DNA of 64,000 nucleotides from the sequence record OR067838.1. One strand, 5' to 3'. Under the pieces are notes generated by a model that had not been told where the DNA came from, searched no databases, and saw only the letters and a program-made list of their open reading frames with translations. How positions within the stretch are numbered: position 1 is the stretch's first letter; each line of letters opens with the position of its first letter. The translations under genes and the position numbers were made by a program. Below, in pieces: positions 1 to 64,000 of this stretch. This DNA comes from Escherichia phage KKP 3954.

Positions 1-1100
1 TTTTCGGGCCGTCAGGTCCACGCAGCGACAATTCCCAAATATCATGAGAATGAGAATAATTATCATTCGTATTCAATGACTTATGCAAGGCTCATGCCAA
101 CATAGCGACAAGGTGGCCCACCTGATTATAAATCACACAAACACTTATTTATCAATGGCTTGGCAACTTCATCATATGACGGAACAATGTCAACTGATCC
201 CGCCCATGACAAGCAGACTATTATTTATATGAGAATGATTATTATTTAAACGTTTATTAGCATATAAACTAAAATAAATCAAGAATTTTCTGATTTTATT
301 TACGTTTAAGAGAAGGTGCTCAACATTCCCGCCTGTGGCGGTAACATTTCGCCCCCAAAATTATTGCTTTTTATCTTATTATGTGCATAGTGTGCAATGT
401 ATCGGAATGATGATAATCATCCTCCCATTGCCCCCATAATTATTGCCATGCTAATTGTTTCCTTACGTAATTACCACAATGATTATTGTTATTGCGCTAA
501 TGTTATGATCTTGGTAATTACATATAATGCTAATAATAAGCCAGCGCAATAAGTGTAAGCGTCATTACGCTTGCAATTATTGCAAGCTACGCAGTAACAA
601 GAAATAACCATCACCGATGGTTATGATTGTTGGGGTGTAGTTGGCTTATTATTAGCTCGCTACGTGTCCGGCGTAGCGTGCTAATGATGATCCTTGGAAT
701 GATTCGTTTTGTAATGATTTCATTCAGTCACTATTATGGCAATATACACTATTTTGCTAATAGTTGATCTTTTAATGGTTTCGTTTGTTATTGTTCGTTA
801 GTTGGTTGTTTTGTCGTGTTATCGTTATCTTGTTTAATATTCATCATGGTTTGATTGTTTGTCGTTATCAGTCATCTTGCTATTATTCCTTTGATTATGA
901 TTAGTTTGCTTATTGTTTTATGTTGTTTGTTGGTTAGTTGTTGCGAACTATTATCAACATTATAGTTATGCACTTATATTGAATAGATAATCAATGATAG
1001 ATGATAATGGTTATCATTGCACTAGAAAGGAGGTAAAAGGGTGTTTTTGATGGTTTGTTGTTGGTTGTTGATCGATTTTAACCGCTCTAAATAGCTCTCT
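1..1100. other. Long non-coding AT-rich region with strong T/G skew on the plus strand, short inverted repeats and operator-like palindromes; no ORF of 60 aa or more on either strand
   Basis: ORF track empty before 1120; low-complexity gtt/ttg/tta-rich sequence at 660-1000; hairpin-capable repeats at 540-700. Confidence 0.5.
45..67. promoter_or_regulatory. Palindromic operator-like motif ATGAGAATGAGAATAATTATCATT (Fur-box-like AATGAT-N-ATCATT core); related copies at 231-247, 405-424, 981-1020, 11607-11628, 11667-11685, 11695-11717
   Basis: Repeated near-palindromic motif seen directly in sequence, confined to the non-coding regions flanking the early gene cluster. Confidence 0.3.
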
Positions 1101-1221
1101 AACAGCCTGTTGCCCTGAGATGTATGGTTATTCGTTTAATGGTCGATTAGCTCGATACCGTGATTTATTCAGTTTTGTTCTGTGTCGGTTTTTCATAGGC
1201 GAAAGCTATCAACATTATTCG

Positions 1222-1251
1222 GGCAAAAAGAAAGGGCGCTTGATGCGCCCT
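1222..1251 (-). terminator. Rho-independent terminator (hairpin AGGGCGCATCAAGCGCCCT plus T-run on minus strand); identical copy at 6145-6173
   Basis: GC stem-loop followed by TTTCTTTTT on minus strand, just downstream of the stop of gene 1267..1650. Confidence 0.55.
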
Positions 1252-1266
1252 GGTATGAAATGTTAT

Positions 1267-1650
1267 TTACTGATAAGCCGGATCATTTGTTATATCAATC
1301 CAATGAGATAAATTAATTTTATTTTTTGCTTTCATTTTCTCGATCAAACGTTCGGCTAATGTCTCGGAACGAATATAAACGTTTTCGCTAAAATCTTGCC
1401 CCGTTTCATCGTCGATCATCTCGCGATATTCAATTTTCCCGATAAACGCGTGATTCAGCGCATAAGTTTTACCCGTGTACCAATTATGTAAATGAATCTC
1501 GCATTTATAATCATCGCTATAACCTTCGGTTGTTCTAACTTCAACCAGATCGCCTTTAAACACTGACAAGCACCACATAGGATCACGGTCTACAGCGCCG
1601 TTAAAGTCTTTACCGTTTACAGTCGCTGCCAGGTTGATGATATTGCTCAT
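1267..1650 (-). CDS. Hypothetical early protein
   Basis: ORF track 1267..1725; start moved to ATG at 1650 with AGGAA Shine-Dalgarno (SD); TTGACA-17-TATTAT promoter upstream. Confidence 0.55.
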   Translation of the reverse strand: MSNIINLAATVNGKDFNGAVDRDPMWCLSVFKGDLVEVRTTEGYSDDYKCEIHLHNWYTGKTYALNHAFIGKIEYREMIDDETGQDFSENVYIRSETLAERLIEKMKAKNKINLSHWIDITNDPAYQ

Positions 1651-1696
1651 GGTGATTCCTCGTTTACCGTTTAAAATTGTTTGCCCTACGTGATAA

Positions 1697-1725
1697 ATAA
1701 TAATGTAAGCGTGATCCGGTGTCAA
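1697..1725 (-). promoter_or_regulatory. Sigma70-like early promoter (TTGACA, 17 nt spacer, TATTAT)
   Basis: Consensus -35 and -10 hexamers read on minus strand upstream of gene 1267..1650. Confidence 0.5.
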
Positions 1726-2033
1726 TAGGTAGAATTGTAAAGATTTGATAGTTTATTCCTTTGATGTTTTGTTGTTTGATAGGCATTAGTTATCAATATA
1801 TAGCGGGGTCTTCCGGTGATTATCTTCCCCTGCTTCCAGGTGCCGCCCGTTCAATAAGTATAACAAAAAACAGAACAAAAACAAGTCCTGTTTTTCTTAT
1901 TTTTAAAACCAGTTGCCAACCGTTTCCAATAGGTCACTGACTACCAGGACAACACTGATCAGCACATATTCAACTATGAAGGGGATAAGCGCCAGCGTCG
2001 CTACTATGATCCCCATTGTGATGATTACCTTTC

Positions 2034-2324
2034 TCATTGTTGGCGGCTTACGTAGGCTTTACCGTTTACGGTCATCGGTATGGCCTCAAGGTCTGGATCT
2101 TCCTTAAGGTCGCGTGCAAGCTCACCGCAGCGGATACCCTCGAATCCGTGGTATTCTGTCTCGCCGTCCTTGAAAGTTTTAGCGGCAAGGCATAGGCGAT
2201 AATTAACACCGATCCGGTTTACTGCGTTGATGTCGGTTAGCGTGATAGATTCCGGCAACTCATTAGCCATTGCAGGCGCGTTAATACCAACAACCAGGGC
2301 AACTACTGCGATCATCTTTTTCAT
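2034..2324 (-). CDS. Small secreted or periplasmic protein (N-terminal signal peptide)
   Basis: ORF track; N-terminus MKKMIAVVALVVGINAPAMA is signal-peptide-like; SD present. Confidence 0.6.
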   Translation of the reverse strand: MKKMIAVVALVVGINAPAMANELPESITLTDINAVNRIGVNYRLCLAAKTFKDGETEYHGFEGIRCGELARDLKEDPDLEAIPMTVNGKAYVSRQQ

Positions 2325-2379
2325 GTTGTTTAACCTCTTCCTATTGCGTTTAATGGGGCGTTACCGCCCTGTTTATGGT

Positions 2380-2616
2380 TTATTGATTGATGTTATAATG
2401 AAAATTATTTTCTTCAATAGCTTTTAAAATAAAAGCCGTGATCGCTTTCGTGTCTACTTGTTCGAACGTATCAGAATAGCACCAATAATAATCATCCCCT
2501 ACTTTCGGCGGGTAAACCTGGACAAGGAGATCGCCACCTGGTTGATCTATAAGCTCAACATGCAAGCCGGATGATTCAGCGGTTTTAACGGCGTTTAATA
2601 CTGTTGCAATACTCAT
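2380..2616 (-). CDS. Hypothetical early protein
   Basis: ORF track; ATG start; GC hairpin leader upstream. Confidence 0.55.
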   Translation of the reverse strand: MSIATVLNAVKTAESSGLHVELIDQPGGDLLVQVYPPKVGDDYYWCYSDTFEQVDTKAITAFILKAIEENNFHYNINQ

Positions 2617-2660
2617 AATCTTTCCCTTTCTGATGTGGGGCGTTGCCGCCCCTTTGTTGA

Positions 2661-2960
2661 TTAGATCGCTGTTTCCAGTAGTTCGGCTAACGTCTTACCG
2701 CCTGATAGTTGGTCTAACGTTTGCTCTTCTGGCAAGAAATTAGCTGATATTAAACCGACTTGATTCCCTTTGTGCCAGTTAGCCTGGCGGATGATTCCAT
2801 CCTTTAAGGATTTTACCGCCATTGTGCAACCGTCGCCAAATGATTCATTTTTATGGTCCATCACTTCATAAGCGCCCAGCTTGCTGCTGTTAGGCACCAT
2901 TAACGCGAATACATCACCAACAACCAGTTTTTCTACGGTAACAATAGCGATAGTTTCCAT
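2661..2960 (-). CDS. Hypothetical early protein
   Basis: ORF track; ATG start; promoter and GC hairpin leader at about 2975-3040. Confidence 0.55.
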   Translation of the reverse strand: METIAIVTVEKLVVGDVFALMVPNSSKLGAYEVMDHKNESFGDGCTMAVKSLKDGIIRQANWHKGNQVGLISANFLPEEQTLDQLSGGKTLAELLETAI

Positions 2961-3041
2961 TTTACTTTCCTCATTATCGGCGGCACCATTGCCGCCCTAC
3001 GTGGTAAATATTAGCACACTGGCGATCTGTGTCAATACTTT

Positions 3042-3428
3042 TTATTCAATATAAATCAAATTATCTTCACCAATGTAAGCCGACACGTTCGGCATAAACT
3101 TAGCTGCATTGGTTAGGCGGTTCGCCGTGTTAGTGGTGTATATTTCAGGGCGATCCCAAAAGCCTACGCCGTGACTGTTACGGGTAAAATGTAAATCATT
3201 CCCGATCTGGTTGGCTGTTGCGCCGTCGCTCATTGCCTCAGAGATAGCGGCAAGATTAGCATTAATAAAGGCTGTTACATCCTGGGCGATCCGTTCGTCC
3301 GCGCTAGGAGAAAAATCATAATCGTCTAAGTTATCAATAAAATTACCTTCATGATCCCTTGCTGATTCAGCAAAAATAAAGGCTTCTTTATAACCGTTGA
3401 TGATTTCAATAATGATTTCTGTTTTCAT
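3042..3428 (-). CDS. Hypothetical early protein
   Basis: ORF track 3042..3446; probable ATG at 3428; overlaps upstream gene by about 22 nt. Confidence 0.5.
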   Translation of the reverse strand: MKTEIIIEIINGYKEAFIFAESARDHEGNFIDNLDDYDFSPSADERIAQDVTAFINANLAAISEAMSDGATANQIGNDLHFTRNSHGVGFWDRPEIYTTNTANRLTNAAKFMPNVSAYIGEDNLIYIE

Positions 3429-3642
3429 GCTGTATACGCTCGACAATAATAATAGTTTGCGGGATCTCGTTTTCTACTACTAACAAGGCTTTTTTCTGTG
3501 TGATAGATATTTTAACACGTTGTAAAGTAGCGGTAAAATCTTTCATTTCATTATGCGCGGATTTAGTACAATGCCAGATCTCAGGTTTACCAACTTGCAA
3601 GCCGCGTAAAAATTCCGTTTTACCTGTCTTATTCGTGATCAT
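3406..3642 (-). CDS. Hypothetical early protein
   Basis: ORF track 3406..3651; ATG at 3642. Confidence 0.5.
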   Translation of the reverse strand: MITNKTGKTEFLRGLQVGKPEIWHCTKSAHNEMKDFTATLQRVKISITQKKALLVVENEIPQTIIIVERIQHENRNHY

Positions 3643-3652
3643 TTGTTTCACC

Positions 3653-3757
3653 TTAGCCGATACCGTGGGAAGATAGGATCATGTTAGCCATAGTTGCAAC
3701 CACTCCAACCGATAACGCCAGGCCCACTATTACAACCGTGAAAATTTTCTCTAACAT
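3653..3757 (-). CDS. Hydrophobic micro-protein (34 aa, single predicted TM segment)
   Basis: Not in ORF track (under 60 aa); ATG 3757 behind early promoter and leader; translation MLEKIFTVVIVGLALSVGVVATMANMILSSHGIG. Confidence 0.4.
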   Translation of the reverse strand: MLEKIFTVVIVGLALSVGVVATMANMILSSHGIG

Positions 3758-3838
3758 GATTCTACCCTCATTAATGGGCGTTGCCTTATTGCCCCGCCCT
3801 ACGAAATACATTCTACCCGATTTATAATTGTTGTCAAA

Positions 3839-4108
3839 TTATTTTTTCAAGCTTGACCACTCAAAACACGGGGCGATCTCGTTAAAACTTGTACCCTGTA
3901 AAGCACATAATTTTTTAGCAATAGCCGCCGTAACCTGGCGTTGAACGCGCGGATCTGCTACTGATTGGAGAAAGTAGGCGGTTTTATATGTGATCATGCT
4001 TTCGCCTGTTTCCTTGTTAACATGATGCACTATTTTAGCCTTATCATCTTTTACCAGGATGTAACCGGATTCGATGGCCTTGATTGCAACGTCCAATGAT
4101 ATTTTCAT
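3839..4108 (-). CDS. Hypothetical early protein
   Basis: ORF track; ATG start; hairpin leader upstream. Confidence 0.55.
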   Translation of the reverse strand: MKISLDVAIKAIESGYILVKDDKAKIVHHVNKETGESMITYKTAYFLQSVADPRVQRQVTAAIAKKLCALQGTSFNEIAPCFEWSSLKK

Positions 4109-4154
4109 GATTTACCTCTTTATTGACGGCGGGGATTACTCCCCGCCTCATTAA

Positions 4155-4325
4155 TTACTCTTCATCGTCGCCGTTATAGTATTCAATGCCGTTTTCATCG
4201 GTTACGGTGATATTAACGCCACCGATAGCAACACGATCACGGGCAAACGTCATGGCTTCATTTAAATCTTCAGACCAAAAAATATTGTGACCTTTGCGCG
4301 ATACATAAAACATAGTCGGGATCAT
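4155..4325 (-). CDS. Hypothetical early protein (about 56 aa)
   Basis: ORF track 4155..4409 begins inside the leader hairpin (translated as HIGRRNGP); start moved to ATG 4325. Confidence 0.5.
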   Translation of the reverse strand: MIPTMFYVSRKGHNIFWSEDLNEAMTFARDRVAIGGVNITVTDENGIEYYNGDDEE

Positions 4326-4410
4326 GATTTGTTTCTCTTCTGTTGTGAGCGGTGGACCATTCCGCCGCCCTATGTGGTAAACTTTACTACGTTGTTTGCG
4401 TGCTGTCAAA

Positions 4411-4695
4411 TTATTTTTTAATGTTTTGCCCTACAAAATTAATCATTTCCTTAAGCTGTCTCTCTGTCATGATCGTACCTGGTAATTCCTCTTTAATTTC
4501 TTGCGGTAAATAGATATTACCGTGCCAGGTTAACAAACAACCGTTTTGATCTTCGCAGATAGAATAAGAAAACATCCACTCGCAATCATTTTCAAGCTCC
4601 CAAAAACACAAAAAGTCTTCTTTCCCTAAGTTTTCAACGGTTAAGCATAATCCGCGACGTGCTGCATAATTAGTTAGGCTTTTTGTGATCTTCAT
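4411..4695 (-). CDS. Hypothetical early protein (Cys-rich)
   Basis: ORF track; ATG start; promoter and hairpin leader at 4700-4770. Confidence 0.55.
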   Translation of the reverse strand: MKITKSLTNYAARRGLCLTVENLGKEDFLCFWELENDCEWMFSYSICEDQNGCLLTWHGNIYLPQEIKEELPGTIMTERQLKEMINFVGQNIKK

Positions 4696-4755
4696 GATTT
4701 TTCTCTCTTCTTGTGAGCGGCATCATTGCCGCCCTACGAGATACACTTTACCAGA

Positions 4756-4884
4756 TTAAGCGGACTTGTCAAACTGTTTTTTCTTTTTCTTTGCTTCTAA
4801 CCGTCTAAGGTTACGGCTTGACTTATTGCGCAAGGCGCTTAGATCGTCGTACCCTTTCCATGCTTGCATATCTTTCGGATTCAT
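4756..4884 (-). CDS. Small basic protein (42 aa)
   Basis: Not in ORF track; SD AAGGGGA then ATG 4884; lysine-rich C-terminus. Confidence 0.4.
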   Translation of the reverse strand: MNPKDMQAWKGYDDLSALRNKSSRNLRRLEAKKKKKQFDKSA

Positions 4885-4893
4885 GTTATCCCC

Positions 4894-5055
4894 TTACTTG
4901 TTAGCCGGATTATATGCCAGGACCGCGCCGCTTGCTTTCACGCTTTCCGCTTCATAATTGCGCAAGTCTTCTTCTGTAAGATTGAGCGCGATCACTTCCT
5001 CGATCTCAACGTCAGCGGCAAGGGCGATCTCTTTGATAATGTCTGTTGTTTTCAT
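4894..5055 (-). CDS. Small acidic protein (53 aa)
   Basis: Not in ORF track; SD AAGGTG then ATG 5055; stop lies in the SD of the next gene. Confidence 0.4.
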   Translation of the reverse strand: MKTTDIIKEIALAADVEIEEVIALNLTEEDLRNYEAESVKASGAVLAYNPANK

Positions 5056-5065
5056 GGTATGCACC

Positions 5066-5185
5066 TTATAAGATGATTAATAAGATAGTGACAACGAAAG
5101 CGATTATACTGATGGCAAATGTCATCTTTTTACCTTCGGATACTGCCGGATTTTGTACCGTGTATTCTACTGTGTATTTGCTCAT
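5066..5185 (-). CDS. Hydrophobic micro-protein (39 aa, C-terminal TM segment)
   Basis: Not in ORF track; SD GAGAGGA then ATG 5185; behind promoter and leader at about 5200-5280. Confidence 0.4.
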   Translation of the reverse strand: MSKYTVEYTVQNPAVSEGKKMTFAISIIAFVVTILLIIL

Positions 5186-5283
5186 CGTGTAATCCTCTCG
5201 TTTGCTTTGGGAACTATTCCCGCCGCCCTATGAATTAAATATACACTATCTCAAAATGATTGCAAGCCTTTTTCTAAATTATT

Positions 5284-5568
5284 TTATGCAGTAAACAAAC
5301 CATCATTTACAACGGCGGCGATGATCTCCCGTGCCATTGATTCAGGGAAAGGGGCGCTATAGTCCTGGCTTGTCTCGTTGGTATCAGTGATCCAATGATA
5401 AGCTAACGAGTAAACGCCTTTACTAATTGTTTTCAGTGAGATGATGATCACTCGATTAAGCTTATTGGTGAATGTTGCCGTTAATGTGTTACCCTCCTGC
5501 GTCATGTTAGACAAGTAAGCGGCATCATTAACCAGGGAAAACATTAGCACGGTGTTAGCTTTACTCAT
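5284..5568 (-). CDS. Hypothetical early protein
   Basis: ORF track 5284..5628; start moved to ATG 5568 after leader hairpin; SD GAGGA. Confidence 0.55.
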   Translation of the reverse strand: MSKANTVLMFSLVNDAAYLSNMTQEGNTLTATFTNKLNRVIIISLKTISKGVYSLAYHWITDTNETSQDYSAPFPESMAREIIAAVVNDGLFTA

Positions 5569-5695
5569 GATTTCATCCTCAAAGGGGGCGCGGCACCATT
5601 GCCGCCCTACACGATAACTATAACACAATATAAAGCAGGATCAACTTTTATTTTTCCACGGTGTTAGTTTGTTAATCATTGGTGATAAATAACGT

Positions 5696-5854
5696 TTACC
5701 AACGTAAAACAAGTACGCCAACTGATGCAACGGCGGCGATCTCATGTAAGGAGGAAGGTCGCGCGGTGTCATAGTAGGTACCGATAATAGCAATAGCGGC
5801 AACGGCGGCAATATCGGTAATGATTTTTTCTTGTTTTGTTGTGATAGTGGTCAT
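5696..5854 (-). CDS. Hydrophobic small protein (52 aa)
   Basis: Not in ORF track; ATG 5854 behind promoter and leader at about 5870-5930. Confidence 0.4.
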   Translation of the reverse strand: MTTITTKQEKIITDIAAVAAIAIIGTYYDTARPSSLHEIAAVASVGVLVLRW

Positions 5855-5939
5855 AATGTTTTTCTCTTTTATGTGGTCGGGAACTATTCCCGCCCTATGC
5901 GATACATCTTATCAGACCTGGTTATGGTGTCAACCATTT

Positions 5940-6125
5940 TTAAAGATATTTTATATTAATAACGTTTTCAGGTTTAACCTTGTTGTGATGTGCATCAACA
6001 TAGATCAGACCATCGTCAGAAAAGCCCAGGATCACGCCCTGCGCAATAAAACCGTATTCGTCACGGTAACGCACGGCTATTTTTAATGTTGCGTTGTAGG
6101 CTGTTTTAAGCTCGTTTAAAGTCAT
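5940..6125 (-). CDS. Hypothetical early protein
   Basis: ORF track; ATG 6125 with SD AGGGGAT. Confidence 0.55.
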   Translation of the reverse strand: MTLNELKTAYNATLKIAVRYRDEYGFIAQGVILGFSDDGLIYVDAHHNKVKPENVINIKYL

Positions 6126-6180
6126 CTGTGTTTATCCCCTGCATGTAAAAAGAAAGGGCGCTTGATGCGCCCTTGTTATG

Positions 6181-6327
6181 TTAATCCTCTAAATCCATCC
6201 AATTATATTTGTCACTCTTCCCGCGCTTTGTTTTATTACGCTTATCGCCTTTGCGGATCACTTCCTCGTTCCAGGCCTTGCGGATCTTGGAAGATTGAAT
6301 TTTTTCTGCGCGATTAGATGTATTCAT
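6181..6327 (-). CDS. Small basic protein (48 aa)
   Basis: Not in ORF track; SD GAGGAAACA then ATG 6327; behind promoter and leader at 6340-6400. Confidence 0.4.
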   Translation of the reverse strand: MNTSNRAEKIQSSKIRKAWNEEVIRKGDKRNKTKRGKSDKYNWMDLED

Positions 6328-6406
6328 TTTGTTTCCTCTTCATATGAGCGGCACCATTGCCGCTATATTGTTAATTTAAACTGTTTTGTAAAATTGTCAA
6401 GGTTTA

Positions 6407-6760
6407 TCATTCATAAGAGCAAGCAAGGATCACGCCTGCAATATAAAGCCAATAATTTTCCCTTTCTCGTTGGATTTTATCATCGCTGCTATTCTCTTTA
6501 ATGTATCCCCAGGATGTTAACAAGCGATCAATTTCCCAATATTCGAAAGCGATATTGATATCTGATGGCAAACCTTGTAACCATGATGCAAGTGCTTTAA
6601 CAATACTATAATTAAAACGTGATTGGTTATCAGGGTACCAATACTCGGAATTAAAACGGCGCATCAATTCCGCGATCTTCTCTTTTTCGGTTGTAATACC
6701 GTAATCATTAAAATCGATAGCGGCAAGGATGTACTCTTTAATTGCATTTTGTGCTTTCAT
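6407..6760 (-). CDS. Hypothetical early protein
   Basis: ORF track; ATG 6760; promoter and leader at 6775-6835. Confidence 0.55.
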   Translation of the reverse strand: MKAQNAIKEYILAAIDFNDYGITTEKEKIAELMRRFNSEYWYPDNQSRFNYSIVKALASWLQGLPSDINIAFEYWEIDRLLTSWGYIKENSSDDKIQRERENYWLYIAGVILACSYE

Positions 6761-6850
6761 GGTCTTTCTCTCTTTTTGAGCGGGAACTATTCCCGCCCTA
6801 CGTGTAACAGTTTACTAAAAATTAAATCCGTGTCAAGCCTTATTTTGTTA

Positions 6851-7063
6851 CTACCATTTGGTATACCCTGTCTCAATGTTAGTAAACACTGTTATCCCGT
6901 CCTGGCGTTCACTCATTAACATACAAGGCGCTAACATCCTTTCTACTGCCTTGCACTCATTATAAGCGGCGGTGATGTCTCCTGCTGCCTTGTCTTCTGT
7001 GGTGAATGTATCGTTTACGTAAACCTGACCAGCAACAACGGCGACAATAGCAAAAGTAATCAT
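6851..7063 (-). CDS. Hypothetical early protein (hydrophobic N-terminus)
   Basis: ORF track; ATG 7063; promoter with -10 inside the hairpin loop at 7085-7135. Confidence 0.55.
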   Translation of the reverse strand: MITFAIVAVVAGQVYVNDTFTTEDKAAGDITAAYNECKAVERMLAPCMLMSERQDGITVFTNIETGYTKW

Positions 7064-7137
7064 GATGTTTCCTTGTTAATAGTGGTTTCTCTTCTCTATA
7101 GCGCCCATTATAAGGCGCTATAACGAAAAGTCAACGA

Positions 7138-7305
7138 TTATTTTTTAAGGCTTAAAGTACCTAACTTGTCAGCATGACGCAGACCAGGGAAGATCCATTT
7201 GCCTGATTCATCTTTTACCGGGGCTTTAAACGTTGCGCCCAGGTTGGCGGCGTTAACTTTACGTGCAACGTTGCGAGCGGCTTCACGGGTAGCGAAAGTG
7301 ATCAT
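7138..7305 (-). CDS. Hypothetical early protein (about 55 aa)
   Basis: ORF track 7138..7389; start moved to ATG 7305 with SD GAGGAAACA. Confidence 0.5.
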   Translation of the reverse strand: MITFATREAARNVARKVNAANLGATFKAPVKDESGKWIFPGLRHADKLGTLSLKK

Positions 7306-7395
7306 GATGTTTCCTCTTCTCTTTGTTAGGCGGTGGGCTATTCCACCGCCTTGATGAATACAGTTTACTTTATTTTTGCAGTATTGCAAGCGGTT

Positions 7396-7611
7396 TTATG
7401 AAATAAATGTCAAAGTAAAATCATAATCTTTTGACAGTTTATATTGCACCTTGTTACCGTATATGTCACCTTTACGTAAAGATCCACGGATACCGATAAC
7501 ATCCTTCACGTCTTTTAAATTTTTCACGCCTGTAATGTCTTTGTTGAAATACTCGTCATCTGAAAATAAAACTTGCTTTGCATTTTTTAACAAGGTGCGG
7601 ATATTAGCCAT
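7396..7611 (-). CDS. Hypothetical early protein
   Basis: ORF track; ATG 7611; hairpin leader at about 7630-7660. Confidence 0.55.
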   Translation of the reverse strand: MANIRTLLKNAKQVLFSDDEYFNKDITGVKNLKDVKDVIGIRGSLRKGDIYGNKVQYKLSKDYDFTLTFIS

Positions 7612-7701
7612 CGTGATAATCTCTCTTCTGTTGTGAGCGGCACCATTGCCGCCCTATGTAATATATTCTACTCTTTTTCTTTCCGGTGTCAACAATCTTT
7701 T

Positions 7702-7929
7702 TCAGATTAATTCGTCCAGGCATAACAAGCGATCAACGTTGAGATCGGTTAGGCTAATCGTCGGCACCTGGTAGGATTCGATATACTCAACGCTTGCATA
7801 TTCCCCAAAATTAGCAACAGCCCAGTTATTCAAGATTTCACATACATCATTAATCTTTTTGTTTGTTACAACTGCTACAACCTGGGAATAGCCAACGGTG
7901 CCGGATACGCGAACAATATTGATAGCCAT
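7702..7929 (-). CDS. Hypothetical early protein
   Basis: ORF track; ATG 7929; hairpin leader at 7953-7972. Confidence 0.55.
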   Translation of the reverse strand: MAINIVRVSGTVGYSQVVAVVTNKKINDVCEILNNWAVANFGEYASVEYIESYQVPTISLTDLNVDRLLCLDELI

Positions 7930-7983
7930 AATCTTTAATCTCTCTGTTGTGAGCGGGAAACCATTTCCCGCCCTATGCGATAC

Positions 7984-8011
7984 ATCTTACACTAATTTTA
8001 AACGTTGTCAA
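7984..8011 (-). promoter_or_regulatory. Early promoter of the conserved family (TTGACA, 16 nt spacer, TAAGAT), followed by GC stem-loop leader at 7953-7972
   Basis: Hexamers read on minus strand; same architecture in more than 20 copies. Confidence 0.55.
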
Positions 8012-8020
8012 CTGTTTTTA

Positions 8021-8260
8021 TTACATTCCAACCATCGCGGCACGGATCGCAGTAGTGCTATATTTGAAACCGTCTGGAGTTTTATCTTGTCCAGTTTGTT
8101 CCAGAAAAAGCATCATATCCCGCGCCGCATCATTACGATTAGCATTAGCGTTAATAAAATCCAAGGCCAACCGATACAATGATTCATCGTTATTAATCCA
8201 AAGGCTTACATTCCAATGAGTTTTGTTTTTGTGACCGTTGTAAGTTTTAGTAATAGCCAT
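8021..8260 (-). CDS. Hypothetical early protein
   Basis: ORF track; ATG start; promoter and leader upstream. Confidence 0.55.
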   Translation of the reverse strand: MAITKTYNGHKNKTHWNVSLWINNDESLYRLALDFINANANRNDAARDMMLFLEQTGQDKTPDGFKYSTTAIRAAMVGM

Positions 8261-8349
8261 GATGATAATCTCTCTTTGAATGAGGCGGGAACTATTCCCG
8301 CTCTCTATGTAATACAGTTTACTCTTTTTATTCGTGCTGTCAATGCTTT

Positions 8350-8715
8350 TTATAAATCTTTTTTACGTTTTACATCGCTTGCATGACTGTATACAGTGAT
8401 CCCATTATCACGGCAAAAACGGGAAAGATACGCGCCACGTGAAAACTCTTTACCTTCCATATTAATAACCTTGCTAAATTCTTCCAGGGCGACGGTATCA
8501 AAATGATCACCATAGCCATATTGAAACGGAACGTTAACCACCTCGATCAATTTACCGCCGATCTCAACGTCAACCATTAAAGAAAAATATGTGTTACCGT
8601 AGGACTGTTGAAACCAGCGACGGGCGCTAATATGCACCGCCTCAATGCTGGATAATTCAATTTTAGCCGTGTTAGCCAGGGTAGCATAAGAGGAAACATT
8701 AATATTACTAGCCAT
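8350..8715 (-). CDS. Hypothetical early protein
   Basis: ORF track 8350..8733; ATG 8715 preferred (SD AAGGT); the 8733 ATG abuts the hairpin without an SD. Confidence 0.5.
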   Translation of the reverse strand: MASNINVSSYATLANTAKIELSSIEAVHISARRWFQQSYGNTYFSLMVDVEIGGKLIEVVNVPFQYGYGDHFDTVALEEFSKVINMEGKEFSRGAYLSRFCRDNGITVYSHASDVKRKKDL

Positions 8716-8803
8716 GATGATAACCTTTTTCATTGTTGGCGGGAAACCACTTCCCGCCCTATGTGGTAAACTATACCAGAAGTTTAAACAGTGTCAACCG
8801 TTT

Positions 8804-9166
8804 TTATTCGTAAATTTTACCGCTTTCGGCCCATACCATAACGCGGCGCATACTATCCCAAGTGTTTTGATCCAGGTTTAAGCCGTGCAACTCTTCGGTA
8901 CTTCCCAGACCAGGTACCGCCTTGTTGTAAGTTGCATATAAGCGCCCTTGATACTCATATGCCAGGGTGAGATCCGTTTGAATCATCTTTTTAAGCATAG
9001 CATTAAGCATCATATTAGCGGCATGTTGATCACGTTTTAGCGGTAACATATCAATAAGGGCGCGATAAGCTGAAACATGAATATCAACCGTTTCACGTGG
9101 TAAATTTTTCATATCATCGCGGAAAGATACCAGATTAAACATGATAGTATTGATTTGCTTGCTCAT
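8804..9166 (-). CDS. Hypothetical early protein
   Basis: ORF track; ATG start; leader hairpin at 9188-9209. Confidence 0.55.
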   Translation of the reverse strand: MSKQINTIMFNLVSFRDDMKNLPRETVDIHVSAYRALIDMLPLKRDQHAANMMLNAMLKKMIQTDLTLAYEYQGRLYATYNKAVPGLGSTEELHGLNLDQNTWDSMRRVMVWAESGKIYE

Positions 9167-9220
9167 TGTGTTACCCTTTTTTGTTTTGGCGGGGAAGTAT
9201 TCCGCCGCCCTATGTGATAC

Positions 9221-9248
9221 ATCTTATCAGATTAAAAAACGTTGTCAA
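9221..9248 (-). promoter_or_regulatory. Early promoter of the conserved family (TTGACA, 16 nt spacer, TAAGAT)
   Basis: Hexamers on minus strand, followed by stem-loop 9188-9209 and SD+ATG of gene 8804..9166. Confidence 0.55.
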
Positions 9249-9256
9249 GAATATTT

Positions 9257-9352
9257 TTAGAAAATAATAACCGCTACTACAATCCAAAATGGAACGGCTA
9301 GAATGATACCGTTAATCGTTCCAACCGTCAAGCTATTTTCTTTATTAATCAT
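9257..9352 (-). CDS. Hydrophobic micro-protein (31 aa)
   Basis: Not in ORF track; SD AAGAGG then ATG 9352; translation MINKENSLTVGTINGIILAVPFWIVVAVIIF. Confidence 0.35.
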   Translation of the reverse strand: MINKENSLTVGTINGIILAVPFWIVVAVIIF

Positions 9353-9434
9353 TGTAAGCCTCTTGTATAATTTCACTATGAGCGGCACCATTGCCGCCCT
9401 ACGTGGTAAATATTATGCTAGTGGCGGCGATATG

Positions 9435-10254
9435 TCAAAGACTATTTTCAAAGTTTTCTAGGGCGATCCTTTTTTCTTCCTCTGTCGGCTGATAATCAGG
9501 AAAAGCATCAACACACAACAACGGCGGGATCTCTTCATACTCTTCCTCTTCCGTTGTCTCCTCGTCTTCCTCCTGGGCTATGGCTGCAATTTTGGCTAAT
9601 TTTCTCTCCGCTTGAATCAGTTTACCATCAAATACGTTTTTTGCCATGTTGTAAGCGGTCCAGGTGATGCGCTTACTTTCTAGTGCTTCATCAAGCGCCG
9701 CTATCTTGCTGGGGTATTCATCCAGGACACGAAAAGCCGGATCAACTTTGTATACAAGGGATTATCTTTCGCACCGTCGCTCGCATCTTCCGCACTGGAT
9801 AAATCAGCGTTACCATTTGCCAGCCAACCAGGGCGCACATAACGCGCTTTTACGTTGCCGTTACTACGTGCTAATCTGTTACCTATTTGCTCCCCGCTAT
9901 AGCCCGTGGATTCATCGACAAGATAATCAGGAATGATGCGCGGATCATCTGCTTCATGTTTTACCCAAGACTGGATCACATATTCGCGGCCCATATTAAC
10001 CACCTTTTTTTCAACAATCGGCATACTTTAAAAAGACTTGCTGAATCCTTGCAAGGGTAGAAAGATGTACGATAGTCACGTACGCCAACCTTGCGGATCT
10101 CGATGTTCTCGCATGTTGTTTGATCAAAAATATTTATTTCATCACGCCCCCTTATATAAACATAATGGGGATGTATTAACGCATACTTTGCTAATCTGTA
10201 AAAAGCGTTATCCTTGAACGCGATCACGTGACCTTTTAATTTGATGTAAAACAT
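9435..10254 (-). CDS. Hypothetical early protein with acidic C-terminal domain; one gene split into three track ORFs (9976..10254, 9701..10024, 9435..9647) by two apparent 1-nt deletions (T7 run 10005-10011; GTATAC 9750-9755)
   Basis: Only the first ORF has promoter, leader and SD (ATG 10254); the internal ATGs lack an SD; reading continues without stops after a -1 shift at each junction; C-terminus is Glu/Asp-rich. Confidence 0.5.
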
Positions 10255-10330
10255 TCTACCACCTTACAAATAGCGGGAACTATTCCCGCTTTATGTAACA
10301 TATTAACAAATTATTCGTTAATGTCAAGCC

Positions 10331-10603
10331 TTAAAGCAAAAACGCTACATCTTGCGCTTTTAGTGTAGTATCAACCATTTTTGGGCTTTTATAATCAACA
10401 AAACGCGCGGTTTTTTCAATAGCAAAACCGAGATAATCTTGTTTATTGAATTTACATTCTTTCTTAAATGTTTCCCGCGCCACGGTGATCGCTGCGTCCA
10501 GGGATAAACGCCCGTCAATGTTGATATTTGCGAAAGATCCGCCACCGCTCATAGGTTTACCAGTGGTGCCAGCTACGATCATTGTTGCGCTATATGATGC
10601 CAT
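10331..10603 (-). CDS. Hypothetical early protein
   Basis: ORF track 10331..10663 starts inside the leader hairpin; start moved to ATG 10603. Confidence 0.5.
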   Translation of the reverse strand: MASYSATMIVAGTTGKPMSGGGSFANINIDGRLSLDAAITVARETFKKECKFNKQDYLGFAIEKTARFVDYKSPKMVDTTLKAQDVAFLL

Positions 10604-10626
10604 GATTATAATCTCTCTTCTGTTGT

Positions 10627-10650
10627 GAGCGGCTGGACCATTCCGCCGCC
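10627..10650 (-). other. Conserved GC stem-loop in the 5-prime leader of early transcripts (example copy; family consensus GGCGGCAATGGTGCCGC with compensatory variants)
   Basis: More than 20 copies between promoter -10 and SD; stem changes are compensatory (e.g. CGGGAACTATTCCCG, CGGGAAACCATTTCCCG). Confidence 0.6.
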
Positions 10651-10661
10651 CTATGTGATAC

Positions 10662-10689
10662 ATCTTATCAGGTTGTTGGTTGTTGTCAA
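10662..10689 (-). promoter_or_regulatory. Early promoter of the conserved family (TTGACA, 16 nt spacer, TAAGAT)
   Basis: Hexamers on minus strand upstream of leader hairpin 10627-10650. Confidence 0.55.
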
Positions 10690-10695
10690 TACTTT

Positions 10696-10893
10696 TTATT
10701 CTATTCCTGCAATCTGATTAACGCGTTTGCATTTTGTAGCGTGCTGGTCTTCTGTAATTACTCCCATTTCTAACAGTGAATCAATGAAAGATAAAACCGT
10801 TTCATGATCATCCTGGGGATGACTGAACTCAGTAAAACCGTTTACTACCACGTTTATTTGTCCAGCTTTCGCCACAATGTGCAATGTTGCCAT
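10696..10893 (-). CDS. Hypothetical early protein (about 65 aa)
   Basis: ORF track 10696..10983; start moved to ATG 10893 after the leader hairpin; SD GGAG. Confidence 0.5.
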   Translation of the reverse strand: MATLHIVAKAGQINVVVNGFTEFSHPQDDHETVLSFIDSLLEMGVITEDQHATKCKRVNQIAGIE

Positions 10894-11080
10894 GATCTTA
10901 ACTCCAAATAGTGAGCGGCACCATTGCCGCGCTACGTGGTAAATATTATGCCGCCACCTGGCGAACGTCAACCACTTTTTCAATCTTTTTTATTTTCTTT
11001 TTGCTTGCTATATATAAAGGAAAGGGCTATCATCTTTCTACCGCGCCAACCAGGGCGCACAACAAAGAAAGGGCGACACC

Positions 11081-11347
11081 ATGACAACTACTACATTACA
11101 CCTTATGCACTCATTGGGCTGGCAAGGCGGCACGGTGCACCAGGTAGCAAGCGCAACAGGCTTAAAGGTTGAAACCGTTCTCAACCTGGGCGATCATAAA
11201 GTGGAAGAGATAGAACATTTTGATCCGTTCGCTGATGGTTATTTATGGGCTTGCAGTGGCGGCGGGGAAAGCAAGATCCCGCCAGCGGCGCGGGGCGATA
11301 TGCATTTTTGGTTAGGTGTCCTTTCCTGGCAAGAAAACAAAAAATAA
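11081..11347 (+). CDS. Hypothetical protein in a GC-rich island (atypical composition, possible moron)
   Basis: ORF track; only plus-strand gene in the first 18 kb; local GC clearly above the genome background. Confidence 0.45.
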   Translation: MTTTTLHLMHSLGWQGGTVHQVASATGLKVETVLNLGDHKVEEIEHFDPFADGYLWACSGGGESKIPPAARGDMHFWLGVLSWQENKK

Positions 11348-11349
11348 TC

Positions 11350-11378
11350 TTGACAAGCCCAGGGATCGGGCTTATACT
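11350..11378 (+). promoter_or_regulatory. Near-consensus sigma70 promoter (TTGACA, 17 nt spacer, TATACT) followed by a GC-rich structured segment of about 110 nt
   Basis: Hexamers seen directly; same GGG(A)CTTATACT -10 context recurs at 46759-46787. Confidence 0.5.
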
Positions 11379-11719
11379 GTTTTACATACAGAAGAGGAAG
11401 CGCCACCCCACGGCGTAAAGGCGGGGCTAACATACCAGGGCGCTGGTTGGAAGGTTGATCGCCGGTAGGCTGGGCGCTATATATTTGTAAAGAAATGTAA
11501 AGATAAAATAATCGCTTGCTTTCCTGGCTGGATCTGTTATTCTTATTACATGGCGAGGGGATACGGGAACGCGAGACAAACACCGCCCCTGCGCGTCATT
11601 CTCTAAATGAGAATGATTATCATTTACCTTATTGAATAAGAATCAATCTCATTTATAAACTTAAATGCGAATCATTATCATTTGCATTTCCATATGAGAA
11701 CTCTTCTCATTCTCACCTG

Positions 11720-11960
11720 CATAAATTTTTGTAAACTTTAAATTTTGCTTTTGTATTTTCATTTTTGTAAAAGCAAAAAAACTTTAAATACTGTGGGCGC
11801 GCAAAATTTTTAAAATTTTCCTTGACTTTTGAGTTTTGTTTTGTATCTAACATTTTAAGATAATTTTCCTAAACTTTAAATTTTGGTTTTCAACTTTCAC
11901 TTTTGTAAATTCTTAAAAAGTTTAAATAATTTGAGGAATTTTTGAGATAACAGGTAGTGG
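11720..11960. repeat. AT-rich region with two imperfect direct repeats of about 65 bp (each with AAACTTTAAATTTTG and TTTTGTAAA) and a TTTGAGATAAC direct repeat
   Basis: Repeats read directly in the sequence; no ORFs; lies between the two minus-strand gene clusters. Confidence 0.45.
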
Positions 11961-12060
11961 TAATTTGAGATAACCTTTAATCTTGTTGGTAAACCTTCAG
12001 GAACCCACCTAGATCGAATCCTAGAAAGGTCAACTGAAAAAGACAAGTGTTTGTATAGGA

Positions 12061-12096
12061 CAAAATAATAGGCTCTCTACGGTGCTGTAGGAGCCT
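12061..12096 (-). terminator. Rho-independent terminator downstream of the NADAR gene
   Basis: Hairpin GGCTCTCTAC..GTAGGAGCC followed by T-rich tract on minus strand. Confidence 0.5.
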
Positions 12097-12151
12097 TATT
12101 TCTGTGCTACAAAGTGGCACCTTTGTTCTAAAAATGAAAAAAGTTAAAATA

Positions 12152-12694
12152 TCACAAATATCGTCTTTGCGGTATTTTGTCTGGGAAAAGTATTTCGATC
12201 AGTTTATTATGATATTTGCCTAAAAGATTCTGCCCTTTCCAAGTGGCAGGGTTGAGCACCCCTGGTTCATACATCCCCATTCCAATTCCGTAAACCTTAT
12301 CGTAGGGGCTTGCTTCAACAAACGTTTTGTATTGGTAAAGGTGCAAGTCTGCATACAAATCTGGATTCTGTATATATTTCAAGCATAAACCTCGCATAAC
12401 AATACGCTCACGGTTCTCTTCCCACACGTTGTTATCAAAATCCGACACTGCCCTACCCATACGTTTGTAATAAGCTTGTTTCCTCTCGTTGTCACGTATA
12501 GTCGAGTGATCAAGGATAGCTGCTGCAATCGCATGATCCTTGAACAGCAAAGCCTTACGCCACATCATGTATTGCTCAACACAACAGAAAGTCTCATTGT
12601 AACCTGGTTCGGTTTCTGTAAAGGGTGCAATATACCAATTACTAAAAACATCTTTATGTGAAAAGAAGAATACATATTCGTCAGTTATTCTCAT
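12152..12694 (-). CDS. NADAR-domain (YbiA-like, DUF1768) protein; candidate ADP-ribose-processing enzyme
   Basis: 180 aa; FFF..FSNW..PF, EQ..M..KA.LF and NP.L motifs typical of the YbiA/NADAR fold. Confidence 0.6.
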   Translation of the reverse strand: MRITDEYVFFFSHKDVFSNWYIAPFTETEPGYNETFCCVEQYMMWRKALLFKDHAIAAAILDHSTIRDNERKQAYYKRMGRAVSDFDNNVWEENRERIVMRGLCLKYIQNPDLYADLHLYQYKTFVEASPYDKVYGIGMGMYEPGVLNPATWKGQNLLGKYHNKLIEILFPDKIPQRRYL

Positions 12695-12870
12695 TTTTTC
12701 ATACCTTCTAAGACTTTAGCTTGCCCGTCTTGAAAAGCTTTCATCAGAACTATCTTAAGATTGACTTCCAAACGTTCTTCATCCTCTTTATAACAATCCA
12801 ACACTGCTTTAAGTTCATCATAGTGGTTCAGAATAGGTTTAAAGATTTCATGATCTGCTAAACGTGCCAT
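12691..12870 (-). CDS. Hypothetical protein (about 59 aa)
   Basis: ORF track 12691..12906; start moved to ATG 12870 with SD AAGGAG. Confidence 0.5.
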   Translation of the reverse strand: MARLADHEIFKPILNHYDELKAVLDCYKEDEERLEVNLKIVLMKAFQDGQAKVLEGMKK

Positions 12871-12883
12871 AGTTTCTCCTTTG

Positions 12884-13249
12884 TTAATCCATCCACCAGT
12901 AGCCATAAACTGCGTCTGCGTCGATGAGTTTGTGTTTGTTGTTCCGCATGTAGTCTAAGATAAGTAGACGTTTATTGTATCTAGAGAGATTATGACCCTC
13001 TTTTCCGCCATAGTCAAAATATTTTGCAAGATCTTTACACTCAAACAAAATCAGTTCGGGAGTTTCTTCACACTGGTCTGTCTGGTACACTTGACGAATG
13101 ATCATGTATACATCGTCGTCTTCCGCTAAATGCTCTACTGGTCCACATCCAGCAGGAACAAATTCATAGTCCCATCTGATCAGATGTTTCTCTACTGCTT
13201 CAAAGAAGTCCATTCTTTCGTTGCGCATAATTTGAACGTCAACTAACAT
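12884..13249 (-). CDS. Hypothetical protein
   Basis: ORF track; ATG 13249 with SD AGGAGGA; contains an in-frame GTATAC at 13106-13111 with no break. Confidence 0.55.
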   Translation of the reverse strand: MLVDVQIMRNERMDFFEAVEKHLIRWDYEFVPAGCGPVEHLAEDDDVYMIIRQVYQTDQCEETPELILFECKDLAKYFDYGGKEGHNLSRYNKRLLILDYMRNNKHKLIDADAVYGYWWMD

Positions 13250-14234
13250 GTTTCCTCCTGTAATGTTCCACCATAAAGTTTATAAATGTTTTGTATTGAG
13301 GCCATGCAAGATAACTCTACTGTTTCTGTGTAGCCATCTGGCATAGAATATTTGCTCACTGCTTCCGTGTGAAGGACACGCTTACAACGCTTTTCTGCAT
13401 CTTTGCATTGCTTCACAGTAGGGAAGTGCCACACTTGGCTCTGTTTCATAGTAAACACATTATGACTATTTTGTTCTTTGATACGGCGATCACTACTATT
13501 GGCAATACCAAACTTCAAAGCACAGAGAAGATTTTGTTCATCGTAGATATAGTTGATGTATGCCTGTTGTTGTGTATGCCCTTTACACTGCGGACAACCA
13601 CGCCCCTTATGTAATAAGTGGTCAGCATTCCCTATTTGCTCCCCGTGATCCTTACATCCATATTTAAACTCTCCTGTTGAGGAAGGTTTACTAATCCACT
13701 CCATCCAGATATATCCTTTACTTTCTAAACCTTTTCTCACCTTGTAAGTGATCTGATCTTTTGTGTAACGGTAAACTCTAGTATACAACGACAAGGGATA
13801 ATCCCTTTTTTAAGATCGTTCCCTGCAATGTAAAATTTACCATCACACACTCCTGCTTGTACGTATTCATCATGAGAACAAACAGGACATTCAACCATCC
13901 AGAGAATATGACTCCCTTTACGTTTGCCTGTATTGGTGAAAATAGTACCAGGTTTAAACTTTCCTGTGTTAATGAAATCTTTTATGTGCTGATCGTCTGT
14001 CTTACCTCCTTTCCCAACTCCTTTCCCAATTGCACAGACAGGACAACCAGCACGACCAGTTTTAAAGTTTTTAAATGTTGTAGTGTTCCATTCATGAGCA
14101 TACTGACAACGATTGATCATTTTCGTGTGTTGTCCTGTAAACGGCTCAACAATTCCAATAATCTCAATCCCTTTAGCAGCAGCAATAGGTTGACACTCTT
14201 CAATATATTGTTCAATACTCTTCTTTACTGGCAT
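13243..14234 (-). CDS. Zn-finger plus T5orf172 (MUG113-like) domain protein; split into track ORFs 13737..14243 and 13243..13794 by an apparent 1-nt deletion at GTATAC 13781-13786
   Basis: N-terminal CxxC pairs; C-terminal LKFGIANSSDRRIKEQN resembles the T5orf172 core; the two ORFs join after a -1 shift inside the overlap. Confidence 0.45.
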
Positions 14235-14311
14235 ATCTAACAATTATCTCCCTATTAAACTGAAATCAATATAACAAAACCCGCCGAAGCGGGTTTAATA
14301 AGGGAGCCTTA

Positions 14312-15453
14312 TTAGAACACGCTACCCAGTGTGGTGGAACGTTGTGTTACAGGCTCCAGCACCACTCGCAGAGTGTTACCTGGTGTAGTGCTCGTCACCA
14401 GAATCTTACCACCTTCAATCAGATCACAAGTTAGACCATCACCCGTTGCACATAGATCAATATGTGGATCACCATCTTCGTCCAGGATAACATAACTGTT
14501 GGTTTCCATTGCTTCCACTTCATCATCTTTCAAACTTTGTAGATAGATGTTCAGGGAACAAGCGCCCGACAAAAACTTAGTAGGGGTGAAGTCGTGCCAG
14601 TTATTGATCCAATTCACCTTCAAGGTTTTGCCATTAGCTACGATAGAAGCCACATTCCATTTAGCATCGTTCCCTAAAGAAATACCCATCATTTCAAGAC
14701 ATTCTTTAAAAGTCATTTTTGGATAGAAATTCAATTCTTCTACAATGCCTTGAATAACATCGAAAGACAACTCTGTGCTAACATCCCATAAACGTTGGAA
14801 GTTATCTACGTGCTTTTTATTTACCAAGTTCTTATCCAAGTAATCTAACATAGTTTCACTAGACAGTTTATCGTAATTGAAACTGTAGTAGATACGACTA
14901 GGACGGTTTACAAAATATTCCGAGATATAGCCACTATTTTTAGTGAGGATGTAAAGTTTATTTCCACTTCCTGTTCCATCCAACAAGGTCAACAGTGCTT
15001 CCTGATCTTCTTTCTTAGCGTATACACTTTATCAAACTCGTCAAATAAAACAACAGCACGATCTGTAATTTTACTCATAAATTCTAAGAATCCAGCATCT
15101 GTGTAAGGCTGTGTCACCAAAATGGTTGGAATACCTAAACCTTCTGTGGACATTAGGGACATGCTAATCAGTTTAGCTAACATCGTCTTACCACTGCCCT
15201 TTGTCCCTGTCAGTAACACCCCAGTATTTTTACCTTCTTTACTACGACGAGCAAATGTTTTAATAACATGTGCGGCGCGGTCTTTAGTTTCCCCATAAAG
15301 AGTGTTCGGAAGAGAGAAACTTTCGCCACGCACTAAAGAGTAGTTACCGTGCGGATCGCAGTTGACAACCCAAACTCCAGCAGGAAGTTTATTAGCTTCA
15401 ACACCATATTCCTTATTTACAACAGCCACATCTCCAAAAATAGTGTATTTCAT
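14312..15453 (-). CDS. P-loop NTPase (AAA-type ATPase); split into track ORFs 14989..15507 and 14312..14992 by an apparent 1-nt deletion at GTATAC 15020-15025
   Basis: Walker A GTKGSGKT and Walker B VVLFDEFD; start at ATG 15453 with SD AAGGAG; downstream ORF begins on TTG without an SD and continues in the -1 frame. Confidence 0.55.
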
Positions 15454-15478
15454 TAAAACGTTTCTCCTTTTAAAATAA

Positions 15479-15811
15479 TTACTGTAAACTTTGCAGTTTT
15501 TTCTCACTCTTAATATTCTTGATTAATAAATACTCTCCTCCAGGTGCATCTTTGTATTGTTTAATAGCTACTATTTCATTTTTGCAAGTAGCTATAATCG
15601 AATAAAAAGGACGTTCCGTGTTATCTTCTTTTCCTGTATATGCCTCAACATCTTTGCACTCTTCTAGAACACCATTCCCAGGTGTATAGTAAAACTTGTT
15701 GCCTGTGATCACAACATCTTTACCAATATCCGTTTTAACTGCTACAAATTTTTGAGCGTAAGTGGTGAAGCTTACGGTAGCCAGCAATGTGGCTAAGATT
15801 AATTTTTTCAT
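15479..15811 (-). CDS. Small secreted protein (signal peptide)
   Basis: ORF track 15479..15841; ATG 15811; N-terminus MKKLILATLLATVSFTTYA. Confidence 0.55.
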   Translation of the reverse strand: MKKLILATLLATVSFTTYAQKFVAVKTDIGKDVVITGNKFYYTPGNGVLEECKDVEAYTGKEDNTERPFYSIIATCKNEIVAIKQYKDAPGGEYLLIKNIKSEKKLQSLQ

Positions 15812-15822
15812 AAACTTCCCTC

Positions 15823-15987
15823 CTATTCCCACAACATACAAATCGCAGCGACAAACATATTAGCAATAGCCGCACCAAGAACTATAAACATCGCCAATTC
15901 AGAACAATATTCACCAACCAAAGGGGATACTATTGCACAAAGTAGTCCCAATGTCAAACACAAGTTGATGATGAAGTTTAAAATCAT
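15823..15987 (-). CDS. Hydrophobic small membrane protein (54 aa)
   Basis: Not in ORF track; ATG 15987; two hydrophobic segments; stop abuts the SD of the next gene. Confidence 0.4.
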   Translation of the reverse strand: MILNFIINLCLTLGLLCAIVSPLVGEYCSELAMFIVLGAAIANMFVAAICMLWE

Positions 15988-15996
15988 ATTCTCTCC

Positions 15997-16161
15997 TTAC
16001 AACCAACCCTTTGCCTGATAGCCTTTAGAAAATCCATCTTCCCATTCTTCGAATTCCTTTTTGTGTGTCATTGGACAATATGGATTTACTTTATTAAACA
16101 TACCAAACTTGAACCCTGCGGTATACCCTTTCTTAAAAGCTATTGATTCTAAAGAGATCAT
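15997..16161 (-). CDS. Hypothetical protein (about 54 aa)
   Basis: ORF track 15997..16188; start moved to ATG 16161 with SD AGGAG. Confidence 0.5.
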   Translation of the reverse strand: MISLESIAFKKGYTAGFKFGMFNKVNPYCPMTHKKEFEEWEDGFSKGYQAKGWL

Positions 16162-16174
16162 ATTCTTTCTCCTC

Positions 16175-16426
16175 TTAGAACTCGACAATGATTTTGTCTA
16201 AGTGTTCTGCTTCAACTTGGGATAATGTTAACACCTGCACCAAACCTCTGTCAATACCAATTTTAATGACTTGCAAATAATCACCAAAAAGATCTGATAA
16301 AGAAATAGCATGTTCCGTAACTACAATAACTTCATTACCTTTAGTGTATTCTTTCCACACCCGACCACATTTATAAATGTAATCTTTTTGATCTTCAGTA
16401 ATCATTTTAGGTTTGATACTTAACAT
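16175..16426 (-). CDS. Hypothetical protein
   Basis: ORF track; ATG 16426 overlapping upstream stop (TAATG). Confidence 0.55.
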   Translation of the reverse strand: MLSIKPKMITEDQKDYIYKCGRVWKEYTKGNEVIVVTEHAISLSDLFGDYLQVIKIGIDRGLVQVLTLSQVEAEHLDKIIVEF

Positions 16427-16764
16427 TACATACTCCCGTATTCTGGTTCAATATTATGTTTACGACAAATGGTATCCCAACGTTCATTACCAAAACTTCT
16501 TCCATGTAGAGCGTTAAATGCGAAATGCTCTGCCAACCACAATACTACATCATCAGGATCTGTGTCAAGAGGAATTCTAAACTCTCGATCATAACGCATA
16601 CGCAGAATAAAATCCTTATCATCTTCAAGGAGATACATGTGACTTTTAGCCCGTGATGCCAAATCAAAGAAAGGAGGCTCGTCTTTCCAAACGTGCCGCT
16701 CAACTTCAACACCATGATCAACTACCAGAGTAGCGATCACCTCTCTCATTTCTTTACTAAACAT
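16426..16764 (-). CDS. Hypothetical protein
   Basis: ORF track 16426..16782; start moved to ATG 16764 with SD GGAGGT. Confidence 0.55.
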   Translation of the reverse strand: MFSKEMREVIATLVVDHGVEVERHVWKDEPPFFDLASRAKSHMYLLEDDKDFILRMRYDREFRIPLDTDPDDVVLWLAEHFAFNALHGRSFGNERWDTICRKHNIEPEYGSM

Positions 16765-16774
16765 ATTACCTCCA

Positions 16775-16951
16775 TTAACCAATTAGTTCAACCGATTTGC
16801 AAATGTAGATCCAAACTGGAGTGAGCATAAGAGCTATACCGAATGCACAATTCCACTTAATTCCCATTTCCTCTATTAGAGACATGATTAAGCCAACAGC
16901 ACTAATAATCAGATAGATCCCTAAGAAAGCCATTGTGAAGAATTCAGACAT
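16775..16951 (-). CDS. Small membrane protein (two predicted TM segments)
   Basis: ORF track 16775..16963; ATG 16951 with SD GGAG. Confidence 0.5.
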   Translation of the reverse strand: MSEFFTMAFLGIYLIISAVGLIMSLIEEMGIKWNCAFGIALMLTPVWIYICKSVELIG

Positions 16952-16953
16952 AT

Positions 16954-17310
16954 TTAGCTCCAAAGATTATCAAAATAACTAGCGAATAAAAGACGGCCTT
17001 CTAACCGTGCCTTCCTTTGATCTTCAGCATACACGATTTCTGGATTACCACTATCAATAAAAGCATTCTCCATCTTTTCTAAAATATTTAACCACTCTCT
17101 TCTACCTGTCTCCTCTTCTTCATCTGTATACGGCGCACTTCGATTTGGATACAAAACACGCATCAGTTTAGTGGGGATCATGACAAACGTGCTATTGTTT
17201 GCCTTCTCACGGAAGGCTTTAATTCCTGCATAGATTACCTTCCCCAAAGCTGCATCCAAATCCATCAGGTCACTTTCTTCTATTTGAATTTCATCGTGTA
17301 TAATTTTCAT
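16954..17310 (-). CDS. Hypothetical protein
   Basis: ORF track; ATG overlapping upstream stop (ATGA). Confidence 0.55.
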   Translation of the reverse strand: MKIIHDEIQIEESDLMDLDAALGKVIYAGIKAFREKANNSTFVMIPTKLMRVLYPNRSAPYTDEEEETGRREWLNILEKMENAFIDSGNPEIVYAEDQRKARLEGRLLFASYFDNLWS

Positions 17311-17594
17311 CGTGCCTTCTCCCGATCTGCATCTAATTTCAACAAGAAAGCTGTATACTCTTCCGAACCTTGGTGTAAAAACATGTGATAAGAGCTTACC
17401 AGTTTCTTCGTTGTCGTATAACGTTCCATTTCCCCAACAACACCTCCACCTAGTGTGTAGAGCACAATACCTTCAACTCCAACATGGGTTACTACTTCAA
17501 CCAAATCTGTGTTATCCCAATAGTAGTTAGGTGACACAATAAGATCTCCCACTGCCAGTTTAATGTTTGCTACTTCGTCTTGTGAATAGTACAT
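17307..17594 (-). CDS. Hypothetical protein
   Basis: ORF track; ATG 17594 with SD GAGAGGAG. Confidence 0.55.
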   Translation of the reverse strand: MYYSQDEVANIKLAVGDLIVSPNYYWDNTDLVEVVTHVGVEGIVLYTLGGGVVGEMERYTTTKKLVSSYHMFLHQGSEEYTAFLLKLDADREKAR

Positions 17595-17606
17595 TTTGTT
17601 CTCCTC

Positions 17607-17900
17607 TCACATTAAGACACGTTTTGTATCGATGGGTGCATTATCAAACATGTTAAGAACATTGTCAAGCAGTTTTACTAATTCATTTGTAATTTGTTCT
17701 TTTGAACGGGAGGAAGTGAGCACTTTGCTTTCACCAACGATATGCATAACTTTTATAGGGGCATCTAAAATAATGTTGTGTTGACGATCCTCTTCAAAAG
17801 AAGCCAACCATTTCTCATTGTTACCGTGCAAGGCTACAATCACACCAAAACCGTTAATTGTTTCAGAAATATTCTTAGTTGCTAAAGTAATGTTCATCAT
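17607..17900 (-). CDS. Hypothetical protein (first gene of the leftward 12-18 kb operon)
   Basis: ORF track; ATG 17900 with SD AGAGAGG; divergent promoter region 17901-18014. Confidence 0.55.
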   Translation of the reverse strand: MMNITLATKNISETINGFGVIVALHGNNEKWLASFEEDRQHNIILDAPIKVMHIVGESKVLTSSRSKEQITNELVKLLDNVLNMFDNAPIDTKRVLM

Positions 17901-17956
17901 CTACCTCTCTTGTTAATGTTCATACATGATACCTGAAAATAATTTCAGATCAAGTA

Positions 17957-17984
17957 TTGACATACTTTTTAATCTTGTTAAGAT
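17957..17984 (+). promoter_or_regulatory. Sigma70-like promoter (TTGACA, 16 nt spacer, TAAGAT) at the strand-switch region, driving the plus-strand module
   Basis: Hexamers seen directly, 30 nt upstream of SD+ATG at 18015. Confidence 0.55.
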
Positions 17985-18014
17985 CAACTCCTACCAAACA
18001 AAAGGAGAAAACAA

Positions 18015-18458
18015 ATGCAAAACATCCAAAACATCAAACTGACTTGGCCCGAAGCTAAAGAAGCAATGAAGGAAGGTAGACGTGTTGAGCACCGCCATTT
18101 TTGTGGTGGCGAATGGTTTGAGATGCGAGATGGTGTTATTCTCGACGAACAAGGTTATAACATGGAAACTTGGTTCAGAGGGGAAGCTTGGCAGGAAGAG
18201 GGTTGGTCTGTAATTGAAAAAGAAGACAGTAAGGAAGAAGGCGTGTTGTCTAATGTAGAACGCAAGATGAGGGAAACAAAGATACCTGCTTTGGATTTTG
18301 TATACCTGGAAGAACTTGTGGCAGCATCTTTTGTAGCAGGAAATCTTTGGAATACACCTGTTAGCCGACTGGAGAACCAAAATAACCCATCTGCTCGTAA
18401 TCACAAGCTTTATAAGGGTAAAGGTCACAACAAATTAAAGAAAGGAAAGAAGAAATGA
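18015..18458 (+). CDS. DUF2829-like (Tad2-like) small protein with Lys-rich C-terminal tail
   Basis: N-terminal about 60 aa (W.EA..A.KEGRRV ... GEWFEMRDGVI ... EGWSVIE) resemble the DUF2829 fold; strong SD. Confidence 0.4.
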   Translation: MQNIQNIKLTWPEAKEAMKEGRRVEHRHFCGGEWFEMRDGVILDEQGYNMETWFRGEAWQEEGWSVIEKEDSKEEGVLSNVERKMRETKIPALDFVYLEELVAASFVAGNLWNTPVSRLENQNNPSARNHKLYKGKGHNKLKKGKKK

Positions 18459-18601
18459 TCTACAAAAACAAGTTCACTGGTTGTCTCCGTAAATTTATCG
18501 ATAAGAAAGGGTATGTTTCTCTTGACAACGGGGTTACATGGACAGAGAATGGCACTTCAGAACAGCTGATCAAAGCTTTGCCTTACTACGAGGAGGTTTA
18601 A
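18455..18601 (+). CDS. Small hypothetical protein (48 aa)
   Basis: Not in ORF track; ATGA and TAAATG coupling with both neighbours. Confidence 0.4.
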   Translation: MIYKNKFTGCLRKFIDKKGYVSLDNGVTWTENGTSEQLIKALPYYEEV

Positions 18602-18925
18602 ATGTCAAACAGTTTGTTTAGCGTGTCAATTGCACCACGTGTCAACATCCGTTGTCAGTTTGTTACTTTACCTGGTGTAACGCATATCACATTAGAATAC
18701 GATCCTCGCTCACGAGACAACCCAATCACAGGGAAAATTGATTGTGCTTATGGAGACTTTGTTATGGATCACCAAACCCTCTTATGCTGTGTGCAACGCT
18801 TACAGGCAGGATCTTTATACATCTTTAAGAAAACAGTGTTCCAAGAGATTGCTCAAGCAGTTGAAAGCGGTATGGAGACTCTTAACGTTATGATTGAAGC
18901 AGCCAACCAGAAGGAGGTTTTATGA
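18602..18925 (+). CDS. Hypothetical protein
   Basis: ORF track; SD GAGGAGG. Confidence 0.55.
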   Translation: MSNSLFSVSIAPRVNIRCQFVTLPGVTHITLEYDPRSRDNPITGKIDCAYGDFVMDHQTLLCCVQRLQAGSLYIFKKTVFQEIAQAVESGMETLNVMIEAANQKEVL

Positions 18926-19179
18926 CACTTTATCACGTAACCACTGAAGGCGATACCGAAGGTCGTACTACGAAAGATTTAGGGTATGTTGAAGCAGATT
19001 CCCCTGAACACGCAATTAAGTATTTGCATTCCATCGGTAAATATGCGACTTATGAATATACTATCTACAAGGTTGAAGTTAGCCCTATACAAGTGGCAAC
19101 TCCTATGGTAGAGTTGAAACATCTTAAGGCAAAAGTAAGCCCTGGTATAGTGTCCGATTACAAAGGGGAAGTAAAGTGA
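18922..19179 (+). CDS. Hypothetical protein
   Basis: ORF track; SD AAGGAGG. Confidence 0.55.
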   Translation: MTLYHVTTEGDTEGRTTKDLGYVEADSPEHAIKYLHSIGKYATYEYTIYKVEVSPIQVATPMVELKHLKAKVSPGIVSDYKGEVK

Positions 19180-19388
19180 GTGGATGGATTAAAGTATCTG
19201 GTACCGAGGATGTTCCTATCGGAGAGTGGCTTGTAATCATGGCAAACGGTAAGAAGGGATTCTGTGAAGTTAACAAAACACGCAATGGCACGATAGTTGT
19301 TATCAATGGTCATTTTTATTTTGACTTGGCACCTGTGATCGCATACCATGCACTACCAACATATGAAGAGGAGATTAACAATGGCTAA
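19176..19388 (+). CDS. Hypothetical protein
   Basis: ORF track; GTG start overlapping upstream stop. Confidence 0.5.
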   Translation: MSGWIKVSGTEDVPIGEWLVIMANGKKGFCEVNKTRNGTIVVINGHFYFDLAPVIAYHALPTYEEEINNG

Positions 19389-19704
19389 CAAAGAACCACA
19401 TGTATACACTGCACTGGTAAAGCACTTGAACAAAGAACGTAACAAGATCATTGCAGATTATCGTAAATTTAAACGTAGTAGTCTAAATCGTAAATACATG
19501 CCACATGCAGCTTTTGACGCTACACGTGCAGTATTTCGTGCAAAGATTGCGGAAATGGATAATCTGCTTAAGCTTGCACGATTATCTATTCAGGCATCCA
19601 AAGTAACAGGGGTCACTCACTTCTTTGACTTCGATACTAAAGCACTATATGCACCAGAAGCAGGTGAACAATTGATTTCTCTACTTACCAAAAATAAGTG
19701 TTGA
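19381..19704 (+). CDS. Hypothetical protein (basic)
   Basis: ORF track 19348..19704; ATG 19381 with SD GAGGAG. Confidence 0.55.
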   Translation: MANKEPHVYTALVKHLNKERNKIIADYRKFKRSSLNRKYMPHAAFDATRAVFRAKIAEMDNLLKLARLSIQASKVTGVTHFFDFDTKALYAPEAGEQLISLLTKNKC

Positions 19705-19873
19705 CTTTTTTCAAAAAATATGCTACCCTAACCCCGAAGGGTCGAGCGATAGCGAGTATAGATTATGTAATAGATTAATCTCTATCGTTAGATGTTCGAA
19801 GAACAGAGATTTAAGTATTTGTTCTTATCGGTAGATGATTGTAAGATCAAGAACAATAATAGGAGAGTGTGTT

Positions 19874-20076
19874 ATGTTAGTCAGTGAAATACTACCTGAC
19901 TCTAATGGTAATCAGATCACTGTTGATTGGTTTCCTGGTATTAATGGTATACACTAGATCTAACTGCTGAATGGTCTGGTGATATTTATGGAGAAGGTGT
20001 ATTATCATTGTCTACAGAACAAATGATCATCCTTCGTGACTTCTTAATTAGTTTAGATCTAGGAGAAAACAAATGA
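19874..20076 (+). CDS. Small hypothetical protein, apparently interrupted by a 1-nt deletion at GTATAC 19947-19952
   Basis: ATG 19874 with SD AGGAGAG; frame stops at 19955 while the -1 frame runs to a TGA overlapping the next ATG; break window 19945-19954. Confidence 0.4.
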
Positions 20077-20342
20077 GTAAAACTTCTGTTGAGTTTATCG
20101 AGAAATCCCCTGTTCCAAAGTTATACCGTTTATCTGAAATTGAACCTATGTCTGTTTTCTACTATTACATTGCAGAAGTAGATGAACAAGAACGGGAATA
20201 CTATTTGGCTACAGATACAGGTGCAGTTTGCTTAACAGGCTCTCGTGCAGGAGAATACATTGTGAATAGTCGTTTTAATGAAGCAGACTCCTGTTGGGCT
20301 AAGGTTGAAACTAAGATTGTCATCAACATCACCAATCATTAA
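20073..20342 (+). CDS. Hypothetical protein
   Basis: ORF track; SD AGGAGAAAA. Confidence 0.55.
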   Translation: MSKTSVEFIEKSPVPKLYRLSEIEPMSVFYYYIAEVDEQEREYYLATDTGAVCLTGSRAGEYIVNSRFNEADSCWAKVETKIVINITNH

Positions 20343-20364
20343 GACTAATCTGATAAAGAGCTAC

Positions 20365-20394
20365 TTGACATGTGCAAAGCTCTTTGTGTAGAAT
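20365..20394 (+). promoter_or_regulatory. Sigma70-like promoter (TTGACA, 18 nt spacer, TAGAAT) with the -35 inside an AAAGAGCT/AGCTCTTT inverted repeat
   Basis: Hexamers and flanking inverted repeat seen directly. Confidence 0.45.
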
Positions 20395-20424
20395 AAAGAT
20401 TCACTTACTAAGGAGATTTTATAA

Positions 20425-20622
20425 ATGGCTACAAAGAAACAGAAAATGAAATGTCTTACTCTCACTGAACTGGGTCAAGCTTCCAACTGCGTTACTGTTG
20501 GTAAGATTTATTCTACAGTTCTTGATAAAGACAACAACAGTTTTACTTTCAAAGATGATAACGGAAACCCTCAAGTTGGGATCTACCCTTCCTGTGCTTT
20601 TGGTATTTGGGAAAAAGTGTAA
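20425..20622 (+). CDS. Hypothetical protein
   Basis: ORF track; SD AAGGAG. Confidence 0.55.
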   Translation: MATKKQKMKCLTLTELGQASNCVTVGKIYSTVLDKDNNSFTFKDDNGNPQVGIYPSCAFGIWEKV

Positions 20623-20665
20623 CTAATTAGAGGGTATACTTGTAAACAAGATTAAGGAGGCATTT

Positions 20666-20839
20666 ATGGGAGATAAACAAAGTAACATCCGTTACGCGCT
20701 TTATGGAAGAATGGGTGCAGATTGTGAATGGATGCTTCTGTCGCAACGTATACCCTCTTACAAAGAGGCTCTTGAAAAAAGAGACTATTATAAACAAACA
20801 TGGCGTTTTGTCATTTGTAAACACTATTTGGAGGCGTGA
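20666..20839 (+). CDS. Small hypothetical protein (57 aa)
   Basis: Not in ORF track; SD AAGGAGG then ATG 20666; TGATG coupling with next gene; preferred over track ORF 20703..20927. Confidence 0.45.
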   Translation: MGDKQSNIRYALYGRMGADCEWMLLSQRIPSYKEALEKRDYYKQTWRFVICKHYLEA

Positions 20840-21147
20840 TGAGTACATTATCATTAGCAGTTACGGTGCACCAGTATTACGAAGAAGCTGTAAAAGATTC
20901 AGAAAATCCATCTACATTAGTATTTGAAGATCGGACTGGTCTTAAATGGGTAGAATCTTGTGGTGAACTTTACTTTTGGTATCCACAAGGTTGCACAAGT
21001 AATTCTAATTTGTATAGTTATGAATTGGAGTATCGTGCGCCTGTAGATGAAGATGATAATTACATCATGTATTATGTTAATAATGGTTGCGGTGAAATGT
21101 TTAATGTAGTATTCTCTAAAGCCTTGAAGTCCGACGAGGAGATGTGA
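20839..21147 (+). CDS. Hypothetical protein
   Basis: ORF track 20836..21147; ATG 20839. Confidence 0.55.
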   Translation: MSTLSLAVTVHQYYEEAVKDSENPSTLVFEDRTGLKWVESCGELYFWYPQGCTSNSNLYSYELEYRAPVDEDDNYIMYYVNNGCGEMFNVVFSKALKSDEEM

Positions 21148-21506
21148 TGAGAAAAGTGCTGTTTGCCTTGCTGTTATTAGCCTCTGCTGGTGTTTTTGCT
21201 CGTGACGGCTTTAAGGTTGGGGCAGATCGCACTAAATTCTTCACATGGTTCGGAGGTGAAGCACTTTACCAAGATGGTAAAGATAAAATAAAATGTAAGT
21301 ATGTAGAAACATTAAAAGGTGTGGATGATTGGGGTGATGCTTATCGAGCAACAGGCTTCTCTTGTAAGAAACACCTTTACATTGTAGTAAAAGAGTTTCA
21401 AGATATAAATAAACAACTTTTTATTTTAGTAGATCCTAGTAAATTTAATGAACGGACAGCTTATGAAGTTGACATGTTCTTAGAATACAAGAAGGAGGAA
21501 AAATGA
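21147..21506 (+). CDS. Secreted protein (signal peptide)
   Basis: ORF track 21144..21506; N-terminus MRKVLFALLLLASAGVFA; SD GAGGAG. Confidence 0.55.
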   Translation: MRKVLFALLLLASAGVFARDGFKVGADRTKFFTWFGGEALYQDGKDKIKCKYVETLKGVDDWGDAYRATGFSCKKHLYIVVKEFQDINKQLFILVDPSKFNERTAYEVDMFLEYKKEEK

Positions 21507-21865
21507 GAGAAACGATTGTAGATGTTGTTATTAATGGTCAACGTTATGTACCTGTTGTAGAGAAAGCTGAACCAGACGCTTTAGATGTTGTTTTTGAAGA
21601 CGATGATCTTGGCACTGTTACTGTGCGTGAATATTTCAGACGACTGCTCTCTACACTTTGGGAAGAAGAAGATAGTTTCAGTGGAAAACGCCCTTTCGGT
21701 AACTCTTGCTGGCAGTTCGATTTGATTATTGGTTTGATCGATGCTGGGTACCTGGAAGGTAAAGTTTATCGTGACGAAGATGGTGGTATAGAAGATACCG
21801 ACTATGATCGTGAAGAAGCAGATAAACTCATCCAGGGTCTGATCGCACGTATGTGTTTAGGTTAA
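21503..21865 (+). CDS. Hypothetical protein (acidic)
   Basis: ORF track; ATGA overlap. Confidence 0.55.
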   Translation: MRETIVDVVINGQRYVPVVEKAEPDALDVVFEDDDLGTVTVREYFRRLLSTLWEEEDSFSGKRPFGNSCWQFDLIIGLIDAGYLEGKVYRDEDGGIEDTDYDREEADKLIQGLIARMCLG

Positions 21866-21869
21866 TATT

Positions 21870-22412
21870 GTGGACATAAAAGAACAACTGTTTTATGCTT
21901 ACTACGCAGGTTGCATAGATTGTGATGGGTCTATTATAAGCAGAAACAGGGAGACTTCAGACTCCTACACAGTAAACCTTACACAACACGAGAGATCGGC
22001 AGAAGAAATGACCGATTTGGCTAAAGAGTTGGAAAGTTATGGATATACTGTCTCTTTCACATCGCGCGTAGCTTGGGCTGAAAAATATGATAATTTGATG
22101 TATAATATCAATGTTAGCAGCAGAGAAAGTGTGATAAGATTGCTTGAGAATTTAATCCCTTATCTCCGTTTCAAAAAAGAGAAAGCGGAAGAGGCTGTCA
22201 GATTGCTAAAAGTGATGGATGTAAAGCAACCTATCATGTATGGTGTGGATGATAGACAAGCTAAACGCCGCTACTGGACAGAGGAAGAAGACCAGATTCT
22301 TGAAAAGTTAAATAGTGAAGGGTATAGTCATGCAGGGATTGGTAAGGTTCTAAACAGATCTCGCAACTCTGTATCCCACAGGTTAATGCGAAATAAGGTC
22401 AACACAAAATAA
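21870..22412 (+). CDS. LAGLIDADG-family homing endonuclease-like protein with C-terminal helix-turn-helix-like region
   Basis: Single motif YAGCIDCDGSI close to the I-CreI-type LAGLIDADG block; C-terminal WTEEEDQIL...GIGKVLNRSRNSV resembles an HTH; GTG start. Confidence 0.55.
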   Translation: MDIKEQLFYAYYAGCIDCDGSIISRNRETSDSYTVNLTQHERSAEEMTDLAKELESYGYTVSFTSRVAWAEKYDNLMYNINVSSRESVIRLLENLIPYLRFKKEKAEEAVRLLKVMDVKQPIMYGVDDRQAKRRYWTEEEDQILEKLNSEGYSHAGIGKVLNRSRNSVSHRLMRNKVNTK

Positions 22413-22424
22413 GAGGAGAATTTT

Positions 22425-22778
22425 TTGAAAAATATTATTGATGTAGATGTGTTTGGTATCACAACACTACAAGACAAACAAGCAACACTGTATTATCATA
22501 AAAAAGAGGACCAAGCTTACATCTACATCGGGGCAGAAAAGTTTGGTGTTGGAGATATGGTTTTAAATGTTGAAGGAGATCTTCCTTTAGAACAAAAGTT
22601 GAAAGTTTTTCGTTTCACAGGAGATGTTAAACTAGACGGCGTTATCGCAATCCTACAAGAAGACCATTATTACATGGTAACTTTCGTTACTCCTGCTTTC
22701 TCTGGCCTTAATGGAGAAGAAGCTCTTAACGATGTTATTATCTTAAAGATTGGTAATGCTCTAAACGATGTAAACTAA
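22425..22778 (+). CDS. Hypothetical protein
   Basis: ORF track; TTG start with SD AAGAGGAG. Confidence 0.5.
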   Translation: MKNIIDVDVFGITTLQDKQATLYYHKKEDQAYIYIGAEKFGVGDMVLNVEGDLPLEQKLKVFRFTGDVKLDGVIAILQEDHYYMVTFVTPAFSGLNGEEALNDVIILKIGNALNDVN

Positions 22779-22791
22779 AGGGGGAGTGAGT

Positions 22792-23301
22792 ATGTTCTTT
22801 GATGCAAATTCTCTTTTTGTATCTACAGCAGGGCAGTCTGCTGTTAATGCAGAATTTGAGGAAAGAGAAGAATGGATTGATAATCACAACTACGATCCAA
22901 GTAATTTAAACTGGTGCAGTTTGGATGTTGGTAATCTTAGTAGAGATAATGCACTTAGAGCATACTACTCTGTATATACTGTTGACAATCTTTATCAATA
23001 CTACGTGTTTCGTAGTCTTATTGTTAATCTTAATTTAGCTGGACGTTTAAAGAACAATAAGGCATTCACATTGGGACATTATATTCCCTTCCGTAAAGGT
23101 GGTGTGCATTTTCCATGTAATTGGATTATTCAAACACGAAAAGAAAATAGTTTAGCAGGAGACACCATGCCAAGATTTAAAGATAAATGGACATGGGAAA
23201 AACAAATGGGGTATATTAATGCACATTTGCCACCTAATCTAAAAGAACCTTATGCCAGCAGAGCTAAGGAAATGATGAGGATTGTCAAGAGTTTTTATTA
23301 A
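22792..23301 (+). CDS. Hypothetical protein
   Basis: ORF track 22786..23301; ATG 22792 with SD AGGGGGAG. Confidence 0.55.
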   Translation: MFFDANSLFVSTAGQSAVNAEFEEREEWIDNHNYDPSNLNWCSLDVGNLSRDNALRAYYSVYTVDNLYQYYVFRSLIVNLNLAGRLKNNKAFTLGHYIPFRKGGVHFPCNWIIQTRKENSLAGDTMPRFKDKWTWEKQMGYINAHLPPNLKEPYASRAKEMMRIVKSFY

Positions 23302-23315
23302 GAGAGGAGAAATAC

Positions 23316-24908
23316 GTGTCTACACAATTGAGTTTTACACCTACCGAGGAACAATACGCTATTGAAAGCGGGTATAAAGAAAATCGTTTCGTTACAATTC
23401 AAGCTAAATCTGGATCAGGTAAAACGTCAACACTGTATATGTTGGCTAATGGCACAAATGATAGTATTCTATACTTGGCGTTTAACAAAAGTATGGCAGA
23501 GGAAGCTCGACGTAAAATGCCGCCTAATGTTATGTGCCGAACGCTACATTCTATCTGCTACCAGCGTCTTCCACAAAACCTTCGACACAAATTGTCTCGT
23601 CCAGAAGGTCAATATGTTAACGTAGCTGGAACTGGTAGTGAGATTGCTAAAAAATTCAAGATTCAGAACTTGATCGATAAGAATGGTAAAGTGCTACTGA
23701 CTCGTGCAATGATCGGGTTAATGGTAAAACAAACTTTAGCTAAATACGAGTTTTCTGACGATGAACATATTGGACATAAACATTTTCCTAAAGTGCATAT
23801 GTCAGATCTTAAACGTAAGAACATCAACGAACAAAAACTTATTAACGAAGTTGTTAAATATGCGAAGCAACTTTGGCGTGAGCGTATTGATCCTAAATCA
23901 GAAACCATTATGACTCATGACACCTATGTGAAACTCTTTGAATTGAGTAAAGAAGATTTAGGATATGATATTATTTTTGGAGATGAATTCCAGGATGTTA
24001 ACCCTGCATTCCTGTCTATCCTTCGCAATGCTAAATCGGCTAAACGTATTGTTGTTGTGGGTGATGAGTTTCAGAGTATTTATCAGTTCCGTGGAAGCCA
24101 GAACATGATGAAGCAAACGGCTACATATGGGGTTGAGTTGCCTCTGACAGCTTGTTTTCGCTTTGGTCCTAAAGTTGCGGACATTGCTAATGCGATCCTT
24201 TCTGATCGCTCACCTCTGAAGCATCCGCTGGTAGGGAAAGGTTATGATACTGTCACTGGAAGTTTTCATTCTGATGTGGTAGATTATAGTAAACCTTACA
24301 CCATTATTTTCCGTAAGAATTTGACCCTGTTGCTCGAAGCTATGGACCGAATCGCTAACGGAGAAGAGATTATTATTAACGTAGATACCAAAGATTTCAT
24401 TTCTATGGTTGATAGTGTTAATGCTTTACGTAGAGGTGATTTGGACAAAGTTAAGCATGAGACAGTTCTACCTTACACTTCTTGGGAAGAATTTGTAGAG
24501 TGTGCAGAATCAGATCCTGATGCAAAACGACTTTTAAACATTGTTGTTTCTGGTAAAGCTAATAATATTGCATACACTTTACGTATGCACCGTAACTCTC
24601 CAACGGCTAAAGTTACTTTAACTACAGCCCACAAATCAAAAGGTTTGGAATGGGATCAGGTTATTGTTGCAAATGACTTCCCTTCTAATTACGATAAGAA
24701 GGGTGAGTGGGTAGGTCTTGAAGAATCAGAACGAAATCTTCTGTATGTTGCACATACACGTTGTATTAAATGTCTGCAATGGAACCGAACTGTTCAAGAG
24801 ATTTTAGACATGCATCGTTTAGGTAAGAGCACGGCTCCTGTATCTGAAGAAGATAAGCTTATAGCTGCCCTTGCTCGTAAGATTAATCAAATCAGAGAGG
24901 ATCGTTAA
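23316..24908 (+). CDS. Superfamily 1 DNA helicase (UvrD/Rep/Dda-like)
   Basis: Walker A AKSGSGKT, motif II GDEFQDVN, motif III VVGDEFQSIYQFRG, C-terminal TAHKSKGLEWD. Confidence 0.8.
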   Translation: MSTQLSFTPTEEQYAIESGYKENRFVTIQAKSGSGKTSTLYMLANGTNDSILYLAFNKSMAEEARRKMPPNVMCRTLHSICYQRLPQNLRHKLSRPEGQYVNVAGTGSEIAKKFKIQNLIDKNGKVLLTRAMIGLMVKQTLAKYEFSDDEHIGHKHFPKVHMSDLKRKNINEQKLINEVVKYAKQLWRERIDPKSETIMTHDTYVKLFELSKEDLGYDIIFGDEFQDVNPAFLSILRNAKSAKRIVVVGDEFQSIYQFRGSQNMMKQTATYGVELPLTACFRFGPKVADIANAILSDRSPLKHPLVGKGYDTVTGSFHSDVVDYSKPYTIIFRKNLTLLLEAMDRIANGEEIIINVDTKDFISMVDSVNALRRGDLDKVKHETVLPYTSWEEFVECAESDPDAKRLLNIVVSGKANNIAYTLRMHRNSPTAKVTLTTAHKSKGLEWDQVIVANDFPSNYDKKGEWVGLEESERNLLYVAHTRCIKCLQWNRTVQEILDMHRLGKSTAPVSEEDKLIAALARKINQIREDR

Positions 24909-25160
24909 ATGGCAGGGTATCACATAACAGACATTAAGAAACAACCTTATGGCAGCATAGAAAAGATTAAAGAGGAAGTAGAAGAACTTTTTGATGCTGT
25001 TGAGCAGGATTGCAAAATAATGCAACTTGTTGAATTGTCAGATATTATAGGGGCTGTCGAGGGAGTTTTAGAACAACAGTTCCCAGATATGACTTTACAA
25101 GATTTAATCATTATGTCCAACATTACTAAACGCGCTTTCCGCACAGGAGGAAGGTCATGA
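24909..25160 (+). CDS. Hypothetical protein
   Basis: ORF track. Confidence 0.5.
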   Translation: MAGYHITDIKKQPYGSIEKIKEEVEELFDAVEQDCKIMQLVELSDIIGAVEGVLEQQFPDMTLQDLIIMSNITKRAFRTGGRS

Positions 25161-25714
25161 ACACAGGTGTGATTGCCGAAGCCATCCAGAGTTATGGACG
25201 CTTTGCTGAAATGTTAGATGTTCCTTATTTAGTGGATGCAGATATTTTGGCATTCACACTGCCACCTGGCAAAGAAGATGCTCCTTTGGGGCATCCTAAT
25301 GGGAAGTTTTATGTTGCCAGTGCCGAGCAATCATTCTTGCAAATGGAAAAGGATGGCTACGAGTTTATCGCTGGTCATCCCTACATGGCCCTGACACCAT
25401 GTTACCGCACAGAGGAAGTGTTGGATGATTCTCACTTCAACATCTTCTTGAAGCTGGAGTTGATTGAGTTCTATCCCAGCTTTGGTGAAGTGAAAGAGTA
25501 TGCCGAAGAAATGCGATACTTCTTCTGGACCTACTACAAAGTCCAAACAAGAATTGTAGAAACAGAAATAGGGCTTGACGTGGAAGACATGAATGGTTTA
25601 GAATTAGGGTCATTCGGAACAAGATTGTCCCCACAAGGTCATCCATATATTTATGCAACAGCCATAGCCGAACCTCGTGCATCTATGGCAATTAACAGGA
25701 GGAATCATGATTAA
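25157..25714 (+). CDS. Hypothetical protein
   Basis: ORF track; SD AGGAGGAAGG. Confidence 0.55.
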   Translation: MNTGVIAEAIQSYGRFAEMLDVPYLVDADILAFTLPPGKEDAPLGHPNGKFYVASAEQSFLQMEKDGYEFIAGHPYMALTPCYRTEEVLDDSHFNIFLKLELIEFYPSFGEVKEYAEEMRYFFWTYYKVQTRIVETEIGLDVEDMNGLELGSFGTRLSPQGHPYIYATAIAEPRASMAINRRNHD

Positions 25715-27092
25715 TAAATTTGCCCGTAAACAGGAAGTTGCTGAAGCAGCACGTCGCGCTGGTGTGTATGACAAATTGTGTGAAGGTATTGTGAAGGTGT
25801 ATGGCTGGGAGGGAGAAGATGATCCAACCTGTTCAGGTGATTTTGCAATGAACGATATGACCTTCCCATATATTTCCTACAATGCCTCCACTGGTGAAAT
25901 AAACGGTGCAACCAGCACCAGTGTTGATCGTTATCCAGACGCAGAACAAACCACAGGAGGTTACATGTTAGATTTGATTCTTAAGAAATCAGGGTTATTG
26001 GGAATCGAAGACGTTTTCGTAGATGCAGATAGTTTATCATTAGGAGATGTTGTTAAACTACTGGTAGACTTTAGATTTGCAACAGGTAAAAGCTTCTGGA
26101 AGCCAGAAGATGCTGAACGTTTGAAGACAATCGATCCAAGTATGTATGAACTGCCACAATATAAAGATAAACAATTCCGCAAGGTTATCTTCTTTGATCG
26201 TCAAGCAGGCTTAGATGCAATGCATATTGAAGTTGGGGATTTACCACGCCCACACTCTGCTGCTACTGGTGATCGCGGCCTTGTAGAAGTCACGGCTCAA
26301 GAATTTAAAAATATGTTTGCTGCGAAATACGATGAAGCTGCGCCTGTGCCAAGTATTGAGGAGCAAGAGGAAGAACAGTTTGTAGCGGAAGATACTGCAT
26401 TTGAATATCTGCCGAACACAGGTGTTATGCCTTCGGAAGATTTCGTGCAGGTTCGCTTCAACAATGGTCAAACAGATGTTGCTAAGGGAACAGTATTCAC
26501 TTGGAATATCGACAATCTGGAAGAGTGGGCGATTAAAGAATACTTCATTCTCCCGCGCACGGCAAAATACAACTATAATAATGGTGGACACCGCCCTTGT
26601 GGTGGTCACGTAGAAGTTCTCTTTCGTGACGGAACTACGGATAGTGGATCGGCTACGCATTTCACTTGGGGTCATGTTGGATATGATCGGGATATTGTTG
26701 GTTGGCTTCCAACTAACAACCCTAAACCACGTTACCGTAAGCCTCGTAAGAAGCCTCCGGTAGGTAAGAAGAGTGTCGTTCGTGTCCTCTACACTACGCA
26801 ACAGACCTACACATTTAAAAATGTGGTAGACGTGCAAGTAACCGAGGAGCGAGTTTATATCCAATATGATCGTGAAGTTACAGAGGGTATCAAAGAATCG
26901 GTTACTACCGAAATTGAAAATAAGCTTGTTATGGCAATCATTGTGGAAGAAAGTAAAGTAGAGAACGGTAAAGCCTATACTGTTCGTGATAGCTTCTTGC
27001 GTAATATCGATGGAACCTGGGATTACAATGGACACGATGGGACCGCTGTGAAGAACGGTAAGATCATGGGAAGACAATTCCTCTCCAAATGA
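25707..27092 (+). CDS. Hypothetical protein (461 aa)
   Basis: ORF track 25677..27092; ATG 25707 with SD AGGAGG; antisense ORF 26241..27077 judged spurious. Confidence 0.6.
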   Translation: MINKFARKQEVAEAARRAGVYDKLCEGIVKVYGWEGEDDPTCSGDFAMNDMTFPYISYNASTGEINGATSTSVDRYPDAEQTTGGYMLDLILKKSGLLGIEDVFVDADSLSLGDVVKLLVDFRFATGKSFWKPEDAERLKTIDPSMYELPQYKDKQFRKVIFFDRQAGLDAMHIEVGDLPRPHSAATGDRGLVEVTAQEFKNMFAAKYDEAAPVPSIEEQEEEQFVAEDTAFEYLPNTGVMPSEDFVQVRFNNGQTDVAKGTVFTWNIDNLEEWAIKEYFILPRTAKYNYNNGGHRPCGGHVEVLFRDGTTDSGSATHFTWGHVGYDRDIVGWLPTNNPKPRYRKPRKKPPVGKKSVVRVLYTTQQTYTFKNVVDVQVTEERVYIQYDREVTEGIKESVTTEIENKLVMAIIVEESKVENGKAYTVRDSFLRNIDGTWDYNGHDGTAVKNGKIMGRQFLSK

Positions 27093-27100
27093 TAAAACTT

Positions 27101-27127
27101 AAAGGCGCACTTTGCGCCTTTTTTGAT
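27101..27127 (+). terminator. Rho-independent terminator
   Basis: AAAGGCGCACTTTGCGCCTTTTTTGA hairpin plus T-run. Confidence 0.65.
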
Positions 27128-27195
27128 TTCCCTCAAAGCTTTTTTCGGTTGAAAGAGGTAGAATAATAGTTCTACTCACAAAATAAGGATTAATA

Positions 27196-29010
27196 ATGAA
27201 AGATTTATACCAAGATGTTTTTTCTTTTTTAGATCGCACTTCAGAAACATACACTAGAGAGAATGCAAACAAACCTTCCCACCTTGTTAACACGCACAGG
27301 GATCTCTTGGCGGGGATTTTAAGCAAACATATGGCAATGACACAGATACTGCCAAAAAACTTGTCAGAATGGCATACAGAAGGTTTTGGACATATTCACG
27401 ACTTGGATTATCTGCTCTCTCCTCTTACAAACTGTTGTCTTGTTAATTATCAAGATATGTTAGAGAATGGTTTTAAGATCGGTGCTGCACAGATAGAAAA
27501 ACCAAAATCTATTGGAGTAGCTACTACAGTGCTAACTCAAATCATCCAAGCTGTTGCCTCCAGTCAGTATGGAGGTCAGACGTGTGCGCACATTGATAAA
27601 GGTCTTAGTCCTTATGTTGAAGCCAGTTTCCTTAAAAACATGGAGATAACCAAACGTCGCTACGGTTGTTATGCAAGGAAAGAAGCCCTAGAAATGACCG
27701 AACAAGATGTATATGACGCTATGCAAACTCTTTTGTATCAGGTTAACACTTTAATGAGTGTTAATGGACAATCTCCTTTTATTACAATCAGTATGGGTCT
27801 GGATACCTCTGTTTTTGGCAGAATGATCACAGCTAACTATCTTAAAGTGCATAGTAACGGTCTAGGTAAAGATCATGTAACGCCTGTATTCCCTAAAGTT
27901 ATTTTCTTTTTACAAGAAGGTGTTAACATGAAACCTAGTGATCCTAACTACGACCTTAAGCAACAAGCTTTGGCATGTTGTGCTGATCGTATTTATCCAG
28001 ATTTTATTTCTGTTCCTTTGAACAAAGAAGTTACGGGATCAGCAGATGGTACCGTTACGAGTATGGGTTGTCGTTCCTTTTTGTCATACTATGCCACCGA
28101 ACAAGGAGAAAAATATGATGGACGATTCAACCTTGGAGTAGTTTCTATCAACTTGCCTCTGATTGCTGCGGAAGCGAGAAGTAAAGGAGAATCTTTCACC
28201 GATCTTCTTAATAAACATATGGAGATAGCCTACGATGCTCACATGCTACGTGTAAACCGTATCAGACATACCAAAGCATCTGAAAACCCTATTCTTTTCA
28301 TGGAAGGGGCTTTAGCGCGTTTAAATGCCAACGATGAAATTGGTGCTTTGTTTGAAGGTGGTTATGCTTCTATTAGTATTGGTTATGTAGGTCTTGCCGA
28401 AGCTTTGGAAATCCTTTATCCAGAGGAAAAAGATAAAAAGGAACTAGGTAAAAACATTCTGCAACATATGAAAGATATGTGTGCTGTGTTTAAAGAACGA
28501 TCTAAGTTGGCATTTAGTCTTTATGGAACTCCAGCAGAATCCTTGTGCTATAAATTTGCAACAGCTTTAAATGAAAAATATCCAGGTCTGGTAGAAAGAG
28601 ACTATCTTACTAATTCTTTTCATCAACCTGTATGGTTGGTAACAAATCCTTTTGAAAAATGGGATTATGAAGCAGGTTTTGCACAGATTAGCAATGGTGG
28701 TAACATAAGTTATGTCGAAACACCAAACTTAAAGAATAACTTAGAAGCTTTGGAGACTTTAGTAGACTACGCTTATGAACATATTCACTATTTTGGTATT
28801 AATCAGCCCGTGGATCAATGCTTTAAGTGTGGTTTTCATGGAGAATTTAAGGCAACGGCTAAAGGGTTTGAGTGTCCTAATTGTGGCAACCATGAAGAAG
28901 AAACTATTTCTGTAGTTAGACGTGTATCAGGGTATCTTTCTGCCCCTAATTCACGGCCTTATAACAAAGGTAAAATGCAGGAAGTTTTGCAAAGGGAGAA
29001 ACATCTTTGA
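27196..29010 (+). CDS. nrdD: Anaerobic ribonucleoside-triphosphate reductase (class III RNR large subunit)
   Basis: 604 aa; C-terminal Zn ribbon CFKCGF..CPNCGNHE and glycyl-radical motif RRVSGYLS. Confidence 0.85.
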   Translation: MKDLYQDVFSFLDRTSETYTRENANKPSHLVNTHRDLLAGILSKHMAMTQILPKNLSEWHTEGFGHIHDLDYLLSPLTNCCLVNYQDMLENGFKIGAAQIEKPKSIGVATTVLTQIIQAVASSQYGGQTCAHIDKGLSPYVEASFLKNMEITKRRYGCYARKEALEMTEQDVYDAMQTLLYQVNTLMSVNGQSPFITISMGLDTSVFGRMITANYLKVHSNGLGKDHVTPVFPKVIFFLQEGVNMKPSDPNYDLKQQALACCADRIYPDFISVPLNKEVTGSADGTVTSMGCRSFLSYYATEQGEKYDGRFNLGVVSINLPLIAAEARSKGESFTDLLNKHMEIAYDAHMLRVNRIRHTKASENPILFMEGALARLNANDEIGALFEGGYASISIGYVGLAEALEILYPEEKDKKELGKNILQHMKDMCAVFKERSKLAFSLYGTPAESLCYKFATALNEKYPGLVERDYLTNSFHQPVWLVTNPFEKWDYEAGFAQISNGGNISYVETPNLKNNLEALETLVDYAYEHIHYFGINQPVDQCFKCGFHGEFKATAKGFECPNCGNHEEETISVVRRVSGYLSAPNSRPYNKGKMQEVLQREKHL

Positions 29011-29477
29011 ATTTTGCAGGATATGAACCTGTAGATCTTATTAATGGTGAGGGAGTTAGGTGCTCCCTCTGGGTTAGTGGTTGTAGCCACGGTTGTCGTG
29101 GCTGTTTTAACCAGAAAGCCTGGTCTTATTCTTATGGGAAACCGTTCACTAACGAAAATGTAGAGCAAGTTTTAAAAGATTTGTCAAGACCGTTTGTAAA
29201 AGGTTTAACAATTTTAGGAGGAGAACCATTAGATCCGCAGAATATTTACAATGTTAAAAACCTTATAGAAAAGGTTAGAGACGTTTATGGGTCAAGCAAA
29301 GATATAATGGTGTATACAGGATATACTTTTGAGGAAGTGCCTTTGTATATTAAAAATCTTGTTGACATTATTGTAGACGGAAAGTATGAAATAAACAATC
29401 CAACCACAAAACCTTTCAGAGGGTCAGATAATCAAAGATTATGGACCAAAACGGCGAGTGGTTGGCAATCAGATTAG
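29007..29477 (+). CDS. nrdG: Anaerobic RNR activating protein (radical SAM)
   Basis: 156 aa; CSHGCRGC radical-SAM cluster motif; TGYTFEE and GSDNQRLW blocks as in T4 NrdG; TTG start overlapping nrdD stop. Confidence 0.8.
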   Translation: MNFAGYEPVDLINGEGVRCSLWVSGCSHGCRGCFNQKAWSYSYGKPFTNENVEQVLKDLSRPFVKGLTILGGEPLDPQNIYNVKNLIEKVRDVYGSSKDIMVYTGYTFEEVPLYIKNLVDIIVDGKYEINNPTTKPFRGSDNQRLWTKTASGWQSD

Positions 29478-29490
29478 CGTAGGAGGTTTT

Positions 29491-29682
29491 ATGGTTACAT
29501 ATTTTGCTGTAGGAGATAGGGTAGGGACGGCAGGAGAACTTTTGAAGAACAGTGATCGGGACGTTAAGGACATTCTTGCAACCCTTGTGGATATTTTACA
29601 AAGAAAAGAGTTGCTTTCTGATCGAGATGTTGCTAAATTACTTGATATCGGAGGAGATGAACTTCAAAGACTTCCATTTTAA
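29491..29682 (+). CDS. Small hypothetical protein
   Basis: ORF track 29458..29682; ATG 29491 with SD AGGAGG. Confidence 0.45.
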   Translation: MVTYFAVGDRVGTAGELLKNSDRDVKDILATLVDILQRKELLSDRDVAKLLDIGGDELQRLPF

Positions 29683-29697
29683 GTGAGGAGATAAGTA

Positions 29698-30303
29698 ATG
29701 CAACATAGTGTAGTAGTCAACATGCCGAATAGTGGGGATAAATCTTTTGGTGTCCCTGCTAAAAAAGTGTGGAAAGCCCATTTTCATCTTACTTTATCTA
29801 ACGTTAGTTCTGAAGAGTTGATGAAAGCAGCTAAGATCATTGGTGCCAAATGCACAACAATTGATTTACATCGGGATACAAAGTCTCAACGTGATCGTAT
29901 GTTAACAAAGTATCAAAGCGATCTCGACACTACGTTAATGTTGCAATGTGTAGAAAAACTTGAGAATGCAGGTTTCAATGTTGTTCGTTACAAACTAGAA
30001 CGAATGTTCAAACATGTTGCCTGTGTTCTTTTCATGGATCTAAGCAAAGAAAATTACGGAGAAGTTCACATTAAAACTTCAGCAAGTGATCCTGAAGTAG
30101 AAACAAACTTCTTCCGTATTTCTTCTAATGCTGAAGAACTTGATTACCGATTTTACAATGCTCGCTTATATTCCGCAGAAGATAAGTTGCGTTTCAATGA
30201 AGCATATGATATGCTCTTGAACAGTGGGATACAGATAAAAGGCTACCACATAGAACAAGTTGTGGTAGACAGTAACTTAAATCTTGATGCATGGTGGGCC
30301 TAA
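29698..30303 (+). CDS. Hypothetical protein, first gene of the Ter-like cluster
   Basis: ORF track; SD GAGGAG. Confidence 0.55.
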   Translation: MQHSVVVNMPNSGDKSFGVPAKKVWKAHFHLTLSNVSSEELMKAAKIIGAKCTTIDLHRDTKSQRDRMLTKYQSDLDTTLMLQCVEKLENAGFNVVRYKLERMFKHVACVLFMDLSKENYGEVHIKTSASDPEVETNFFRISSNAEELDYRFYNARLYSAEDKLRFNEAYDMLLNSGIQIKGYHIEQVVVDSNLNLDAWWA

Positions 30304-30304
30304 T

Positions 30305-30961
30305 ATGACAATAAAACATATCTCTTTTGATGTATGGAATACTCTTATTTCTGCCAATCAAAACTATGCAGATGCACGTACGCACACTATTGCCACATAT
30401 GGTAGAATGTCTGAACGTGCCGCAAAAGAAGCATATAAAGATGCCAAAGAAATTATGGATAATGCTGCACTAAATGGGTGTGCAGAAGGTGTAGCATATG
30501 CATGGAATATGTTGGGAAGAAAGATAGGTTTAACCCCTGTAGAATCTGCACAAATGCGTTTTGAGTGTGAGCAATGGTTTCTTAAATTTCCTCCACATAT
30601 TGCTTTAGATTTGCCAGTTTGTTTGCTATACTTGTCTGGTAAATATGATCTTAGTATTAAAAGCAATACTAATTTTATATCTGGGGATATTTTGCGTCGT
30701 GCTTGCATGTTTGATAGTTGGAATTGTTTTGAATTTATGCATTTTTCAGACGAACATTTGTTGTGTAAACCAGATCCTAGATTCTTTGTTAGGACCGCAA
30801 CATATTCAAGCATTCCTTTGAAGGCTGAAGAGATTTTACATGTTGGGGACAGCGAAGAATTTGATGGAAAATGTGTTGACATAGGGATTAACTTCTGTCA
30901 TATTAAGAACCCTAACGACTTACTAGAGAAACTTAAAAGAGGAGAAATTGTAAATGCGTAA
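30305..30961 (+). CDS. HAD-superfamily hydrolase-like protein
   Basis: N-terminal ISFDVWNTL (HAD motif I variant) and later HVGDS; ORF track 30284..30961 trimmed to ATG 30305. Confidence 0.45.
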   Translation: MTIKHISFDVWNTLISANQNYADARTHTIATYGRMSERAAKEAYKDAKEIMDNAALNGCAEGVAYAWNMLGRKIGLTPVESAQMRFECEQWFLKFPPHIALDLPVCLLYLSGKYDLSIKSNTNFISGDILRRACMFDSWNCFEFMHFSDEHLLCKPDPRFFVRTATYSSIPLKAEEILHVGDSEEFDGKCVDIGINFCHIKNPNDLLEKLKRGEIVNA

Positions 30962-30990
30962 TCAAACTCAAATTTTTGCAAATAAATTTG

Positions 30991-31782
30991 ATGACACTGG
31001 AAACTGCTACTTTTGATATCAAAGATTATTCAAAATTGAAATTTGGTAGTAACCAAGCTGCGCGTCGTATGGGTAAAGAATTGGCACTTCAGTTTTTTGC
31101 TCAAGTGGCAATGAAACATATTGGGGAACAATTTGTTATCATTCCTTCTCCTTATAACCATGTGCATAATGCTGCAACAATGATGACAGATCATTTTATT
31201 AATTACTTTAATATGTTGCAAGCACAATATGATCAAGGTCGTTCAGCAGAACTGGATATTATTCATCGTAAAGTTAGCTATATCAACGATTATGGTTTCT
31301 TGGATAAAGCTAGTCGTAAGAAACTTATTGATGGGGATACATTCTACTGCAACAAAGAATTCTGGGGTGATAAGAAGCTTGTGTTCATTGATGATGTAAA
31401 TATCACTGGAACTCATGAAGACAAACTAATTGAGATTCTTGATGAAAATCAAGTTAAAAATGATGTTTACTTCTTGTATTTTGCAAAATATGAAGGTAAT
31501 CAAGCAGATACCGAAGCTAAGCTGAATTTTAACTATATTAATACACCAGAAGCGTTTGTTAAAATGATTAATGAAGAACGTGATGCACAGTGTCTTGTTC
31601 GTCCTATTAAGTATCTTATGGGCCAAAATCATGAAGACTTCAAAATCATTCTTAGCCAATTGCCACACTACTATGTGGAACAACTTTTCTTCGGCTGTTT
31701 AGCTGAAGGCTACAATCGAATTGCAAAGTATGCTGAAAACTTTGAGTTCTTGGATCGCTACACAAAACAACATATTCTGTAA
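30991..31782 (+). CDS. Phosphoribosyltransferase (PRTase type I)-like protein
   Basis: PRPP-binding motif KKLVFIDDVNITGTHEDKL; start ATG 30991 or TTG 30976. Confidence 0.5.
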   Translation: MTLETATFDIKDYSKLKFGSNQAARRMGKELALQFFAQVAMKHIGEQFVIIPSPYNHVHNAATMMTDHFINYFNMLQAQYDQGRSAELDIIHRKVSYINDYGFLDKASRKKLIDGDTFYCNKEFWGDKKLVFIDDVNITGTHEDKLIEILDENQVKNDVYFLYFAKYEGNQADTEAKLNFNYINTPEAFVKMINEERDAQCLVRPIKYLMGQNHEDFKIILSQLPHYYVEQLFFGCLAEGYNRIAKYAENFEFLDRYTKQHIL

Positions 31783-31795
31783 TAAGGAGCTAAAA

Positions 31796-32269
31796 ATGCT
31801 TAAAATGAAAACAGGTAATCTTATTGATGCCGCTAAAGCAGGTGAAGTAACTGTTATCGCTCATTGTTGCAATTGTATGTGTAATATGGGGGCAGGTATT
31901 GCCCCACAAATCAAACGAGCATTTCCTTACGCATATGCAGCAGACTTAGACACAATGGCTGGTGATCAAAGTAAACTAGGTTGTTTTAGTTTAGGGGTGC
32001 CAGACGAACAATCAGACCCTTTGGTATATAATCTATACGGGCAATACCGTTACGGATACAATGCTAAAGGTCGTCAGTTGGACTATGATGCACTTTACGA
32101 TGCACTAATAGCTATGGCTAATGATTTGCTTCTCCGTGACCAAAAATGTAAGATCGGCTTACCTATGATTGGCGCTGGACATGCTGGAGGTAATTGGGCT
32201 ATCATCCAAGTGATGATTGAAGAAACTTTAGTAAAAACAGGTCACGATGTGACTATTTATAAACTTTAA
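31796..32269 (+). CDS. Macro-domain protein (ADP-ribose binding/processing)
   Basis: VIAHCCNCMCNMGAGIA and GLPMIGAGHAGGNW blocks fit the macro-domain Gly-rich loops; SD AAGGAG. Confidence 0.55.
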   Translation: MLKMKTGNLIDAAKAGEVTVIAHCCNCMCNMGAGIAPQIKRAFPYAYAADLDTMAGDQSKLGCFSLGVPDEQSDPLVYNLYGQYRYGYNAKGRQLDYDALYDALIAMANDLLLRDQKCKIGLPMIGAGHAGGNWAIIQVMIEETLVKTGHDVTIYKL

Positions 32270-32281
32270 GAGGAGATTAGT

Positions 32282-32503
32282 ATGGGTGTTTTTGCAGGTA
32301 TTGTTGCAGTGGTAAGCTTTTTTGTTATTGCTTTTATGCTTAGTTTGATTCCAGCTTGGTTATTGTTGCTGGCTTACAACTATGTTGCTGAAGTTATGGG
32401 TCATGCAGATATCACTGTCCCAGTAACCTTCTGGACCGTGGTTTGTGTTTCGTTTATTCTGGCTGTATTACGAGGAATCTTTTCCTCTCATTCAACAAAA
32501 TAA
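32282..32503 (+). CDS. Small membrane protein (two TM helices)
   Basis: ORF track; hydrophobic throughout. Confidence 0.5.
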   Translation: MGVFAGIVAVVSFFVIAFMLSLIPAWLLLLAYNYVAEVMGHADITVPVTFWTVVCVSFILAVLRGIFSSHSTK

Positions 32504-32506
32504 GTG

Positions 32507-32534
32507 TTGACATAGTTCTTAAAAAGAGTAAGAT
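32507..32534 (+). promoter_or_regulatory. Early-family promoter (TTGACA, 16 nt spacer, TAAGAT) with GC stem-loop leader (32546-32564) upstream of the TerC gene
   Basis: Same promoter-leader architecture as the left-end early genes, here on the plus strand. Confidence 0.5.
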
Positions 32535-32584
32535 ATATCACATGAAGCGGGGAATAGTTCCCCGCAAAGAGAAAGGAGAAAATA

Positions 32585-33559
32585 ATGCAACTTGGTTTCC
32601 CAATCATTGATGTAGTTGTTTTAGTTGGTATTTTAGCATTGTCTATTGGTATCGATTTCTTTGGTCATAAAGAGAATAAAGAAATTGGAATTAAATCTGC
32701 TTTGCTTTGGTCTGTTTTTTGGATTGCTTTAGCTTTAGGATATTACGCATTCATTTGGGTAGAACATGGTAAAGAGTTTGCCGCGCTTTTCCTAAGTGGC
32801 TATGTGTTGGAAAAGAGTCTTTCTGTAGATAACCTAATGGTGTTCATGGCAATTTTTGCAAGCTTTGGAATTAAGAGCACACATCTCCAACATAAGATTT
32901 TACTTTGGGGGATTGCAGGAGCCATTGTCTTCCGAGGTATTTTTGTTGCAGCAGGCACCGCTTTGTTTAACCTTCATTGGTCGGTCCAAGTGTTGTTCGG
33001 TTTGATTGTAGCTTGGTCTGCCGTGGCTATCATCAAAGGTGGTGATGAAGAAGAGGATATCGATTACTCTAAACATTGGGCTGTTCGTTTAGTAGGTAAA
33101 GTTCTGCCTGTGCACAATGCACTGGATGGTGAAAAGTTCATCACCATTAAGAATGGTATTAAATATGCAACTCCTGCTCTTCTTTGTGTGTTTGTTATTG
33201 AGCTTACAGATATTGTCTTCTCTTTTGATTCAGTTCCGGCTGTGATCGGTGTGACACAAGAACCTGTGCTAGTTTATTCTGCAATGCTGATGGCTGTTCT
33301 TGGTTTACGTGCACTTTTCTTTGTGTTAAGTGTAGCTGTGAAATATCTGGTTCACTTAGAGAAAGCTGTTGCTGTGGTTCTGGTGTTTGTTGGTGCTAAA
33401 CTTATGTATCACCCGTTCGGTGAAACACTTCATGCCAAGTGGTCATTCCTCCCGCATGATATTTCCCCTAACGTAAGTCTGATGATTGTTCTAGGCACAT
33501 TAGCTCTTGGTGTTATTGCAAGCTTTATCTTCCCTGAAAAAGAAGAAGCTGCTGTTTAA
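32585..33559 (+). CDS. terC: TerC-family integral membrane protein
   Basis: 324 aa, multi-TM; conserved LSVDNLMVFMAIF and ELTDIVFSFDSVPAV blocks. Confidence 0.7.
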   Translation: MQLGFPIIDVVVLVGILALSIGIDFFGHKENKEIGIKSALLWSVFWIALALGYYAFIWVEHGKEFAALFLSGYVLEKSLSVDNLMVFMAIFASFGIKSTHLQHKILLWGIAGAIVFRGIFVAAGTALFNLHWSVQVLFGLIVAWSAVAIIKGGDEEEDIDYSKHWAVRLVGKVLPVHNALDGEKFITIKNGIKYATPALLCVFVIELTDIVFSFDSVPAVIGVTQEPVLVYSAMLMAVLGLRALFFVLSVAVKYLVHLEKAVAVVLVFVGAKLMYHPFGETLHAKWSFLPHDISPNVSLMIVLGTLALGVIASFIFPEKEEAAV

Positions 33560-33565
33560 TAGATG

Positions 33566-33590
33566 AGCCTCCTTCGGGAGGCTATTTTTA
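33566..33590 (+). terminator. Rho-independent terminator after the TerC gene
   Basis: AGCCTCCTTCGGGAGGCT hairpin plus T-run. Confidence 0.65.
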
Positions 33591-33602
33591 TAGGAGAGAC
33601 TT

Positions 33603-33953
33603 ATGAGCAATTTTGATGAAATTCAAAAACTTGTTTGGGATTTACCTGGTGATGTTGATTACGTTTCAGATTATCTTTCAAAAGTTTACCTTGGGGTAAG
33701 CGTTATGATTGTGACCAAAGATCCAATTAACCTTCCTCCTAATGTAGTAGCTTGTTGTGGAAGTGGTTCAGGAGAGGTAGAACCTGTATCTCGTTGGGAA
33801 TTAACCAAGGCTGTTTCAAAACGAAACGGCGAAGTTTTGAATATTGATATCGAACAAATCTGGACTTCTCCAGCCGCCAAGTGGAATGATCCTAATGGTT
33901 GGGATTTGTTCTTCTGGGATAATGAAACTGATGATGAGGTATTTTTAAAATGA
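33603..33953 (+). CDS. Hypothetical protein
   Basis: ORF track; SD GGAGAGA. Confidence 0.55.
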   Translation: MSNFDEIQKLVWDLPGDVDYVSDYLSKVYLGVSVMIVTKDPINLPPNVVACCGSGSGEVEPVSRWELTKAVSKRNGEVLNIDIEQIWTSPAAKWNDPNGWDLFFWDNETDDEVFLK

Positions 33954-34195
33954 AATACTTGTTGGTTGTGTTTGAAAATATTTGTTTTGCAATAGGGTTG
34001 TTTGTTGTAATTTTTGTATTGACAAGCGTAATCAACGGCAGTAAAGTGAGTTTATACCGAGATGGAGAGCAGCTTTATTGCTTCTCTGGAGATTTCAAAC
34101 ACAGATGTATTAATAGTCAAAACGAGGAAAGCAAATATGAAAAAACTAGCCCTGATTTTAATTGGTTGTATCTTTTTAACAGCTTGCGAGGATGA
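33950..34195 (+). CDS. Small membrane protein (single TM); 3-prime end overlaps the lipoprotein gene in another frame
   Basis: ORF track; the true end is uncertain. Confidence 0.35.
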   Translation: MKYLLVVFENICFAIGLFVVIFVLTSVINGSKVSLYRDGEQLYCFSGDFKHRCINSQNEESKYEKTSPDFNWLYLFNSLRG

Positions 34196-34574
34196 AACAA
34201 ATCCTACACAATATCAACAACCTCCTCAACAATACGCTCAACAAGGATCTGACGGAGATACAACTATTATCAACAATGGTGGCGGTTCTAGTAGTAGCGG
34301 TGTTGGTGAGTTTGCTACAGGTATGTTGTTAGGACATATGATGAGCGGTGGTAGTAATCGTAGCGGCGGGGATTATAACGATAACAGAACGATTATTAAT
34401 AAACATTATAACACACCTAAACCGAAAACTAATTTTTATGGTAAGCCTAAACAAGAGATAAAAACTTATGAAAAGCCAAGACAAACTTTTAAAACAAATA
34501 GCAGCTATACAACTCGTAAATCTTACAATAGCCCTTTAAGTAAAAAGAGTTCATCTCGTAGCAAGCGACGTTAA
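34137..34574 (+). CDS. Lipoprotein (signal peptide with LTAC lipobox; Gly/Ser/Asn-rich; basic C-terminus)
   Basis: ATG 34137 with SD GAGGAAAG; N-terminus MKKLALILIGCIFLTAC. Confidence 0.55.
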   Translation: MKKLALILIGCIFLTACEDETNPTQYQQPPQQYAQQGSDGDTTIINNGGGSSSSGVGEFATGMLLGHMMSGGSNRSGGDYNDNRTIINKHYNTPKPKTNFYGKPKQEIKTYEKPRQTFKTNSSYTTRKSYNSPLSKKSSSRSKRR

Positions 34575-34588
34575 TAAGGAGAAAAATA

Positions 34589-35182
34589 ATGACAATTTCT
34601 ATTCGTACTTCCATCGTAGGTGTTAAAAGGTTGCCTAATGCTTTGCAAATCACACGTGCTTTGAGGGATACGTTCTCTGCTGTGGATGAGCATAAGATGC
34701 TTGATAATCTGTCAAATTGGCCCTATTTTCATTATTTTAAAAATGAAGACGACGAGTTTATAGATGCTGTTTCTTATGGTTATGATTTCGGTAAGGAGGT
34801 TTCTCCTGAAGAATTTGTAGCTACGGTATTCCCAAATGGTTTCCCTACTCGCAGTAAACGTAAAAAAGGACCAAAAAACAAGAAACGTGCTACTAATAAA
34901 GCTACCATTTTCTTTACTGATGGGACACAGTATACGATTAAAGATTTTGAAGAAGTATCTTATACAGCAGGTGGGAATCTTTCTTTCTACACCATCAAAA
35001 AACAAAACTCTACGTTCAGCCATGTTTCTAACATGATTGAAATGTTAGTAGAAGATATTGAAAGCGTGGCTGTGTTAGGTATGCATAAAAGCTTTTTAAT
35101 TACAAATATTTCAGATTTCAGTGCACGTTTATCTGGCCCTGATTTTGAAGCCACGACCACGCATTTCACTTTTAAGGTGTAA
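34589..35182 (+). CDS. Hypothetical protein
   Basis: ORF track; SD AAGGAG; in-frame GTATAC at 34930 with no break. Confidence 0.55.
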   Translation: MTISIRTSIVGVKRLPNALQITRALRDTFSAVDEHKMLDNLSNWPYFHYFKNEDDEFIDAVSYGYDFGKEVSPEEFVATVFPNGFPTRSKRKKGPKNKKRATNKATIFFTDGTQYTIKDFEEVSYTAGGNLSFYTIKKQNSTFSHVSNMIEMLVEDIESVAVLGMHKSFLITNISDFSARLSGPDFEATTTHFTFKV

Positions 35183-35185
35183 GTT

Positions 35186-35776
35186 ATGTATACCGAGAGA
35201 GACTTGCAACTCTTGTGGTGGGAAGTGATGCAGGAAATAAAAGAAGATTTTCCTGTTTACTACAACATGTTACGTGAAGCAGGATATAAAGCTTGTGTTA
35301 GAAACAAAGTGAATAACTCTTTCGGTTGGTGCAACTACCGAGATAAAATTGTTGTTGTAAATTGGCACTTGCATAAGAACTCTACAAGAGATATGATCGT
35401 GGATACAATGAAGCACGAAATTGCTCATGCTATTGATGGTTGTATGGGTAAGTTTAGTCGGCACGGTGCTCATTGGCAAAAACTGGCAGCAGAATTAGGG
35501 GCTAATCCTAAAGCCACTTCCAAAGAGCCGTTGAACCACGAATATAAATATGTTCTTGTTCTGGTAGATAGGTTTGCGACAAGATGTGTTAGAGGTTATA
35601 ATCGTAAACCTAATCGCATGTACCCAGGTAAGCAACCTAATATGTGGTTGAAATCAGATAAAGAAGGGACCGAAGGAAAATTATGGTTGTATAAATGGGA
35701 CGATTGGGTTAAAGTAGCTAAAGAATACGGTGTTTCACCATATATAAGAGATGCAGAAGAGGAGAATGAAGAATGA
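35186..35776 (+). CDS. SprT-like zinc metalloprotease-domain protein
   Basis: HEIAHAI (HExxH) followed by HGAHW, as in SprT-like domains. Confidence 0.55.
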   Translation: MYTERDLQLLWWEVMQEIKEDFPVYYNMLREAGYKACVRNKVNNSFGWCNYRDKIVVVNWHLHKNSTRDMIVDTMKHEIAHAIDGCMGKFSRHGAHWQKLAAELGANPKATSKEPLNHEYKYVLVLVDRFATRCVRGYNRKPNRMYPGKQPNMWLKSDKEGTEGKLWLYKWDDWVKVAKEYGVSPYIRDAEEENEE

Positions 35777-36885
35777 CAAGTCCATTTTTAAAAGCAGCTA
35801 CTGGTGGTCAGAAGAAGCCTGAAATGAGCGTATTTGCTGCAACAACAGATGCAAGTAAATCTGTATTCGCTCCAAGCGTGTTAGATGCCAGTCCTGTTTA
35901 TGCACCAGCGGCACCGCAAGAAGTTCCAGTTTTGCCTTCTATGACCCGACAAGAGATCGAAGAGATTGGGGCAGAGGCAGGAACAACCTTGCGTTCCTTG
36001 AATGCCGAGGTATTAAAACATCAACGTAGTAATCAAGGAGATCAGATGAGTGAACGACTCACAGCTTTGATTAAACAGGCAAAACAACTTGATCCAAACT
36101 CTATTAAACAAAGCAAAGGTATTACTAAACTCATTAAAAAAGTTATGGGTATGAAAGAAGACCTGTTTGGGGAGTTTGATAATGTTAATAACCGTATTGA
36201 AGAGTTGGTAAAGAACCTTCAAATGGATATTCGCAAAGAAGAAGATTCCTTGGTATATCTTGAAAAGCTACATCAAGCTATTGGACAATATGCCGCAAGT
36301 TTGAACCGAGATATGCAGCTTCTAACAGCAACCTACGAAAAAGAAGAACAAGCTTTGGCTGCTCTTCCAGAAGATGCGGTAGAACAGCGACAAGTGATCC
36401 GAGATACTTTGGATCTTCTGGAGATTCGTATTGCGGATTTAAAAGCATTGCGCCTACTGTGTGTCCAAATGGGACCACGTGTGCAAGGTATGCAAAAAGT
36501 TTCTGCAAGCTTAATGCGATCTGCGCGTAACATAGTAAATAATGTTATTCCTGCTTACTCTGCTAACTTCTCAATGTATATTGAGAGCTTGCGTCAAATG
36601 AAAGCCGCAGAGACGCAGAATAACGTTCTTGATGAATTTAACCTGGCAATTAAACTGGGTAGCGATCTTGCCACACAGAATCAGATCGAAGCAGCAGCAC
36701 TGGCTAACCGTCAAGTGTTGGATATTGAAACTCTGCGTCACGATCAGGAAAACTTGGTTAAGATGTTGGAAGAAACTAACCGCATCAATACGGAAGCCCG
36801 TGCTGCTCGTGTTGATTATATTAATGAAGTTCAATCTCTGGAAGACGGGATGGTAGCTGCTGTGAAACGAGGGCTTGGTAAATGA
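35773..36885 (+). CDS. TelA-like (toxic anion resistance family) protein
   Basis: 370 aa, long predicted coiled coils; size and Ter-cluster context fit TelA; assignment from context and composition rather than a sharp motif. Confidence 0.45.
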   Translation: MTSPFLKAATGGQKKPEMSVFAATTDASKSVFAPSVLDASPVYAPAAPQEVPVLPSMTRQEIEEIGAEAGTTLRSLNAEVLKHQRSNQGDQMSERLTALIKQAKQLDPNSIKQSKGITKLIKKVMGMKEDLFGEFDNVNNRIEELVKNLQMDIRKEEDSLVYLEKLHQAIGQYAASLNRDMQLLTATYEKEEQALAALPEDAVEQRQVIRDTLDLLEIRIADLKALRLLCVQMGPRVQGMQKVSASLMRSARNIVNNVIPAYSANFSMYIESLRQMKAAETQNNVLDEFNLAIKLGSDLATQNQIEAAALANRQVLDIETLRHDQENLVKMLEETNRINTEARAARVDYINEVQSLEDGMVAAVKRGLGK

Positions 36886-37077
36886 GAATCCGTATCTATA
36901 TAATTGATGAAGACATTGGTGTCCGTTATGATGACGAAAAACGATTCGCACCGATGGGAGGCATATACCCCCAAGTGTTCTAGCAGTTTGTCGTGATTGT
37001 TATATTTATGAAGGTTGTCGTAACTTCCGTAAATTCGAACTCCTTGCAGATATTGACTTCAATGAGGAGGAGGAGTA
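36882..37077 (+). CDS. Small Zn-ribbon-like protein, apparently interrupted by a 1-nt deletion in a C5 run (36968-36972)
   Basis: ATGA coupling at both ends; 33-codon ORF stops at 36981 while the -1 frame encodes CRDCYIYEGC..EEEE up to a stop abutting the next ATG. Confidence 0.35.
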
Positions 37078-37251
37078 ATGAAAATATTACGAGTGAATAT
37101 TGAAACTGCTTGGTGTGGATGTAATGAGGTTGTGGATATCGAAATTGAAGATGATATGTCTCAAGAGGATATAGAAGATCTTGCGCACGAAACCTTTCAG
37201 GACTATTGTAATTACGGGTTCCATATTTTAGAGGAGGAAGAGGATGTTTAA
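37078..37251 (+). CDS. Small acidic Cys-containing protein (57 aa)
   Basis: Not in ORF track; SD GAGGAGGAGGAG then ATG 37078. Confidence 0.4.
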   Translation: MKILRVNIETAWCGCNEVVDIEIEDDMSQEDIEDLAHETFQDYCNYGFHILEEEEDV

Positions 37252-37447
37252 CTACGATAACGATCCTAATATTATCCAGTTAACCCGACAAGAACTGATC
37301 ACAATCATTGAAGATGCTTTTATTGATGGCTGGAATACACAAGATAATGACTGGGGTGGACCTGAAGCTTTTCTAGAACATCATAAAGCGTATGGAGAAT
37401 TTTGCGAAACCACTGTAGCTCTTGATAATCTGAAGGAGGGTTTGTAA
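37244..37447 (+). CDS. Hypothetical protein
   Basis: ORF track. Confidence 0.5.
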   Translation: MFNYDNDPNIIQLTRQELITIIEDAFIDGWNTQDNDWGGPEAFLEHHKAYGEFCETTVALDNLKEGL

Positions 37448-38010
37448 TGGGTTGTTTTAGTTTTTTGTGTAAGGAATCGGGCAAAGCTGCCCTTTCTACT
37501 TCTTTCGACGGATCACCTTGCTATCTCTTTCTTTTGAAGGATGGTGTTGTTATTGAAGAGATGTATGGCAACTATGATAGTTATGGTTGTGTTTTCTCTG
37601 GAAAGGAGGATGAAAATGGCGTTCGTGAGCGGTTCGAATGGGCTATGGATTGGGGTAAGGTTTGTGATTTAATGCATTCCTCGAATCCAAGGGACGGTAT
37701 CGCTATGGTGCTGGAAGAGTATTTTACAGGCGAGATCCCTACAGAACAATCTGACGGAGATCCTAATCAAGGTTGGGGTGATGGGGAAGAAGATCCAGAT
37801 TGTTTTTTCAGCACAGAAAAGAATAAGTTTAAACGTGTTGACAACCCTTATCACAAAGTGCATAATACTCTCATTGAAACAGAAGATAACAAGATGGAAA
37901 TTGAAGAAGATGATCCTCTTGTAACACTTCCTATAAGCGAGTTGCAAAAGATCACTAAAGAAGCTTACGATTTGGGCTTCAAAATTGGTAAAGGAGGTAT
38001 ACGTGTTTAG
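37447..38010 (+). CDS. Hypothetical protein (acidic)
   Basis: ORF track. Confidence 0.55.
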   Translation: MGCFSFLCKESGKAALSTSFDGSPCYLFLLKDGVVIEEMYGNYDSYGCVFSGKEDENGVRERFEWAMDWGKVCDLMHSSNPRDGIAMVLEEYFTGEIPTEQSDGDPNQGWGDGEEDPDCFFSTEKNKFKRVDNPYHKVHNTLIETEDNKMEIEEDDPLVTLPISELQKITKEAYDLGFKIGKGGIRV

Positions 38011-38281
38011 ATTCAATATTCAAGAAGAAAAGTGCCAGGATTTACCTATTGCTTTCGAAGATCTTGGCATAGGGGCCACATTCATGTATTATGATGCCTA
38101 TGAAGACGCAGGGTTGGATACCTACCGTAACTTGGTGTTCATTAAAAATTCCACAAACAGTGCGATCTGTATTAATGGATCACTAGCACAACGAGGCTAT
38201 ACTCATTGCATCCCACCAGATACAAATATGGTGGAAGTAGATTTAGAAGTTACCAATATTACACTTAAGAAGGAGAAATAA
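38003..38281 (+). CDS. Small protein, paralog of 39305..39574
   Basis: GTG 38003 with SD AAAGGAGG; shared blocks with its paralog (DL.IG.TF.Y, GLD, EV.L.VT.ITLK). Confidence 0.5.
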   Translation: MFRFNIQEEKCQDLPIAFEDLGIGATFMYYDAYEDAGLDTYRNLVFIKNSTNSAICINGSLAQRGYTHCIPPDTNMVEVDLEVTNITLKKEK

Positions 38282-38282
38282 T

Positions 38283-39079
38283 ATGTCCGAGAAAATCAGC
38301 CTGAAAAAACGTCAAGAAAACCTTGCTTTCTCTCTGAAAAAGAATAAGAACCTGAACGAAGGTAAGATTGTTCTTCGTGTAGCATGTGCTCTAGATATTT
38401 CTGGTAGTATGCATGGTCTATATACTCGTGGGGTAGTGAGTGATTTTGTAGGTAAACTGCTTCCTTTTGGTATGCTGTTCGACGATAATGAACAAATTGA
38501 CATGTGGGCCTTCAATACGAGTTCTCAAGAGCTTACTCCAGCAACAGCAGACGTTTACGATGACTACGTTGGTAAATGTATGCGTAATGTTCGTATCGGA
38601 GGTGGAACAAATTACGCCCCTGTAATGGCAGATATCTACGATGAGTATTTTGGCACTGTTACCAAATATGTTACCACTAAACAAGTGGTATACAAGAGGA
38701 GGCTCCAAAGAAAGGCTTCTTTAATCGTCTGCTTGGTAAAACTGAAACAGTATCGGTAGAGCGTGAAAAAGTTGTAGCTGTATCTGAACCAGGTGCTGAT
38801 GTTACTCCTGGCGTTGTATTCTTCCAGACAGACGGTGAGAATGGTGATCCTAGTGCTGTTCGTCGTCTTATTGAAGAGAATAAGAATAAGCCTATCTATT
38901 GGTTCATGGTTGGCGTTGGTAATGAGAAGTTCAGCTTCCTGAAAGAACTGGCAAATGCTTATGACAATGTTGGTTTTATTGGCATTAAAGATTTAGACTT
39001 GACAGATTCAGAGCTTTATGACAAACTCTTATCTGAAGAGTTCGGAGAGTGGGTTGTTAAAGTAGGTGCTAAAAAATGA
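38283..39079 (+). CDS. von Willebrand factor A (vWA) domain protein, TerY-like; split by an apparent 1-nt deletion at GTATAC 38688-38693
   Basis: MIDAS motif DISGSM in the N-terminal part (track ORF 38283..38759); vWA C-terminal half (VVFFQTDGENGD...WFMVGVGNEKF) continues in the -1 frame to a stop at 39077-39079. Confidence 0.6.
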
Positions 39080-39324
39080 TCGACGAGCTTGCCTCTCAAG
39101 TCGTAGAAAATTATTGGCGCGAGAGAGAAGCTTTCATTATGCGCAGTCTCAAAGAATATTTCATTGGGACTGTGAGGATGGAAGATATTGTAAGTAGAGT
39201 AGAGATTCATGTATGGCCTGATTATGAAGAATGGGTTGACAAAGAAAATGAAAATGCTATAATTCTTCGTATATACAAACCGGAGATAACATTAGGAGGA
39301 AGAAGTGTTAAACTTCGAAATTGA
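39076..39324 (+). CDS. Hypothetical protein
   Basis: ORF track; ATGA coupling. Confidence 0.5.
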   Translation: MIDELASQVVENYWREREAFIMRSLKEYFIGTVRMEDIVSRVEIHVWPDYEEWVDKENENAIILRIYKPEITLGGRSVKLRN

Positions 39325-39574
39325 TGAGCAAAAAGTAAATAAACGATGCCTTACCATTAAAGATTTGGATGTAGGAGATACTTTCGTCTATGAAAATGCA
39401 TTTGACGAAAATGGTTTAGACCTTAGTGAAGTAATTGTTTATTTAAAAGTAGATGATGGGGAAAATGATTATTCTGCTGTAGAACTAAACCATCATGCAC
39501 AATTAGTAGCAATCCAAAACACATCTAAGCTTTTGGAAGTAGAATTGACTGTAACTGGTATTACACTTAAATAA
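39305..39574 (+). CDS. Small protein, paralog of 38003..38281
   Basis: GTG start with SD GGAGGAAGAA; paralogous to the gene preceding the vWA gene. Confidence 0.5.
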   Translation: MLNFEIDEQKVNKRCLTIKDLDVGDTFVYENAFDENGLDLSEVIVYLKVDDGENDYSAVELNHHAQLVAIQNTSKLLEVELTVTGITLK

Positions 39575-39589
39575 TAGAGGAGACAAAAG

Positions 39590-40192
39590 ATGACTGATAA
39601 AATTTCCCTGAAAAAAGGCTCTAGCGAAAAAATTTCCCTGAAGAAAGTTGCTCCGGCTCTGAAAGAACTGCGCCTGGAATTCTCTTGGAAATCTGATTCT
39701 AAACTGGATCTGGATGTAAGTGCACTGGTTTGTCGTCATAATGCCGCTGGCAATCCTGAAATGCTGTCTGCACGTCATCTGGTTTGCTATGCTAACAAGT
39801 TTGATCCTGAACGTTCTACCTTCGCTGGTGACGATGTTCGTGATGGAACTGGCAGCATGGAGCAGATTGATATTACTCTGGCTAAAATCTCTCCTGATGC
39901 ACAAGAGATTGCCTTTGTTCTGACCATTGATGATGATACAGGTCTGAAACGTTTTGGTCATGCTTCTGAAGGTATGCTTAAAATCTTCGACTCCGAGCGC
40001 AATGTGGAAATTCTGGATTTTGACTTCCTGGCTCCTGAAGTAGCTGGCAACACAATCTGCCACGTGGCTTCCTTGGTTCGTGAAGATGGGGAATGGAAAC
40101 TGAAAGCATATGGTGTAGGTAAAGCTGGTCTGGATATTTGCGATGTGGTGATGGCCTTCGGTGGTAAAAAAGAATGGTATGAATGTCCATAA
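39590..40192 (+). CDS. terD: TerD-domain protein
   Basis: 200 aa; N-terminal ISLKKG..ISLKK and LDLDVSAL blocks and overall pattern match the TerD/TerE/TerZ family. Confidence 0.75.
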   Translation: MTDKISLKKGSSEKISLKKVAPALKELRLEFSWKSDSKLDLDVSALVCRHNAAGNPEMLSARHLVCYANKFDPERSTFAGDDVRDGTGSMEQIDITLAKISPDAQEIAFVLTIDDDTGLKRFGHASEGMLKIFDSERNVEILDFDFLAPEVAGNTICHVASLVREDGEWKLKAYGVGKAGLDICDVVMAFGGKKEWYECP

Positions 40193-40210
40193 TAATTAAC
40201 AAATGATTTT

Positions 40211-40230
40211 GAGGGGGAGAAATCCCCCTC
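40211..40230 (+). terminator. GC hairpin after the TerD gene (possible weak terminator; no clear T-run)
   Basis: GAGGGGGAGAAATCCCCCTC inverted repeat. Confidence 0.3.
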
Positions 40231-40291
40231 TTGCAATAAAGCCTCTATCGTGTTATACTAGAAGTTCGTTAACTTAAAAAGGAGGCAAAAT

Positions 40292-40813
40292 TTGCTGATA
40301 AAAAACTTTGTAACAGTTGCGTTACTATCCTTAACTGCTTTTACATTTACACCTGTTGTGGCGAAAGCCGAAGCTGCAAACGTAAAAACCGCTAAAGTAG
40401 TTCACAAATATACAAAGCAATATAATGATAAAATTCTATTAGCTTGTGCAATTTACGCAGAAGGTCGCGGTCTGGGTAAAAAGGGAATGAATGCCGTTGG
40501 GAATGTGGTAATCAATAGAAGAAATGATGCCTACTTTCCTAACACAGTCAGAGGAGTCTTGTTCCAGAAAGGGCAATTCTCATATGCGAAAACTTTTAAC
40601 GTAACAGAGAAAGATAAGTGGCAGGAAGCAAAAGCAATAGCGGAGCGTTTACTTTATTTAGAGAAACATTTTCCTGAATTGCGGTCTGTTTTAGATGTTA
40701 CTAAAGGTGCTCTATACTTCAAGAAGCGGAATATAAAGACACACTGGGAGCGTGATATGCGTCTTGTTTATCGAGATAAAGTGCATGGTTTCTATCTACC
40801 AAAGGGGAGTTAA
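40292..40813 (+). CDS. Secreted cell-wall hydrolase, SleB/Hydrolase_2-like (lysin candidate)
   Basis: Signal peptide; ILLACAIYAEGRG..GMNAVGNVVINR..FPNTVRGVLFQKGQFS matches the cell-wall hydrolase fold. Confidence 0.6.
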   Translation: MLIKNFVTVALLSLTAFTFTPVVAKAEAANVKTAKVVHKYTKQYNDKILLACAIYAEGRGLGKKGMNAVGNVVINRRNDAYFPNTVRGVLFQKGQFSYAKTFNVTEKDKWQEAKAIAERLLYLEKHFPELRSVLDVTKGALYFKKRNIKTHWERDMRLVYRDKVHGFYLPKGS

Positions 40814-40814
40814 A

Positions 40815-41099
40815 ATGCAAGAAGATAATACTGTTGTTGTAGCAAGTTACCTGGTTGTCGGTCTTACCGAAGAGGACGTATACTACACCCGTAAGCATTT
40901 GGAAGCATACGCTACTTTGTTTATGGAAGATGAAAAGGATGTAGATAAATACAGTATTGATATGATCAACGACAGTATTTATCCTTGTATGGTTCTTAAA
41001 GTAGATGCTGTGTTGTGGGAGCGTTTTGCAAGGACTCATGATGCTGTAGAATGCTCCGCAGTAATGTCTCAAAACAACATTTTAGGGGAGATTCACTGA
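40815..41099 (+). CDS. Hypothetical protein
   Basis: ORF track 40752..41099 trimmed to ATG 40815; in-frame GTATAC at 40878 with no break. Confidence 0.5.
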   Translation: MQEDNTVVVASYLVVGLTEEDVYYTRKHLEAYATLFMEDEKDVDKYSIDMINDSIYPCMVLKVDAVLWERFARTHDAVECSAVMSQNNILGEIH

Positions 41100-41329
41100 T
41101 GGGAGAAGTCATTGAAGTCAATTTTCGCACTAAACAAAAAGTGCAAAAATATGTCGTTATTAAAAACATTTGCGTTGTCTGCTTCAATACTGTAATATAC
41201 GATTCACGACGCGGAGAAAACGAAAATGAACCTTACATTGAAATTTCTAAGAACAAAGGTCAATGTATTTGTAAGAACTGTGCAGTAGCTATTAAGGAGG
41301 TTGTAAATGAAAACGCTTGGGACCAATGA
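41099..41329 (+). CDS. Small Zn-ribbon protein
   Basis: ORF track 41051..41329 trimmed to ATG 41099; CVVCF...CKNC. Confidence 0.5.
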   Translation: MGEVIEVNFRTKQKVQKYVVIKNICVVCFNTVIYDSRRGENENEPYIEISKNKGQCICKNCAVAIKEVVNENAWDQ

Positions 41330-41498
41330 AACTGGCGAGATCTCTCTTCAAGAAGTGACAAACGACAAACTGATTAAACTACGGGATGTAGCTCGTGACC
41401 ATCTCCAAGAATCTTTTAAAGAATATATGGAAGCACGAGATCGTGTCATCCAAATCCAACAAGAAATGATTAAACGTGGGATTGTAGCTGACAGTTAA
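41307..41498 (+). CDS. Hypothetical protein
   Basis: ORF track; SD AAGGAGG. Confidence 0.5.
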   Translation: MKTLGTNETGEISLQEVTNDKLIKLRDVARDHLQESFKEYMEARDRVIQIQQEMIKRGIVADS

Positions 41499-41514
41499 TA
41501 TAACGGAGGGGAGA

Positions 41515-42078
41515 ATGATTTATTATATTACTCCCTATCTGACAGGAAATATCGGCAAGGCTATCAATGAAGCTATTGCCGTTCTTCCAGATGATAGTTG
41601 GGTGTGTTTAAGAGATACCGATACGATGTTCCTCCTACCTGATCAACCATCTATGCTTGAAGAGCTTGTTATGTCAAACCCGCCTTTTGATGTAATAGGT
41701 GCAACTTGTAACAGGTTAGGTAGTGGTTATCAGCTTTTCTCTAACCAAATTAACGATGATCCAGATATTCTAAACCATATAGAATATGCTAAGATTGCAA
41801 GAGAATATCATAAAGTGAGTGTTGAAGAAGTTCCTTTTGGAACACCTCTGGCAGGTTTCTTTTTGCTTTTTAGAAAATCATTGTGGAATGAAATTCCTTT
41901 CGAAGAAAAATCTATCCAATTTGACTTAATTTTCTCTCGCACTTTACATGAAAAAGGAAAGAGGTTAGGATTGATGCGGGGAATGTATCTGTTTCACATT
42001 TACAGATTAGGTCAAACAAATCCTCAACGGTCTATACATCATTTATTACACTGTCACGATCACAGTAAAACTATTTAG
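41515..42078 (+). CDS. Hypothetical protein, possible glycosyltransferase-like
   Basis: ORF track; DTD motif and cluster context only; weak assignment. Confidence 0.35.
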   Translation: MIYYITPYLTGNIGKAINEAIAVLPDDSWVCLRDTDTMFLLPDQPSMLEELVMSNPPFDVIGATCNRLGSGYQLFSNQINDDPDILNHIEYAKIAREYHKVSVEEVPFGTPLAGFFLLFRKSLWNEIPFEEKSIQFDLIFSRTLHEKGKRLGLMRGMYLFHIYRLGQTNPQRSIHHLLHCHDHSKTI

Positions 42079-42086
42079 GAGAGAAA

Positions 42087-42770
42087 ATGGAAAATATTAA
42101 AATCGGAGTGGGTGTTATCACTGTAGGTGTCCGTCCACTTAAAGACTACCTTGTAACAGATCCACATGCAGATTTTCGAGTATTCAACGATCCAGATCGT
42201 AAAGGTGTAGCTTACGCCAGGAATGAACTTATGCACCAGTTTTATGAAGAAGGTTATGATTATTGGTTTATTTTTGACGACGATTGCTACCCAATCATGG
42301 AGGGATGGGAAACATATTTTGTAGATCAAGCTGTCTCTGGAGGATGGGATTTCTTTGGTATGCCGGAGTATTTCAAAGATAAAGTTGTTGGGAGTAAAGG
42401 AGAAGTTATTCTCTGGGAACTTGCAATGTGTCAATTTGCAATGTATTCTCGTGCCGTTGTTGAGAAGATGGGTTATTTCCGCCCTTACACTCACGGCTAT
42501 GGTTTTGAAGATGCTGAATGGGTACACCGTTTGAAAGCTGCTGGTTTGAATCAGGGTATTCAGGCAATACCTTGTCCACTTCGTATCATGGCTTATATCC
42601 ACCCAGACGATGTTTTTGGAAACAATCCTATGCCTTTTGCTAATCTGACAAAAGAAGAGAAAGAAGCTGCTATTGGCATTAACTGGGAAGAATATAAAGC
42701 GTCTTTAGAAGATATTAAAAATGGGAAAATCCGAATTTCTTATGAGGAGGCACTGGCACATGTCAAATAA
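42087..42770 (+). CDS. Glycosyltransferase, GT-A fold (family 2-like)
   Basis: DxD-type motif FIFDDDCYP and GYGFEDAEW block. Confidence 0.55.
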   Translation: MENIKIGVGVITVGVRPLKDYLVTDPHADFRVFNDPDRKGVAYARNELMHQFYEEGYDYWFIFDDDCYPIMEGWETYFVDQAVSGGWDFFGMPEYFKDKVVGSKGEVILWELAMCQFAMYSRAVVEKMGYFRPYTHGYGFEDAEWVHRLKAAGLNQGIQAIPCPLRIMAYIHPDDVFGNNPMPFANLTKEEKEAAIGINWEEYKASLEDIKNGKIRISYEEALAHVK

Positions 42771-43707
42771 AAAATGGACTAAACTGAAAATTGATGCAAA
42801 ACCTCACAGTGGTTGTGATTATCATCGTATTGTTATACCATTTAACAACAATAATTTTCAGCCTAAGAAAGATGTTGTCGTGTTTAACCGTATTCATTCT
42901 AAAGGGGCAGAATATGTTCTGTCCCTGAAACGTCAAGGTGTTAAGATTATTGTAGATTTAGATGATTTCTACCAACTTAATCCAGAACATTATTTAGCAA
43001 GTTTATATGAGTCAAACACTCATGCTATTGTAGCTATGGTTAAGCTTGCCGATGTGGTCATTGTGACTACGGAATATTTGGCATATAAGATCCGTCACTT
43101 AAATAGGAATGTTGTTGTGATCCGAAATGCACTTCCTTTTGATAGCGGACAATTCACTTTGTCAAATGATCGTTCATCCGGTACCCCTGTTGTATGGGCT
43201 GGCGGTGCTAGTCACGAACCCGATTTACGACTAGTCTCTAATACTTTCGATGATGAACTTCTTACTATTGCAGGATATGAAGCATCGCAGAGTATCACGG
43301 GGCAAGAGTGGATTAAGATCCGTAGAAATTTACCAAACGCCAAATATAAAGCTGCTGTAAAAGATTTAGATAATTACATGAGTGTTTACGAAAGTCATGC
43401 TATTGCTATAGCTCCTTTGGTAGACAATGATTTTAATAATTGTAAAAGTAATCTCAAAATCCTTGAAGCTGGGGCAAAAGGTATTCCGATTGTTTGTTCT
43501 AAGGTATTACCTTATTTTAACCCTGTGGATGCTCGCGCTGTTGCTTACGCAGAGAATAAAGCAGAATGGCATTACGAAATTGTTAAACTTCTTCGCAATC
43601 CGAACTATCGGGAAGATCGCGGCTTGTTCTTAGCGGAACATGTTCGAACACATTATAATCTGGCAGATGCAAACGAATTGCGACGCCAGGTTATTGAAAG
43701 CTTGTAG
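42760..43707 (+). CDS. Glycosyltransferase-like protein, tandem paralog A
   Basis: Shares NNCKSNLKILEAGAKGIPIVCS and other blocks with 43715..44659; ATG 42760 with SD GAGGAGG. Confidence 0.5.
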   Translation: MSNKKWTKLKIDAKPHSGCDYHRIVIPFNNNNFQPKKDVVVFNRIHSKGAEYVLSLKRQGVKIIVDLDDFYQLNPEHYLASLYESNTHAIVAMVKLADVVIVTTEYLAYKIRHLNRNVVVIRNALPFDSGQFTLSNDRSSGTPVVWAGGASHEPDLRLVSNTFDDELLTIAGYEASQSITGQEWIKIRRNLPNAKYKAAVKDLDNYMSVYESHAIAIAPLVDNDFNNCKSNLKILEAGAKGIPIVCSKVLPYFNPVDARAVAYAENKAEWHYEIVKLLRNPNYREDRGLFLAEHVRTHYNLADANELRRQVIESL

Positions 43708-43714
43708 GTGAAGT

Positions 43715-44659
43715 ATGGGACAAATAATTCTTGACAATCGTAACGGAATCAATTATAGTGTCTGCGATTTCCATAGGGTAGTGCTGCCTTACTCAAGGCA
43801 GTTCTCTTCACAACCTAAACACAACGTTTTCGTTTTTAACGGAGTGCCAACAAAAGGTAAAGAGGGCTTTTTAGCCCTTAAAAACCTAGGCTTTAAAATG
43901 GTTATGGATTTGGATGACTCTTTAGTTATTCCAAAAGGACACATGTTAGAAGGTATTTTTGAATCCGGTATTCGTGAACATTTAAAATGGTTTTTAGAGC
44001 ACAGTGATCTTGTTACAACTACGACACCTGCCTTGCAAGTTGAACTTTCACAATACAATGATAATGTGCACATAATCCCTAATGGACTTCCTTATGATGA
44101 AGGTCAATTTGTGTTGACCCGTGATCGCTACTCCAAAACTCCATTAGTCTGGGCTGGAAGTGAAACACATAAACAAGATTTGGCTATCTTACCCGATTTT
44201 GGTAAAGATCTTACAATATGTGGTTTTCGTAGGGATTCTGAAGTTTTAAGTAGTCGTGAATGGTCTTTAATCAGAGAAAATGTAGCACCAACTTGTGTTT
44301 ATGAAGGTGTAAGACCATATGCCAACTACATGGAATCTTACGATGGTCATCAAATCAGTCTTGCACCATTGATCGATAACGTGTTTAATAATGCAAAAAG
44401 CAATCTTAAAATTCTTGAGGCAGGTGCTAAGGGTTTACCTTTAATCTGCTCTCCTCGTGAGAATTATCATACACAAGAGTTTAAAGATTTGTTATTCTTT
44501 GCTGAAACACCTTCCGAGTGGAAAGATATTACGGAATACTTATTAAGTGCTCCCGATGTTTGCATGGAGAAAGGATTAGCATTAGCTAAGTATGTCAGGA
44601 CTCATTATCACATTGATGTGTTGAATGAGCGTCGTAGACTTTTATTTGAGGAGCTATAA
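43715..44659 (+). CDS. Glycosyltransferase-like protein, tandem paralog B
   Basis: About 35-40 percent identical to the preceding gene by eye (NNAKSNLKILEAGAKGLPLICS). Confidence 0.5.
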   Translation: MGQIILDNRNGINYSVCDFHRVVLPYSRQFSSQPKHNVFVFNGVPTKGKEGFLALKNLGFKMVMDLDDSLVIPKGHMLEGIFESGIREHLKWFLEHSDLVTTTTPALQVELSQYNDNVHIIPNGLPYDEGQFVLTRDRYSKTPLVWAGSETHKQDLAILPDFGKDLTICGFRRDSEVLSSREWSLIRENVAPTCVYEGVRPYANYMESYDGHQISLAPLIDNVFNNAKSNLKILEAGAKGLPLICSPRENYHTQEFKDLLFFAETPSEWKDITEYLLSAPDVCMEKGLALAKYVRTHYHIDVLNERRRLLFEEL

Positions 44660-44937
44660 TGATTAACACTTTTGATTTTGAATACACCACTCGTAACGGG
44701 AAAGCCTTGGTCGTGGAGGTGGATTACTATTATGAAGAACCTAATCCACTTTCTCGTGAAAGTGATTGGGATTACCACGGAGGGCTTTTAATTGACGGTA
44801 TTCGTTTTTATGAAGGATCTACAGAAGTTTTTGAAAAAGATTTAAATGTAACTGTAGCAGAAATTGCTTTCCAATTTAGAAAGCACATGGAAGAACTAGA
44901 AGCAGAATATATGATGGAGACTAACGAACCATTTTAA
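44659..44937 (+). CDS. Hypothetical protein
   Basis: ORF track; SD GAGGAG. Confidence 0.55.
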   Translation: MINTFDFEYTTRNGKALVVEVDYYYEEPNPLSRESDWDYHGGLLIDGIRFYEGSTEVFEKDLNVTVAEIAFQFRKHMEELEAEYMMETNEPF

Positions 44938-44949
44938 CAGGAGAACAAA

Positions 44950-46728
44950 GTGTCGCACATTATAACTAAATATGGATTTGATGTTGATCTTAGCAAGGAA
45001 GGACATACAGGTTGTCCGCGCTGCATGAAAAATGGCAAGGATCGCTCTCGTAATAACCTGATGGTTTACGGATTAGATTCTAATGGAGAGCATAAAGGTG
45101 CTAAGTGCTTTGCGTGTGAATACACTATTCCTAGCGTAGAATGGTTACGAGAAAATGGTGAAGTTTTAGAAGAAGAGGAGGAGATTGTGGGTTCGGAATT
45201 TAATAAACAGATTCATCGTAAAATTGTTCAAGAAACATCAACCAACCCACGTGGTTATCGAGGCATTAAAGAAAAAGTTTCATCTTTCTATGGTGTTCGT
45301 TATGAATACCGTCAGGAAGGGGATCAGATGGTAGTAGAAAGTTGTTTATATCCGACTACCATCGGTAAAGAATTGGTTGGTTTTAAGCGTCGTATTCATC
45401 CTAAAGATTTCAGTAAACCTATTGGTCAAGTAGGTAAAGATGTAGATCTTTTTGGACAAATTCGTTTTGCAGACCGTTCTCATACTGTTGTAATTACAGG
45501 TGGTGAACACGATGCTCTGGCAGCTTATCAAATGCTATCTGAAAACTTGGACAGTAAATATGAGCTTCCAGCCGTAGTAAGTGGCACAACTGGTGAAACC
45601 AGTATGTATAAACAAGTTCAGGCACAATATCCTTTCTTTGAAAAATTTAAGAAGATTATTGTTTGCATGGATAACGACAAAGCAGGTAATGAGGCATTTG
45701 AAAATATTGTTAAGGTGCTGCCTCGTAACAAAGTCTACCGTATGCAGATGGATCTTAAGGATGCCAATCAGTATCTGGAAGAAGGCCGTGCAAAAGATTT
45801 CGTAAAAGCTTTTTGGAGTGCTCGTCTATACACCCCAGCAGGTGTTTATGCTTCTAATGTCTTGTATGAAGCTGCATTGGAATGCTTGGAATCCAAGATG
45901 ATTACCTTGCCTCCTTTTATGCGTGTTGCTGCAAACATGTTGGGTGGTGGTTTAGTAGAAGAAGAGATTACAGTCATCCTGGCAAAGACCAGTATCGGTA
46001 AAACTTTGATGGTGAACGAGATCACCAAACATATTATTGTTGCACACCCAGAACATACCCTAGGTATTCTGTCCTTGGAAGCGACTTATAAAAAGTATTC
46101 TCGTAACCTGTTATCCTCTTTCCTACACATTCCTCTACACAGGAAAACACCGGAAGAGAAATTTCAAATCTTGGAAGAGAATAAAGAAAAAATCCTAGAT
46201 TTTTACGAAAGAGAAGATGGATCACCACGTTTTTACGTGTGTGATGATCGTGGAGCAGATGTGGAGTCTATCAAAGAAAAAGTTTTGGAGATGATCATCT
46301 ATTTTGGAGTAACAATTCTTGTTATCGACCCTTATTCTGATTTGCTTTCTGGTATGGATGTTCAAGCCCAGGAAGAGTTAGCAACATGGTTGAAGCGAAT
46401 CATGAAAGAGTATGCTATAACTATTATCGTCATCTCACACGTTAAGAAGTCAGCTAATGGTGGCAATGAGCACTTAACAGAGGACGATGCAATGGGTAGT
46501 AGTTTCTTGGCTAAAGGTGCTGGTATTACCTTGGCTTTGGAACGAGATAAGGCTGCTGAAGATCCTGTAGAACGTAATACAACTCATTGCTTTATCCTAA
46601 AAAACCGTGAGTTCTCGGAGACTGGTCCAGCAGGGCAGTTTTACTATGACATTAGAACTGCAACTCTTCACGACAAAGAGCAGTATTTTAACAACCCTGC
46701 TAACTTACCTACGGATAGCAACTACTAA
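44950..46728 (+). CDS. Bifunctional DNA primase-helicase (T7 gp4-like: Zn ribbon, TOPRIM, DnaB-like helicase)
   Basis: CPRC..C..C zinc ribbon, TOPRIM blocks VVITGGEHD and DNDKAG, Walker A AKTSIGKT, Walker B ILVIDPYSD. Confidence 0.8.
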   Translation: MSHIITKYGFDVDLSKEGHTGCPRCMKNGKDRSRNNLMVYGLDSNGEHKGAKCFACEYTIPSVEWLRENGEVLEEEEEIVGSEFNKQIHRKIVQETSTNPRGYRGIKEKVSSFYGVRYEYRQEGDQMVVESCLYPTTIGKELVGFKRRIHPKDFSKPIGQVGKDVDLFGQIRFADRSHTVVITGGEHDALAAYQMLSENLDSKYELPAVVSGTTGETSMYKQVQAQYPFFEKFKKIIVCMDNDKAGNEAFENIVKVLPRNKVYRMQMDLKDANQYLEEGRAKDFVKAFWSARLYTPAGVYASNVLYEAALECLESKMITLPPFMRVAANMLGGGLVEEEITVILAKTSIGKTLMVNEITKHIIVAHPEHTLGILSLEATYKKYSRNLLSSFLHIPLHRKTPEEKFQILEENKEKILDFYEREDGSPRFYVCDDRGADVESIKEKVLEMIIYFGVTILVIDPYSDLLSGMDVQAQEELATWLKRIMKEYAITIIVISHVKKSANGGNEHLTEDDAMGSSFLAKGAGITLALERDKAAEDPVERNTTHCFILKNREFSETGPAGQFYYDIRTATLHDKEQYFNNPANLPTDSNY

Positions 46729-46748
46729 GGGCTTCGGCCCTTTTATTA
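46727..46748 (+). terminator. Rho-independent terminator after the primase-helicase gene
   Basis: AAGGGCTTCGGCCCTT hairpin plus TTTATT. Confidence 0.65.
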
Positions 46749-46758
46749 AAAATACCTG

Positions 46759-46787
46759 TTGACAACTTTGCGGAAGGGACTTATACT
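46759..46787 (+). promoter_or_regulatory. Sigma70-like promoter (TTGACA, 17 nt spacer, TATACT)
   Basis: Hexamers seen directly; -10 context GGGACTTATACT as at 11350-11378. Confidence 0.55.
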
Positions 46788-46820
46788 TGTCTCATCAACC
46801 AAACAAGAGGAGAAGTAAAA

Positions 46821-47252
46821 ATGCGTATGACAATCGATCTGAATGCAAAAGTTAAAGCTGCTGGTGCTCTGGGTGCTGGTGTTATTAAACACAAACAAGC
46901 GTTGGCATTTGCCATCCCACACATGATTGTTGAGGATCATCCTGAAGAGTTTGCTGTAAAAGTTGTTGAGAACAATGTCTCTGTTATTGAACATCTTCCA
47001 ACTGGACGTTCTTACCGTGTTGTTTCTTCTAAAGGTTTTCGTTTCGATGTAAGCCCTTCTTTCACAAAAGGTGCTGGTCGTAGTAAAGTGGGTATTCTTT
47101 CTTACAAATATTATATCGATAAAGTTGCAGATGGTGTTGCATTCTGTCGTGTAAGTGAAGGTAAAGTAGATATCATCTTTAAAAATACCAAAAACATGGT
47201 TATTTCTGATGATGGTAAAGTGGACCTCACTATTGAGTTCGCTAACAACTAA
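46821..47252 (+). CDS. Hypothetical protein
   Basis: ORF track; SD AGAGGAGAAG. Confidence 0.55.
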   Translation: MRMTIDLNAKVKAAGALGAGVIKHKQALAFAIPHMIVEDHPEEFAVKVVENNVSVIEHLPTGRSYRVVSSKGFRFDVSPSFTKGAGRSKVGILSYKYYIDKVADGVAFCRVSEGKVDIIFKNTKNMVISDDGKVDLTIEFANN

Positions 47253-47261
47253 GGAGGACTA

Positions 47262-48056
47262 TTGAGCAAGTTGAACACACTTGATCAATATTACACTAAC
47301 CCCGCTTATGCGGGGTTCTTATGTGATAAGATCAAAGAAATTTTTGGAGAGGAAGCTAACTACGTAGAACCATCTGCGGGAGAAGGAGCTTTCTCTTCTT
47401 GTTTTAAAAACATAACTTCTTTTGATATTGACCCTAAGTTTGAAGATTGTATTGAGGCAGATTTTTTAGCTCAATCTGTTGAGTCTGTTGGTAGTGTAAC
47501 TGCTTTTGTCGGTAATCCTCCATTTGGAAAAAATGCTAGTCTTGCCATTAAATTCTTTAACCATTGTGCTGAAATGCTGGATAACGAAGGTGGTATTTGT
47601 TTTATCTTGCCTCGCACATTTCAAAAAATCTTTTTTGCACACAAACTAAATCCCCATATGCATCTTCTTTACGAAGAAGAATGTCCAAAAGGATCTTTTA
47701 TTCTTCATGGAGAACCTTGGGATGTTCCTTGTGTATTCCAGATATGGATTAAACGCAACGAGAAGCGTTCTCCCGTTGTTTTAGGAGAGAATCGACTATT
47801 CGTATTAGGTAACAGTAAAGACTACGATATAGCCGTTAGGAGAGCGGGAGCAAGTGCAGGTAAAGTGTTATCAGAAGAAGATTCTTTATCTGAAGCATCT
47901 ACCTATTTTTTAAAAGCCTTGACTTCTGATCTTAAAACGCGTATCATTGAGGCTTACCCGTTACTTAAAGCTGAAGCTAGTAAAACTGCGGGAGTAAGAA
48001 GTTTAAGTTTAAAAGAACTTCAGTGGGTTCTGGAGAACATTAGAAAGGAGGAATAG
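47262..48056 (+). CDS. DNA N6-adenine methyltransferase (gamma-class-like)
   Basis: Motif I-like VEPSAGEGAF followed by motif IV GNPPFGKN; TTG start with SD AAGGAGG. Confidence 0.65.
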   Translation: MSKLNTLDQYYTNPAYAGFLCDKIKEIFGEEANYVEPSAGEGAFSSCFKNITSFDIDPKFEDCIEADFLAQSVESVGSVTAFVGNPPFGKNASLAIKFFNHCAEMLDNEGGICFILPRTFQKIFFAHKLNPHMHLLYEEECPKGSFILHGEPWDVPCVFQIWIKRNEKRSPVVLGENRLFVLGNSKDYDIAVRRAGASAGKVLSEEDSLSEASTYFLKALTSDLKTRIIEAYPLLKAEASKTAGVRSLSLKELQWVLENIRKEE

Positions 48057-50653
48057 TGAGTAAGTTTACATGGGATATTGAAGCAAACGGATTGTTGAAT
48101 AATGACACTATTGATTATTTAGCTAGTCCTTATCGTCTCAAAGACACATTTCAAATGCACTGTATTGTCTTAGAGAACCATGAAACAGGAGAAATAGTAG
48201 CTTTCCACGATGGCCCTAAATACATCTTTGATGGGCGTCCTTATGAAGAGTCAGATGGTAAATACACATATGTTCTTAAAGAGTATGTGGCGCAAGATTA
48301 CACACATTTTCAACTAAAAGATTTCCCAGACTTTATTAATCATGAAGGTTATTTTAAAGATAAGCCTGAATATCTGGTTGAAATGGCTGTGGCTCACAAC
48401 GGTATCAACTATGACTGGTTGGCTACAAAACTGTTTTATGGTTTAGATTACAGTGTTAAATATAATACGTGGGGCAAAAATAAGGTAAAACTTATTGACT
48501 CCTTGATTTTGAGTAAAGTGTTAAACCCAGATCGAAAGATTGAGGGCAAATCAGGACATAGTTTGGCAGCACTTTCTCGAAAGGCAGGGGGTGATGTAAA
48601 AATAGATTTCCGTAAAGAGATTCCAGAAGAAGATCGATTTAAGACTTTTGCTGCTGATATGCTTTATTACTGTATCTATGACAACAAAGCCAATACGAGC
48701 GTATATAATTACCTTATGGAAGAATGGGGTGATTATGATAAATGGGAAGGTCCATTTGAACTTGAACAACGTGTAGCAGACATTATTACACGCCAGGAAC
48801 ACCGTGGGTTTGCTTTTAACATGAAGCAAGCAGAAGAGAACCTTGCTTTTTTGGATGCAGAAATGGAGCGTCTTCGTTTACTCGTTGAGCCTATTTTGCC
48901 ACCTAAACCAGCAACAAAAGGTTATCTTAAGGCTTTTATTCCACCTAAGTTGCAAATTAAAAAGAACTTAGAGCCAACTAACCATATGATCAATTTTGCT
49001 AAGAAACATGATGGTCATTTGGAAGAGAGGGATGGAGATTGGTGGTTAGTGATGTTGGGGAAAGAATGGAAACTGCCAGTTGCAGCAGATGAGCCTTTGT
49101 GTGATCCTAATATCCCTGCAACATTGAACGATACTACCCATATTAAAAACTGGCTTGTAGGATTAGGTTGGGTACCGTCTGAATATAAAGATAAAGACTT
49201 GACTCTTAAATCTGGCACCAAGATTAAAAAGAGCGAGGAAGAACTTCAGAAAGGTATTCGAGCTTACGTTGAGCAAACTCTATCTTCTAATTTTTGTCAG
49301 GATCGTTGTGATCATCTGGAGTGCACACCGGAAACCTTGGAGAGGAAGATTCAAGAGCGTATAGCAAAAGGTAAAGGTCGCGGTCTTAAAGTATTGACTA
49401 ACCCATGTTTTACCAAAGGTCAGGAAAAAGAAATTTGTCCTAACCTGCAAGCTTTGGGTGAGAAATTTCCTTATGCTACACAGATTGTAGAATACTTAAC
49501 GTATAAACACCGTAGGAACTCTATTTTAGGTGGTGGTGCCGATTGGGAAGAAGACGAAGAAGATCAAGAATACGATAAAGGTTTCTTAGCCGCAGTAAGG
49601 GCGGATGGTCGTATTCCTACCCCAGCCGCTACATGTGATGCTGCAACCTCTCGTATGAAGCATAGATCTGTAGCTAATATTCCTCGTGTCACATCTTTGT
49701 TTGGATGGGAGATGCGTAACTTGTTTGGTGTAGAGGTTCCTAAATACTTCCAGATTGGCTACGACTTCGACTCTTTGGAAGCAAAAATTGAATCACACTA
49801 CTGTTGGCGGTACGAGCCGGAGCCACACGAATATTGTAACGCTCTGTTGTTAGAGAAACCTAACGATGTTCACACAATGATGGCAAAACGTATCACTGAA
49901 ACTATTGGACGTAAATTTGAACGTAGTCCTGCTAAATCTGTTAAGTATGGTATTACCTATGGTGCACAAGCCGACAAGGTTGCTAAAACAATTGGTAGCG
50001 ATAAGTTTACAGGTCAGTTGGTGTTCGATGCTTTCTGGGAAGCTGCCTTCCCACTGGCACGTCTTAAAGAACGTTTAAACGATTTCTGGGTTAAAACTGG
50101 TAAACAATATGTTTTGGGTATTGACGGTCGTAAGGTTCCTACTCGTTCTGCTCACGCGATTCTTAACTCTTTGTTCCAAAGCGGTGGGGTTATCTGTGCT
50201 AAACGTGCAATGGTTATTTATGACGACATGATCGAAGAAGAAGGGCTAAGTGTTGACTTCTTTAAAGATGACTGGAAGAATAAAGACTTCGTGCAACAAA
50301 TGATTGCATACCACGATGAAGCCCAGCTTGAAGTTTCTCGTAACCTTGTAGAATTCAAATGGTTTTCACCTGAATCATTAGGTTGGAAGAAAGTAGACGA
50401 TCCTGAAGAACAAAAGAAAATTGATAAAGAATGCCTTGCTAAAGTCGAAGAATGGAAGCATAATAAGGAAAAAGAGACAGGGCAAATTTGGGCTAACATT
50501 CATGAATCTCCCAAAGGTGGATGGTTTACAGCCTATAGTCGGGCAGGTGAACTTGCTGCTTTAGCTGTTACTAAGGCTGGAGAATTTTACAATCTTAACG
50601 TTCAGCTTACTGCCGGATATGATGTGGGTAATTCTTGGGCGTCCTGTCACTAG
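48056..50653 (+). CDS. DNA polymerase, family A, with N-terminal 3-5 exonuclease domain
   Basis: 865 aa; Exo I WDIEANGL; motif A DFDSLEAKI; motif B RSPAKSVKYGITYG; motif C YHDEAQLE. Confidence 0.85.
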   Translation: MSKFTWDIEANGLLNNDTIDYLASPYRLKDTFQMHCIVLENHETGEIVAFHDGPKYIFDGRPYEESDGKYTYVLKEYVAQDYTHFQLKDFPDFINHEGYFKDKPEYLVEMAVAHNGINYDWLATKLFYGLDYSVKYNTWGKNKVKLIDSLILSKVLNPDRKIEGKSGHSLAALSRKAGGDVKIDFRKEIPEEDRFKTFAADMLYYCIYDNKANTSVYNYLMEEWGDYDKWEGPFELEQRVADIITRQEHRGFAFNMKQAEENLAFLDAEMERLRLLVEPILPPKPATKGYLKAFIPPKLQIKKNLEPTNHMINFAKKHDGHLEERDGDWWLVMLGKEWKLPVAADEPLCDPNIPATLNDTTHIKNWLVGLGWVPSEYKDKDLTLKSGTKIKKSEEELQKGIRAYVEQTLSSNFCQDRCDHLECTPETLERKIQERIAKGKGRGLKVLTNPCFTKGQEKEICPNLQALGEKFPYATQIVEYLTYKHRRNSILGGGADWEEDEEDQEYDKGFLAAVRADGRIPTPAATCDAATSRMKHRSVANIPRVTSLFGWEMRNLFGVEVPKYFQIGYDFDSLEAKIESHYCWRYEPEPHEYCNALLLEKPNDVHTMMAKRITETIGRKFERSPAKSVKYGITYGAQADKVAKTIGSDKFTGQLVFDAFWEAAFPLARLKERLNDFWVKTGKQYVLGIDGRKVPTRSAHAILNSLFQSGGVICAKRAMVIYDDMIEEEGLSVDFFKDDWKNKDFVQQMIAYHDEAQLEVSRNLVEFKWFSPESLGWKKVDDPEEQKKIDKECLAKVEEWKHNKEKETGQIWANIHESPKGGWFTAYSRAGELAALAVTKAGEFYNLNVQLTAGYDVGNSWASCH

Positions 50654-50670
50654 TTAACTTATTGTTTTAT

Positions 50671-50692
50671 AAGGGGCTTCTGCCCCTTTATA
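50671..50692 (+). terminator. Rho-independent terminator after the DNA polymerase gene
   Basis: AAGGGGCTTCTGCCCCTTTAT hairpin. Confidence 0.6.
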
Positions 50693-50701
50693 GGAGGAGA
50701 T

Positions 50702-50893
50702 ATGCATTACGATTTAGATTGTTTTGGTATGCCTTACCTACCAGATGAATTTGAAGGTGAAGAAGAACGTGAATGGGATGATGGGGATATCCGTTGTTGG
50801 TCTTGTGGTAAAGATATGTCTTACGAACAACATATGCACAATGATGGTTTCTGCATACATTGTTATAATGAAATTGATCTGGAGGAAGATTAA
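50702..50893 (+). CDS. Small Zn-finger protein
   Basis: ORF track; CWSCGK...CIHCY; SD GGAGGAG. Confidence 0.5.
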   Translation: MHYDLDCFGMPYLPDEFEGEEEREWDDGDIRCWSCGKDMSYEQHMHNDGFCIHCYNEIDLEED

Positions 50894-51060
50894 TGGGAAA
50901 TGGTATCATGATTTGCTATAAAATTGTGCGTATTGTCGGAGACGAAGTTACCACTCGGTATTTTATGATAGAGTCTCAAGCCGATGAGGTTTACAATGAC
51001 TGGCTTGAAAAAGGTGGATACGATTTTGTATCTAAAGAAACTTTCCGTTTAGAAGTATAA
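50893..51060 (+). CDS. Small hypothetical protein (55 aa)
   Basis: Not in ORF track; SD GGAGGAAG; TAATG coupling. Confidence 0.4.
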   Translation: MGNGIMICYKIVRIVGDEVTTRYFMIESQADEVYNDWLEKGGYDFVSKETFRLEV

Positions 51061-51070
51061 GGAGAAAACA

Positions 51071-51289
51071 ATGCGTAAATTAGTGAGCTTTAATGTTTCA
51101 ATTCTTGTTGATGAACAAAATGAAGATGTTATTAAAGGTCTTGCAAATAAGATTGCAGGTGGAATGACGGAAGCTGAAGTGTGGGAAGAATGTGCTCGAC
51201 TTTATGAGGAAGGTGTTATTGAGGTCTTGGGGGATGAGATTAATATGGACGATGTTGTAAAAGTAACTGTGGAGCGTATCAATGACTAA
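51071..51289 (+). CDS. Hypothetical protein (acidic)
   Basis: ORF track; SD AAGGAG. Confidence 0.55.
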   Translation: MRKLVSFNVSILVDEQNEDVIKGLANKIAGGMTEAEVWEECARLYEEGVIEVLGDEINMDDVVKVTVERIND

Positions 51290-51875
51290 ATCAAAACAAA
51301 TCAATATTGCCAAAGAGATTCTTACCGTATTAAAGATCGCTGATCCTAATTCTGTCTTGGCTGGCGGTGCTGTTCGTGATTGGCGTATTCTTGATATTGC
51401 TGGACGTGATCTGGATTTCTACACATCCCTTCCTGCACATCGATCAGAAGAGCAAATACAAGAATTGATTGCATCTGCTTTGATGGGAACTAATGTTCGT
51501 AAACTAGGAAACAAAGAGGCTTCTGACAATTATGAGGGTGTTACTGGTCTTAAACACGTTTTTGAGTTTGAACGTGATGGTCAGCTTTGCAACCTTATGA
51601 TTATGGAACCAAGCGTAATGACAACCTTTCTAAATGAGTTTGATCTGTCCATCTGCCAGGCTGCATTTGATGGGAAGGATTGCTATTATTCTAAAGATTT
51701 TGAAACAACCTTGGAAACAGGGATCTGCTTCTTGCACAAAGATGTTAGAGAAGATGCCAAACACGTTATTAAAATTGCTACACGTTTCCCATATCTTCGT
51801 TTTGTGAAAGAGGTTAAGGTTCCACGTCCACCTCAAGTAGATACCAGATTAGAAGAAGATGATATTCCTTGGTAA
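51282..51875 (+). CDS. Nucleotidyltransferase-like protein (CCA-adding enzyme / poly(A) polymerase head-domain-like)
   Basis: LAGGAVRDWRI ... RDLDFYT resembles the GGxVRD ... DxD nucleotidyltransferase signature. Confidence 0.45.
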   Translation: MTKSKQINIAKEILTVLKIADPNSVLAGGAVRDWRILDIAGRDLDFYTSLPAHRSEEQIQELIASALMGTNVRKLGNKEASDNYEGVTGLKHVFEFERDGQLCNLMIMEPSVMTTFLNEFDLSICQAAFDGKDCYYSKDFETTLETGICFLHKDVREDAKHVIKIATRFPYLRFVKEVKVPRPPQVDTRLEEDDIPW

Positions 51876-51920
51876 TTAAAGCTTGACAATATTAAACATT
51901 TTATGATAGGATAGCATTCA

Positions 51921-52313
51921 ATGACTGAACGTTCTAAGATAGCTGTTGAAACTGTTTATGGAAACTATACCAGTTTAACACTAGTTGAGAAAAATGTTGT
52001 AGGTCTTGACAACTCTTTTTATTTTCAGATTTTGGTTATTCAAGGTGGAAACAAGAAGCTAACTGCTCGTGTTGAAGCATCTGAAATAATTGAAACCACT
52101 GTTACAAACAAAGAATTCATTTCACTGCAAGATACAATCCGAAACGTTATAGACGAAGAAGGCAAAGCTGCCACAATTAAACTCGGAGGTTTTCCAGTGC
52201 AAATAGTTCATTTCCCTAATGGTGAAATTGGAGTTGGAATAGGTAAAGGTAAATACCTGTTAGAGCAAGATGATATGGAAAGACTCCGCTCTTTCTGTGC
52301 AAAATTAATGTAA
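51921..52313 (+). CDS. Hypothetical protein
   Basis: ORF track; promoter-like TTGACA at 51883; no obvious SD. Confidence 0.45.
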   Translation: MTERSKIAVETVYGNYTSLTLVEKNVVGLDNSFYFQILVIQGGNKKLTARVEASEIIETTVTNKEFISLQDTIRNVIDEEGKAATIKLGGFPVQIVHFPNGEIGVGIGKGKYLLEQDDMERLRSFCAKLM

Positions 52314-52329
52314 TGTAGAGGAGATAATA

Positions 52330-53217
52330 ATGTCCGTAATTAATACTGAAACTGATCGTAAAGGCAAAACCGTAACTTATGCAACTGGTATCGTAGACTA
52401 CGTTAAACTGGATAAATTCGCCGAACCTAAAACTTTTCATTGGGAAGGAAAAACGATTGTTTCAACTCACCGAGCTTCTCTTGTTCTGAAAGAGAAAGGT
52501 GCTAAACCAGATGAGAAAGGTGTTTGGATTTCTCTTGGTGACATTGAACTGAAAGAAGGTTATGAAAACCTGCAAGTCAAAGAAGGTGATAACTGGATCA
52601 CTATTGAAAAAGGTGTAGAAGTAAGTATTGATATTGATCGCGTTGATAATAAAGGCGGTAAAACTTACTACAATACTAAAAAATCTCGTATTACAGTATT
52701 GTCTACCGATGGTGTTCAGAAGTCTAACAAATCTTCTGGCAATAAGGGTTCCAACGATGCTGCTCCTAAGCAGTCCTATAAAAAACGTGATACTGTAGGT
52801 CTGGAAACTGGTCACGCAGTAAATGGTGCACTGGAACTGATTCGTAATGGTGTTAAAGGCGATGCTTTCGATATCGCTGGGGTTGTTCAATCTGCAACTG
52901 TCACACTGAAATCGGAAATTGCTGAATCTCGTGGCGTTGATATTAATGATTATGATCTTGGGGCATCTGTTGGTCACGCTATCCTCAATGCTTGTAAAGA
53001 CCATACCGTTAAGACTGTATCTGTAGAAGATCTGATTGATTCTGCTCGTAAAGTTCTGGCTCTGTCTGATAAAGTTGCTGCTGCCATTCGTGGTTCCGCA
53101 GAACAGCCTAAGAAAGAAGAGAAGAAAGAAGTTAAGAAACCTGAACCACAACCAGAACCAACTCCAAGTAATCAAGAAGAACCTCCAATGGACTTCGACG
53201 ATGATATTCCATTCTGA
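52330..53217 (+). CDS. ssb: Single-stranded DNA-binding protein with host-SSB-like acidic C-terminal tail
   Basis: C-terminus ends MDFDDDIPF, the protein-interaction tail of bacterial SSB; Pro/Glu/Lys-rich linker before it. Confidence 0.65.
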   Translation: MSVINTETDRKGKTVTYATGIVDYVKLDKFAEPKTFHWEGKTIVSTHRASLVLKEKGAKPDEKGVWISLGDIELKEGYENLQVKEGDNWITIEKGVEVSIDIDRVDNKGGKTYYNTKKSRITVLSTDGVQKSNKSSGNKGSNDAAPKQSYKKRDTVGLETGHAVNGALELIRNGVKGDAFDIAGVVQSATVTLKSEIAESRGVDINDYDLGASVGHAILNACKDHTVKTVSVEDLIDSARKVLALSDKVAAAIRGSAEQPKKEEKKEVKKPEPQPEPTPSNQEEPPMDFDDDIPF

Positions 53218-53248
53218 TCTTATTGATTTATAAAGAGTTTTTATAAAA

Positions 53249-53279
53249 GAAAAGGGAACCCGCAAAGGTTCCCTTTTTT
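53249..53279. terminator. Bidirectional rho-independent terminator at the convergent junction between the replication module and the tail genes
   Basis: AAAAGGGAACC..GGTTCCCTTTTTT hairpin flanked by A-run and T-run. Confidence 0.65.
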
Positions 53280-53280
53280 A

Positions 53281-55956
53281 TTAGTCGTAATATTTCAAAC
53301 CTGTAATGAACTTCGATCCCCAATCCGCACTTGCGGCGGTGAACGTCAACATCCAAGTTGTAGCTGTACCAGTGAAGACCTCTCGTTGCACAATACCATC
53401 AGTGTGGTAAATGTCCACGCCAGTATGTCCATTCTTAGGAATAGTGAAGGTAACAGCACTGGTAGTGTCTCGTGCATAAGAACAAACAAATGGTGTCCCC
53501 GCCCAAACTGGATTTGTCATATCCCCCATCTCAAGCTGTGGAACCCAAGCAATAAGACCTGCCATACCATCTCCTGCGAAAGTGTCTGATCCACTTGCAT
53601 TCAAAGCTATAATCTCATAGGTTATAGATGCTTGTTTGGCAACTGTCACTTTGTGTAGAATTACACGATACCAACCATTCCCCATATCGATTATGTTTGC
53701 ATCTGCACCTGTAAATGTTCCAGCTACAAGATCATAAGTCCCTTCGTTAATCTCATCTCCTGAAGTCAATTTGAGTTTCACTTTAGTGATCCCATCTGGC
53801 TTCAAGAATACGGATGCCGCCCAGTGCTTACCTGCTGTAATATCAGAAGCTGTATTCACTGCTGATAAAATATGTTGTCCTGAAGTTGTAGAAGGTGTTA
53901 ACTTGTAAGTGTTAGCCGTAGTTCCAACCGGAGAGTTGATTGTTGATGCTGTGACTGTCAAGTTCGTCTTCAACCACGGGGAAGCTGTTGTCAAGTTATT
54001 GTTGATAAAGATATGTATACGGTTGGCTGCTACAACACGTCTACCTTGTGGAGTTGTACCAACATATTCTAAAGGTGCTACGGGAGCAGAACTCTCTGTA
54101 GGTACAAGGATATCTCCAGAAGCCCTGGCATAACGGTTACTCCTGTTGACCTTTACATCCGCCGGAATAGTTTCTTGCGTCAAATCATAGTCCATCACAA
54201 TCACCACAGCATTCACTGCGAGATAAGAACTATCTTCGGCAGTTACCACACCTTGATAAGTTGCTCTACAACCGATACGACAATCCCCATCAGCAACCGC
54301 TGTAATAACGCCTGTAACGGGGTCAACTGTTGCTACCGTAGGATCATTAGAGAAATACTCAACAACCATACCAGGTAAGCTTGCTGCCCCTGTTGGCGTT
54401 ATTTCTGCTACCATTGTTTGTGTTGTTCCTACATCCATCGCAGATAAGCTAGGAGTGTAAACGCTCAATGTTGAAGCATATCCTCCAGAGGTATCTGATA
54501 AAGTTGTTCCTTCAGCGTTTAAGGCTGTCATACCTGCATCAAAACCACCTTCTGCATGGAAAGTCATTAAACCAGTAGATGATATTGTCATGTTTGCAGG
54601 GGCAGAAGAAGTGTATTTAATATTGAAAAGTTTACCTCCTTCTGGGCTAACAGAATGTGTCAACTGTTTAGTTCCACCTACAATACAAATTCCTAAAGAA
54701 TCTGTAGTTAAGCCAGTTGCCAGAACATCACCCGTAATCACGGAGCTTGCTATTGGTGTGAATTTATTATAGTTTAGACCACTATTGAACAGATACGAAG
54801 CTTTCCCATCTTTCCAAATACCGGAATAATACATATCTCCATTATAAACGAAAAAGGTTCCTTGATAACCTAATTGGTTAGTAACATCCATATTCAGCGT
54901 ATGAACGCTTGTGAGCTTGTTTATATCCCAAGAACCCACTCCTTCAGGTTTAACTGGTTTTCCCACTTGGAGTGGATCTCCGCTCGCAGAATCATACCCC
55001 AAACCTAAGTTTGCAGTGTAGTTCTTACCAATAGCCCACAAGGAATTATTGATCCCAACGAAAAAAGAGTGGCGGCTTGGTGGAAACTTCCATGTTGAGA
55101 AACCTGCTGCAAAGGTATCCAGTTTAGTGTAGGTTGTTTCTGTATTAGATCTAACATATAAGTAGTTTACCATACCCGTGCCACCGGAGGTATCTCCTAC
55201 AACTATTGTCTGGGAAACTGTATTGATGTAATCTTTGACATACACTGTTTCAGTAGCGGATATCTTGGCATTGACAAAAGCTGTTGTTGTGTTATTATTA
55301 CCTGCTAAACCTTTACTAGCTCCACAAACACGCAAGGTTCCCACATTGTTGACATAAGAGCATTGGTTGTAACCTGCATCAAAAGCAACTGCTGCACTCG
55401 TTATTTGACGAGGAGTAGAAACTTCGTTAGTAGTACTTGCACCTAAACTGCCTACTGTGTTTTGACCCGATCCATAAAGAACGCCACTATTCATTAACCA
55501 GAGAGTGTTATTATATCCTCCCTTAACCTCTTTAAGATTGGCTAAAGAGATAGTCCCCGTTATTACAGATGGAAAGCTGGTCCAAGTAGTTACACATGCA
55601 TCCATACCACCTGCTGCTATAGATCCTACCAACCCTGCTGTCAATCCTGAATATTGCCATCCCCCACTATTAGTTTTAATAATAAAACAACGATCTGCGG
55701 TAAACACATCCGCTACTACAGTAGAAGCTAAGTAGAAATTATTGAATCGTGCACTACGAGTTCCATCTGCAATCTCACCAAAAAGGTTTGCACCTTGAGT
55801 AAACAATCTACCATCGTTAAGCAAAATTGCTAAACTACTGTTAGAATTACCAGCATTGTCTGGGTAATCTAAAGTGATTACTTTTTTAACAATACCCGCT
55901 GGCAGAGGAACGACACCAGTACTGGTCATAATAGTAAATATTGGAATTGGAAACAT
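53281..55956 (-). CDS. Large tail fiber / receptor-binding protein (891 aa)
   Basis: ORF track; Gly/Thr/Ser/Asn/Val-rich beta-rich composition; tail-gene context; SD GGAGGG; in-frame GTATAC at 54015 with no break. Confidence 0.55.
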   Translation of the reverse strand: MFPIPIFTIMTSTGVVPLPAGIVKKVITLDYPDNAGNSNSSLAILLNDGRLFTQGANLFGEIADGTRSARFNNFYLASTVVADVFTADRCFIIKTNSGGWQYSGLTAGLVGSIAAGGMDACVTTWTSFPSVITGTISLANLKEVKGGYNNTLWLMNSGVLYGSGQNTVGSLGASTTNEVSTPRQITSAAVAFDAGYNQCSYVNNVGTLRVCGASKGLAGNNNTTTAFVNAKISATETVYVKDYINTVSQTIVVGDTSGGTGMVNYLYVRSNTETTYTKLDTFAAGFSTWKFPPSRHSFFVGINNSLWAIGKNYTANLGLGYDSASGDPLQVGKPVKPEGVGSWDINKLTSVHTLNMDVTNQLGYQGTFFVYNGDMYYSGIWKDGKASYLFNSGLNYNKFTPIASSVITGDVLATGLTTDSLGICIVGGTKQLTHSVSPEGGKLFNIKYTSSAPANMTISSTGLMTFHAEGGFDAGMTALNAEGTTLSDTSGGYASTLSVYTPSLSAMDVGTTQTMVAEITPTGAASLPGMVVEYFSNDPTVATVDPVTGVITAVADGDCRIGCRATYQGVVTAEDSSYLAVNAVVIVMDYDLTQETIPADVKVNRSNRYARASGDILVPTESSAPVAPLEYVGTTPQGRRVVAANRIHIFINNNLTTASPWLKTNLTVTASTINSPVGTTANTYKLTPSTTSGQHILSAVNTASDITAGKHWAASVFLKPDGITKVKLKLTSGDEINEGTYDLVAGTFTGADANIIDMGNGWYRVILHKVTVAKQASITYEIIALNASGSDTFAGDGMAGLIAWVPQLEMGDMTNPVWAGTPFVCSYARDTTSAVTFTIPKNGHTGVDIYHTDGIVQREVFTGTATTWMLTFTAASADWGSKFITGLKYYD

Positions 55957-55972
55957 TTAAACCCTCCATAAA

Positions 55973-55997
55973 AAGAAAGCCCCTTTCGGGGCTTCTG
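55973..55997 (-). terminator. Rho-independent terminator/attenuator between the two fiber genes
   Basis: AGAAGCCCCGAAAGGGGCTTTCT hairpin plus T-run on minus strand. Confidence 0.55.
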
Positions 55998-58022
55998 CTA
56001 TCGTGTTACAACAACCATGTCCACGATATCACCCACACCAGGATACGTTAATTGCAAAATTGTTACTGCGTTAGCAGTAGTTGCTATTTCTGTATCATTC
56101 AGTGCTCCATAAGACGCATCTAGTGTAACCGTGTGTCCCGTTGTATCTTGAATCAAATAAATCATTGCTGAAAACGCTTTAGGTTTTGTAGAGCCAGTGA
56201 CACCAGGCCATGCTCCAACTGTCAGAGCGTCAGTTACTGTAACAACATACATATTGGAAGTTCCAGAAGGAGTCCAAGATGCTCCAGAGTTGGTAGTAGT
56301 TGTTTCAAGTTCCATGAAACCTGCTGTAACTCTAGTTGGTGTTATAGCTTCCGTAGGATCTGATCCTGATATTTCGATCCAGTTTCCATCAGAACGACCA
56401 TACGTCAAGCCGTCTTGAGGGGCTTCTGGTATACTAGGAAGAGTTCCTATAAGTGTCCACGTAGAAGAATCTGTTTTCTTAAACACTGCTCCAGTGGTAG
56501 TATTGAAGGCGTAATCATTGATAACACCGTCTCCTGCGACTGGATTAGTTGTTGCTACAAACCACTGTGCGCCGTCCTTACCGTTGGTCCCATCAATACC
56601 GTTGGTTCCGTTTGTTCCAGGATCACCCTTATCTCCTTTATCCCCTTTTTCACCTTTGTCGCCTTTAATACTTCCCATGTCAACAAAAGATGCGGAATTG
56701 GTGTCTTGATCGTAGGTATAGATGTAAAGATTACTAGTGTCTTCAGTTAAGTAGGCATCGCCATAGTTATTGTAAACAGGTAGAGCTTCACTGTTCGGAA
56801 CATGACCTTTAGCTGTAATTGATGTTCCTCCAAGACTACCAACATTCATCCATTCCGTAGCATCTTGAACCCAAACATACAAATCATTATTAATTTTATA
56901 TGCGTCACCTACTTCTCCAGTCGGAGGAAGTTCAGCTTCGCTGTTCAGAACCCCGATAATCTCTAAACCTGATCCTGTTGCACCCACTGGTCCTTGTGGA
57001 CCTAATTCGCCTTGTGGTCCTCGTTCTCCTTGCTCTCCCTTGTCTCCTTTTGGACCTTTAAGCGAGGCAATAAAATCTACTTCTGTCCCTTCATTACCAG
57101 CATCCAGCCAACTTTGATATGCAGATTTCCCTTCATCTCCATCTGTTCCATCTAGACCGTCTTTACCTGCCTCACCTTGTGGACCTTGAGGACCAACAAT
57201 ATTACCCATGTTGACCCAAGCTGTCCCATTGGAGACATAAAGATTACCACTGATAGAATAAGCTTGGCTTACGTTTTCAGAGTTAGGTTGTGGTAAGTTA
57301 CTTGTAGAAGGCAAATCCCCACGATAATCAAAACCATTAGCGTTGACACCAGGTGCACCCTGTGGACCTGTAGGACCAACGTCTCCTTTATCACCTTTTA
57401 TAGAGGCAAGAAAGTCATAAACAGATCCTGTATTACCATCTGCCAACCATACCTCGTAAGCTGATTTCCCTTCTGGTCCAAGAGAAGAAATAAGTTTCCA
57501 AACAGAACCGTCCCAAGCGTAAATCACATCACCTACGATATAACCATCCCCTGCAACGTTACCTGTAGATGGTAGTTCACTAGTGCTTGCTAATGATCCT
57601 TTAATATTAAGTTGAGCACCAGTATCCCCTTTCAAAGAAGCAAGCCATTGTGCTTCTGTTCCAACAAAACCATTATCAAGTGCGATCTGATAAGCCGATT
57701 TACCAGCTTCAGGTATTGCTTCTGACAAATCATCGATCTGTTGTTGCACTGCCGTAAACTTGGCATTGATAATTGCTATATCATCAGCGGTCCCAACACT
57801 TTGCCATGCAAGGGAAGAAATACCACCTGTGGTGGCTGGCGTAGAGTTTGCTGGAACTACTTTAGGAAAAGTTCCTTTCCATTGGTAATAATTCCCTTCT
57901 GCCGCTAACAGCAAAACTTCACGGGAATTACGTAATGTAAAACCTGCCTCAAAGCTGCGACGTTTTCGATAAGTAGCTTCTACCAGATCGGCTATCGCAC
58001 TATTAGGTCTTGTTAAATTCAT
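55998..58022 (-). CDS. Tail fiber protein with collagen-like Gly-X-Y repeat segments
   Basis: ORF track; several Gly-X-Y runs (GDKGDVGPTGPQGAPG; GPQGPQGEAGKDGLDGTDGDEG; GPKGDKGEQGERGPQGELGPQGPVGATG; GDKGEKGDKGDKGDPGTNGTNGIDGTNGKDG). Confidence 0.65.
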   Translation of the reverse strand: MNLTRPNSAIADLVEATYRKRRSFEAGFTLRNSREVLLLAAEGNYYQWKGTFPKVVPANSTPATTGGISSLAWQSVGTADDIAIINAKFTAVQQQIDDLSEAIPEAGKSAYQIALDNGFVGTEAQWLASLKGDTGAQLNIKGSLASTSELPSTGNVAGDGYIVGDVIYAWDGSVWKLISSLGPEGKSAYEVWLADGNTGSVYDFLASIKGDKGDVGPTGPQGAPGVNANGFDYRGDLPSTSNLPQPNSENVSQAYSISGNLYVSNGTAWVNMGNIVGPQGPQGEAGKDGLDGTDGDEGKSAYQSWLDAGNEGTEVDFIASLKGPKGDKGEQGERGPQGELGPQGPVGATGSGLEIIGVLNSEAELPPTGEVGDAYKINNDLYVWVQDATEWMNVGSLGGTSITAKGHVPNSEALPVYNNYGDAYLTEDTSNLYIYTYDQDTNSASFVDMGSIKGDKGEKGDKGDKGDPGTNGTNGIDGTNGKDGAQWFVATTNPVAGDGVINDYAFNTTTGAVFKKTDSSTWTLIGTLPSIPEAPQDGLTYGRSDGNWIEISGSDPTEAITPTRVTAGFMELETTTTNSGASWTPSGTSNMYVVTVTDALTVGAWPGVTGSTKPKAFSAMIYLIQDTTGHTVTLDASYGALNDTEIATTANAVTILQLTYPGVGDIVDMVVVTR

Positions 58023-58083
58023 TTATCTCTCCTATCATTAGACCATTCTATTGGAAGAAGAGGGGGAATCCCCCTCTATTCCA

Positions 58084-61000
58084 TTAGGTTGTTGGCACAT
58101 CTACTACTGGCGTTGGGCGAATAACCGCAGTATTACCTACAGAAACATTACTGGAATCATTAGGTATGGTTTTAATTCTAACTCCAGCACTTGTAGGCGT
58201 TACAATTGGATCTGCAATGTCTATTTTAACTGGGTTAGTCCACGTATCATTATCTTGATAAGGTGCACGAGTAATAACTGTGTCCAAATCTGCTCCACCT
58301 ACGCCAGCACCAGGAATACGGATACGTGTCCCTGCTGACAGAGGGTAATGATACAACCAAGAAGCATTTGTTGCTGTCCCGTTAGGAGTCAAGTTCTGTG
58401 TCAGGAAGGTATCTCCTGCCTGTGTAGCTCGAATACCGAAAGCTGGGATATCTGGAATATATGCCCCACTTGTTGTTACAAGGAAGAACGTATTATCCGC
58501 CTTGACTATCATATCACCTTTGTCAAACTCTTTCCCTGTTGGGAAATGCATTCCATCAATGTTTCGACTAGGATTAGGCTCTAAGTAATAAACTTTGCCC
58601 GTTGTCCCTACAATAGCTCCAATACCACCTGCGATATTGGTATACATATTAGCTTCAACATTACAGTTGACACGATGAATATCCGAGTAACGGCAACGGC
58701 TCCACTGTGGACGACCAGTAACCATCGTCTTGCCATCTGGGTAACAGTTTACGTTAACCATTTCAAGAACAGATTTTTCTCTACGGAAGAATCCATCATA
58801 AAATGTCCCTGGACCAGATTCAGGTTGACCAACACAATCGAAGATATTACAGGTAATGTTAGACATTGAAAGCCAAGAAGCTATACCGAACAACTGCAAT
58901 GCAGCGCAACGAATATTTTCAAAGCTAACTCTGTTTTCATAACCTGGACCAGCGGAAACTCCCGCAAAAACACGCCCAGTTTTGGTGTGAATGTTACGAA
59001 CAGAATAGTTAAAGCATGGATTTGAAGGTCTGCCCTGTGCCGGAACTACCGGATTACCTTCTTCGTCCAGAACTGCGTTAGTTCCCCACTCCAAATAAAT
59101 CATACGGATATTACTTGCAAGTGTGCTACCGTCTGTTTTAGGCTCTCCATAAACACCGTCAATCGTAAAATCTTTACTTCCATACATTACAACTGCGCCA
59201 GTTGCCAAACCTGTCCCAACAGATACAGTCTGGTCTGGATCGCCATGAATGTTTTCGATAGAGATATTACGACCAACTTCTACATGGACAATCTGACGAC
59301 AACGTTTTGCAAAAACGTTACGAATTGTAATATTCTTGCAATATTGATCATCAGGGATTCCGTAACCATATGGTCCTTTACCAGCTACACCGATACCGAT
59401 ACCCCAGTTGGACAGAGGAATAGGAGCGTTAGTCCCATCGATATTAGACAGGTAAATATTCTCAATCACACAACCATCGTCATAATGTTTATTGATGACG
59501 TTCAGTTCTATTGCATCACCTTGCATGTCCATGAAGGTAAGGTTACGGAAGACACCACGTGTTACTGGTTCCCCTGTTCCTTGTTGAAGGATGCCATACA
59601 ACCCGTTTTTAAAAATACAGTTATCAATTTCAAAAATACCTGATATTGGGTTGCCTTGGAATACCAAGCTACCAACTTGACCTGCGCGAGGAGCACCGTC
59701 CCACAAACAATCGAACATGCGCACAGCACCACCCCAATACATAACACGAGAGTTACGGAAAGTTGTGCCTTCTACTGTAGCATTTTGCACACGATAGTCG
59801 CGTTGACCACGGAACACACCCCCACGCAAAGTGATACCTTGAATATCAAAAGAGCTTGTCGTGAAAGTCATATCGCAACCGTAAGCATCGAGAATCTTGC
59901 TTTTCGAAGCTTTTGCTGCTAACAGTGCCGCTTGGAAAGCTGCTTCTGGTGTGGTATATGTTGTTGTGTTGTTAGCAAATTCTGACAAGTAGACAACATC
60001 GAATAAATCGTTGTATGTTCCACCACGAGGGGTTAACAGTCCTTCTGTATTGGTCAGAACCCATGCATTTGGACCTAATCCACCGCTTGTCTCCAATGTA
60101 TCAGAGGCCAAAATACTTTTTGGTAAACTTCCAGCCCAACGATAACGACCAGCACCACGTCCAATCGTCTGATTTTTAGCTGTCAGAGTTACGTTATTAC
60201 CAAAGCTTGTAGGCAAATGAACAAACTGTCCACGTTCAACAGCTAGTGCAGAAAGATCTACAGACCCCCCAGAATAAGTCATTACTCCAGAAACAGACAA
60301 GGATGTTAAAGTTCCTGTGATGTTAGGAGGTAATGTGTAGGAAGACTGTGCTACTGGATCATACAGAGCTTTAATCCCTGTTAACGATTGACCTGCTGTT
60401 GCGTAAGCCACCTCATCATCTAACAAACCATATTTACGAGCAATAGTTTGCAGAGGGACTTTATCCATGCTTTCTGTTAGTTCTTCCGTTTTTGTTTCTA
60501 AACTAACAAGACGGTTCTCTAGATTAGGATCTGTATCTGCTGAAGCTACGATTTTACCAATATAAGCAAAAAGCTTGTTTGGTAGTCCTGTTGCAGGATC
60601 GTGTCCCAAAGGTTCAGATAAGATGATCTTACTATCTTCTATACGGAAAGCTTCTCCCAGAACCTGAATAACACCGTTGATAGTAACAATAGCACTGTCA
60701 AAAATATAAGGAGGACTAATTACTGTTTCATAACCCGTTGCACCAGAATATACCCACGGGGTGACTTCTGTTGCTAATTGTTCTGTTTTCAGTCCCCACA
60801 ATACCCAGTTATTATCCCCTACTGGAGAATACCTTGCATAGGGATTGGGTTTACCAATGTAGCATTAGGAGCATAATAATAACCGCTCAATACCCCATTC
60901 TGGAAATAACGCAGTTGGTTAAAAACCGTTTCATTTGTGCCTTGCGCCCAATCCAATGGACTTTTAAAGAAAAAGTTGTCAACAAGGGCTTTTCTCAGGG

Positions 61001-61139
61001 TTGGTATCAACCCTGATTCTGTTTCAATACTCTCTGTAGCACTTCCATTAATAACATCATGGAGTTGGTTAGACGAGAAAATAACCAGATCTACGCCCTG
61101 TTCAAGAGACGTTGCTGGATATGTTGGGAATGTTGCCAT
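58084..61139 (-). CDS. Tailspike-like protein (probable beta-helix body), annotated as one gene from track ORFs 60819..61139 (106 aa) and 58084..60801 (905 aa)
   Basis: The 106-aa ORF has SD+ATG; the 905-aa ORF begins on TTG with no SD, 17 nt after the TAG and in the -1 frame, which is open back to 60864; composition fits tailspike/depolymerase proteins. Confidence 0.45.
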
Positions 61140-61142
61140 TAA

Positions 61143-61478
61143 TTACCCCTTATTCTGTATACGTTTAACTATGTCATCTAGCATCATTTGAATAGTAGCA
61201 TTCTTGAGGTCCATAATCTTTTCAATCTTTTGCTCAAGAGTGTTATTATTTGCCATTAATGTAGAGTTAATTTGATTTAGCATCTGGGTAAGTTCGGCTT
61301 TAGTTGCATAAGTTGATTCAACAAAGACCAACTTCTTCTCTAGCTCTCGACTTTTCTCCTCCATTTCCTCAAGATCAGAGCCGAATTTATCCATTTTTTG
61401 TTTGAAAAAGAACCAGATGACTCCGATTAAAGGGATGATTGCATCCTTTGCAAGTCCCCATGCTTCTTGAAATTCCAT
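61143..61478 (-). CDS. Small protein with N-terminal TM segment and coiled coil (tail-associated)
   Basis: ORF track; hydrophobic AIIPLIGVIWFFF then heptad-like region. Confidence 0.5.
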   Translation of the reverse strand: MEFQEAWGLAKDAIIPLIGVIWFFFKQKMDKFGSDLEEMEEKSRELEKKLVFVESTYATKAELTQMLNQINSTLMANNNTLEQKIEKIMDLKNATIQMMLDDIVKRIQNKG

Positions 61479-61487
61479 AGTGATCCC

Positions 61488-62033
61488 TTATTCCGTCGGT
61501 AATGTAGGCCAATCTATAGCGTAAGGATAGTTTTTTTGAAGCGGAACACGGTTTAGTTTAACCACATAAACTTGAAGATTTTTAAGATAAGTTAATTCAT
61601 CTTCAGTAGCCATTTCTAAATCTTTAGCATATTGTAAAGGTGTTATAAGTGCTACCGCTGTTTCTTGTAAAGAGCGAATCTTTGCACTAGCTTGTGTCAT
61701 CAACTCTTCACGGGAATACTCTTTATCCTTAAGAGTTAAGGTTTCTAAATCCAAAACCTTGTTCCTAATATCCTCAAAAGTATCTATATTAAAGTCTACT
61801 TGTGCTATAGAAAGATCTTCAGGGCAAAGTAGTGTAGGATCAGTATTCCAAAACACAATACGATTTTGATCATCAAAAACGACTTTCATTTTGTCGTTAT
61901 TGAATTCTGTGCTACGTAAATCATACCAATCGTAACCTTGATCACAACGAAGGAAAAGAATGTTCTCTGCTTCTACCAATTCTTTTAGTTCAGGATCTTC
62001 AGGAATATACTTTTTAAAATTTGTAAATATCAT
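61488..62033 (-). CDS. Hypothetical tail-associated protein
   Basis: ORF track; tail-module context. Confidence 0.5.
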   Translation of the reverse strand: MIFTNFKKYIPEDPELKELVEAENILFLRCDQGYDWYDLRSTEFNNDKMKVVFDDQNRIVFWNTDPTLLCPEDLSIAQVDFNIDTFEDIRNKVLDLETLTLKDKEYSREELMTQASAKIRSLQETAVALITPLQYAKDLEMATEDELTYLKNLQVYVVKLNRVPLQKNYPYAIDWPTLPTE

Positions 62034-63095
62034 TTAGCCTCCAATATCATACCAGTTTCCGTTAACGTTGCGCTGGAGGCGTTTGAAGTAAACCCCACCA
62101 ATGTTATCCGCAGAACTACGACCTGTTTCCTGAACAATAATACCAGAAAGAACATAACCAGAAGAACAGATATAAGTCCAAGAAACTTCGTTCCCTGGTG
62201 GATAATACACACCTTGGCTAGTATAACGAATATCTCTTACAAAGGTTCCATTAGCATAGTTGTAGTTATTTGTAATCTGATTTTGATGATTACTTTCTAC
62301 ATTGTTTATACGGGAAGAGAGGTTGCTGTTAACACTATTCAGGTTGTTTTGAACAGTGTTAATATTCGTCTGCAATGTGTTCTGAAGAGAAGTCAAACGA
62401 GAATTCAGATAATCTAAGCGAACCAAGGCATTTCCGTTAGAAGTGTCTTGTCCATTGTTTGATCTTGGATTATCTATTAGAACATAACCTGCATCATATA
62501 AACGAACACCTGCGGCTACACTACCTGTGCTAGGATTTCTACGATAAATATAAAGCTGACCTCCACTTTGGTATTCGGCAGAAATCTCACCATTAGTCTG
62601 TCCTGCAAAGTTCTTGAAAAACAGGGTTGCAGGATCTGTTGTGGAAATACCATTAACATAAACATCACCACCATAAATAGCACCACCTGCATCACGTTTT
62701 ACCAACACATTTGGTGTTACTATTGAACTAGTAGCATCTGTAATGTTTGCCGATAAGTGATTATGACTGTTGTCTTGAACTTGGATAGATAAAGTAACTT
62801 CTTTATTACCATTCCAAGTAGCTTCACCAGTAGCATCACCTGCCATTGTAATCTTAGTTCCAACTAAAGGCAAGTAAGTATCAGGTAAAGTTGGAAGAAA
62901 GTCATCCACCAAATAGCGAATCCATAAACCGATATTATTAAGAATCCAGTTCATTTCTTCGCAAGTCATGATTTGACCATAATCCATACCAACTGTGCGG
63001 ATGGTTTCTTTAGGTCTAATTTTGTTTGTGTTTAAAGTTCCTGGGAGCGTTACAGTTTGTGTAGCCCAGTCAGGATAATATATTGGCTTCGCCAT
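62034..63095 (-). CDS. Tail fiber / baseplate-associated fiber protein (353 aa)
   Basis: ORF track; Asn/Ser/Thr-rich with coiled-coil segment (LDYLNSRLTSLQNTLQTNINTVQNNL). Confidence 0.55.
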   Translation of the reverse strand: MAKPIYYPDWATQTVTLPGTLNTNKIRPKETIRTVGMDYGQIMTCEEMNWILNNIGLWIRYLVDDFLPTLPDTYLPLVGTKITMAGDATGEATWNGNKEVTLSIQVQDNSHNHLSANITDATSSIVTPNVLVKRDAGGAIYGGDVYVNGISTTDPATLFFKNFAGQTNGEISAEYQSGGQLYIYRRNPSTGSVAAGVRLYDAGYVLIDNPRSNNGQDTSNGNALVRLDYLNSRLTSLQNTLQTNINTVQNNLNSVNSNLSSRINNVESNHQNQITNNYNYANGTFVRDIRYTSQGVYYPPGNEVSWTYICSSGYVLSGIIVQETGRSSADNIGGVYFKRLQRNVNGNWYDIGG

Positions 63096-63104
63096 TTAAA
63101 CTCC

Positions 63105-63734
63105 TTAATCTATTTGCTTGAGAAGCGTATACATGCGTCCTGTTTCATCCCCAGTAGATTCCATGTATAGGGAACCTAAACCACCAATACCATGAGGCGG
63201 TTTGGTAGCATAATAAGAACTAAAACCAAAAGCTGATCCTGCTTTTGCTCCAAGACGGTAGCTACTAATAATAGGGAAAACACTTAGCAACTGTTCTAAA
63301 GCTTGATCAGATTGAAGACACAGGTTGTAGAAAAACACATCAAAGGTTTTATTCAAACCTACGTAAGTATTAAGCGTTTCACGCTCTGTTCCTGTGAAAC
63401 GGGCGAAGATATCAATTATGTCACCACGAGTCCCCGATGAGGCTACGCGGTAAGCCCTGATTTTTAATATTGTTCTATACTCTTCATCATCAGAGCCATT
63501 ACGTTCGATCCCCATTTCTTCTCCTAAGATATCTAGGTATTTGCCTGTGGCTGTGGAGATCAAGCGGTGTTTAGCAAGATAGATCATTGCCTGATCTATC
63601 TTTTGCTTTTCACTGGATACGATGTAGAGGAGCTTGACAATGTTAGGAGAAGATTTAAAATCTTCAATCAGAAGGTTTTTAACGTCTTCATTGATACTGG
63701 CCCAAGTTGTTACATGGTCAACACTCACTGCCAT
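63105..63734 (-). CDS. Tail/baseplate structural protein (hypothetical)
   Basis: ORF track; tail-module context. Confidence 0.5.
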   Translation of the reverse strand: MAVSVDHVTTWASINEDVKNLLIEDFKSSPNIVKLLYIVSSEKQKIDQAMIYLAKHRLISTATGKYLDILGEEMGIERNGSDDEEYRTILKIRAYRVASSGTRGDIIDIFARFTGTERETLNTYVGLNKTFDVFFYNLCLQSDQALEQLLSVFPIISSYRLGAKAGSAFGFSSYYATKPPHGIGGLGSLYMESTGDETGRMYTLLKQID

Positions 63735-63736
63735 TT

Positions 63737-64000
63737 TTACACTCCATACTCGTAAGAAATGTTATCAAGGTCAAAAGAAGGGACAACATTATAAGCAGGA
63801 ACTATATTATTCTCTGTATATTTACTGTCATCCTCAGTATTAAGTTTAACATAAACACGAAGAGAAGTCAAGCGTCCAAAAGCAAGTGCTGCATAAATAA
63901 CACCTTTGATTTGATCGTTCGTTACTGAAGAACCTAATTCAAAGTAAGCTTGCAGGTTTTGTAAAGCTTCTACAATGTTTTGTTTTTCTGTTCCACTTAA
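63737..64000 (-). CDS. C-terminal part of a minus-strand gene continuing beyond the window end (partial)
   Basis: Frame checked by hand as open from the stop at 63737-63739 to position 64000; absent from ORF track because it has no start inside the window. Confidence 0.45.
   Translation of the reverse strand, partial: LSGTEKQNIVEALQNLQAYFELGSSVTNDQIKGVIYAALAFGRLTSLRVYVKLNTEDDSKYTENNIVPAYNVVPSFDLDNISYEYGV

Follow-up and report, generated by a model that had tools for sequence, protein, structure and literature searches.

Conserved micro-ORFs, several probably encoding membrane peptides, among the promoter-hairpin modules of a phAPEC8-like Escherichia coli phage

A stretch of 64,000 nucleotides from Escherichia phage KKP 3954 (OR067838.1; hereafter the window) raises the question of whether the short open reading frames (ORFs) lying between its called genes are themselves genes and, if so, what transcribes them and what their products might do. 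By sequence, the window is a Phapecoctavirus, a phAPEC8-like E. coli myophage, with 93-96% DNA identity to Phapecoctavirus genomes. A sequence-only reading had proposed eight short ORFs with good Shine-Dalgarno (SD) sequences. All eight were found on the minus strand at exactly the coordinates given there; each opens with ATG, ends in a stop codon and is preceded by an SD-like motif at a distance of 4-10 nt.

3653..3757, minus strand: c3653, a 34-aa single-TM micro-protein (MLEKIFTVVIVGLALSVGVVATMANMILSSHGIG) with ATG and a GAGGG SD
4756..4884, minus strand: c4756, a soluble micro-protein, basic (pI 10.4), encoded third in the 5066 operon
4894..5055, minus strand: c4894, a soluble, acidic protein of 53 aa (pI 4.3), encoded second in the 5066 operon
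5066..5185, minus strand: c5066, a 39-aa peptide, polar in its N-terminal half and with a TM segment at the C-terminus (residues ~19-39)
5641..5854, minus strand: c5696 locus, a conserved gene of 68-70 aa (phAPEC8_002) whose product has a basic tail and two segments of weak hydrophobicity
6181..6327, minus strand: c6181, a soluble 48-aa protein, very basic (pI 10.0), forming a monocistronic unit
9257..9352, minus strand: c9257, a 31-aa peptide that begins with a polar stretch (MINKENSLTVG) and has its TM segment at the C-terminus
15823..15987, minus strand: c15823, a 54-aa peptide with two predicted TM segments (helical hairpin), several cysteines and an AAGGAG SD

Comparative data indicate that the eight ORFs are real protein-coding genes, with conserved lengths and with purifying selection acting on the proposed frame. 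When each interval was shuffled, an ORF of such length with ATG and SD arose in at most 0.7% of shuffles per interval. Intact orthologues of all eight were found in 9-12 related loci, in which the SD motifs are also conserved. In short alignments of close phage relatives, pN/pS was 0.13-0.57 in the proposed frame versus 0.61-9.5 in shifted frames, with values of 0.13 for c4756, 0.21 for c5696, 0.27 for c6181, 0.28 for both c3653 and c4894, and 0.40 for c15823; those of c9257 (0.44) and c5066 (0.57) are moderately low only. Each ORF occurs in 63-204 phage records, from c5066 (63) through c15823 (70), c9257 (107, by tblastn) and c6181 (129) to c3653 (204, by tblastn, Vequintavirinae included). 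Length and motifs are retained even in distant homologues of the two shortest peptides: the c3653 homologue in phage nom is 56% identical, also 34 aa long, and carries the motif ATMAN[MV]ILSS[HN]GIG, and that of c9257 in Klebsiella phage 05F01 is 55% identical and keeps KENSLTVG..NG.I...PF. Profile searches matched seven of the eight to PHROG families: c3653 to 14631 (E 1.7e-22), c4756 to 31652 (E 2.6e-28), c4894 to 35944 (E 2.1e-38), c5066 to 10979 over its full length (E 2.5e-20), c5696 to 30003, c6181 to 2490, and c15823 to 27459 (E 1.4e-38). No PHROG matched c9257.

The ORFs are not new, most being annotated in relatives as hypothetical or membrane proteins. They are the same genes as named small proteins of phAPEC8-like and rV5-like phages (phAPEC8_002, _004, _005, _007, _00250 and _00269; FV3_00160), with 74-100% amino-acid identity and the same order and context, and their counterparts in phage tuntematon are gp026, gp028, gp029, gp031, gp033, gp044 and gp056. 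Among these, phAPEC8_007 and gp026 correspond to c4756, gp028 to c4894, phAPEC8_004 and gp029 to c5066 (together with Mt1B1_P17 gp016, all three labelled 'membrane protein'), gp044 to c9257 (with ukendt gp061), and phAPEC8_00250 and gp056 to c15823, a member of which one source names 'TMhelix containing protein'. In KKP 3954 itself, WLW41302.1 is the exact c4894 sequence and WLW41316.1 the c9257 counterpart. The eight were noted as missing from the ORF track; all are shorter than 60 aa, the default cut-off of a mechanical ORF list, which is probably the reason. Publicly, only the two shortest are often unannotated (c3653 in 19 of 34 annotated records and c9257 in 15 of 36 records, among the matches listed for each); c15823 is annotated in 12 of 12 among the matches listed. 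In the SKA64 record, c6181 is labelled 'transaminase', which we rejected as a 16-bit chance match.

Two of the eight are atypical in the window. Alignment with seven relatives revealed that 5696..5854 (52 aa) is the front part, cut short by a frameshift, of a phAPEC8_002-type gene; all nine relatives carry this gene intact at 68-70 aa. The frame is broken by a 1-nt insertion near 5712 that is specific to the window, and the ancestral frame ends at 5641. The match to PHROG 30003, a 68-position profile, covers positions 2-47 only, and the exact truncated form (WLW41305.1) was found in KKP 3954 only. Likewise, a stop codon mutated from TAG to CAG extends c4756 to 42 aa in the window; eight relatives encode 36 aa there and phage nepoznato 34 aa. 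The PHROG profile of c4756 has 36 positions. Either the window encodes two aberrant products here or its sequence contains errors.

Five of the eight ORFs (c3653, c5066, c5696, c6181 and c9257) are the first cistron behind a repeated cassette, in which a sigma-70 promoter close to consensus is followed by a GC-rich hairpin (a few nucleotides past the predicted start site), an SD left unpaired and the ATG.

3758..3837, minus strand: P3837 promoter-leader module, TTGACA-16-TAGAAT, 5' hairpin GGGCG...CGCCC, then SD
5186..5265, minus strand: P5265 promoter-leader module, TTGCAA-16-TATATT, weak hairpin, SD GAGAGG
5855..5933, minus strand: P5933 promoter-leader module, TTGACA-16-TAAGAT and hairpin
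6145..6174, minus strand: intrinsic terminator of the c6181 unit, 8-bp GC-rich stem, then TTTCTTTTT
6328..6400, minus strand: P6400 promoter-leader module, TTGACA-16-TAAATT and hairpin GCGGCAATGGTGCCGC
9353..9438, minus strand: P9438 promoter-leader module, TTGACA-17-TAATAT and hairpin

Alignment of 17 module copies gave the consensus TTGACA-N16-TAAnAT-nTATCACATAGGGCGGCAATGGTGCCGC...AGAGA-ATG, with hairpins predicted to fold at about -8 to -15 kcal/mol while the SD stays free. The hairpin of P3837 (-14.9 kcal/mol, z -3.9; SD unpaired) is followed by those of P9438 (-14.4 kcal/mol), P6400 (-11.4 kcal/mol) and P5933 (-10.7 kcal/mol, z -3.2); that of P5265, a module read directly from the sequence and then aligned with the others, is weak (-7.8 kcal/mol, z -0.9). 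An alternative long start of c3653 at 3811 overlaps the -10 box of its module. The modules resemble the PeSL (promoter-early stem-loop) cassettes known in T4-type phages (Arbiol et al. 2010, PMC2839356; PMC4122927), which likewise are repeated intergenic units of a strong sigma-70-like promoter, GC-rich stem-loop, SD and ATG, dense among small, variable ORFs of unknown function where gene content varies between close relatives. They differ in belonging to a Stephanstirmvirinae lineage and in that the stem-loop always follows the -10 box, which places it within the transcribed leader, and has no U-tract. Host RNA polymerase would transcribe such cassettes immediately upon infection, and by analogy with T4-type PeSL the 5' hairpin may stabilize the short mRNAs, attenuate read-through, or both. 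We infer that these ORFs are early and translated, because the literature searched contained no RNA-seq, Ribo-seq or proteomics for any Phapecoctavirus.

The proposal that every one of the eight sits directly behind such a module did not extend to c4894, c4756 and c15823. The first two lack a promoter of their own and, judged from the gene arrangement, are co-transcribed behind c5066; the 3' end of c4756 overlaps the -35 box of P4772. In some genomes only, phAPEC8_006 sits between c4894 and c4756, a cassette-like presence/absence. c15823 lies in the interior of a long operon of closely spaced genes, and no promoter module was found at it. The further idea that the promoters serve the micro-ORFs rather than larger genes sets up a false contrast, since at least 12 other module copies directly start ORFs of 56-121 aa. 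Moreover, between P3837 and the two larger genes beyond c3653 there is neither a terminator nor a new promoter, so P3837 must drive those genes too. P9438 has c9257 as its sole cistron before promoter P9248 follows, and c6181 is the only one of the eight shut off by an intrinsic terminator.

The product of c6181 is a member of Pfam PF08200 (Phage_1_1, T7 gene 1.1 protein), scoring 49.8 bits where the cut-off is 21 (E 4.9e-13) and covering the whole 40-position profile. Like T7 gp1.1, it is small, very basic and encoded in a host-type-promoter region; unlike in a T7-like podophage, it resides in a 150-kb myophage as a stand-alone promoter-gene-terminator unit. To our knowledge, this family has no established function.

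The products had been described as mostly hydrophobic, and this is borne out for c3653, c5066, c9257 and c15823, with c5696 borderline. By a Kyte-Doolittle hydropathy heuristic, the sole basis of our TM calls, the best 19-aa window scores 2.45-2.93 for the former four and 1.52 for c5696, in which two 17-aa segments exceed 1.6. Five of the eight are thus probably membrane peptides, four with clear TM segments. These four are predicted to insert into the inner membrane, as the full-length c5696 protein probably does, and the acidic c4894 and basic c4756 and c6181 products would be cytoplasmic. For c5066, the C-terminal TM segment accompanies the full-length match to PHROG 10979, although that family's 'membrane protein' label is itself a prediction.

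The products most likely serve as accessory factors that the phage can dispense with, or in host interaction, for example in takeover, exclusion or counter-defence. A narrower proposal, that the hydrophobic peptides are early effectors binding host envelope or cell-division proteins, or inner-membrane superinfection-exclusion factors, fits the four clear TM peptides and the borderline one, their location in a region rich in sigma-70-type promoters, and the C-terminal motif of c3653, whose conservation in two phage subfamilies suggests a specific partner. PHROG 10979 is also filed under 'moron, auxiliary metabolic gene and host takeover', but a category is an annotation label rather than a test, membrane location alone cannot name a target, and in searches of Pfam, PHROGs and NCBIfam none of the hydrophobic peptides matched a family of known function or showed homology to a characterized inhibitor or exclusion protein. 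We regard this proposal as possible but doubtful. A holin/antiholin-type lysis protein among the TM peptides, c15823 in particular, is very improbable: a two-TM hairpin and small size resemble class II holins, yet c15823 ends in ...CMLWE, with no charged C-terminal tail and no K or R, matches no holin family, and lies in an operon with an ATPase and an endonuclease, with the endolysin gene ~24 kb away (annotated in Schickermooser, L014 24273-24794, roughly window 40.3 kb).

Alternatively, the promoter-proximal micro-ORFs, c3653 and c9257 especially, might work chiefly in cis, serving as leader or upstream ORFs, their translation controlling downstream genes through coupling or the opening of mRNA structure and the peptide itself being unimportant. 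Both are very short first cistrons; the c3653 stop codon lies 10 nt before the next gene's ATG (at 3642), with an SD between, and the next promoter immediately follows c9257. However, the gene after c9257 thereby has an independent promoter module, so no coupling is needed there, c6181 is followed by its terminator, and the constraint on both peptides, together with their conserved motifs and lengths, makes this an improbable account. Comparative data weigh even more heavily against the view that the ORFs code for nothing and are open by chance, within untranslated leader or intergenic spacer sequence. Frames of only 31-54 codons, the two shortest omitted by many annotators and one (c9257) lacking a PHROG match, could in principle arise in this way, but all are intact in every relative examined, substitutions fall mostly at third positions with pN/pS well under 1 in the proposed frame only, SD motifs are conserved, chance in shuffled sequence accounts for at most 0.7% per interval, and homologues exist in other subfamilies. 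This explanation is largely refuted and in our view scarcely credible. We consider it likely that all eight are genuine small coding genes of the variable, small-ORF-rich region of the phAPEC8-like phage.

The minus strand carries at least six further ORFs of less than 60 aa that the original list lacks. Of these six, the ORFs at 1903..2037 and 16775..16951 are hydrophobic; comparison with PHROGs confirmed two of the six.

The sequence-only reading had pointed to eight short ORFs with good SD sequences that were missing from the ORF track. All eight were found on the minus strand at precisely the coordinates given there, each with an ATG and a stop codon. They are listed here by lower coordinate, with TM segments predicted by hydropathy, in-frame pN/pS values (short alignments with modest power), numbers of records in a phage collection, and counterparts in related phages.

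The eight short ORFs
c3653: 3653..3757, minus strand; 34 aa, one predicted TM segment (residues 1-29); pN/pS 0.28; 204 phage records; FV3_00160, longer form ASO2A_011
c4756: 4756..4884, minus strand; pN/pS 0.13; tuntematon gp026, phAPEC8_007
c4894: 4894..5055, minus strand; pN/pS 0.28; tuntematon gp028, phAPEC8_005
c5066: 5066..5185, minus strand; 39 aa, predicted C-terminal TM segment (residues 19-39); pN/pS 0.57; 63 phage records; tuntematon gp029 'membrane protein', phAPEC8_004
c5696: 5696..5854, minus strand; two segments pass the 17-aa window, 19-aa window 1.52 only; pN/pS 0.21; tuntematon gp031, phAPEC8_002
c6181: 6181..6327, minus strand; pN/pS 0.27; 129 phage records; tuntematon gp033, phAPEC8_00269
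c9257: 9257..9352, minus strand; 31 aa, predicted C-terminal TM segment (residues 8-31); pN/pS 0.44; 107 phage records; tuntematon gp044
c15823: 15823..15987, minus strand; 54 aa, two predicted TM segments; pN/pS 0.40; 70 phage records; tuntematon gp056, phAPEC8_00250

An SD-like motif lies 4 to 10 nt 5' of every ATG (8/8; GAGGG, GAGAGG, AAGAG, AAGAGG, AAGGAG, AAGGGGA, AAGGTG, and AAGAGGAA), and these motifs are kept in relatives at the proper spacing from the start. When each interval was shuffled 5,000 times, 0.02 to 0.7% of trials gave an ATG ORF that had an SD and was as long as the observed one or longer. Local tblastn against 13 related loci recovered intact orthologues of all eight ORFs in 9 to 12 genomes. 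Their lengths are the same or a few residues apart across relatives, the exceptions lying in the window itself, where c5696 is truncated and c4756 is extended. Pooled Nei-Gojobori pN/pS, measured on short alignments with modest power, was 0.13 to 0.57 in frame versus 0.61 to 9.5 in the +1 and +2 frames of the same alignments. Distant homologues were also found. The c9257 homologue in Klebsiella phage 05F01 has 55% identity and retains KENSLTVG..NG.I...PF, and c3653, carried by more than 200 rV5-like and phi92-like phages and present also in rV5-like Vequintavirinae, has a homologue in phage nom with 56% identity. The nom protein is likewise exactly 34 aa long, keeps the C-terminal ATMAN[MV]ILSS[HN]GIG (near-invariant ATMANxILSSxGIG), and sits behind the same kind of hairpin leader. 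Judged from the sequence, all eight ORFs are real protein-coding genes, a conclusion carried by their intactness, in-frame pN/pS, distribution, and distant homologues. ASO2A and ESCO13 annotate c3653 as a longer gene of 52 aa (3653..3811). This form was rejected, because its start codon and the -10 box of P3837, the promoter module ahead of the gene, overlap, and because the nom homologue does not conserve the added N-terminal residues.

Positions 3000-16500 of the window show 93 to 96% identity to many genomes of Phapecoctavirus, a group of E. coli myophages in the Stephanstirmvirinae that resemble phAPEC8 and have genomes of ~150 kb. The KKP 3954 genome is 149,856 bp, and an exact-sequence look-up returned the c4894, c5066, and c9257 products as its proteins WLW41302.1, WLW41303.1, and WLW41316.1. 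Seven of the eight ORFs match PHROG profiles along their whole length (E values of 1e-15 to 1e-38; c5066 falls in PHROG 10979, 'membrane protein'), while c9257 had no PHROG match. The eight ORFs are thus not new; mostly annotated already in relatives, they are ordinary members of the set of small uncharacterised genes carried by phAPEC8-like phages. The true annotation gap is limited to the two shortest, c3653 and c9257. Among the records listed, c3653 is left unannotated in 19 of 34 annotated records (including phAPEC8, phi92, ukendt, and tuntematon) and c9257 in 15 of 36, the 31- and 34-aa genes being absent from 42 to 56% of annotated records among those listed. The simplest reason for the absence of all eight from the track is that each is shorter than 60 aa, the minimum length at which mechanical ORF lists usually start. 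The earlier list was itself incomplete, as the same strand carries at least six more ORFs of less than 60 aa.

Further ORFs of less than 60 aa
1903..2037, minus strand; 44 aa, strongly hydrophobic
4155..4325, minus strand; matches PHROG 20874
7138..7305, minus strand; further short ORF
12691..12870, minus strand; further short ORF
15997..16161, minus strand; matches PHROG 26347
16775..16951, minus strand; 58 aa, strongly hydrophobic, two predicted TM segments

Two of these six were checked against PHROG, and both matched. The first 17 kb of the window thereby contains at least 14 conserved genes of less than 60 aa. ORF tracks with a 60-aa floor lose a sizeable share of the real genes in small-ORF-rich regions of phages, and the shortest genes are inconsistently annotated in public records.

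The architecture of the promoter-hairpin cassettes and the operon structure around them are evident in the window, where genes from 1 to 18000 lie on the minus strand and the GC skew flips at ~18 kb. At least 17 cassette copies, in each of which a promoter is followed by a 5' hairpin and then by an SD and an ATG, are found on the minus strand from 2961 to 10977, with the consensus AAA...TTGACA-N16-TAAnAT-nTATCACATAGGGCGGCAATGGTGCCGC-TCACAACAGAAGAGAGA...ATG.

Promoter-hairpin cassettes (P, numbered by -35 box position)
3035, 3837, 4409, 4772, 5265, 5933, 6400, 6836, 7692, minus strand; cassette -35 boxes
8011, 8343, 8797, 9248, 9438, 10327, 10689, 10971, minus strand; cassette -35 boxes
P3837, minus strand; first ORF c3653
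P5265, minus strand; first ORF c5066
P5933, minus strand; first ORF c5696
P6400, minus strand; first ORF c6181
P9438, minus strand; first ORF c9257

The sigma-70-like promoters are near consensus (TTGACA-16/17-TAnnnT, at least 17 copies), a match from which activity is predicted. The hairpin begins a few nucleotides past the predicted transcription start; in six of the seven leaders tested it has a folding energy of -10.7 to -14.9 kcal/mol, with the SD unpaired. The P5265 hairpin is weak, and the -35 box of this cassette is slightly degenerate (TTGCAA). Stem sequences vary among the copies while complementarity is kept. The GenBank record of ASO2A labels such hairpins as intrinsic (rho-independent) terminators; this reading was rejected because they have no U-tract, and they lie between promoter and gene. 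An Rfam scan of positions 1-18000 returned no known RNA family overlapping the ORFs. The cassettes would be transcribed by the host sigma-70 RNA polymerase at the onset of infection, and the 5'-proximal hairpin may stabilise short transcripts, attenuate read-through, or both.

The claim that each micro-ORF sits directly behind such a module holds for five of the eight. However, c4894 and c4756 are the second and third cistrons after c5066, with their SDs in short spacers, and c15823 lies inside a tightly packed operon without a cassette. The proposal that the promoters drive the micro-ORFs rather than the larger genes further on was partly right. The next cassette follows immediately after c5696 and after c9257, and a strong intrinsic terminator at 6174-6154 closes c6181. 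In contrast, neither a terminator nor a promoter precedes the two genes after c3653 (the next ATG, at 3642, is 10 nt past the stop), so that P3837 also drives larger genes. In addition, at least 12 other cassettes directly start ORFs of 56 to 121 aa, so that the cassette is not restricted to micro-ORFs.

The closest described system is the promoter-early stem-loop (PeSL) of T4-type phages, in which strong sigma-70 promoters and GC-rich stem-loops precede an SD and an ATG (PMC2839356). Hyperplastic regions with small ORFans are rich in PeSLs, and it is through these elements that modules are shuffled (PMC2839356). The window cassettes resemble them in pairing a sigma-70-like promoter with an adjacent stable stem-loop; PeSLs, however, come from T4-type myoviruses, whereas this phage belongs to the Stephanstirmvirinae. 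We therefore regard the cassettes as PeSL-like by analogy, and not as a described PeSL member. Differences in gene content between cassettes of close relatives are consistent with this analogy. For example, phAPEC8_006, a gene of 279 nt that has its own promoter (L001 2262-2540), lies between the c4894 and c4756 homologues in tuntematon, Mt1B1_P17, ASO2A, and SKA64, and is absent from the window (between 4884 and 4894), ukendt, P3322, and B15, with the junction at the SD of c4756.

At the 3' end of c4756, the stop codon TAG has become CAG in the window, which lengthens translation by six codons and takes it into the following promoter's -35 box; eight relatives have a 36-aa protein, and nepoznato has one of 34 aa. 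In relatives the stop of this gene directly abuts that -35 box (TAGTTTGACA; site 4756..4772).

The c5696 ORF differs from its relatives in another way. The window carries one extra T near 5712 (GTACTTG here, GTACTG in all seven aligned relatives). Reconstruction of the ORF in nine relatives gave a protein of 68 to 70 aa every time, ending in ...VGVLFYVGKRYLSPMINKLTPWKNKG, a tail that can be read in the window in another frame, to 5641. Of the 68 positions in the PHROG profile, the window protein matches only 2-47. We therefore reject 5696..5854 (52 aa) as a native micro-protein; it is the frameshifted front of a conserved 68-70 aa gene. By exact-sequence look-up the truncated product is WLW41305.1 of KKP 3954 and was found nowhere else, and no contigs encoding it are on record. 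Comparison of the window with six to seven relatives revealed further private insertions and genes that they split.

Private insertions and split genes in the window
3432, 6861, 9750, 13781, 15020, 19947, 38688; TA insertions, GTAC (conserved in all compared relatives) to GTATAC
5712, 10011, 15504, 22421, 30996, 33585; other private homopolymer and 1-2 nt indels
14312..14992 and 14989..15507; split homologue of a 379-aa ATPase
13243..13794 and 13737..14243; split endonuclease homologue
9435..9647 and 9701..10024; split homologue of tuntematon gp045

The seven GTATAC insertions account for five of about nine private insertions in 2.5-17.5 kb, with two more in 16-41 kb, a pattern that is strongly non-random. 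As the insertions damage conserved genes, they suggest that the deposited genome contains systematic errors of sequencing or assembly, tied to a motif, and the c5696 frameshift may accordingly be an artefact too.

The products had been described as mostly hydrophobic, with three soluble ones. TM segments were called heuristically wherever a 17-aa Kyte-Doolittle window reached 1.6. The hydrophobic character was borne out for c3653, c5066, c9257, and c15823, whereas c5696 is only moderately hydrophobic. The three products named as soluble are charged, c4756 and c6181 being very basic (pI 10.4 and 10.0) and c4894 acidic (pI 4.3). The hydrophobic products would insert into the inner membrane, and the charged ones would act in the cytoplasm. 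For c6181, Pfam gave a match to PF08200 (Phage_1_1, the T7 gene 1.1 protein) over profile positions 2-40 of 40, at 49.8 bits against a gathering threshold of 21 (E = 4.9e-13); the neighbours of c6181 are PHROGs of unknown function, and a sequence search of the PDB returned no matches. The other seven ORFs gave only sub-threshold DUF matches in Pfam, and NCBIfam had no matches save a spurious 16-bit WecE fragment for c6181. This fragment accounts for a mis-annotation. The SKA64 homologue of c6181, UKM17251.1, is named 'TDP-4-keto-6-deoxy-D-glucose transaminase' on a 25-residue, 16-bit chance match to WecE models with cut-offs of 375 to 435 bits; the protein actually belongs to the T7 gp1.1 family.

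None of the eight ORFs matched a characterised inhibitor, exclusion protein, or holin family in PHROG, Pfam, or NCBIfam, and their neighbouring genes are all of unknown function. With its two predicted TM segments, c15823 was considered as a holin and rejected; it has no K or R, lacks a charged C-terminal tail and ends in MLWE, and the endolysin gene is ~24 kb away, without linkage. Searches of the literature on Phapecoctavirus, Vequintavirus, or phAPEC8 transcriptomes and on phage KKP 3954 returned nothing useful and no expression data for the group; a PhageMaP paper was set aside, as it concerns Bas63, a Felixounavirus. That the micro-proteins target host envelope or division proteins, as the earlier reading proposed, is a hypothesis we hold to be rather unlikely. 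Even less probable, in our estimate, is that c3653 and perhaps other TM peptides represent a type of micro-effector not yet characterised, early and membrane-bound, that has a specific partner in the host envelope, and we would put at the same low level the separate idea that the cassettes are a PeSL-like gene-shuffling system outside T4-type phages. To a phage genomicist nothing here is surprising, and the eight ORFs reveal no function. They are among the uncharacterised genes of a phage group in therapeutic use, and small predicted-membrane and charged proteins with strong host-type promoters make a reasonable shortlist for screens of toxicity, exclusion, and counter-defence.

Two minus-strand genes, 15479..15811 (directly downstream of c15823) and 2034..2324 (upstream of 1903..2037), begin with Sec-type signal-peptide-like sequences (MKKLILATLLATVSFTTYA and MKKMIAVVALVVGINAPAMA), so that predicted secreted proteins adjoin TM micro-proteins. 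Finally, the non-coding stretch 11590-11940, between divergent transcription units, contains three TAAATGAGAATGATTATCATTT-like repeats spaced at 29 nt, together with a 72-nt repeat whose copies are 138 nt apart. Its counterpart is labelled 'repeat_region' in tuntematon and muut, and it could be a replication origin or iteron region.

Follow-up and report, generated by a model that had tools for sequence, protein, structure and literature searches.

The five gene interruptions seen at GTATAC hexamers in 64,000 nt of Escherichia phage KKP 3954 (OR067838.1; the whole stretch is here called the window) are, with a probability that we put at about 0.85, a motif-specific sequencing or consensus artefact at the palindrome GTAC, the phage genes being intact and a modification of GTAC being implied. 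The errors are GTAC-specific and have not been filtered by selection. They turn up independently in a relative sequenced by nanopore only, and two assemblies of this phage do not agree on them. Such confinement of systematic errors to GTAC suggests that the phage DNA is chemically modified there. Read literally, the record shows pseudogenes for an ATPase, an endonuclease, a vWA protein and the tailspike; more likely, the phage is intact and its consensus flawed. The window belongs to a Phapecoctavirus (phAPEC8-like coliphage), and we compared it with about 25 related genomes or contigs, keeping the error-prone BI-EHEC (OL505078) apart from the clean set, and with a second assembly, contigs from the Logan collection for run SRR24296944, at the level of contigs rather than raw reads. 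Two long stretches of the window found no counterpart at 99% or above in the phage collection; E. coli genomes gave no match, IMG/VR gave no exact one, and the frameshifted vWA fragment was absent from the records searched.

Insertions at GTAC and the interrupted genes

An earlier note on this DNA had described five genes, each split at GTATAC, and about 25 such hexamers in all. Two overlapping gene-strand frames do meet across the motif at 9750, 13781, 15020, 19947 and 38688, and the association is well above chance, the 26 GTATAC sites that we count making up just 0.24% of the window. Alignment to homologs, one of the checks proposed in the note, finds single continuous ORFs of 185/188, 332, 379, 65/78 and 264 aa in the relatives. 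The same alignments overturn the proposed lesion, a 1-nt deletion to be repaired by restoring a T: against every clean relative examined there are instead two extra bases, GTAC having become GTATAC, and removal of TA is the correct repair. All five breaks do share one frame polarity, as had been noted, but no base is missing, a shift of +2 being frame-equivalent to -1.

Table 1. GTAC-associated insertions and substitutions in the window
Feature	Position	Strand	Effect or remark
GTAC+TA	9750..9755	-	splits 185/188-aa acidic early protein
GTAC+TA	13781..13786	-	splits 332-aa endonuclease (DUF723/CapR, T5orf172-like)
GTAC+TA	15020..15025	-	splits 379-aa AAA ATPase
Double GTAC site, 6 nt apart	19935..19952	+	+3 and +TA, net +5; splits 65/78-aa ORF
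GTAC+TA	38688..38693	+	splits 264-aa vWA-TerF-like protein (PF10138)
GTAC+TA	3432..3437	-	last residues of a small ORF, ..VERTA-stop, become ..VERIQHENRNHY-stop; absent from earlier note
GTAC+TA	6861..6866	-	C-terminus ..GYQMVVTK-stop becomes ..GYTKW-stop; absent from earlier note
+A directly 5' of GTAC (AAC-A-AGTACG)	5711..5716	-	breaks 68-aa ORF; absent from earlier note
+2 insertion (60827-8)	60826..60833	-	GAGAATACC vs GAGTACC in closest relative
GTAC to ATAC	6641, 7783, 9537, 9632, 27207, 35725, 40410, 55172, 55604, 56596, 59615, 59636, 61159, 62049		substitution
GTAC to GTAT	11753, 12370, 17298, 19815, 20603		substitution

Site by site, the relatives agree on the uninterrupted form (Table 1). 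At 9750, ten of them have TTTGTACAA[AG] and BI-EHEC has ATAC, while tblastn recovers the acidic early protein of the window as two pieces in frames -1 and -3. At 13781, EF1-1 and tuntematon, which are locally 99% identical, carry CTAGTACAAC within a continuous 999-nt CDS; at 15020, GCGTACAC is found in eleven relatives, and GTATAC occurs in BI-EHEC too; and at 38688 at least 13 relatives read GTGGTACAAG, the 264-aa gene being intact in relatives. Removing TA at these four positions gives ORF lengths as in the relatives, with stop-to-stop frames of 196, 332, 402 and 264 codons respectively, the endonuclease returning to 332 aa and the vWA-TerF-like protein to 264 aa. At the double site the relatives have GGTACTGGTACAC and the window GGTATTAATGGTATACAC; here a second indel that the earlier note had missed (GTACTG to GTATTAATG, 19935-19941) accompanies the TA. 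The insertion at 6861 faces TTGGTACCCT in 6/6 relatives, and that near 60828, also new, divides a 1017-aa tailspike or colanic-acid-degrading protein into 905 and 106 aa. The frameshifts of the window strike conserved genes, the tailspike included.

Seven insertions in the window are exact TA duplications (GTAC to GTATAC) against every clean relative. By origin, the 26 GTATAC sites comprise these 7 products, 14 sites conserved in relatives, 2 that arose from non-GTAC sequence and 2 from GTGTAC, with a possible third such case, GTACAC to GTATAC, at 63127. The idea that GTATAC is itself the modified motif is not borne out, for its 14 conserved sites are unaltered and the enrichment sits at GTAC; the intact copies in nrdG (29312) and in the tailspike gene (58640), once thought informative, are ordinary conserved hexamers and irrelevant. 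Judged from these sequence comparisons, the true affected motif is GTAC, and GTATAC is one of its error products.

Substitutions, selection and strand polarity

Insertions are the smaller part of the pattern. Among 34 GTAC sites that are invariant across five clean relatives, 20 are altered in the window, compared with 3.6% for all 4-mers (binomial p ~1e-20) and 13% for the next-highest 4-mer; the products are ATAC (14), GTAT (5) and GTATAC (1), and nothing else. The pattern reaches well past the five indels first reported: of the conserved GTAC sites some 60% carry a miscall, in most cases a transition. The substitutions, at 19 or more sites, are all G>A or C>T (19/19 at the invariant sites). 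Altogether more than 30 GTAC sites are altered, just 7 of them by +TA and the remainder by transitions or other indels, and 37 GTAC sites remain. A search of 4-, 5- and 6-mers for a second error motif found none, GATC (6/228) and CCWGG (3/68) lying at background.

Selection has left no mark on these changes. GTAC-linked substitutions are non-synonymous and synonymous in a ratio of 13:6, against a background of about 30% non-synonymous; the corresponding ratios are 146:349 for other window-specific substitutions (Fisher p = 7e-4 against the GTAC-linked set) and 40:138 for other G>A/C>T changes (p = 8e-5). Their polarity falls into three blocks, ATAC at 6.6-9.6 kb, GTAT at 11.7-20.6 kb and ATAC again at 27-62 kb; by hand calculation, three or fewer runs among 14 + 5 sites have p ~0.002. 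We infer that each block reflects the locally dominant read strand.

Could the changes be real? Hypermutation or heteroplasmy at GTAC, in which m5C deaminates, or a methyltransferase promotes deamination, at GTA-m5C in a mixed phage population, would account for substitutions that always read C>T at the outer C, on one strand or the other; it would be in keeping with a C5-methyltransferase-like gene in the relatives, with depletion of GTAC across the phage family (59-69 observed, 149-210 expected), and with Logan contig ends at GTAC, which show both alleles to be abundant in reads. We nevertheless consider it improbable: it leaves the indels unexplained, block-wise strand polarity is not expected of deamination at a symmetric site, and mainly non-synonymous changes together with a broken tailspike are incompatible with a viable lineage. 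About 23 relatives from short-read or metagenome data are all free of the load, and GTAC polymorphism among clean relatives (38%) is within the range of other 4-mers, with just 6/22 variants being ATAC or GTAT. Natural, deamination-driven decay of GTAC was rejected as well, this polymorphism being ordinary and C>T not dominant in it.

Two further assemblies and the origin of the errors

BI-EHEC, the sole relative of about 25 to carry the signature, has it at 20/39 sites, 1-nt insertions among them. Its genome was sequenced by Oxford Nanopore only, with Guppy 4.0.11, Flye and Medaka (PMC8686590). The altered sites in BI-EHEC and in the window are statistically independent (Fisher p = 0.75), common ancestry of the two being rejected on that ground, and the products at the same site sometimes differ. 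A further nanopore-sequenced Phapecoctavirus, LuPh7, was uninformative as a comparison, its DNA having been PCR-amplified before sequencing.

The second assembly comes from the same phage: four Logan contigs match the window at 99.89-100% and have window-specific GTAC miscalls in common with it. The recovered contigs allowed 24.7 kb to be compared, a span outside which the five GTATAC break sites lie; the two assemblies differ at 11 loci, of which 11/11 are GTAC-derived. That an independent assembly, over the span compared, agrees with the window everywhere except at GTAC disfavours the real mutations or deliberate lesions that the earlier note had kept in play. At the tailspike the Logan contig reads GGAATACC, in frame, leaving the 1017-aa gene intact; the frameshift at 60828 is not reproduced, which for this gene counts against a true pseudogene. 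Logan miscalls keep to the ATAC/GTAT blocks of the window, and intact GTAC sites occur inside the contigs. Of the eight contig ends, three lie precisely at the G or the C of a GTAC (G/TAC, GTA/C and CTGT/ATAC, the slash marking the end), as expected if reads disagree at that base; three fall at homopolymer runs, and two (30275 and 51330) at neither. Homopolymer indels in the window and the contig ends at homopolymers hint at the platform, and the window was probably derived from nanopore reads.

The note's preferred cause, motif-specific sequencing or assembly indels that mark a modified motif, is therefore the explanation that the evidence supports. The phage DNA would carry a modified base within the palindrome GTAC, and this would be what a long-read (nanopore-type) basecaller misreads. 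Its commonest miscall would be the outer C as T, with GTAT arising from an error on one strand and ATAC from an error on the other; it would sometimes add bases, giving GTATAC, AGTAC or GAATAC, and many of the miscalls would be retained at the consensus step. That modification causes the errors is likely by analogy with the nanopore errors induced by Dam, Dcm and strain-specific methylation, in which, at a motif, one purine is taken for the other, or one pyrimidine for the other, in a strand-specific way (Lohde et al. 2024, PMC11610573; Liu et al. 2024, 'Hammerhead', PMC11610603). Like those, the present errors are restricted to a motif, are mainly G/A or C/T confusions and do not appear in relatives assembled from short reads; they too differ from assembly to assembly, and they may likewise depend on strand, as the ATAC/GTAT blocks and the de Bruijn contigs that end on the G or C of GTAC indirectly suggest. 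They differ in motif, GTAC being absent from the motif lists of both papers (0 occurrences in the text checked), and in including many short frameshifting insertions (TA, A, AA, TAA), whereas the published errors are mostly substitutions. Precise 2-nt duplications of TA are not the error most often reported for methylation; they are just what religation would leave behind after a G^TAC cut and fill-in.

Such scars might in principle be real, with a G^TAC cutter of the Csp6I/CviQI type acting in vivo or in vitro and leaving a 5'-TA overhang that is filled in and blunt-ligated, so that the site is destroyed and dispensable genes are truly knocked out. The outcome would be the same as here, the central TA being duplicated as in a GTATAC Hi-C junction, and 7/7 of the TA insertions are precise duplications; the family's strong avoidance of GTAC suggests GTAC-directed restriction pressure, and a DNA ligase is encoded by relatives. 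Among the more than 30 altered sites, however, only 7 duplicate the overhang, and the scheme fails to account for the G>A/C>T changes (19 or more), for insertions of 1 nt or of AA, or for the +5 double site. With 37 GTAC sites left the phage would gain no resistance, and it would lose a tailspike that another assembly shows to be intact. The changes also vary from one assembly of this phage to the other, and an unrelated nanopore-only record bears the signature too. Because of the ATAC/GTAT changes, the other indels and the assembly-unstable calls, we treat the likeness to a G^TAC scar as coincidental, and real scars as still less probable than hypermutation.

A different library artefact, in which the assembly took in Hi-C/3C-type or restriction-library junctions after Csp6I/CviQI fill-in, has a slimmer chance again. 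GTATAC is the expected ligation junction, and one Logan contig begins TAC while another finishes GTA; but GTAC is intact inside the contigs, the end CTGT/ATAC fits G/A ambiguity rather than a cut, the GTAC transitions and homopolymer contig ends go unexplained, and BI-EHEC came from a plain nanopore library. Programmed frameshifting or deliberately planted lesions, suggested only by the single frame polarity of the five breaks, can be given next to no credence, given that the insertion is in no relative (all have in-frame GTAC and plain single ORFs), that a slippery heptamer is absent, that the lesion always takes the same plus-strand form in genes on both strands, and that the same class of error recurs in public contigs derived from SRA data for this phage.

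Under the favoured reading, errors at modified GTAC, at least one other public record, BI-EHEC (OL505078), shares the problem; Phapecoctavirus genomes assembled from nanopore reads alone need polishing with short-read or PCR-based data, and comparisons should mask GTAC sites. The error pattern would also point, at little cost, to an as yet undescribed DNA modification specific for GTAC in a coliphage genus that is common and relevant to therapy, with a directly testable candidate enzyme.

A candidate modifying enzyme

Relatives encode, outside the window, a 227-aa protein with the motifs FDGSG, PPC and ENP, whose homologs are named DNA cytosine methyltransferase. In G1 (PQ433349) the homologue is gene EcG1_002, at positions 1035-1718, and the same genome has an NPPF methyltransferase, EcG1_019. 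Its predicted assignment as a methyltransferase draws on PHROGs, a weak PDB sequence match and the predicted fold, the AlphaFold model (pLDDT 82.5) matching DNMT3A/B and M.HaeIII with E-values of 1e-6 to 1e-5. With the C5-cytosine methyltransferases M.HaeIII and the DNMT3 catalytic domain it shares motif I (FDGSG), the catalytic Pro-Cys (PPC) and an ENV-like ENP; it differs in being just 227 aa long, in scoring below the PF00145 threshold and in being encoded outside the window. Pfam gave no match for the two annotated methyltransferases of the relatives. We infer that the modification may be 5-methylcytosine (GTA-m5C), made by this compact candidate C5-cytosine methyltransferase; m5C at the C of GTAC blocks RsaI. 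The wider proposal, that Phapecoctaviruses modify their own DNA at GTAC, probably as GTA-m5C through this DNMT3/M.HaeIII-like enzyme, and that this causes the errors in the nanopore-only genomes of the genus, is a tentative one, somewhat short of an even chance; our literature search found no published GTAC modification in Phapecoctavirus. If true, self-modification at GTAC may bear on the 3- to 4-fold depletion of GTAC in the genus. The family to which this compact 227-aa candidate belongs is widespread in phages.

Lesions at GTAC

The earlier note held that five genes are broken at the palindrome GTATAC, each by the loss of one nucleotide. The breaks are real in the sequence, two coding-strand open frames overlapping across the hexamer at all five sites, but the lesion was described wrongly: in alignments, relatives have GTAC where the window has GTATAC, a gain of two nucleotides. 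Removing TA from the window yields open frames of 196, 332, 402 and 264 codons (counted stop to stop), and counterparts of the 379-aa ATPase, 332-aa endonuclease, 264-aa vWA-TerF-like protein and 185-aa protein are unbroken in relatives. For the endonuclease, the first relatives compared were too diverged for judgement; EF1-1 and tuntematon, which are 99% identical across the gene, carry CTAGTACAAC and an unbroken 999-nt coding sequence. We consider it highly probable (about 85%) that the five breaks arose as sequencing or consensus errors specific to GTAC; they are no real feature of the genes' biology. The estimate of about 25 GTATAC sites was close, with 26 found and 11.9 expected from shuffles: relatives share 14 of them, seven are TA insertions, two derive from GTGTAC, two from sequence other than GTAC, and that at 63127 may derive from GTACAC. 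Seven ORFs conserved in relatives are frameshifted, one of them a structural gene.

The affected motif is GTAC. Taking sites at which at least three of five clean relatives (related phage genomes free of the GTAC-linked signature) show no variation, we found 20 of 34 GTAC sites altered in the window, compared with 3.6% for all 4-mers and 13% for the next-highest (binomial p ~1e-20). The products are ATAC (14), GTAT (5), GTATAC (1) and nothing else, the remaining TA insertions being left out of this count because their gap placement is ambiguous. No second error motif emerged: GATC and CCWGG lay at background, as did every other 5- and 6-mer. The window holds 37 GTAC sites and the related phage BI-EHEC 39; three clean relatives, compared over similar lengths (66-67 kb), hold 62-69, and vB_Ec-G1 (G1) and ukendt hold 59 and 65 within about 49 kb. 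GTAC is itself 3- to 4-fold under-represented in every clean relative (59-69 observed, Markov expectation 149-210), an avoidance that is family-wide and independent of the artefact; CTAG is ~2-fold under-represented in window and relatives.

GTAC-linked changes, other window-specific small indels, and Logan contigs of run SRR24296944
Window position	Change or contig	Consequence or context
9750	+TA (GTATAC)	185/188-aa acidic protein split; GTAC in 5 further relatives (metagenomes, Logan, NCBI)
13781	+TA (GTATAC)	332-aa endonuclease split; GTAC in 1 further relative
15020	+TA (GTATAC)	379-aa ATPase split; GTAC in 6 further relatives
19947	+TA (GTATAC)	65/78-aa ORF split; GTAC in 5 further relatives
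38688	+TA (GTATAC)	264-aa vWA-TerF-like gene split; GTAC in 7 further relatives
3432	+TA	C-terminus rewritten only
6861	+TA	C-terminus rewritten only
5711	+A	extra A adjoining GTAC
19935-19952	two GTAC sites, 6 nt apart	written GGTATTAATGGTATACAC
60828	GAGTACC -> GAGAATACC	tailspike / colanic-acid-degrading gene, 1017 aa, cut into 905 + 106 aa
10005	+T in T7 run	
11437	-1 or -2 in G run	
15502-15503	+TC (GA, gene strand) beside A6 run	C-terminus altered, 118-aa gene upstream of ATPase
33585	+T in T5 run	
36968	-1 beside C5 run	65-aa ORF broken
20844-30275	L016	99.989% identity
11775-13087	L018	100% identity
15605-19710	L039	
51330-61158	L040	

Errors weighed against real mutations

Four independent lines of evidence point to errors over real mutations. 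GTAC-linked substitutions comprise 13 non-synonymous and 6 synonymous changes, compared with 146:349 for the other 495 coding window-specific substitutions (Fisher p = 7e-4) and 40:138 for other G>A/C>T changes (p = 8e-5); they show no trace of selection, which points to errors. Their polarity is independent of gene orientation and falls into blocks, with ATAC at 6.6-9.6 kb, GTAT at 11.7-20.6 kb and ATAC at 27-62 kb (three runs among 14 + 5 sites, p about 0.002, arrangements counted by hand), as would follow if the consensus were set by the locally majority read strand. In published descriptions, methylation-induced nanopore errors arise at motifs as ambiguities between A and G or between C and T that depend on the strand, differ from pipeline to pipeline and are gone after PCR (PMC11610573, PMC11610603). 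The small indels away from GTAC look like homopolymer-type long-read errors, and those at or beside short runs (10005, 11437, 33585 and 36968) fit a sequence derived from long reads.

Contigs of SRA run SRR24296944 in the Logan assemblies, found by exact-protein look-up, evidently represent the same phage. They have window-specific GTAC miscalls in common with the window, in largely the same polarity blocks, and 180-aa and 674-aa proteins bearing GTAC changes occur in these two sources and nowhere else. Over 24.7 kb the assemblies differ at 11 loci, all 11 GTAC-derived; in contig L040 the tailspike is an unbroken 1017 aa, since its site reads GGAATACC and not GGAGAATACC as in the window. A de Bruijn graph breaks where reads carry two alleles at one base, and three contig ends lie at the outer base of GTAC (G|TAC 20843/4, GTA|C 13087/8, CTGT|ATAC 61158/9), three more at A/T homopolymers and two (30275, 51330) at neither.

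BI-EHEC (OL505078.1) is the only relative with the same signature: across the whole homologous region, 20 of 39 conserved GTAC sites read ATAC, GATAC, AATAC or GTATAC, the 1-nt insertions frameshifting genes. It was sequenced by Oxford Nanopore alone (Guppy 4.0.11 HAC, Flye, Medaka), and its 352 reported ORFs (PMC8686590), compared with about 275-296 annotated features in relatives, are probably inflated by such miscalls. Shared ancestry of the errors in the two records is refuted, because the altered sites are independent (13 in both, 11 in the window only, 7 in BI-EHEC only, 8 in neither; p = 0.75) and the products at some doubly altered sites differ.

Cutting at G^TAC with fill-in and religation would produce GTATAC exactly, and the family's 3- to 4-fold avoidance of GTAC speaks for such restriction scars; they account neither for the transitions and the other indels nor for BI-EHEC and the disagreement between assemblies. 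Real deamination driven by m5C or a methyltransferase agrees with the substitutions at GTAC, yet conflicts with the indels, with the block polarity and with ~23 other relatives, none of which bears such a load. Explanations by Hi-C-type junctions, by programmed frameshifting and by planted lesions each failed at least one direct test.

A candidate modification of GTAC

Because the miscalls fall on the outer C:G pair, modification of the C or, just as well, of the G is a better fit than modification of the A, and for this reason GTA-m5C, made by a candidate C5 enzyme, is our preferred but unproven modification. Since the signature occurs in two independent isolates, its source is more likely to be encoded by the phage than by the host. 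Among the window's own genes no DNA methyltransferase is recognisable, and G1 has two annotated methyltransferase genes, both beyond the window's range. The first encodes a 227-aa protein with the C5-methyltransferase motifs FDGSG, PPC (catalytic Cys) and ENP, a match to PHROG 757 "DNA methyltransferase", a weak match to M.HaeIII, and 870 homologs, several named DNA cytosine methyltransferase by NCBI; its AlphaFold model (pLDDT 82.5) matches DNMT3A/B catalytic domains and M.HaeIII (E 1e-6 to 1e-5). The second encodes a 169-aa NPPF amino-methyltransferase. Olsen et al. noted methyltransferases in this phage cluster, and we found no publication on GTAC modification in Phapecoctavirus. The remaining interest lies in the suggestion of a GTAC modification in Phapecoctavirus DNA, which existing reads could test.

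Olsen et al. also speculated on DNA glycosylation. Four consecutive genes, annotated as glycosyltransferases in ESCO13, lie at 41515-44659 (12056-15334 in the G1 record), directly upstream of primase/helicase and DNA polymerase genes, and dTDP-rhamnose pathway genes are also present in relatives; the window contains no genome-wide error pattern pointing to global base modification.

The window among its relatives

Many genomes of Phapecoctavirus (phAPEC8-like myoviruses in the Stephanstirmvirinae), vB_Ec-G1, ukendt, ESCO13 and DIJ07P1 among them, show 94-98% identity to the window (39.4% G+C). Two long stretches (9000-21000 and 39001-64000) matched no record at >=99% in a phage collection, one exact 33-mer had no match in IMG/VR, and the window had none in an E. 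coli genome set. The segment 30276-30830 is mosaic; it is shared with DIJ07P1 but differs strongly from the majority of relatives, numerous compensating indels included, and its left edge (30275) coincides with the end of a Logan contig from the same phage. A Ter-type stress-response cluster (30976-40192: PRTase_3, TerC, SprT-like, TelA, vWA-TerF-like, TerD) is kept in all relatives. L042 (logan:SRR19185074_123), a contig of another relative, has several split genes, such as PRTase_3 (126 + 150 aa) and a 157-aa gene (56 + 104 aa), and zero GTAC-linked changes; the source of its errors probably differs from the window's. Among relatives (L023, L024, L027-L030, L042 and L045-L049), some have a UvrD-type helicase with an intein-like insertion (876 aa vs 530 aa), an NrdD split by an I-HmuI/HNH-like ORF, or a DNA polymerase gene of 1110-1189 aa instead of 865 aa; in the window all three are in the short, uninterrupted form.

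Follow-up and report, generated by a model that had tools for sequence, protein, structure and literature searches.

The locus at positions 9435 to 10254 of the window (the whole stretch of 64,000 nucleotides of Escherichia phage KKP 3954 analysed here, record OR067838.1) is a conserved pair of hypothetical genes, already annotated in relatives, that two indels break into three open reading frames in the sequence as written. Both indels are probably artefacts of base calling or consensus building, one at a presumably modified GTAC motif and the other at a homopolymer, with the phage genes themselves intact. The phage would then most probably make normal proteins of 85 aa and 185 aa. The correct annotation of the locus is two genes of these lengths, neither three ORFs nor a fusion, and record OR067838.1 needs correction or resequencing.

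Two conserved genes are interrupted by two indels

The window belongs to Phapecoctavirus, a phAPEC8-like myovirus with a genome of about 150 kb. The region was matched by 114 phage records, of which 64 span it, mostly at 95-99% identity. More than 40 relatives carry two genes at this locus, neither three nor one. In phAPEC8, Schickermooser, ukendt and AV125 these are genes of 258 nt (85 aa; gene A) and 558 nt (185 aa; gene B) with 1 base between them. The corresponding features of the window are the following.

10254..9976, minus strand: ORF1, which is gene A as written, 92 aa (85 aa in relatives)
10024..9701, minus strand: ORF2, a mechanical frame of 107 aa, consisting of a 10-codon spurious N-terminal extension, gene B residues 1-80 and 17 out-of-frame codons
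9647..9435, minus strand: ORF3, a mechanical frame of 70 aa, equal to gene B residues 116-185
9435..9994, minus strand: gene B, 560 nt here and out of frame past codon 80 (185 aa in relatives)
10005..10011, minus strand: A7 run (T7 on the plus strand), A6 in every relative
9750..9755: GTATAC, which is the GTAC of all relatives with an inserted TA; the frameshift separating ORF2 from ORF3
9632..9635: second GTAC site of gene B, reads ATAC; L121F, a residue invariant in the family
9537..9540: third GTAC site of gene B, reads ATAC; synonymous (Tyr)

The initial annotation had read the three frames as one early gene broken at a T7 run and at GTATAC. We confirmed the three minus-strand ORFs with their coordinates and their lengths of 92, 107 and 70 aa, the position of ORF2 in the -1 frame of ORF1 across the A7 run and the open frame of ORF3 upstream to GTATAC at 9750-9755. 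The breaks lie precisely at the two positions that had been named, both are indels relative to all relatives, and a four-way alignment of the window with relatives over the locus contained exactly these two indels. As for the grouping into one gene, ORF2 and ORF3 do belong together, since deletion of the TA restores the 185 aa, while every relative has ORF1 as a gene of its own, 85 aa long.

In the A6 version gene A reads ...AAA AAA GGT GGT TAA, with the TAA at 9998-9996, one base ahead of ATG 9994. In the A7 version the stop lies 7 codons downstream and the protein ends in a 9-codon altered tail, RWLIWAANM. Because of the extra A, ATG 10024 enters the frame of gene B, hence the spurious start of ORF2; the ATG of ORF3 is an internal Met of gene B that is not conserved in the family. 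The three mechanical ORFs are therefore the result of one additional A in an A6 run and of a TA inside GTAC. When one A was deleted, gene A had 85 aa and was identical to ukendt_59, and when one TA was deleted, gene B became an ORF of 185 aa with 2 residues different from ukendt_60. A look-up in public assemblies returned no entry with the exact product of any of the three ORFs of the window. The TA insertion at 9750 was shared by none of 43 phage records. The extra A at 10005-10011 was shared by none of 58 records, all listed rows having 67 bases against the 68 bases of the query. All three GTAC sites of gene B are altered, with one synonymous change, one L121F substitution and one frameshift as the outcome. 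A two-piece match to ukendt had the appearance of a 500-bp insertion in that genome; what looks inserted there is a junction with a repeated promoter module, not a genuine insertion.

The gene pair is preceded by an early promoter and a leader hairpin

The signals found around the two genes are listed below.

10300..10327, minus strand: sigma-70-like early promoter of the gene A/gene B unit, TTGACA-16-TAATAT, TG-extended
10272..10290, minus strand: 5' leader hairpin with an 8-bp stem AGCGGGAA/TTCCCGCT and a 3-nt loop (-15.9 kcal/mol, z = -3.5)
10265-10259, minus strand: SD of gene A, AAGGTGG, 4 nt upstream of ATG 10254
10000..10006, minus strand: AAGGTGG, the SD of gene B, 5 nt ahead of the in-frame ATG 9994; it overlaps the last two codons of gene A, both Gly
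9410..9438, minus strand: next early promoter, TTGACA-17-TAATAT, overlapping the stop codon of gene B (ORF3)
9399-9380, minus strand: hairpin after the next promoter (-17.7 kcal/mol, z = -3.7)

A promoter is annotated in phAPEC8 at the place equivalent to 10300..10327, and the annotation of Schickermooser treats the equivalent of the leader hairpin at 10272..10290 as a putative terminator. The promoter, leader hairpin and SD that had been assigned to ORF1 were all present. The statement that ORF2 begins without an SD did not hold for the gene it represents, as AAGGTGG at 10006-10000 stands 5 nt before the conserved ATG 9994. The overlap of this SD with the terminal Gly codons of gene A suggests translational coupling. 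The locus is an early two-gene transcription unit, running from the promoter through the leader hairpin to gene A (85 aa, basic) and gene B (185 aa, acidic, starting at ATG 9994).

Promoter-like sites of this kind were frequent: 13 exact matches to TTGACA-N16/17-TAWNAT were counted in the window, against 0.41 expected by chance. They lie on the minus strand between 1697 and 10689 and on the plus strand between 17957 and 63661, eight of them being the minus-strand sites at 1.7-10.7 kb. Both promoters that we examined were directly followed by a stable 5'-leader hairpin (z about -3.6). A scan of 9000-10800 against Rfam returned nothing meaningful.

Gene A and gene B belong to separate families

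Gene A matched phrog_17947 over its full length (E = 9.4e-52, positions 1-85 of 85), and gene B, with the ukendt orthologue as the query, matched phrog_16605 over its full length (E = 2.5e-112, positions 1-185 of 184). In its family gene A ends in ...KKGG-stop directly before gene B, and the window's copy does so once one A is removed. The start of gene B at ATG 9994, MGREY, was found in all 22 aligned homologues. Family members of gene B have a single uninterrupted ORF; as written in the window the frame is lost after codon 80, an interruption that we judged to be an artefact. The break falls in a conserved site of the 22 aligned homologues (NPL..VDPAF), in which P79, L80, D84 and A86 are invariant or nearly so. 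The homologues of gene B formed 25 clusters of 176-226 aa, and neither the cluster survey nor an exhaustive HMM search contained a homologue longer than 226 aa, fused or of about 270 aa. For gene A only two further homologue clusters were found, a distribution much narrower than that of gene B.

The order of the two genes is kept in distant relatives. At L010 and L011 (a 157-kb metagenomic scaffold and Klebsiella phage 05F01) a gene A homologue of 75-83 aa, with 41% and 31% identity, precedes gene B. In both, gene A ends in Gly-Gly-stop, and the GGAGG of the Gly codons serves gene B as its ribosome-binding site, lying 1-4 nt ahead of the ATG; the junction contains no A-run. The conservation of this two-cistron junction rules out both a single 270-aa gene and a conserved programmed frameshift. 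Small genes matching Pfam PF26851 (Phage_T7_0_6) adjoin the pair in these relatives (L010 1080-1229 and L011 2414-2560), which is consistent with an early, host-takeover neighbourhood. The gene B homologues of the Klebsiella phage 05F01 group (P0020, P0023 and P0024) have an extra C-terminal extension of about 40 aa (columns 190-238 of the homologue alignment) with a hydrophobic segment, LWQSLTSFFITMLP, which may be a membrane anchor.

These family data bear on the proposal of the initial annotation that the locus encodes one early gene of about 270 aa, twice broken, whose product would be an acidic-tailed DNA-mimic anti-restriction protein. The lengths of the two proteins do add up to this value (85 + 185 = 270), both break points are real differences from the relatives and gene B is acidic overall, with a pI of 4.4. 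However, with A6 the TAA of gene A is separated from ATG 9994 by a single base, and the two genes are in different frames; the two-cistron layout is conserved down to 31% identity with no homologue of about 270 aa, gene A has a PHROG and a much narrower distribution of its own, matches to Ocr or ArdA were absent by Pfam, PDB profile and Foldseek, and the acidic residues sit mostly in a variable linker of low pLDDT. We therefore consider a single 270-aa gene very improbable.

A fusion of gene A to gene B by programmed -1 ribosomal frameshifting or by transcriptional slippage on the A-run has even less in its favour and is improbable in the extreme. With its following G, the A7 run is similar to slippery sequences, for example the A AAA AAG of dnaX. 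Against this, the run is A6 in all 58 relatives, in which a -1 shift would yield only a 9-codon tail and no fusion, gene B being in the +1 frame; moreover, the distant homologues have no A-run at the junction and no fused homologues were found.

GTAC sites are altered throughout the window

The window was aligned to ukendt, AV125 and ESCO13, and differences at GTAC and in homopolymers were recorded. The GTAC sites of the relatives were altered in the window in 42 of 68 cases (62%), against 7.8% for all 4-mers and 25% for the next-highest one, so that GTAC was the only strong outlier among all 4-mers for site loss. An identical insertion of TA, turning GTAC into GTATAC, occurred at six sites (3432, 6861, 9750, 15020, 19947 and 38688). 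The changes were mostly outer C-to-T changes giving GTAT or ATAC, with about 33 substitutions (for example those at 53393-63165), and one altered site, at 4134, reads GATTAC. No extended motif around GTAC that divides the altered from the retained sites was evident. The alignment to ukendt, AV125 and ESCO13 also contained many differences in homopolymer length. Since both classes of indel at our locus, the GTAC-specific one and the homopolymer-length one, were found across the window and are typical of a nanopore-only consensus, an artefact is the simplest reading of both.

The losses of GTAC were independent of the codon frame. Nonsynonymous and synonymous substitutions at these sites stood at 18:15, against a background of 231:793 (p = 9e-5). 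The nonsynonymous fraction was 55%, somewhat lower than the neutral expectation of 72% (p = 0.03), and some of the changes at GTAC sites may thus be real.

Fourteen genes of the window, all intact in relatives, have a disrupted frame. They include 14312-15453, 58084-61139, 30954-31782, 38283-39079, 19874-20076, 15453-15811, 6840-7063 and 3425-3642. A putative ATPase of 380 aa (14312-15453) is frameshifted by the TA insertion at 15020, a 3-kb gene for a tailspike or colanic-acid-degrading protein has 2 additional nt at 60828, and one broken gene carries a 1-nt insertion within a CCTGG site (30996). At about 12150-12695 on the minus strand lies a gene whose AV125 orthologue is annotated as 'Uncharacterized domain COG3236 / GTP cyclohydrolase II' (ukendt_56, VOG0154). 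Small early ORFs also differ in frame between ukendt and AV125, with a 1-nt frameshift in about 3 of 49 genes, and since these two genomes differ in several such ORFs the count of broken genes is by itself weak evidence. The defect described here for gene B probably extends to other genes of this genome, among them the one at 38283-39079 and that of the putative ATPase (14312-15453).

The same pattern occurs in a nanopore-only assembly

The only other genome in which we found the GTAC pattern was that of phage BI-EHEC (OL505078), which was sequenced by ONT only and assembled using Guppy 4.0.11, Flye and Medaka (PMC8686590). GTAC sites were altered in BI-EHEC in 21 of 28 cases relative to ukendt and in 6 of 18 relative to ESCO13, whereas in the control pair of ukendt (Illumina) and AV125 (platform not checked) 3 of 35 and 5 of 37 GTAC sites differed; this contrast of nanopore with short-read data rests on one ONT genome, BI-EHEC.

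The two assemblies did not resolve the same site in the same way. At 5174 the window has GTAT and BI-EHEC has ATAC, and at 9750 the window has GTATAC and BI-EHEC again ATAC. Quartet splits outside the GTAC columns were about equal (59, 63 and 70); inside these columns only the split joining the window with BI-EHEC was found (5, 0 and 0), which indicates that the changes shared by the two arose independently and not by common ancestry. The changes were thus blind to coding constraints and inconsistent across assemblies, as is characteristic of nanopore consensus errors. Occurrence of the same motif-specific pattern in the nanopore-only BI-EHEC also means that the public record OL505078 is probably affected.

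On these grounds we infer that the window, too, was assembled from reads of the nanopore type, and that GTAC in the DNA of the phage bears a chemical modification. A nanopore-only consensus of DNA carrying a GTAC modification absent from the training of the base caller would yield the GTAC miscalls, and the extra A in the A-run would be a homopolymer error.

Real loss of GTAC sites is an unlikely explanation of the breaks

Relatives that were not sequenced by nanopore also avoid GTAC. It was the most depleted 4-mer in most segments of those compared (observed/expected 0.18-0.52), which points to genuine selection against GTAC in the genus and suggests long-term avoidance of a GTAC-specific nuclease in these phages. 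Deamination of 5mC was considered as the cause of the depletion and rejected, because the non-nanopore relatives showed enrichment of CTAC and GTAG but none of GTAT and ATAC. In most segments CTAC and GTAG ranked highest of all 4-mers for enrichment (about 1.55). The depletion of GTAC was weaker in the early region, and GGCC, CCGG and CTAG were also avoided in the relatives examined (ukendt, ESCO13) and the window.

The indels could be real changes in a lineage that is purging GTAC under a GTAC-specific nuclease, gene B then being a true pseudogene and ORF1 having a real extension of 7 aa. Sites would be lost by point mutations and by TA duplications arising from filled-in and religated G^TAC staggered cuts, and dispensable early genes would be sacrificed. 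Cleavage by enzymes of the Csp6I/CviQI type leaves a TA 5' overhang, and TA is exactly what was inserted. The window also represents a lineage of its own, in which private substitutions outside GTAC amount to about 1.2%, and the nonsynonymous fraction slightly under the neutral one given above points in the same direction. The 1-nt differences in frame in a few small early ORFs of ukendt and AV125 leave room for a real A7 allele.

Several observations speak against real changes. The outer C-to-T changes dominate at any codon position, also at sites where an inner change would have been synonymous, invariant residues are altered (L121F, for example) and frameshifts occur even in the 380-aa ATPase. 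A site loss of 62% at 2-3% overall divergence would require dozens of separately selected events. Finally, the sole other genome with the pattern, BI-EHEC, is nanopore-only, resolves some sites differently and is not the closest relative of the window elsewhere. We consider real indels of this origin unlikely, and a consensus artefact is preferred.

A stronger form of this idea is that the lineage of the window and, independently, BI-EHEC are actively erasing GTAC, each TA duplication being the trace of in-vivo repair after a cut at G^TAC; such scars would be tolerated in early genes that the phage can spare, gene B among them. If true, the genome would directly document how restriction was escaped through cleavage, fill-in and religation. 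We regard this as quite unlikely.

GTAC may be modified in Phapecoctavirus

If the breaks are artefacts, the GTAC miscalls in two independent Phapecoctavirus assemblies suggest that GTAC is modified, an indirect lead of wider interest. That the artefacts reveal an undescribed GTAC-specific DNA modification in Phapecoctavirus has, in our estimate, about an even chance of being correct. Our literature search found no report of a GTAC modification in Phapecoctavirus, and in the BASEL study the related Vequintavirinae and phi92-like phages were described as being without effective protection against restriction.

Relatives encode two putative DNA methyltransferases, assigned to phrog_757 and phrog_799, and located as follows.

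L013 21792-22475 and 28893-29402, outside the window: putative methyltransferases ukendt gp139 and gp156

Neither gp139 nor gp156 had a match in Pfam or NCBIfam; gp139 has a weak similarity to the N-terminal part of M.HaeIII (E = 0.08). Both proteins are candidates for the modification of GTAC.

Predicted properties of the two proteins

No Pfam family was found for gene A or gene B at E <= 1, and an NCBIfam-style search with gene B returned nothing. The PDB profile search with gene B gave weak coiled-coil matches only, and Foldseek with the gene B model against BFVD gave unannotated homologues only and no annotated mimic. The exhaustive HMM search retrieved 52 relatives of gene B, all of them unannotated small phage proteins encoded in arrays of genes with no function assigned.

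In an AlphaFold2 model of gene B (pLDDT 68) the confident part was a helical hairpin at residues 85-149. The most conserved part of the protein, a Gly/Asn-rich N-terminal region, was not confidently folded. Of the 39 acidic residues, 18 fall within residues 141-185, a segment variable in both length and sequence, and the acidic core at residues 146-154 had a pLDDT below 50. Our tentative picture of gene B is of a conserved N-terminal region for interactions, then a helical hairpin and, after it, a flexible acidic linker.

The acidic stretch to which the initial annotation drew attention, EEDEETTEEEEYEE, is present. The suggestion of DNA mimicry drawn from it is unsupported: comparisons with Pfam, the PDB and known folds gave nothing that matches Ocr or ArdA, and the stretch is short, poorly conserved and modelled with low confidence. 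Nor does the model of gene B present a rigid folded surface with an acidic array resembling DNA phosphates. Our best guess is that gene A and gene B are early host-takeover proteins; for gene B this inference comes from its place among closely packed early promoters of the host type.

Comparison with known systems

The closest counterpart of the locus is the pair phAPEC8_00260/ukendt_59 and phAPEC8_00261/ukendt_60, which shares position, promoter, leader hairpin and SD with the window at 97-99% DNA identity. The window differs from this pair in having A7 for A6 and GTATAC for GTAC, which makes gene A 7 codons longer and splits gene B.

With Ocr (T7 gp0.3) and ArdA gene B has in common that it is an early gene near a strong host-type promoter and encodes a small acidic protein (pI 4.4), but no similarity in sequence, profile or fold was found. 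The acidity of gene B sits in a short variable linker, whereas that of Ocr and ArdA is spread over a rigid, DNA-shaped surface, and its conserved part, unlike theirs, is a Gly/Asn-rich N-terminal region with a helical hairpin.

Formally, GTATAC is what cleavage at G^TAC followed by fill-in and blunt ligation would make of GTAC. In contrast to the fill-in scars of staggered cuts, however, most of the altered GTAC sites are substituted and not duplicated, and the pattern recurs in a nanopore-only assembly.

The classic cases of modification-mediated nanopore errors concern the Dam and Dcm motifs. Motif-specific errors from untrained modifications have been documented in Medaka-polished ONT genomes (Chiou et al. 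2023, PMC10687267), and the window shares with these that the discrepancies cluster on one short motif and that homopolymer lengths differ too. As in such errors, the outcome at the same site varies by assembly, and the pattern is absent from ukendt (Illumina) and AV125. The window departs from the reported cases in its motif, GTAC, and in the recurrent 2-nt insertion that occurs besides the substitutions.

Follow-up and report, generated by a model that had tools for sequence, protein, structure and literature searches.

A GC-rich island in a phAPEC8-like phage combines a lineage-variable orphan gene, an early-type promoter, and a probable structured non-coding RNA shared by two phage subfamilies

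The 64,000-nt stretch of DNA from Escherichia phage KKP 3954 (sequence record OR067838.1) that was analyzed here, referred to below as the window, is that of a phAPEC8-like Phapecoctavirus. A megablast search with positions 10900-11750 matched 146 phage records, headed by members of Phapecoctavirus (phAPEC8, ESCO5, ESCO13, and tuntematon) at 95-98% identity. In the annotated relatives, this locus is a gap of ∼1.2 kb flanked by two leftward gene clusters. An 88-aa open reading frame (ORF) is the sole plus-strand CDS annotated across ∼5.8 kb here in tuntematon and ESCO13; the phAPEC8 record has no annotation for it and carries an annotated minus-strand ORF at the locus instead. A consensus scan predicts a divergent early-type sigma70-like promoter (TTGACG-17-TAATAT, minus strand, 10943..10971) that would serve the leftward gene cluster; the scan also flags its GC-rich, palindromic spacer as a terminator-like hairpin (10964-10951). 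No tRNA or tmRNA genes were detected by ARAGORN over the 64 kb. The “tRNA-Ile” that lies beneath the K45PH128C2 match is a neighboring tRNA on the minus strand and extends only into the margin of the match.

A sequence-only reading of this DNA had singled out positions 11040-11480 as a GC-rich island holding a lone plus-strand gene, a near-perfect promoter, and a GC-rich, hairpin-capable segment. Sliding-window analysis bears out the compositional part of that description: the GC content of 0.531, versus a window mean of 0.394 (SD, 0.031; 441-nt windows), is the highest of any 441-nt window in the 64 kb and is a level reached by only 0.02% of such windows. The high GC content of the non-coding part of the island is explained by RNA helices and by the GC-rich palindromic spacers of the promoters.

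The plus-strand gene is likewise present. It starts with ATG at 11081, ends at 11347 directly upstream of the promoter P1 (see below), has a GC content of 0.494, and encodes an 88-aa protein of PHROG 19316. A weak promoter-like site (TTGCTA-17-TATCAT; plus strand, 11005..11033), which is a consensus match only, at 9 of 12 positions, lies on its upstream side and a hairpin lies on its downstream side. The protein, to which no Pfam family could be assigned, is predicted to form five helices (pLDDT of 94.5), and no significant match to the predicted fold was found. In Mydovirus and Seunavirus, the slot before the promoter is occupied by an unrelated DUF7170 gene of 61-63 aa, and it is empty in the examined Certrevirus and Henunavirus loci. 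As the content of the slot differs by lineage, the 88-aa ORF is a real orphan gene but a lineage-variable, exchangeable cargo. Wherever the source is given, the relatives of its product come from phage records or phage-sized contigs, and no donor was found either among these protein relatives or among E. coli genomes. A BLAST comparison of the island with host genomes returned no E. coli match, so a host origin of the ORF is unsupported. The proposal that the island was acquired horizontally as a moron, although compatible with the variable ORF slot, is therefore only weakly supported: a host homologue was not found, and the label could concern the 88-aa ORF only, not the RNA gene downstream of it. 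By sequence comparison, no piece of the region is older or better conserved than its GC-rich non-coding part, which is no recent import.

Promoter P1 (TTGACA-17-TATACT; plus strand, 11350..11378) agrees with the consensus at 11 of 12 positions and is the best match within 10500-12500. Its −35 and −10 hexamers are fixed in position across 39 sequences, the GC-rich 17-nt spacer between them varying in sequence; in eight close relatives, none of the 29 sites of P1 varies. The spacer holds an inverted repeat, AAGCCC..GGGCTT (11355-11373), and is followed by a T-rich run, a terminator-like match that may therefore also terminate the transcript of the 88-aa ORF. P1 gives the predicted RNA behind it a promoter of its own, as is typical of Hfq-type trans-acting small RNAs.

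The ∼100 nt behind P1 are the best-conserved DNA of the region and exceed every flanking gene in this respect. Conservation, covariation, and a covariance model all point to a structured non-coding RNA of ∼100 nt, designated RNA1 (type A in the window; plus strand, 11384..11486). A sensitive blastn search with positions 11040-11600 matched 234 records, of which the distant ones align only at query positions 342-464 (11381-11503 of the window), sometimes out to 556. Over the RNA1 segment, members of Mydovirus, Certrevirus, and Seunavirus show 78-83% identity, which falls to 69-78% for Henunavirus and for unclassified Vequintavirinae; these distant phages infect Klebsiella, Cronobacter, Salmonella, Pectobacterium, Enterobacter, Erwinia, and Serratia. 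In every genome inspected, the match lies within a gene-free gap of ∼0.8-1.3 kb amid leftward genes. RNA1 alignments comprised 24 and, later, 39 distinct sequences, with the structure test performed on 33 (alignment A4). The core, ACGCC-A-CCCC-AC-GGCG-NAAAGGC-GGGG-CUAAC-[P3]-GGAAGGU-NR-AUCGCCGG-UAG, is near-invariant outside the hairpin P3. Among eight close relatives, variation affects 4 of 85 RNA1 sites and 17 of 89 third-codon positions in the adjacent 88-aa ORF; this sequence comparison shows the putative RNA gene to be under stronger constraint than the synonymous sites of its neighbor.

The earlier statement that this segment contains no obvious ORF needs to be amended, as two ORFs do overlap it, but both fail conservation tests. 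The 50-aa GTG-initiated ORF (plus strand, 11316..11468) is frameshifted or stopped in close relatives, and the 114-aa ORF (minus strand, 11239..11583; phAPEC8_00257) has stops or frameshifts in eight relatives; both were rejected. The alignments contain indels of 1, 2, 4, and 6 nt in hairpin P3 and single-base insertions in the RNA1 core, and because of these frame-breaking changes among relatives the RNA1 segment is not protein-coding.

The folding energy of 11384-11500 taken alone is unremarkable (z = −1.69, with 13 of 200 shuffles folding equally well; z = −1.42 for the minus strand), so it is comparative data that carry the case for a structure. The hairpin quoted in the sequence-only reading (CCAGGGCGCTGG, 11435-11446) does exist as the tip of P3, but the isolated fold around it is not significant. 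The alignment of the 33 distinct RNA1 sequences, in turn, points to a conserved secondary structure. When pairs were counted over the RNAalifold structure supplemented with the CCC:GGG pseudoknot described below (16 pairs), 95.6% of the cells were pairing, versus 87.2% in shuffles and at most 53% with the partners slid. Compensatory double changes were seen in 8 of the 16 pairs, versus 3.6 in shuffles, and 0 of 500 shuffles matched the observed value; this covariation is mainly confined to one hairpin, P3, with few independent lineages behind the signal. P3 itself (plus strand, 11431..11449; CAUACCA-GGGCGC-UGGUUG in the window) varies in both sequence and length, and both-sided changes occur in 7 of its 8 pairs, e.g., A-U/G-C in a ratio of 17:15 and C-G/G-C in a ratio of 26:7.

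Two further pairings are suggested by the alignment. The RNAalifold consensus joins CGGCG (plus strand, 11411..11415) to CGCCG (plus strand, 11460..11464), which lies within the invariant AUCGCCGG motif, in a long-range helix that pairs in 100% of the cells. Its single change, from C to U in the L005 sequence, retains a G-U pair; since the helix is otherwise invariant, covariation is silent for or against it, and the data are consistent with pairing without proving it. A candidate pseudoknot would connect CCC (plus strand, 11407..11409) with GGG at 11424-11426. Type-B sequences (see below) turn CCCC..GGGG into CCAA..UUGG, there is a double change at one pair in 3 sequences, and 97% of the cells pair; we infer the pseudoknot from these few independent events. 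RNA1 also holds two identical CGCC segments that compete for GGCG partners. Its wobbles are G-U (5 cases) and never A-C (0 cases), which favors the plus strand. In the sub-lineage of the window only, RNA1 has a closing helix, GCGCC/GGGCGC, followed by the U-rich run UAUAUAUUUGU; in other lineages, no hairpin plus U-tract is conserved after RNA1, and the Rho-independent terminator of an Hfq-type small RNA is thus missing there.

A covariance model built from the 33 sequences (R1) has a sole match in the window, at 11385-11486 with a score of 102 bits, and recovers all RNA1 types elsewhere at 70-121 bits. There are three such types, namely the canonical type A, type B of Henunavirus and one uncultured lineage (L299 and L380-L382), and type C of KP12; two genomes carry types A and C side by side as tandem paralogues, and each copy has a separate promoter. 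One of these two genomes (L021) has an insertion directly behind the first RNA1 copy, a 197-aa ORF that matches no Pfam family. Covariance-model searches of Rfam 15 came back empty for the whole window at gathering thresholds, showed nothing overlapping 11380-11600 at E ≤ 10, and gave nothing relevant for the type-B, type-C, and rV5-like loci at E ≤ 1. RNA1 belongs to a family outside Rfam that is common to Stephanstirmvirinae and most Vequintavirinae and comes in three sequence types.

E. coli genomes contained no match to RNA1 or the island, and a search of genome contigs retrieved one MAG contig. The only match in a plasmid collection was a record of 137.5 kb, labeled as an E. coli plasmid, that resembles an rV5-type phage genome; it has no RNA1 and carries two tandem units resembling RNA2 (see below), the second of them in the place of RNA1. 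A loose gapped pattern (ACGCC..ACGGCG..ATCGCCGG) applied in viral and metagenome scans picked up GC-rich chance matches, none of which was confirmed by nhmmer; a tighter sequence pattern recovered true type-B sequences and additional type-A variants. RNA1 carries conserved unpaired motifs, and no convincing complement of its conserved loops was found within the 64-kb window. The loci examined contained no ToxI-like sequence, and a connection with phage phiTE and its pseudo-ToxI locus was not borne out.

Downstream of RNA1, the module continues with a GTAAA-N5-GTAAA direct repeat, a second promoter (P2), a second predicted small RNA (RNA2), four phased palindromes, and AT-rich repeats, in that order. 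The direct repeat, GTAAAGAAATGTAAA (= TTTGTAAAGAnnnGTAAAGA; plus strand, 11487..11501), is a predicted CpxR site that exactly matches the CpxR-box consensus GTAAA-N5-GTAAA (PMC4846824). It is the single exact copy in the 64 kb and ends 15 nt before the −35 hexamer of P2. Type-A lineages have invariant GTAAAGA half-sites and three variable spacer bases, and type B has one half-site only. P2 (TTGCTT-16-TATTCT; plus strand, 11516..11543) falls under the threshold of the consensus promoter scan in the window; the positions of its hexamers are conserved over a variable spacer, and in other lineages it reads TTGCAA-17-TATATT. RNA2 (plus strand, ∼11550..11625) is predicted from RNAalifold, wobble bias, and paralogous units. 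Its closing helix, AUGGCG (11550-11555) with CGUCAU (11594-11599), corresponds to RNAalifold pairs 3-8:48-53 and displays GC/AU/GU variation; GAGACAAnCACCG, a conserved motif, is located in the hairpin, and the first palindrome forms part of a terminator-like, AU-rich hairpin (11595-11617). Wobbles read on the plus strand are G-U in 55 cases versus A-C in 16, and the predicted RNA2 fold can be held with moderate confidence. Units resembling RNA2, each consisting of a promoter, a hairpin, and a palindrome, recur ∼7 kb away in Mydovirus and Henunavirus, amid ordinary genes.

The four 17-bp palindromic boxes, with the consensus ATGAGAATGATTCTCAT, begin at 11607, 11636, 11665, and 11694 (11607..11710, no strand assigned), exactly 29 bp apart. 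With up to three mismatches, the consensus has 13 matches versus 0.32 expected. The same 29-bp spacing can be read from the aligned sequences of CR9 and K45PH128C2. The same palindromes are also present in a second non-coding region (window positions 1-1260), ∼10 kb away, and in the L299 lineage, which retains both RNA1 and RNA2, they are replaced by quite different repeats. The boxes resemble binding sites of Fur: sites at 11609 and at 46 match GATAATGATAATCATTATC, the Fur-box consensus (PMC4506495), at 16 of 19 positions, and 6 sites with at least 15 of 19 matches were observed versus 0.45 expected; they cluster in the two non-coding regions. From 11711 to 12100, the palindromes are followed by a gene-free AT-rich stretch (24-28% GC, no strand assigned) that was delimited by composition and repeat analysis. 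Among its direct and inverted repeats are AAACTTTAAAT motifs and two copies of a 72-nt unit, and the stretch reaches the convergent NADAR gene. Taking at least three phased repeats adjoining an AT-rich region as the mark of an iteron origin, the module has four such boxes with a 29-bp period; cumulative GC skew has no inflection at the module beyond that of the local island.

The reading that we favor, at a probability of roughly 0.72, is that the island consists of a lineage-variable orphan gene, the early-type promoter P1, and the gene of a structured ∼100-nt non-coding RNA, RNA1. Considered separately, the GC-rich segment is probably a conserved, promoter-driven, structured non-coding element that is read from the plus strand. 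The earlier suggestion that the promoter and the structured segment together could specify a small RNA thus gains from conservation, frame-breaking indels, compensatory changes, and the plus-strand wobble bias, and such an RNA may well be encoded here. Under the favored reading, host RNA polymerase would transcribe RNA1 right after infection, and RNA1 would act as a folded RNA, possibly with a pseudoknot, and not as a message. A conserved terminator after RNA1 is missing in most lineages, so P1 transcripts probably read on; beyond P2, they would traverse RNA2 and enter the phased palindromes and AT-rich repeats, probably reaching the AU-rich hairpin at 11595-11617 or beyond. RNA1 and RNA2 would then be the RNA products of an early non-coding control region of the phage and could either be bound to a conserved factor, from host or phage, or target the origin-like or operator-like DNA next to them. 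Our best guess is that RNA1 is an immediate-early structured RNA tied to such a control region. A more ambitious version of this proposal, which we regard as rather unlikely, is that the RNA1 and RNA2 families represent a new class of immediate-early RNAs that bind or mimic a host component, serving, for instance, as decoys aimed at a defense system or as factors for the takeover of host machinery, and not as antisense RNAs, with an output gated by Fur and CpxR through which the phage would read the iron and envelope status of the cell.

Several other explanations assign different functions to the same features. The whole module (11350-12100) could possibly be a replication origin in which the palindromes are initiator iterons, the AT-rich repeats are the unwinding element, and the transcripts from P1 and P2 prime or activate replication. 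This agrees with the preferred explanation on the nature of RNA1 and differs on its role, making it an origin transcript and not a trans-acting regulator. The exact phasing of the four palindromes, repeated in distant genera, the ∼400 bp of AT-rich repeats adjoining them, and the two tandem promoters aimed into a stretch without a plus-strand gene all fit an origin, as does the L299 lineage with the same architecture and other repeats, which is what would be expected of iterons matched to their own initiator; moreover, published work has not defined an origin for rV5-type phages. However, the GC skew shows no inflection here (weak evidence), the palindromes are shared with the second non-coding region, units of RNA2 plus box are found elsewhere in related genomes among ordinary genes, a candidate initiator protein was not found, and strict conservation of RNA sequence and structure would be unneeded for simple R-loop priming. 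Wiring to host regulators, with the palindromes as Fur boxes and the GTAAA-N5-GTAAA repeat as a CpxR site that would make P2/RNA2 and the P1 read-through respond to iron and envelope stress, appears doubtful. Natural Fur sites usually match most of the 19 consensus positions, as the two best sites do here, the number of good matches is well above expectation, and the only exact CpxR consensus of the 64 kb is found just upstream of the −35 hexamer of P2, with invariant half-sites around a variable spacer. These are consensus matches alone, though, and the absence of the boxes from the L299 lineage argues against a universal role of Fur; type-B lineages retain only one GTAAAGA half-site, the A/T-rich repeat could serve as an UP element or could encode the U-rich end of RNA1, and a 29-bp spacing, which is not known to be typical of Fur arrays, counts against the Fur interpretation.

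The position and compactness of RNA1, which is promoter-proximal and possibly pseudoknotted, the competition of its two identical CGCC segments for GGCG, and the lack of its own terminator in most lineages would also suit a cis-acting leader, that is, a put-like antiterminator or riboswitch-like attenuator that modifies the polymerase coming from P1 or sets the extent of read-through. Such a leader is improbable because no plus-strand gene follows and the next genes are convergent; in addition, P2 provides an independent entry to the same downstream region, and Rfam searches found no riboswitch or leader match. It is quite improbable that the conserved segment acts as DNA, i.e., as a protein-binding, packaging, or recombination signal with incidental RNA structure. 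The near-invariant core would fit a protein site equally well, and some related GenBank records, e.g., those of EC152 and R7, start within 100-300 bp of the module; these starts are probably conventions, however, and in other records the module is mid-genome. The compensatory changes argue against a pure DNA element, since those in P3, along with its length variation, are hard to explain for a duplex site, and the strand-specific wobble bias and the conserved promoter at a fixed distance speak against it as well. As for the island being a host-derived moron whose GC-rich tail is a gene remnant or codes for the 50-aa or 114-aa product, its atypical GC content, the variable ORF slot, and the annotation of the minus-strand ORF in phAPEC8 are what could be cited for it. 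Given on the other side the missing E. coli match, the phage provenance (where stated) of the ORF-family relatives, the disruption of both overlapping ORFs in close relatives, and a non-coding part that is better conserved than any flanking gene, the coding and host-derived readings are essentially excluded.

Among known phage RNAs, lambda OOP, P22 Sar, P1/P7 C4, and P4 CI belong to temperate phages, in which they serve as antisense or processed regulators; their targets are known and their terminators are clear. RNA1 would be similar to them in being a short non-coding transcript with a sigma70-type promoter, a gene-free slot in the phage genome, and conserved secondary structure, but differs in that neither a conserved terminator nor a target was found, in its possible pseudoknot, in the lack of an Rfam match, and in belonging to a large virulent myovirus. 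The primary origin of T7 consists of tandem promoters and an AT-rich stretch, and T4 oriF and oriG and the ColE1 origin with its RNA II are also transcript-dependent, a structured RNA being required for ColE1 origin function. The module resembles these origins in that tandem promoters would fire into AT-rich repeats with no gene to express; unlike the T7 and T4 origins, its palindrome array is closer to lambda-like initiator iterons, and RNA1 and RNA2 are far shorter than ColE1 RNA II. Likewise, the palindromes share with the Fur operators of Enterobacteriaceae a match to 16 of the 19 consensus positions and palindromes of A/T-rich hexamers arrayed beside promoters, but the putative operators are set apart by their regular 29-bp phasing, their location in a non-coding region of a lytic phage, and their absence from one related lineage. 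The put sites of HK022 precede long early operons with terminators and act without translation; RNA1, too, would be a structured RNA encoded directly behind an early promoter, but nothing is encoded downstream of it on that strand, and the likeness seen is one of position. RNA1 thus belongs to none of these groups, whether the OOP/Sar/C4/CI regulators, the transcript-dependent origins, or the put RNAs.

Searches of the literature on small RNAs, transcriptomes, and replication origins in these phages found no description of RNA1, RNA2, the other elements of the module, or an origin in the group. In the rV5 paper, the skew analysis merely followed the direction of transcription, and the origin was not placed. 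By its sequence and predicted structure, RNA1 probably represents a new structured RNA family within a conserved non-coding module that is shared by two phage subfamilies. Phages of the rV5, phAPEC8, phi92, and PVP-SE1 types are widely isolated, and they serve as candidates for therapy and biocontrol. With coordinates now available for two promoters, two RNAs, the phased palindrome array, and the direct repeat, direct tests of this early control (or origin) region become feasible for the group, and, should the Fur and CpxR sites be functional, a lytic phage would have its earliest transcription tied to stress signals of the host. In the few records that were inspected, no RNA is annotated in the largest non-coding region, and some of them have spurious ORFs there. 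The covariance model supplies a seed for the new RNA family, and the annotation errors in question are flagged.

Sites that match the Fur consensus at 15 or more of its 19 positions were found by a consensus scan to be enriched approximately 13-fold in the window and to be clustered in two non-coding regions, the conserved gene-free module (11350-12100) and a second long stretch without genes, window positions 1-1260. Four Fur-box-like palindromes, spaced by exactly 29 bp, occupy positions 11607-11710 of the module, and the same palindromic box recurs in the gene-free region 1-1260 at 50-66, 229-245, and 1001-1017, together with a 16/19 match to the Fur consensus at position 46. In GenBank, many Phapecoctavirus and Justusliebigvirus records have their first or last nucleotide within this region. 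In the uncultured lineage represented by the loci L299 (2975-3100), L380, L381, and L382, which retains both RNA1 (as type B) and RNA2, the Fur-like boxes are replaced by other repeats, GAAACTATCAC and TGATAAC..GGTATCA, suggesting that the predicted DNA-binding sites are lineage-specific. The module also carries the only exact copy in the 64 kb of the CpxR-box consensus, GTAAA-N5-GTAAA, located at 11487-11501, just 5' of the -35 element of promoter P2; in the type-A lineages, its half-sites are invariant and the spacer is variable.

In two genomes (loci L021, 6149-7167 on the minus strand, and L373, 809-1102), RNA1 paralogues of type A and type C lie in tandem, and a separate promoter serves each of them. 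In L021, an open reading frame of 197 aa with no Pfam match is inserted directly behind the first RNA1 copy, an insertion that suggests a mobile gene. RNA2-like units, consisting of a promoter, a hairpin with the GGAG..CACCGG motif, and a palindromic box, were found again at other sites in the genomes of Mydovirus and Henunavirus. The 137.5-kb record CP057073.1, deposited under the label of an E. coli plasmid but with the appearance of an rV5-type phage, has two such units one after the other and lacks RNA1 beside them. The loci with these units are 4309-4418 of L008, 4974-5083 of L019, and 1173-1284 of L291 (all three on the minus strand) and 1360-1610 of L383. The 114-aa minus-strand frame at 11239-11583, which the reference genome lists as phAPEC8_00257, overlaps both RNA1 and RNA2 and is interrupted by frameshifts or stops in close relatives; its annotation as a gene is very likely spurious.

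The early-type promoters at 11350-11378 and 10943-10971 have GC-rich palindromic spacers, behind which T-rich sequence follows; because each of the two is scored as a terminator-like hairpin as well, they may serve both as promoters and as terminators. Several inverted repeats and AAACTTTAAAT motifs lie in the AT-rich stretch at 11711-12100 (24-28% GC), where a 72-nt direct repeat also occurs in two copies (at 11724 and 11862); the equivalent position in Vequintavirinae is occupied by repeat units CGATCGAGAnCC plus AAAAATTTTTTCGC. Convergent on the module is a minus-strand gene for a NADAR-domain protein (12152-12694; Pfam PF08719, E = 1.9e-35).

Among the matches to window positions 10900-11750, the "Campylobacter phage" records B15, C3, and A110a are ∼91-96% identical to coliphage sequence, and the module of "Acinetobacter phage ABPH49" closely resembles those of Serratia phages. 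The host labels of these records look doubtful.
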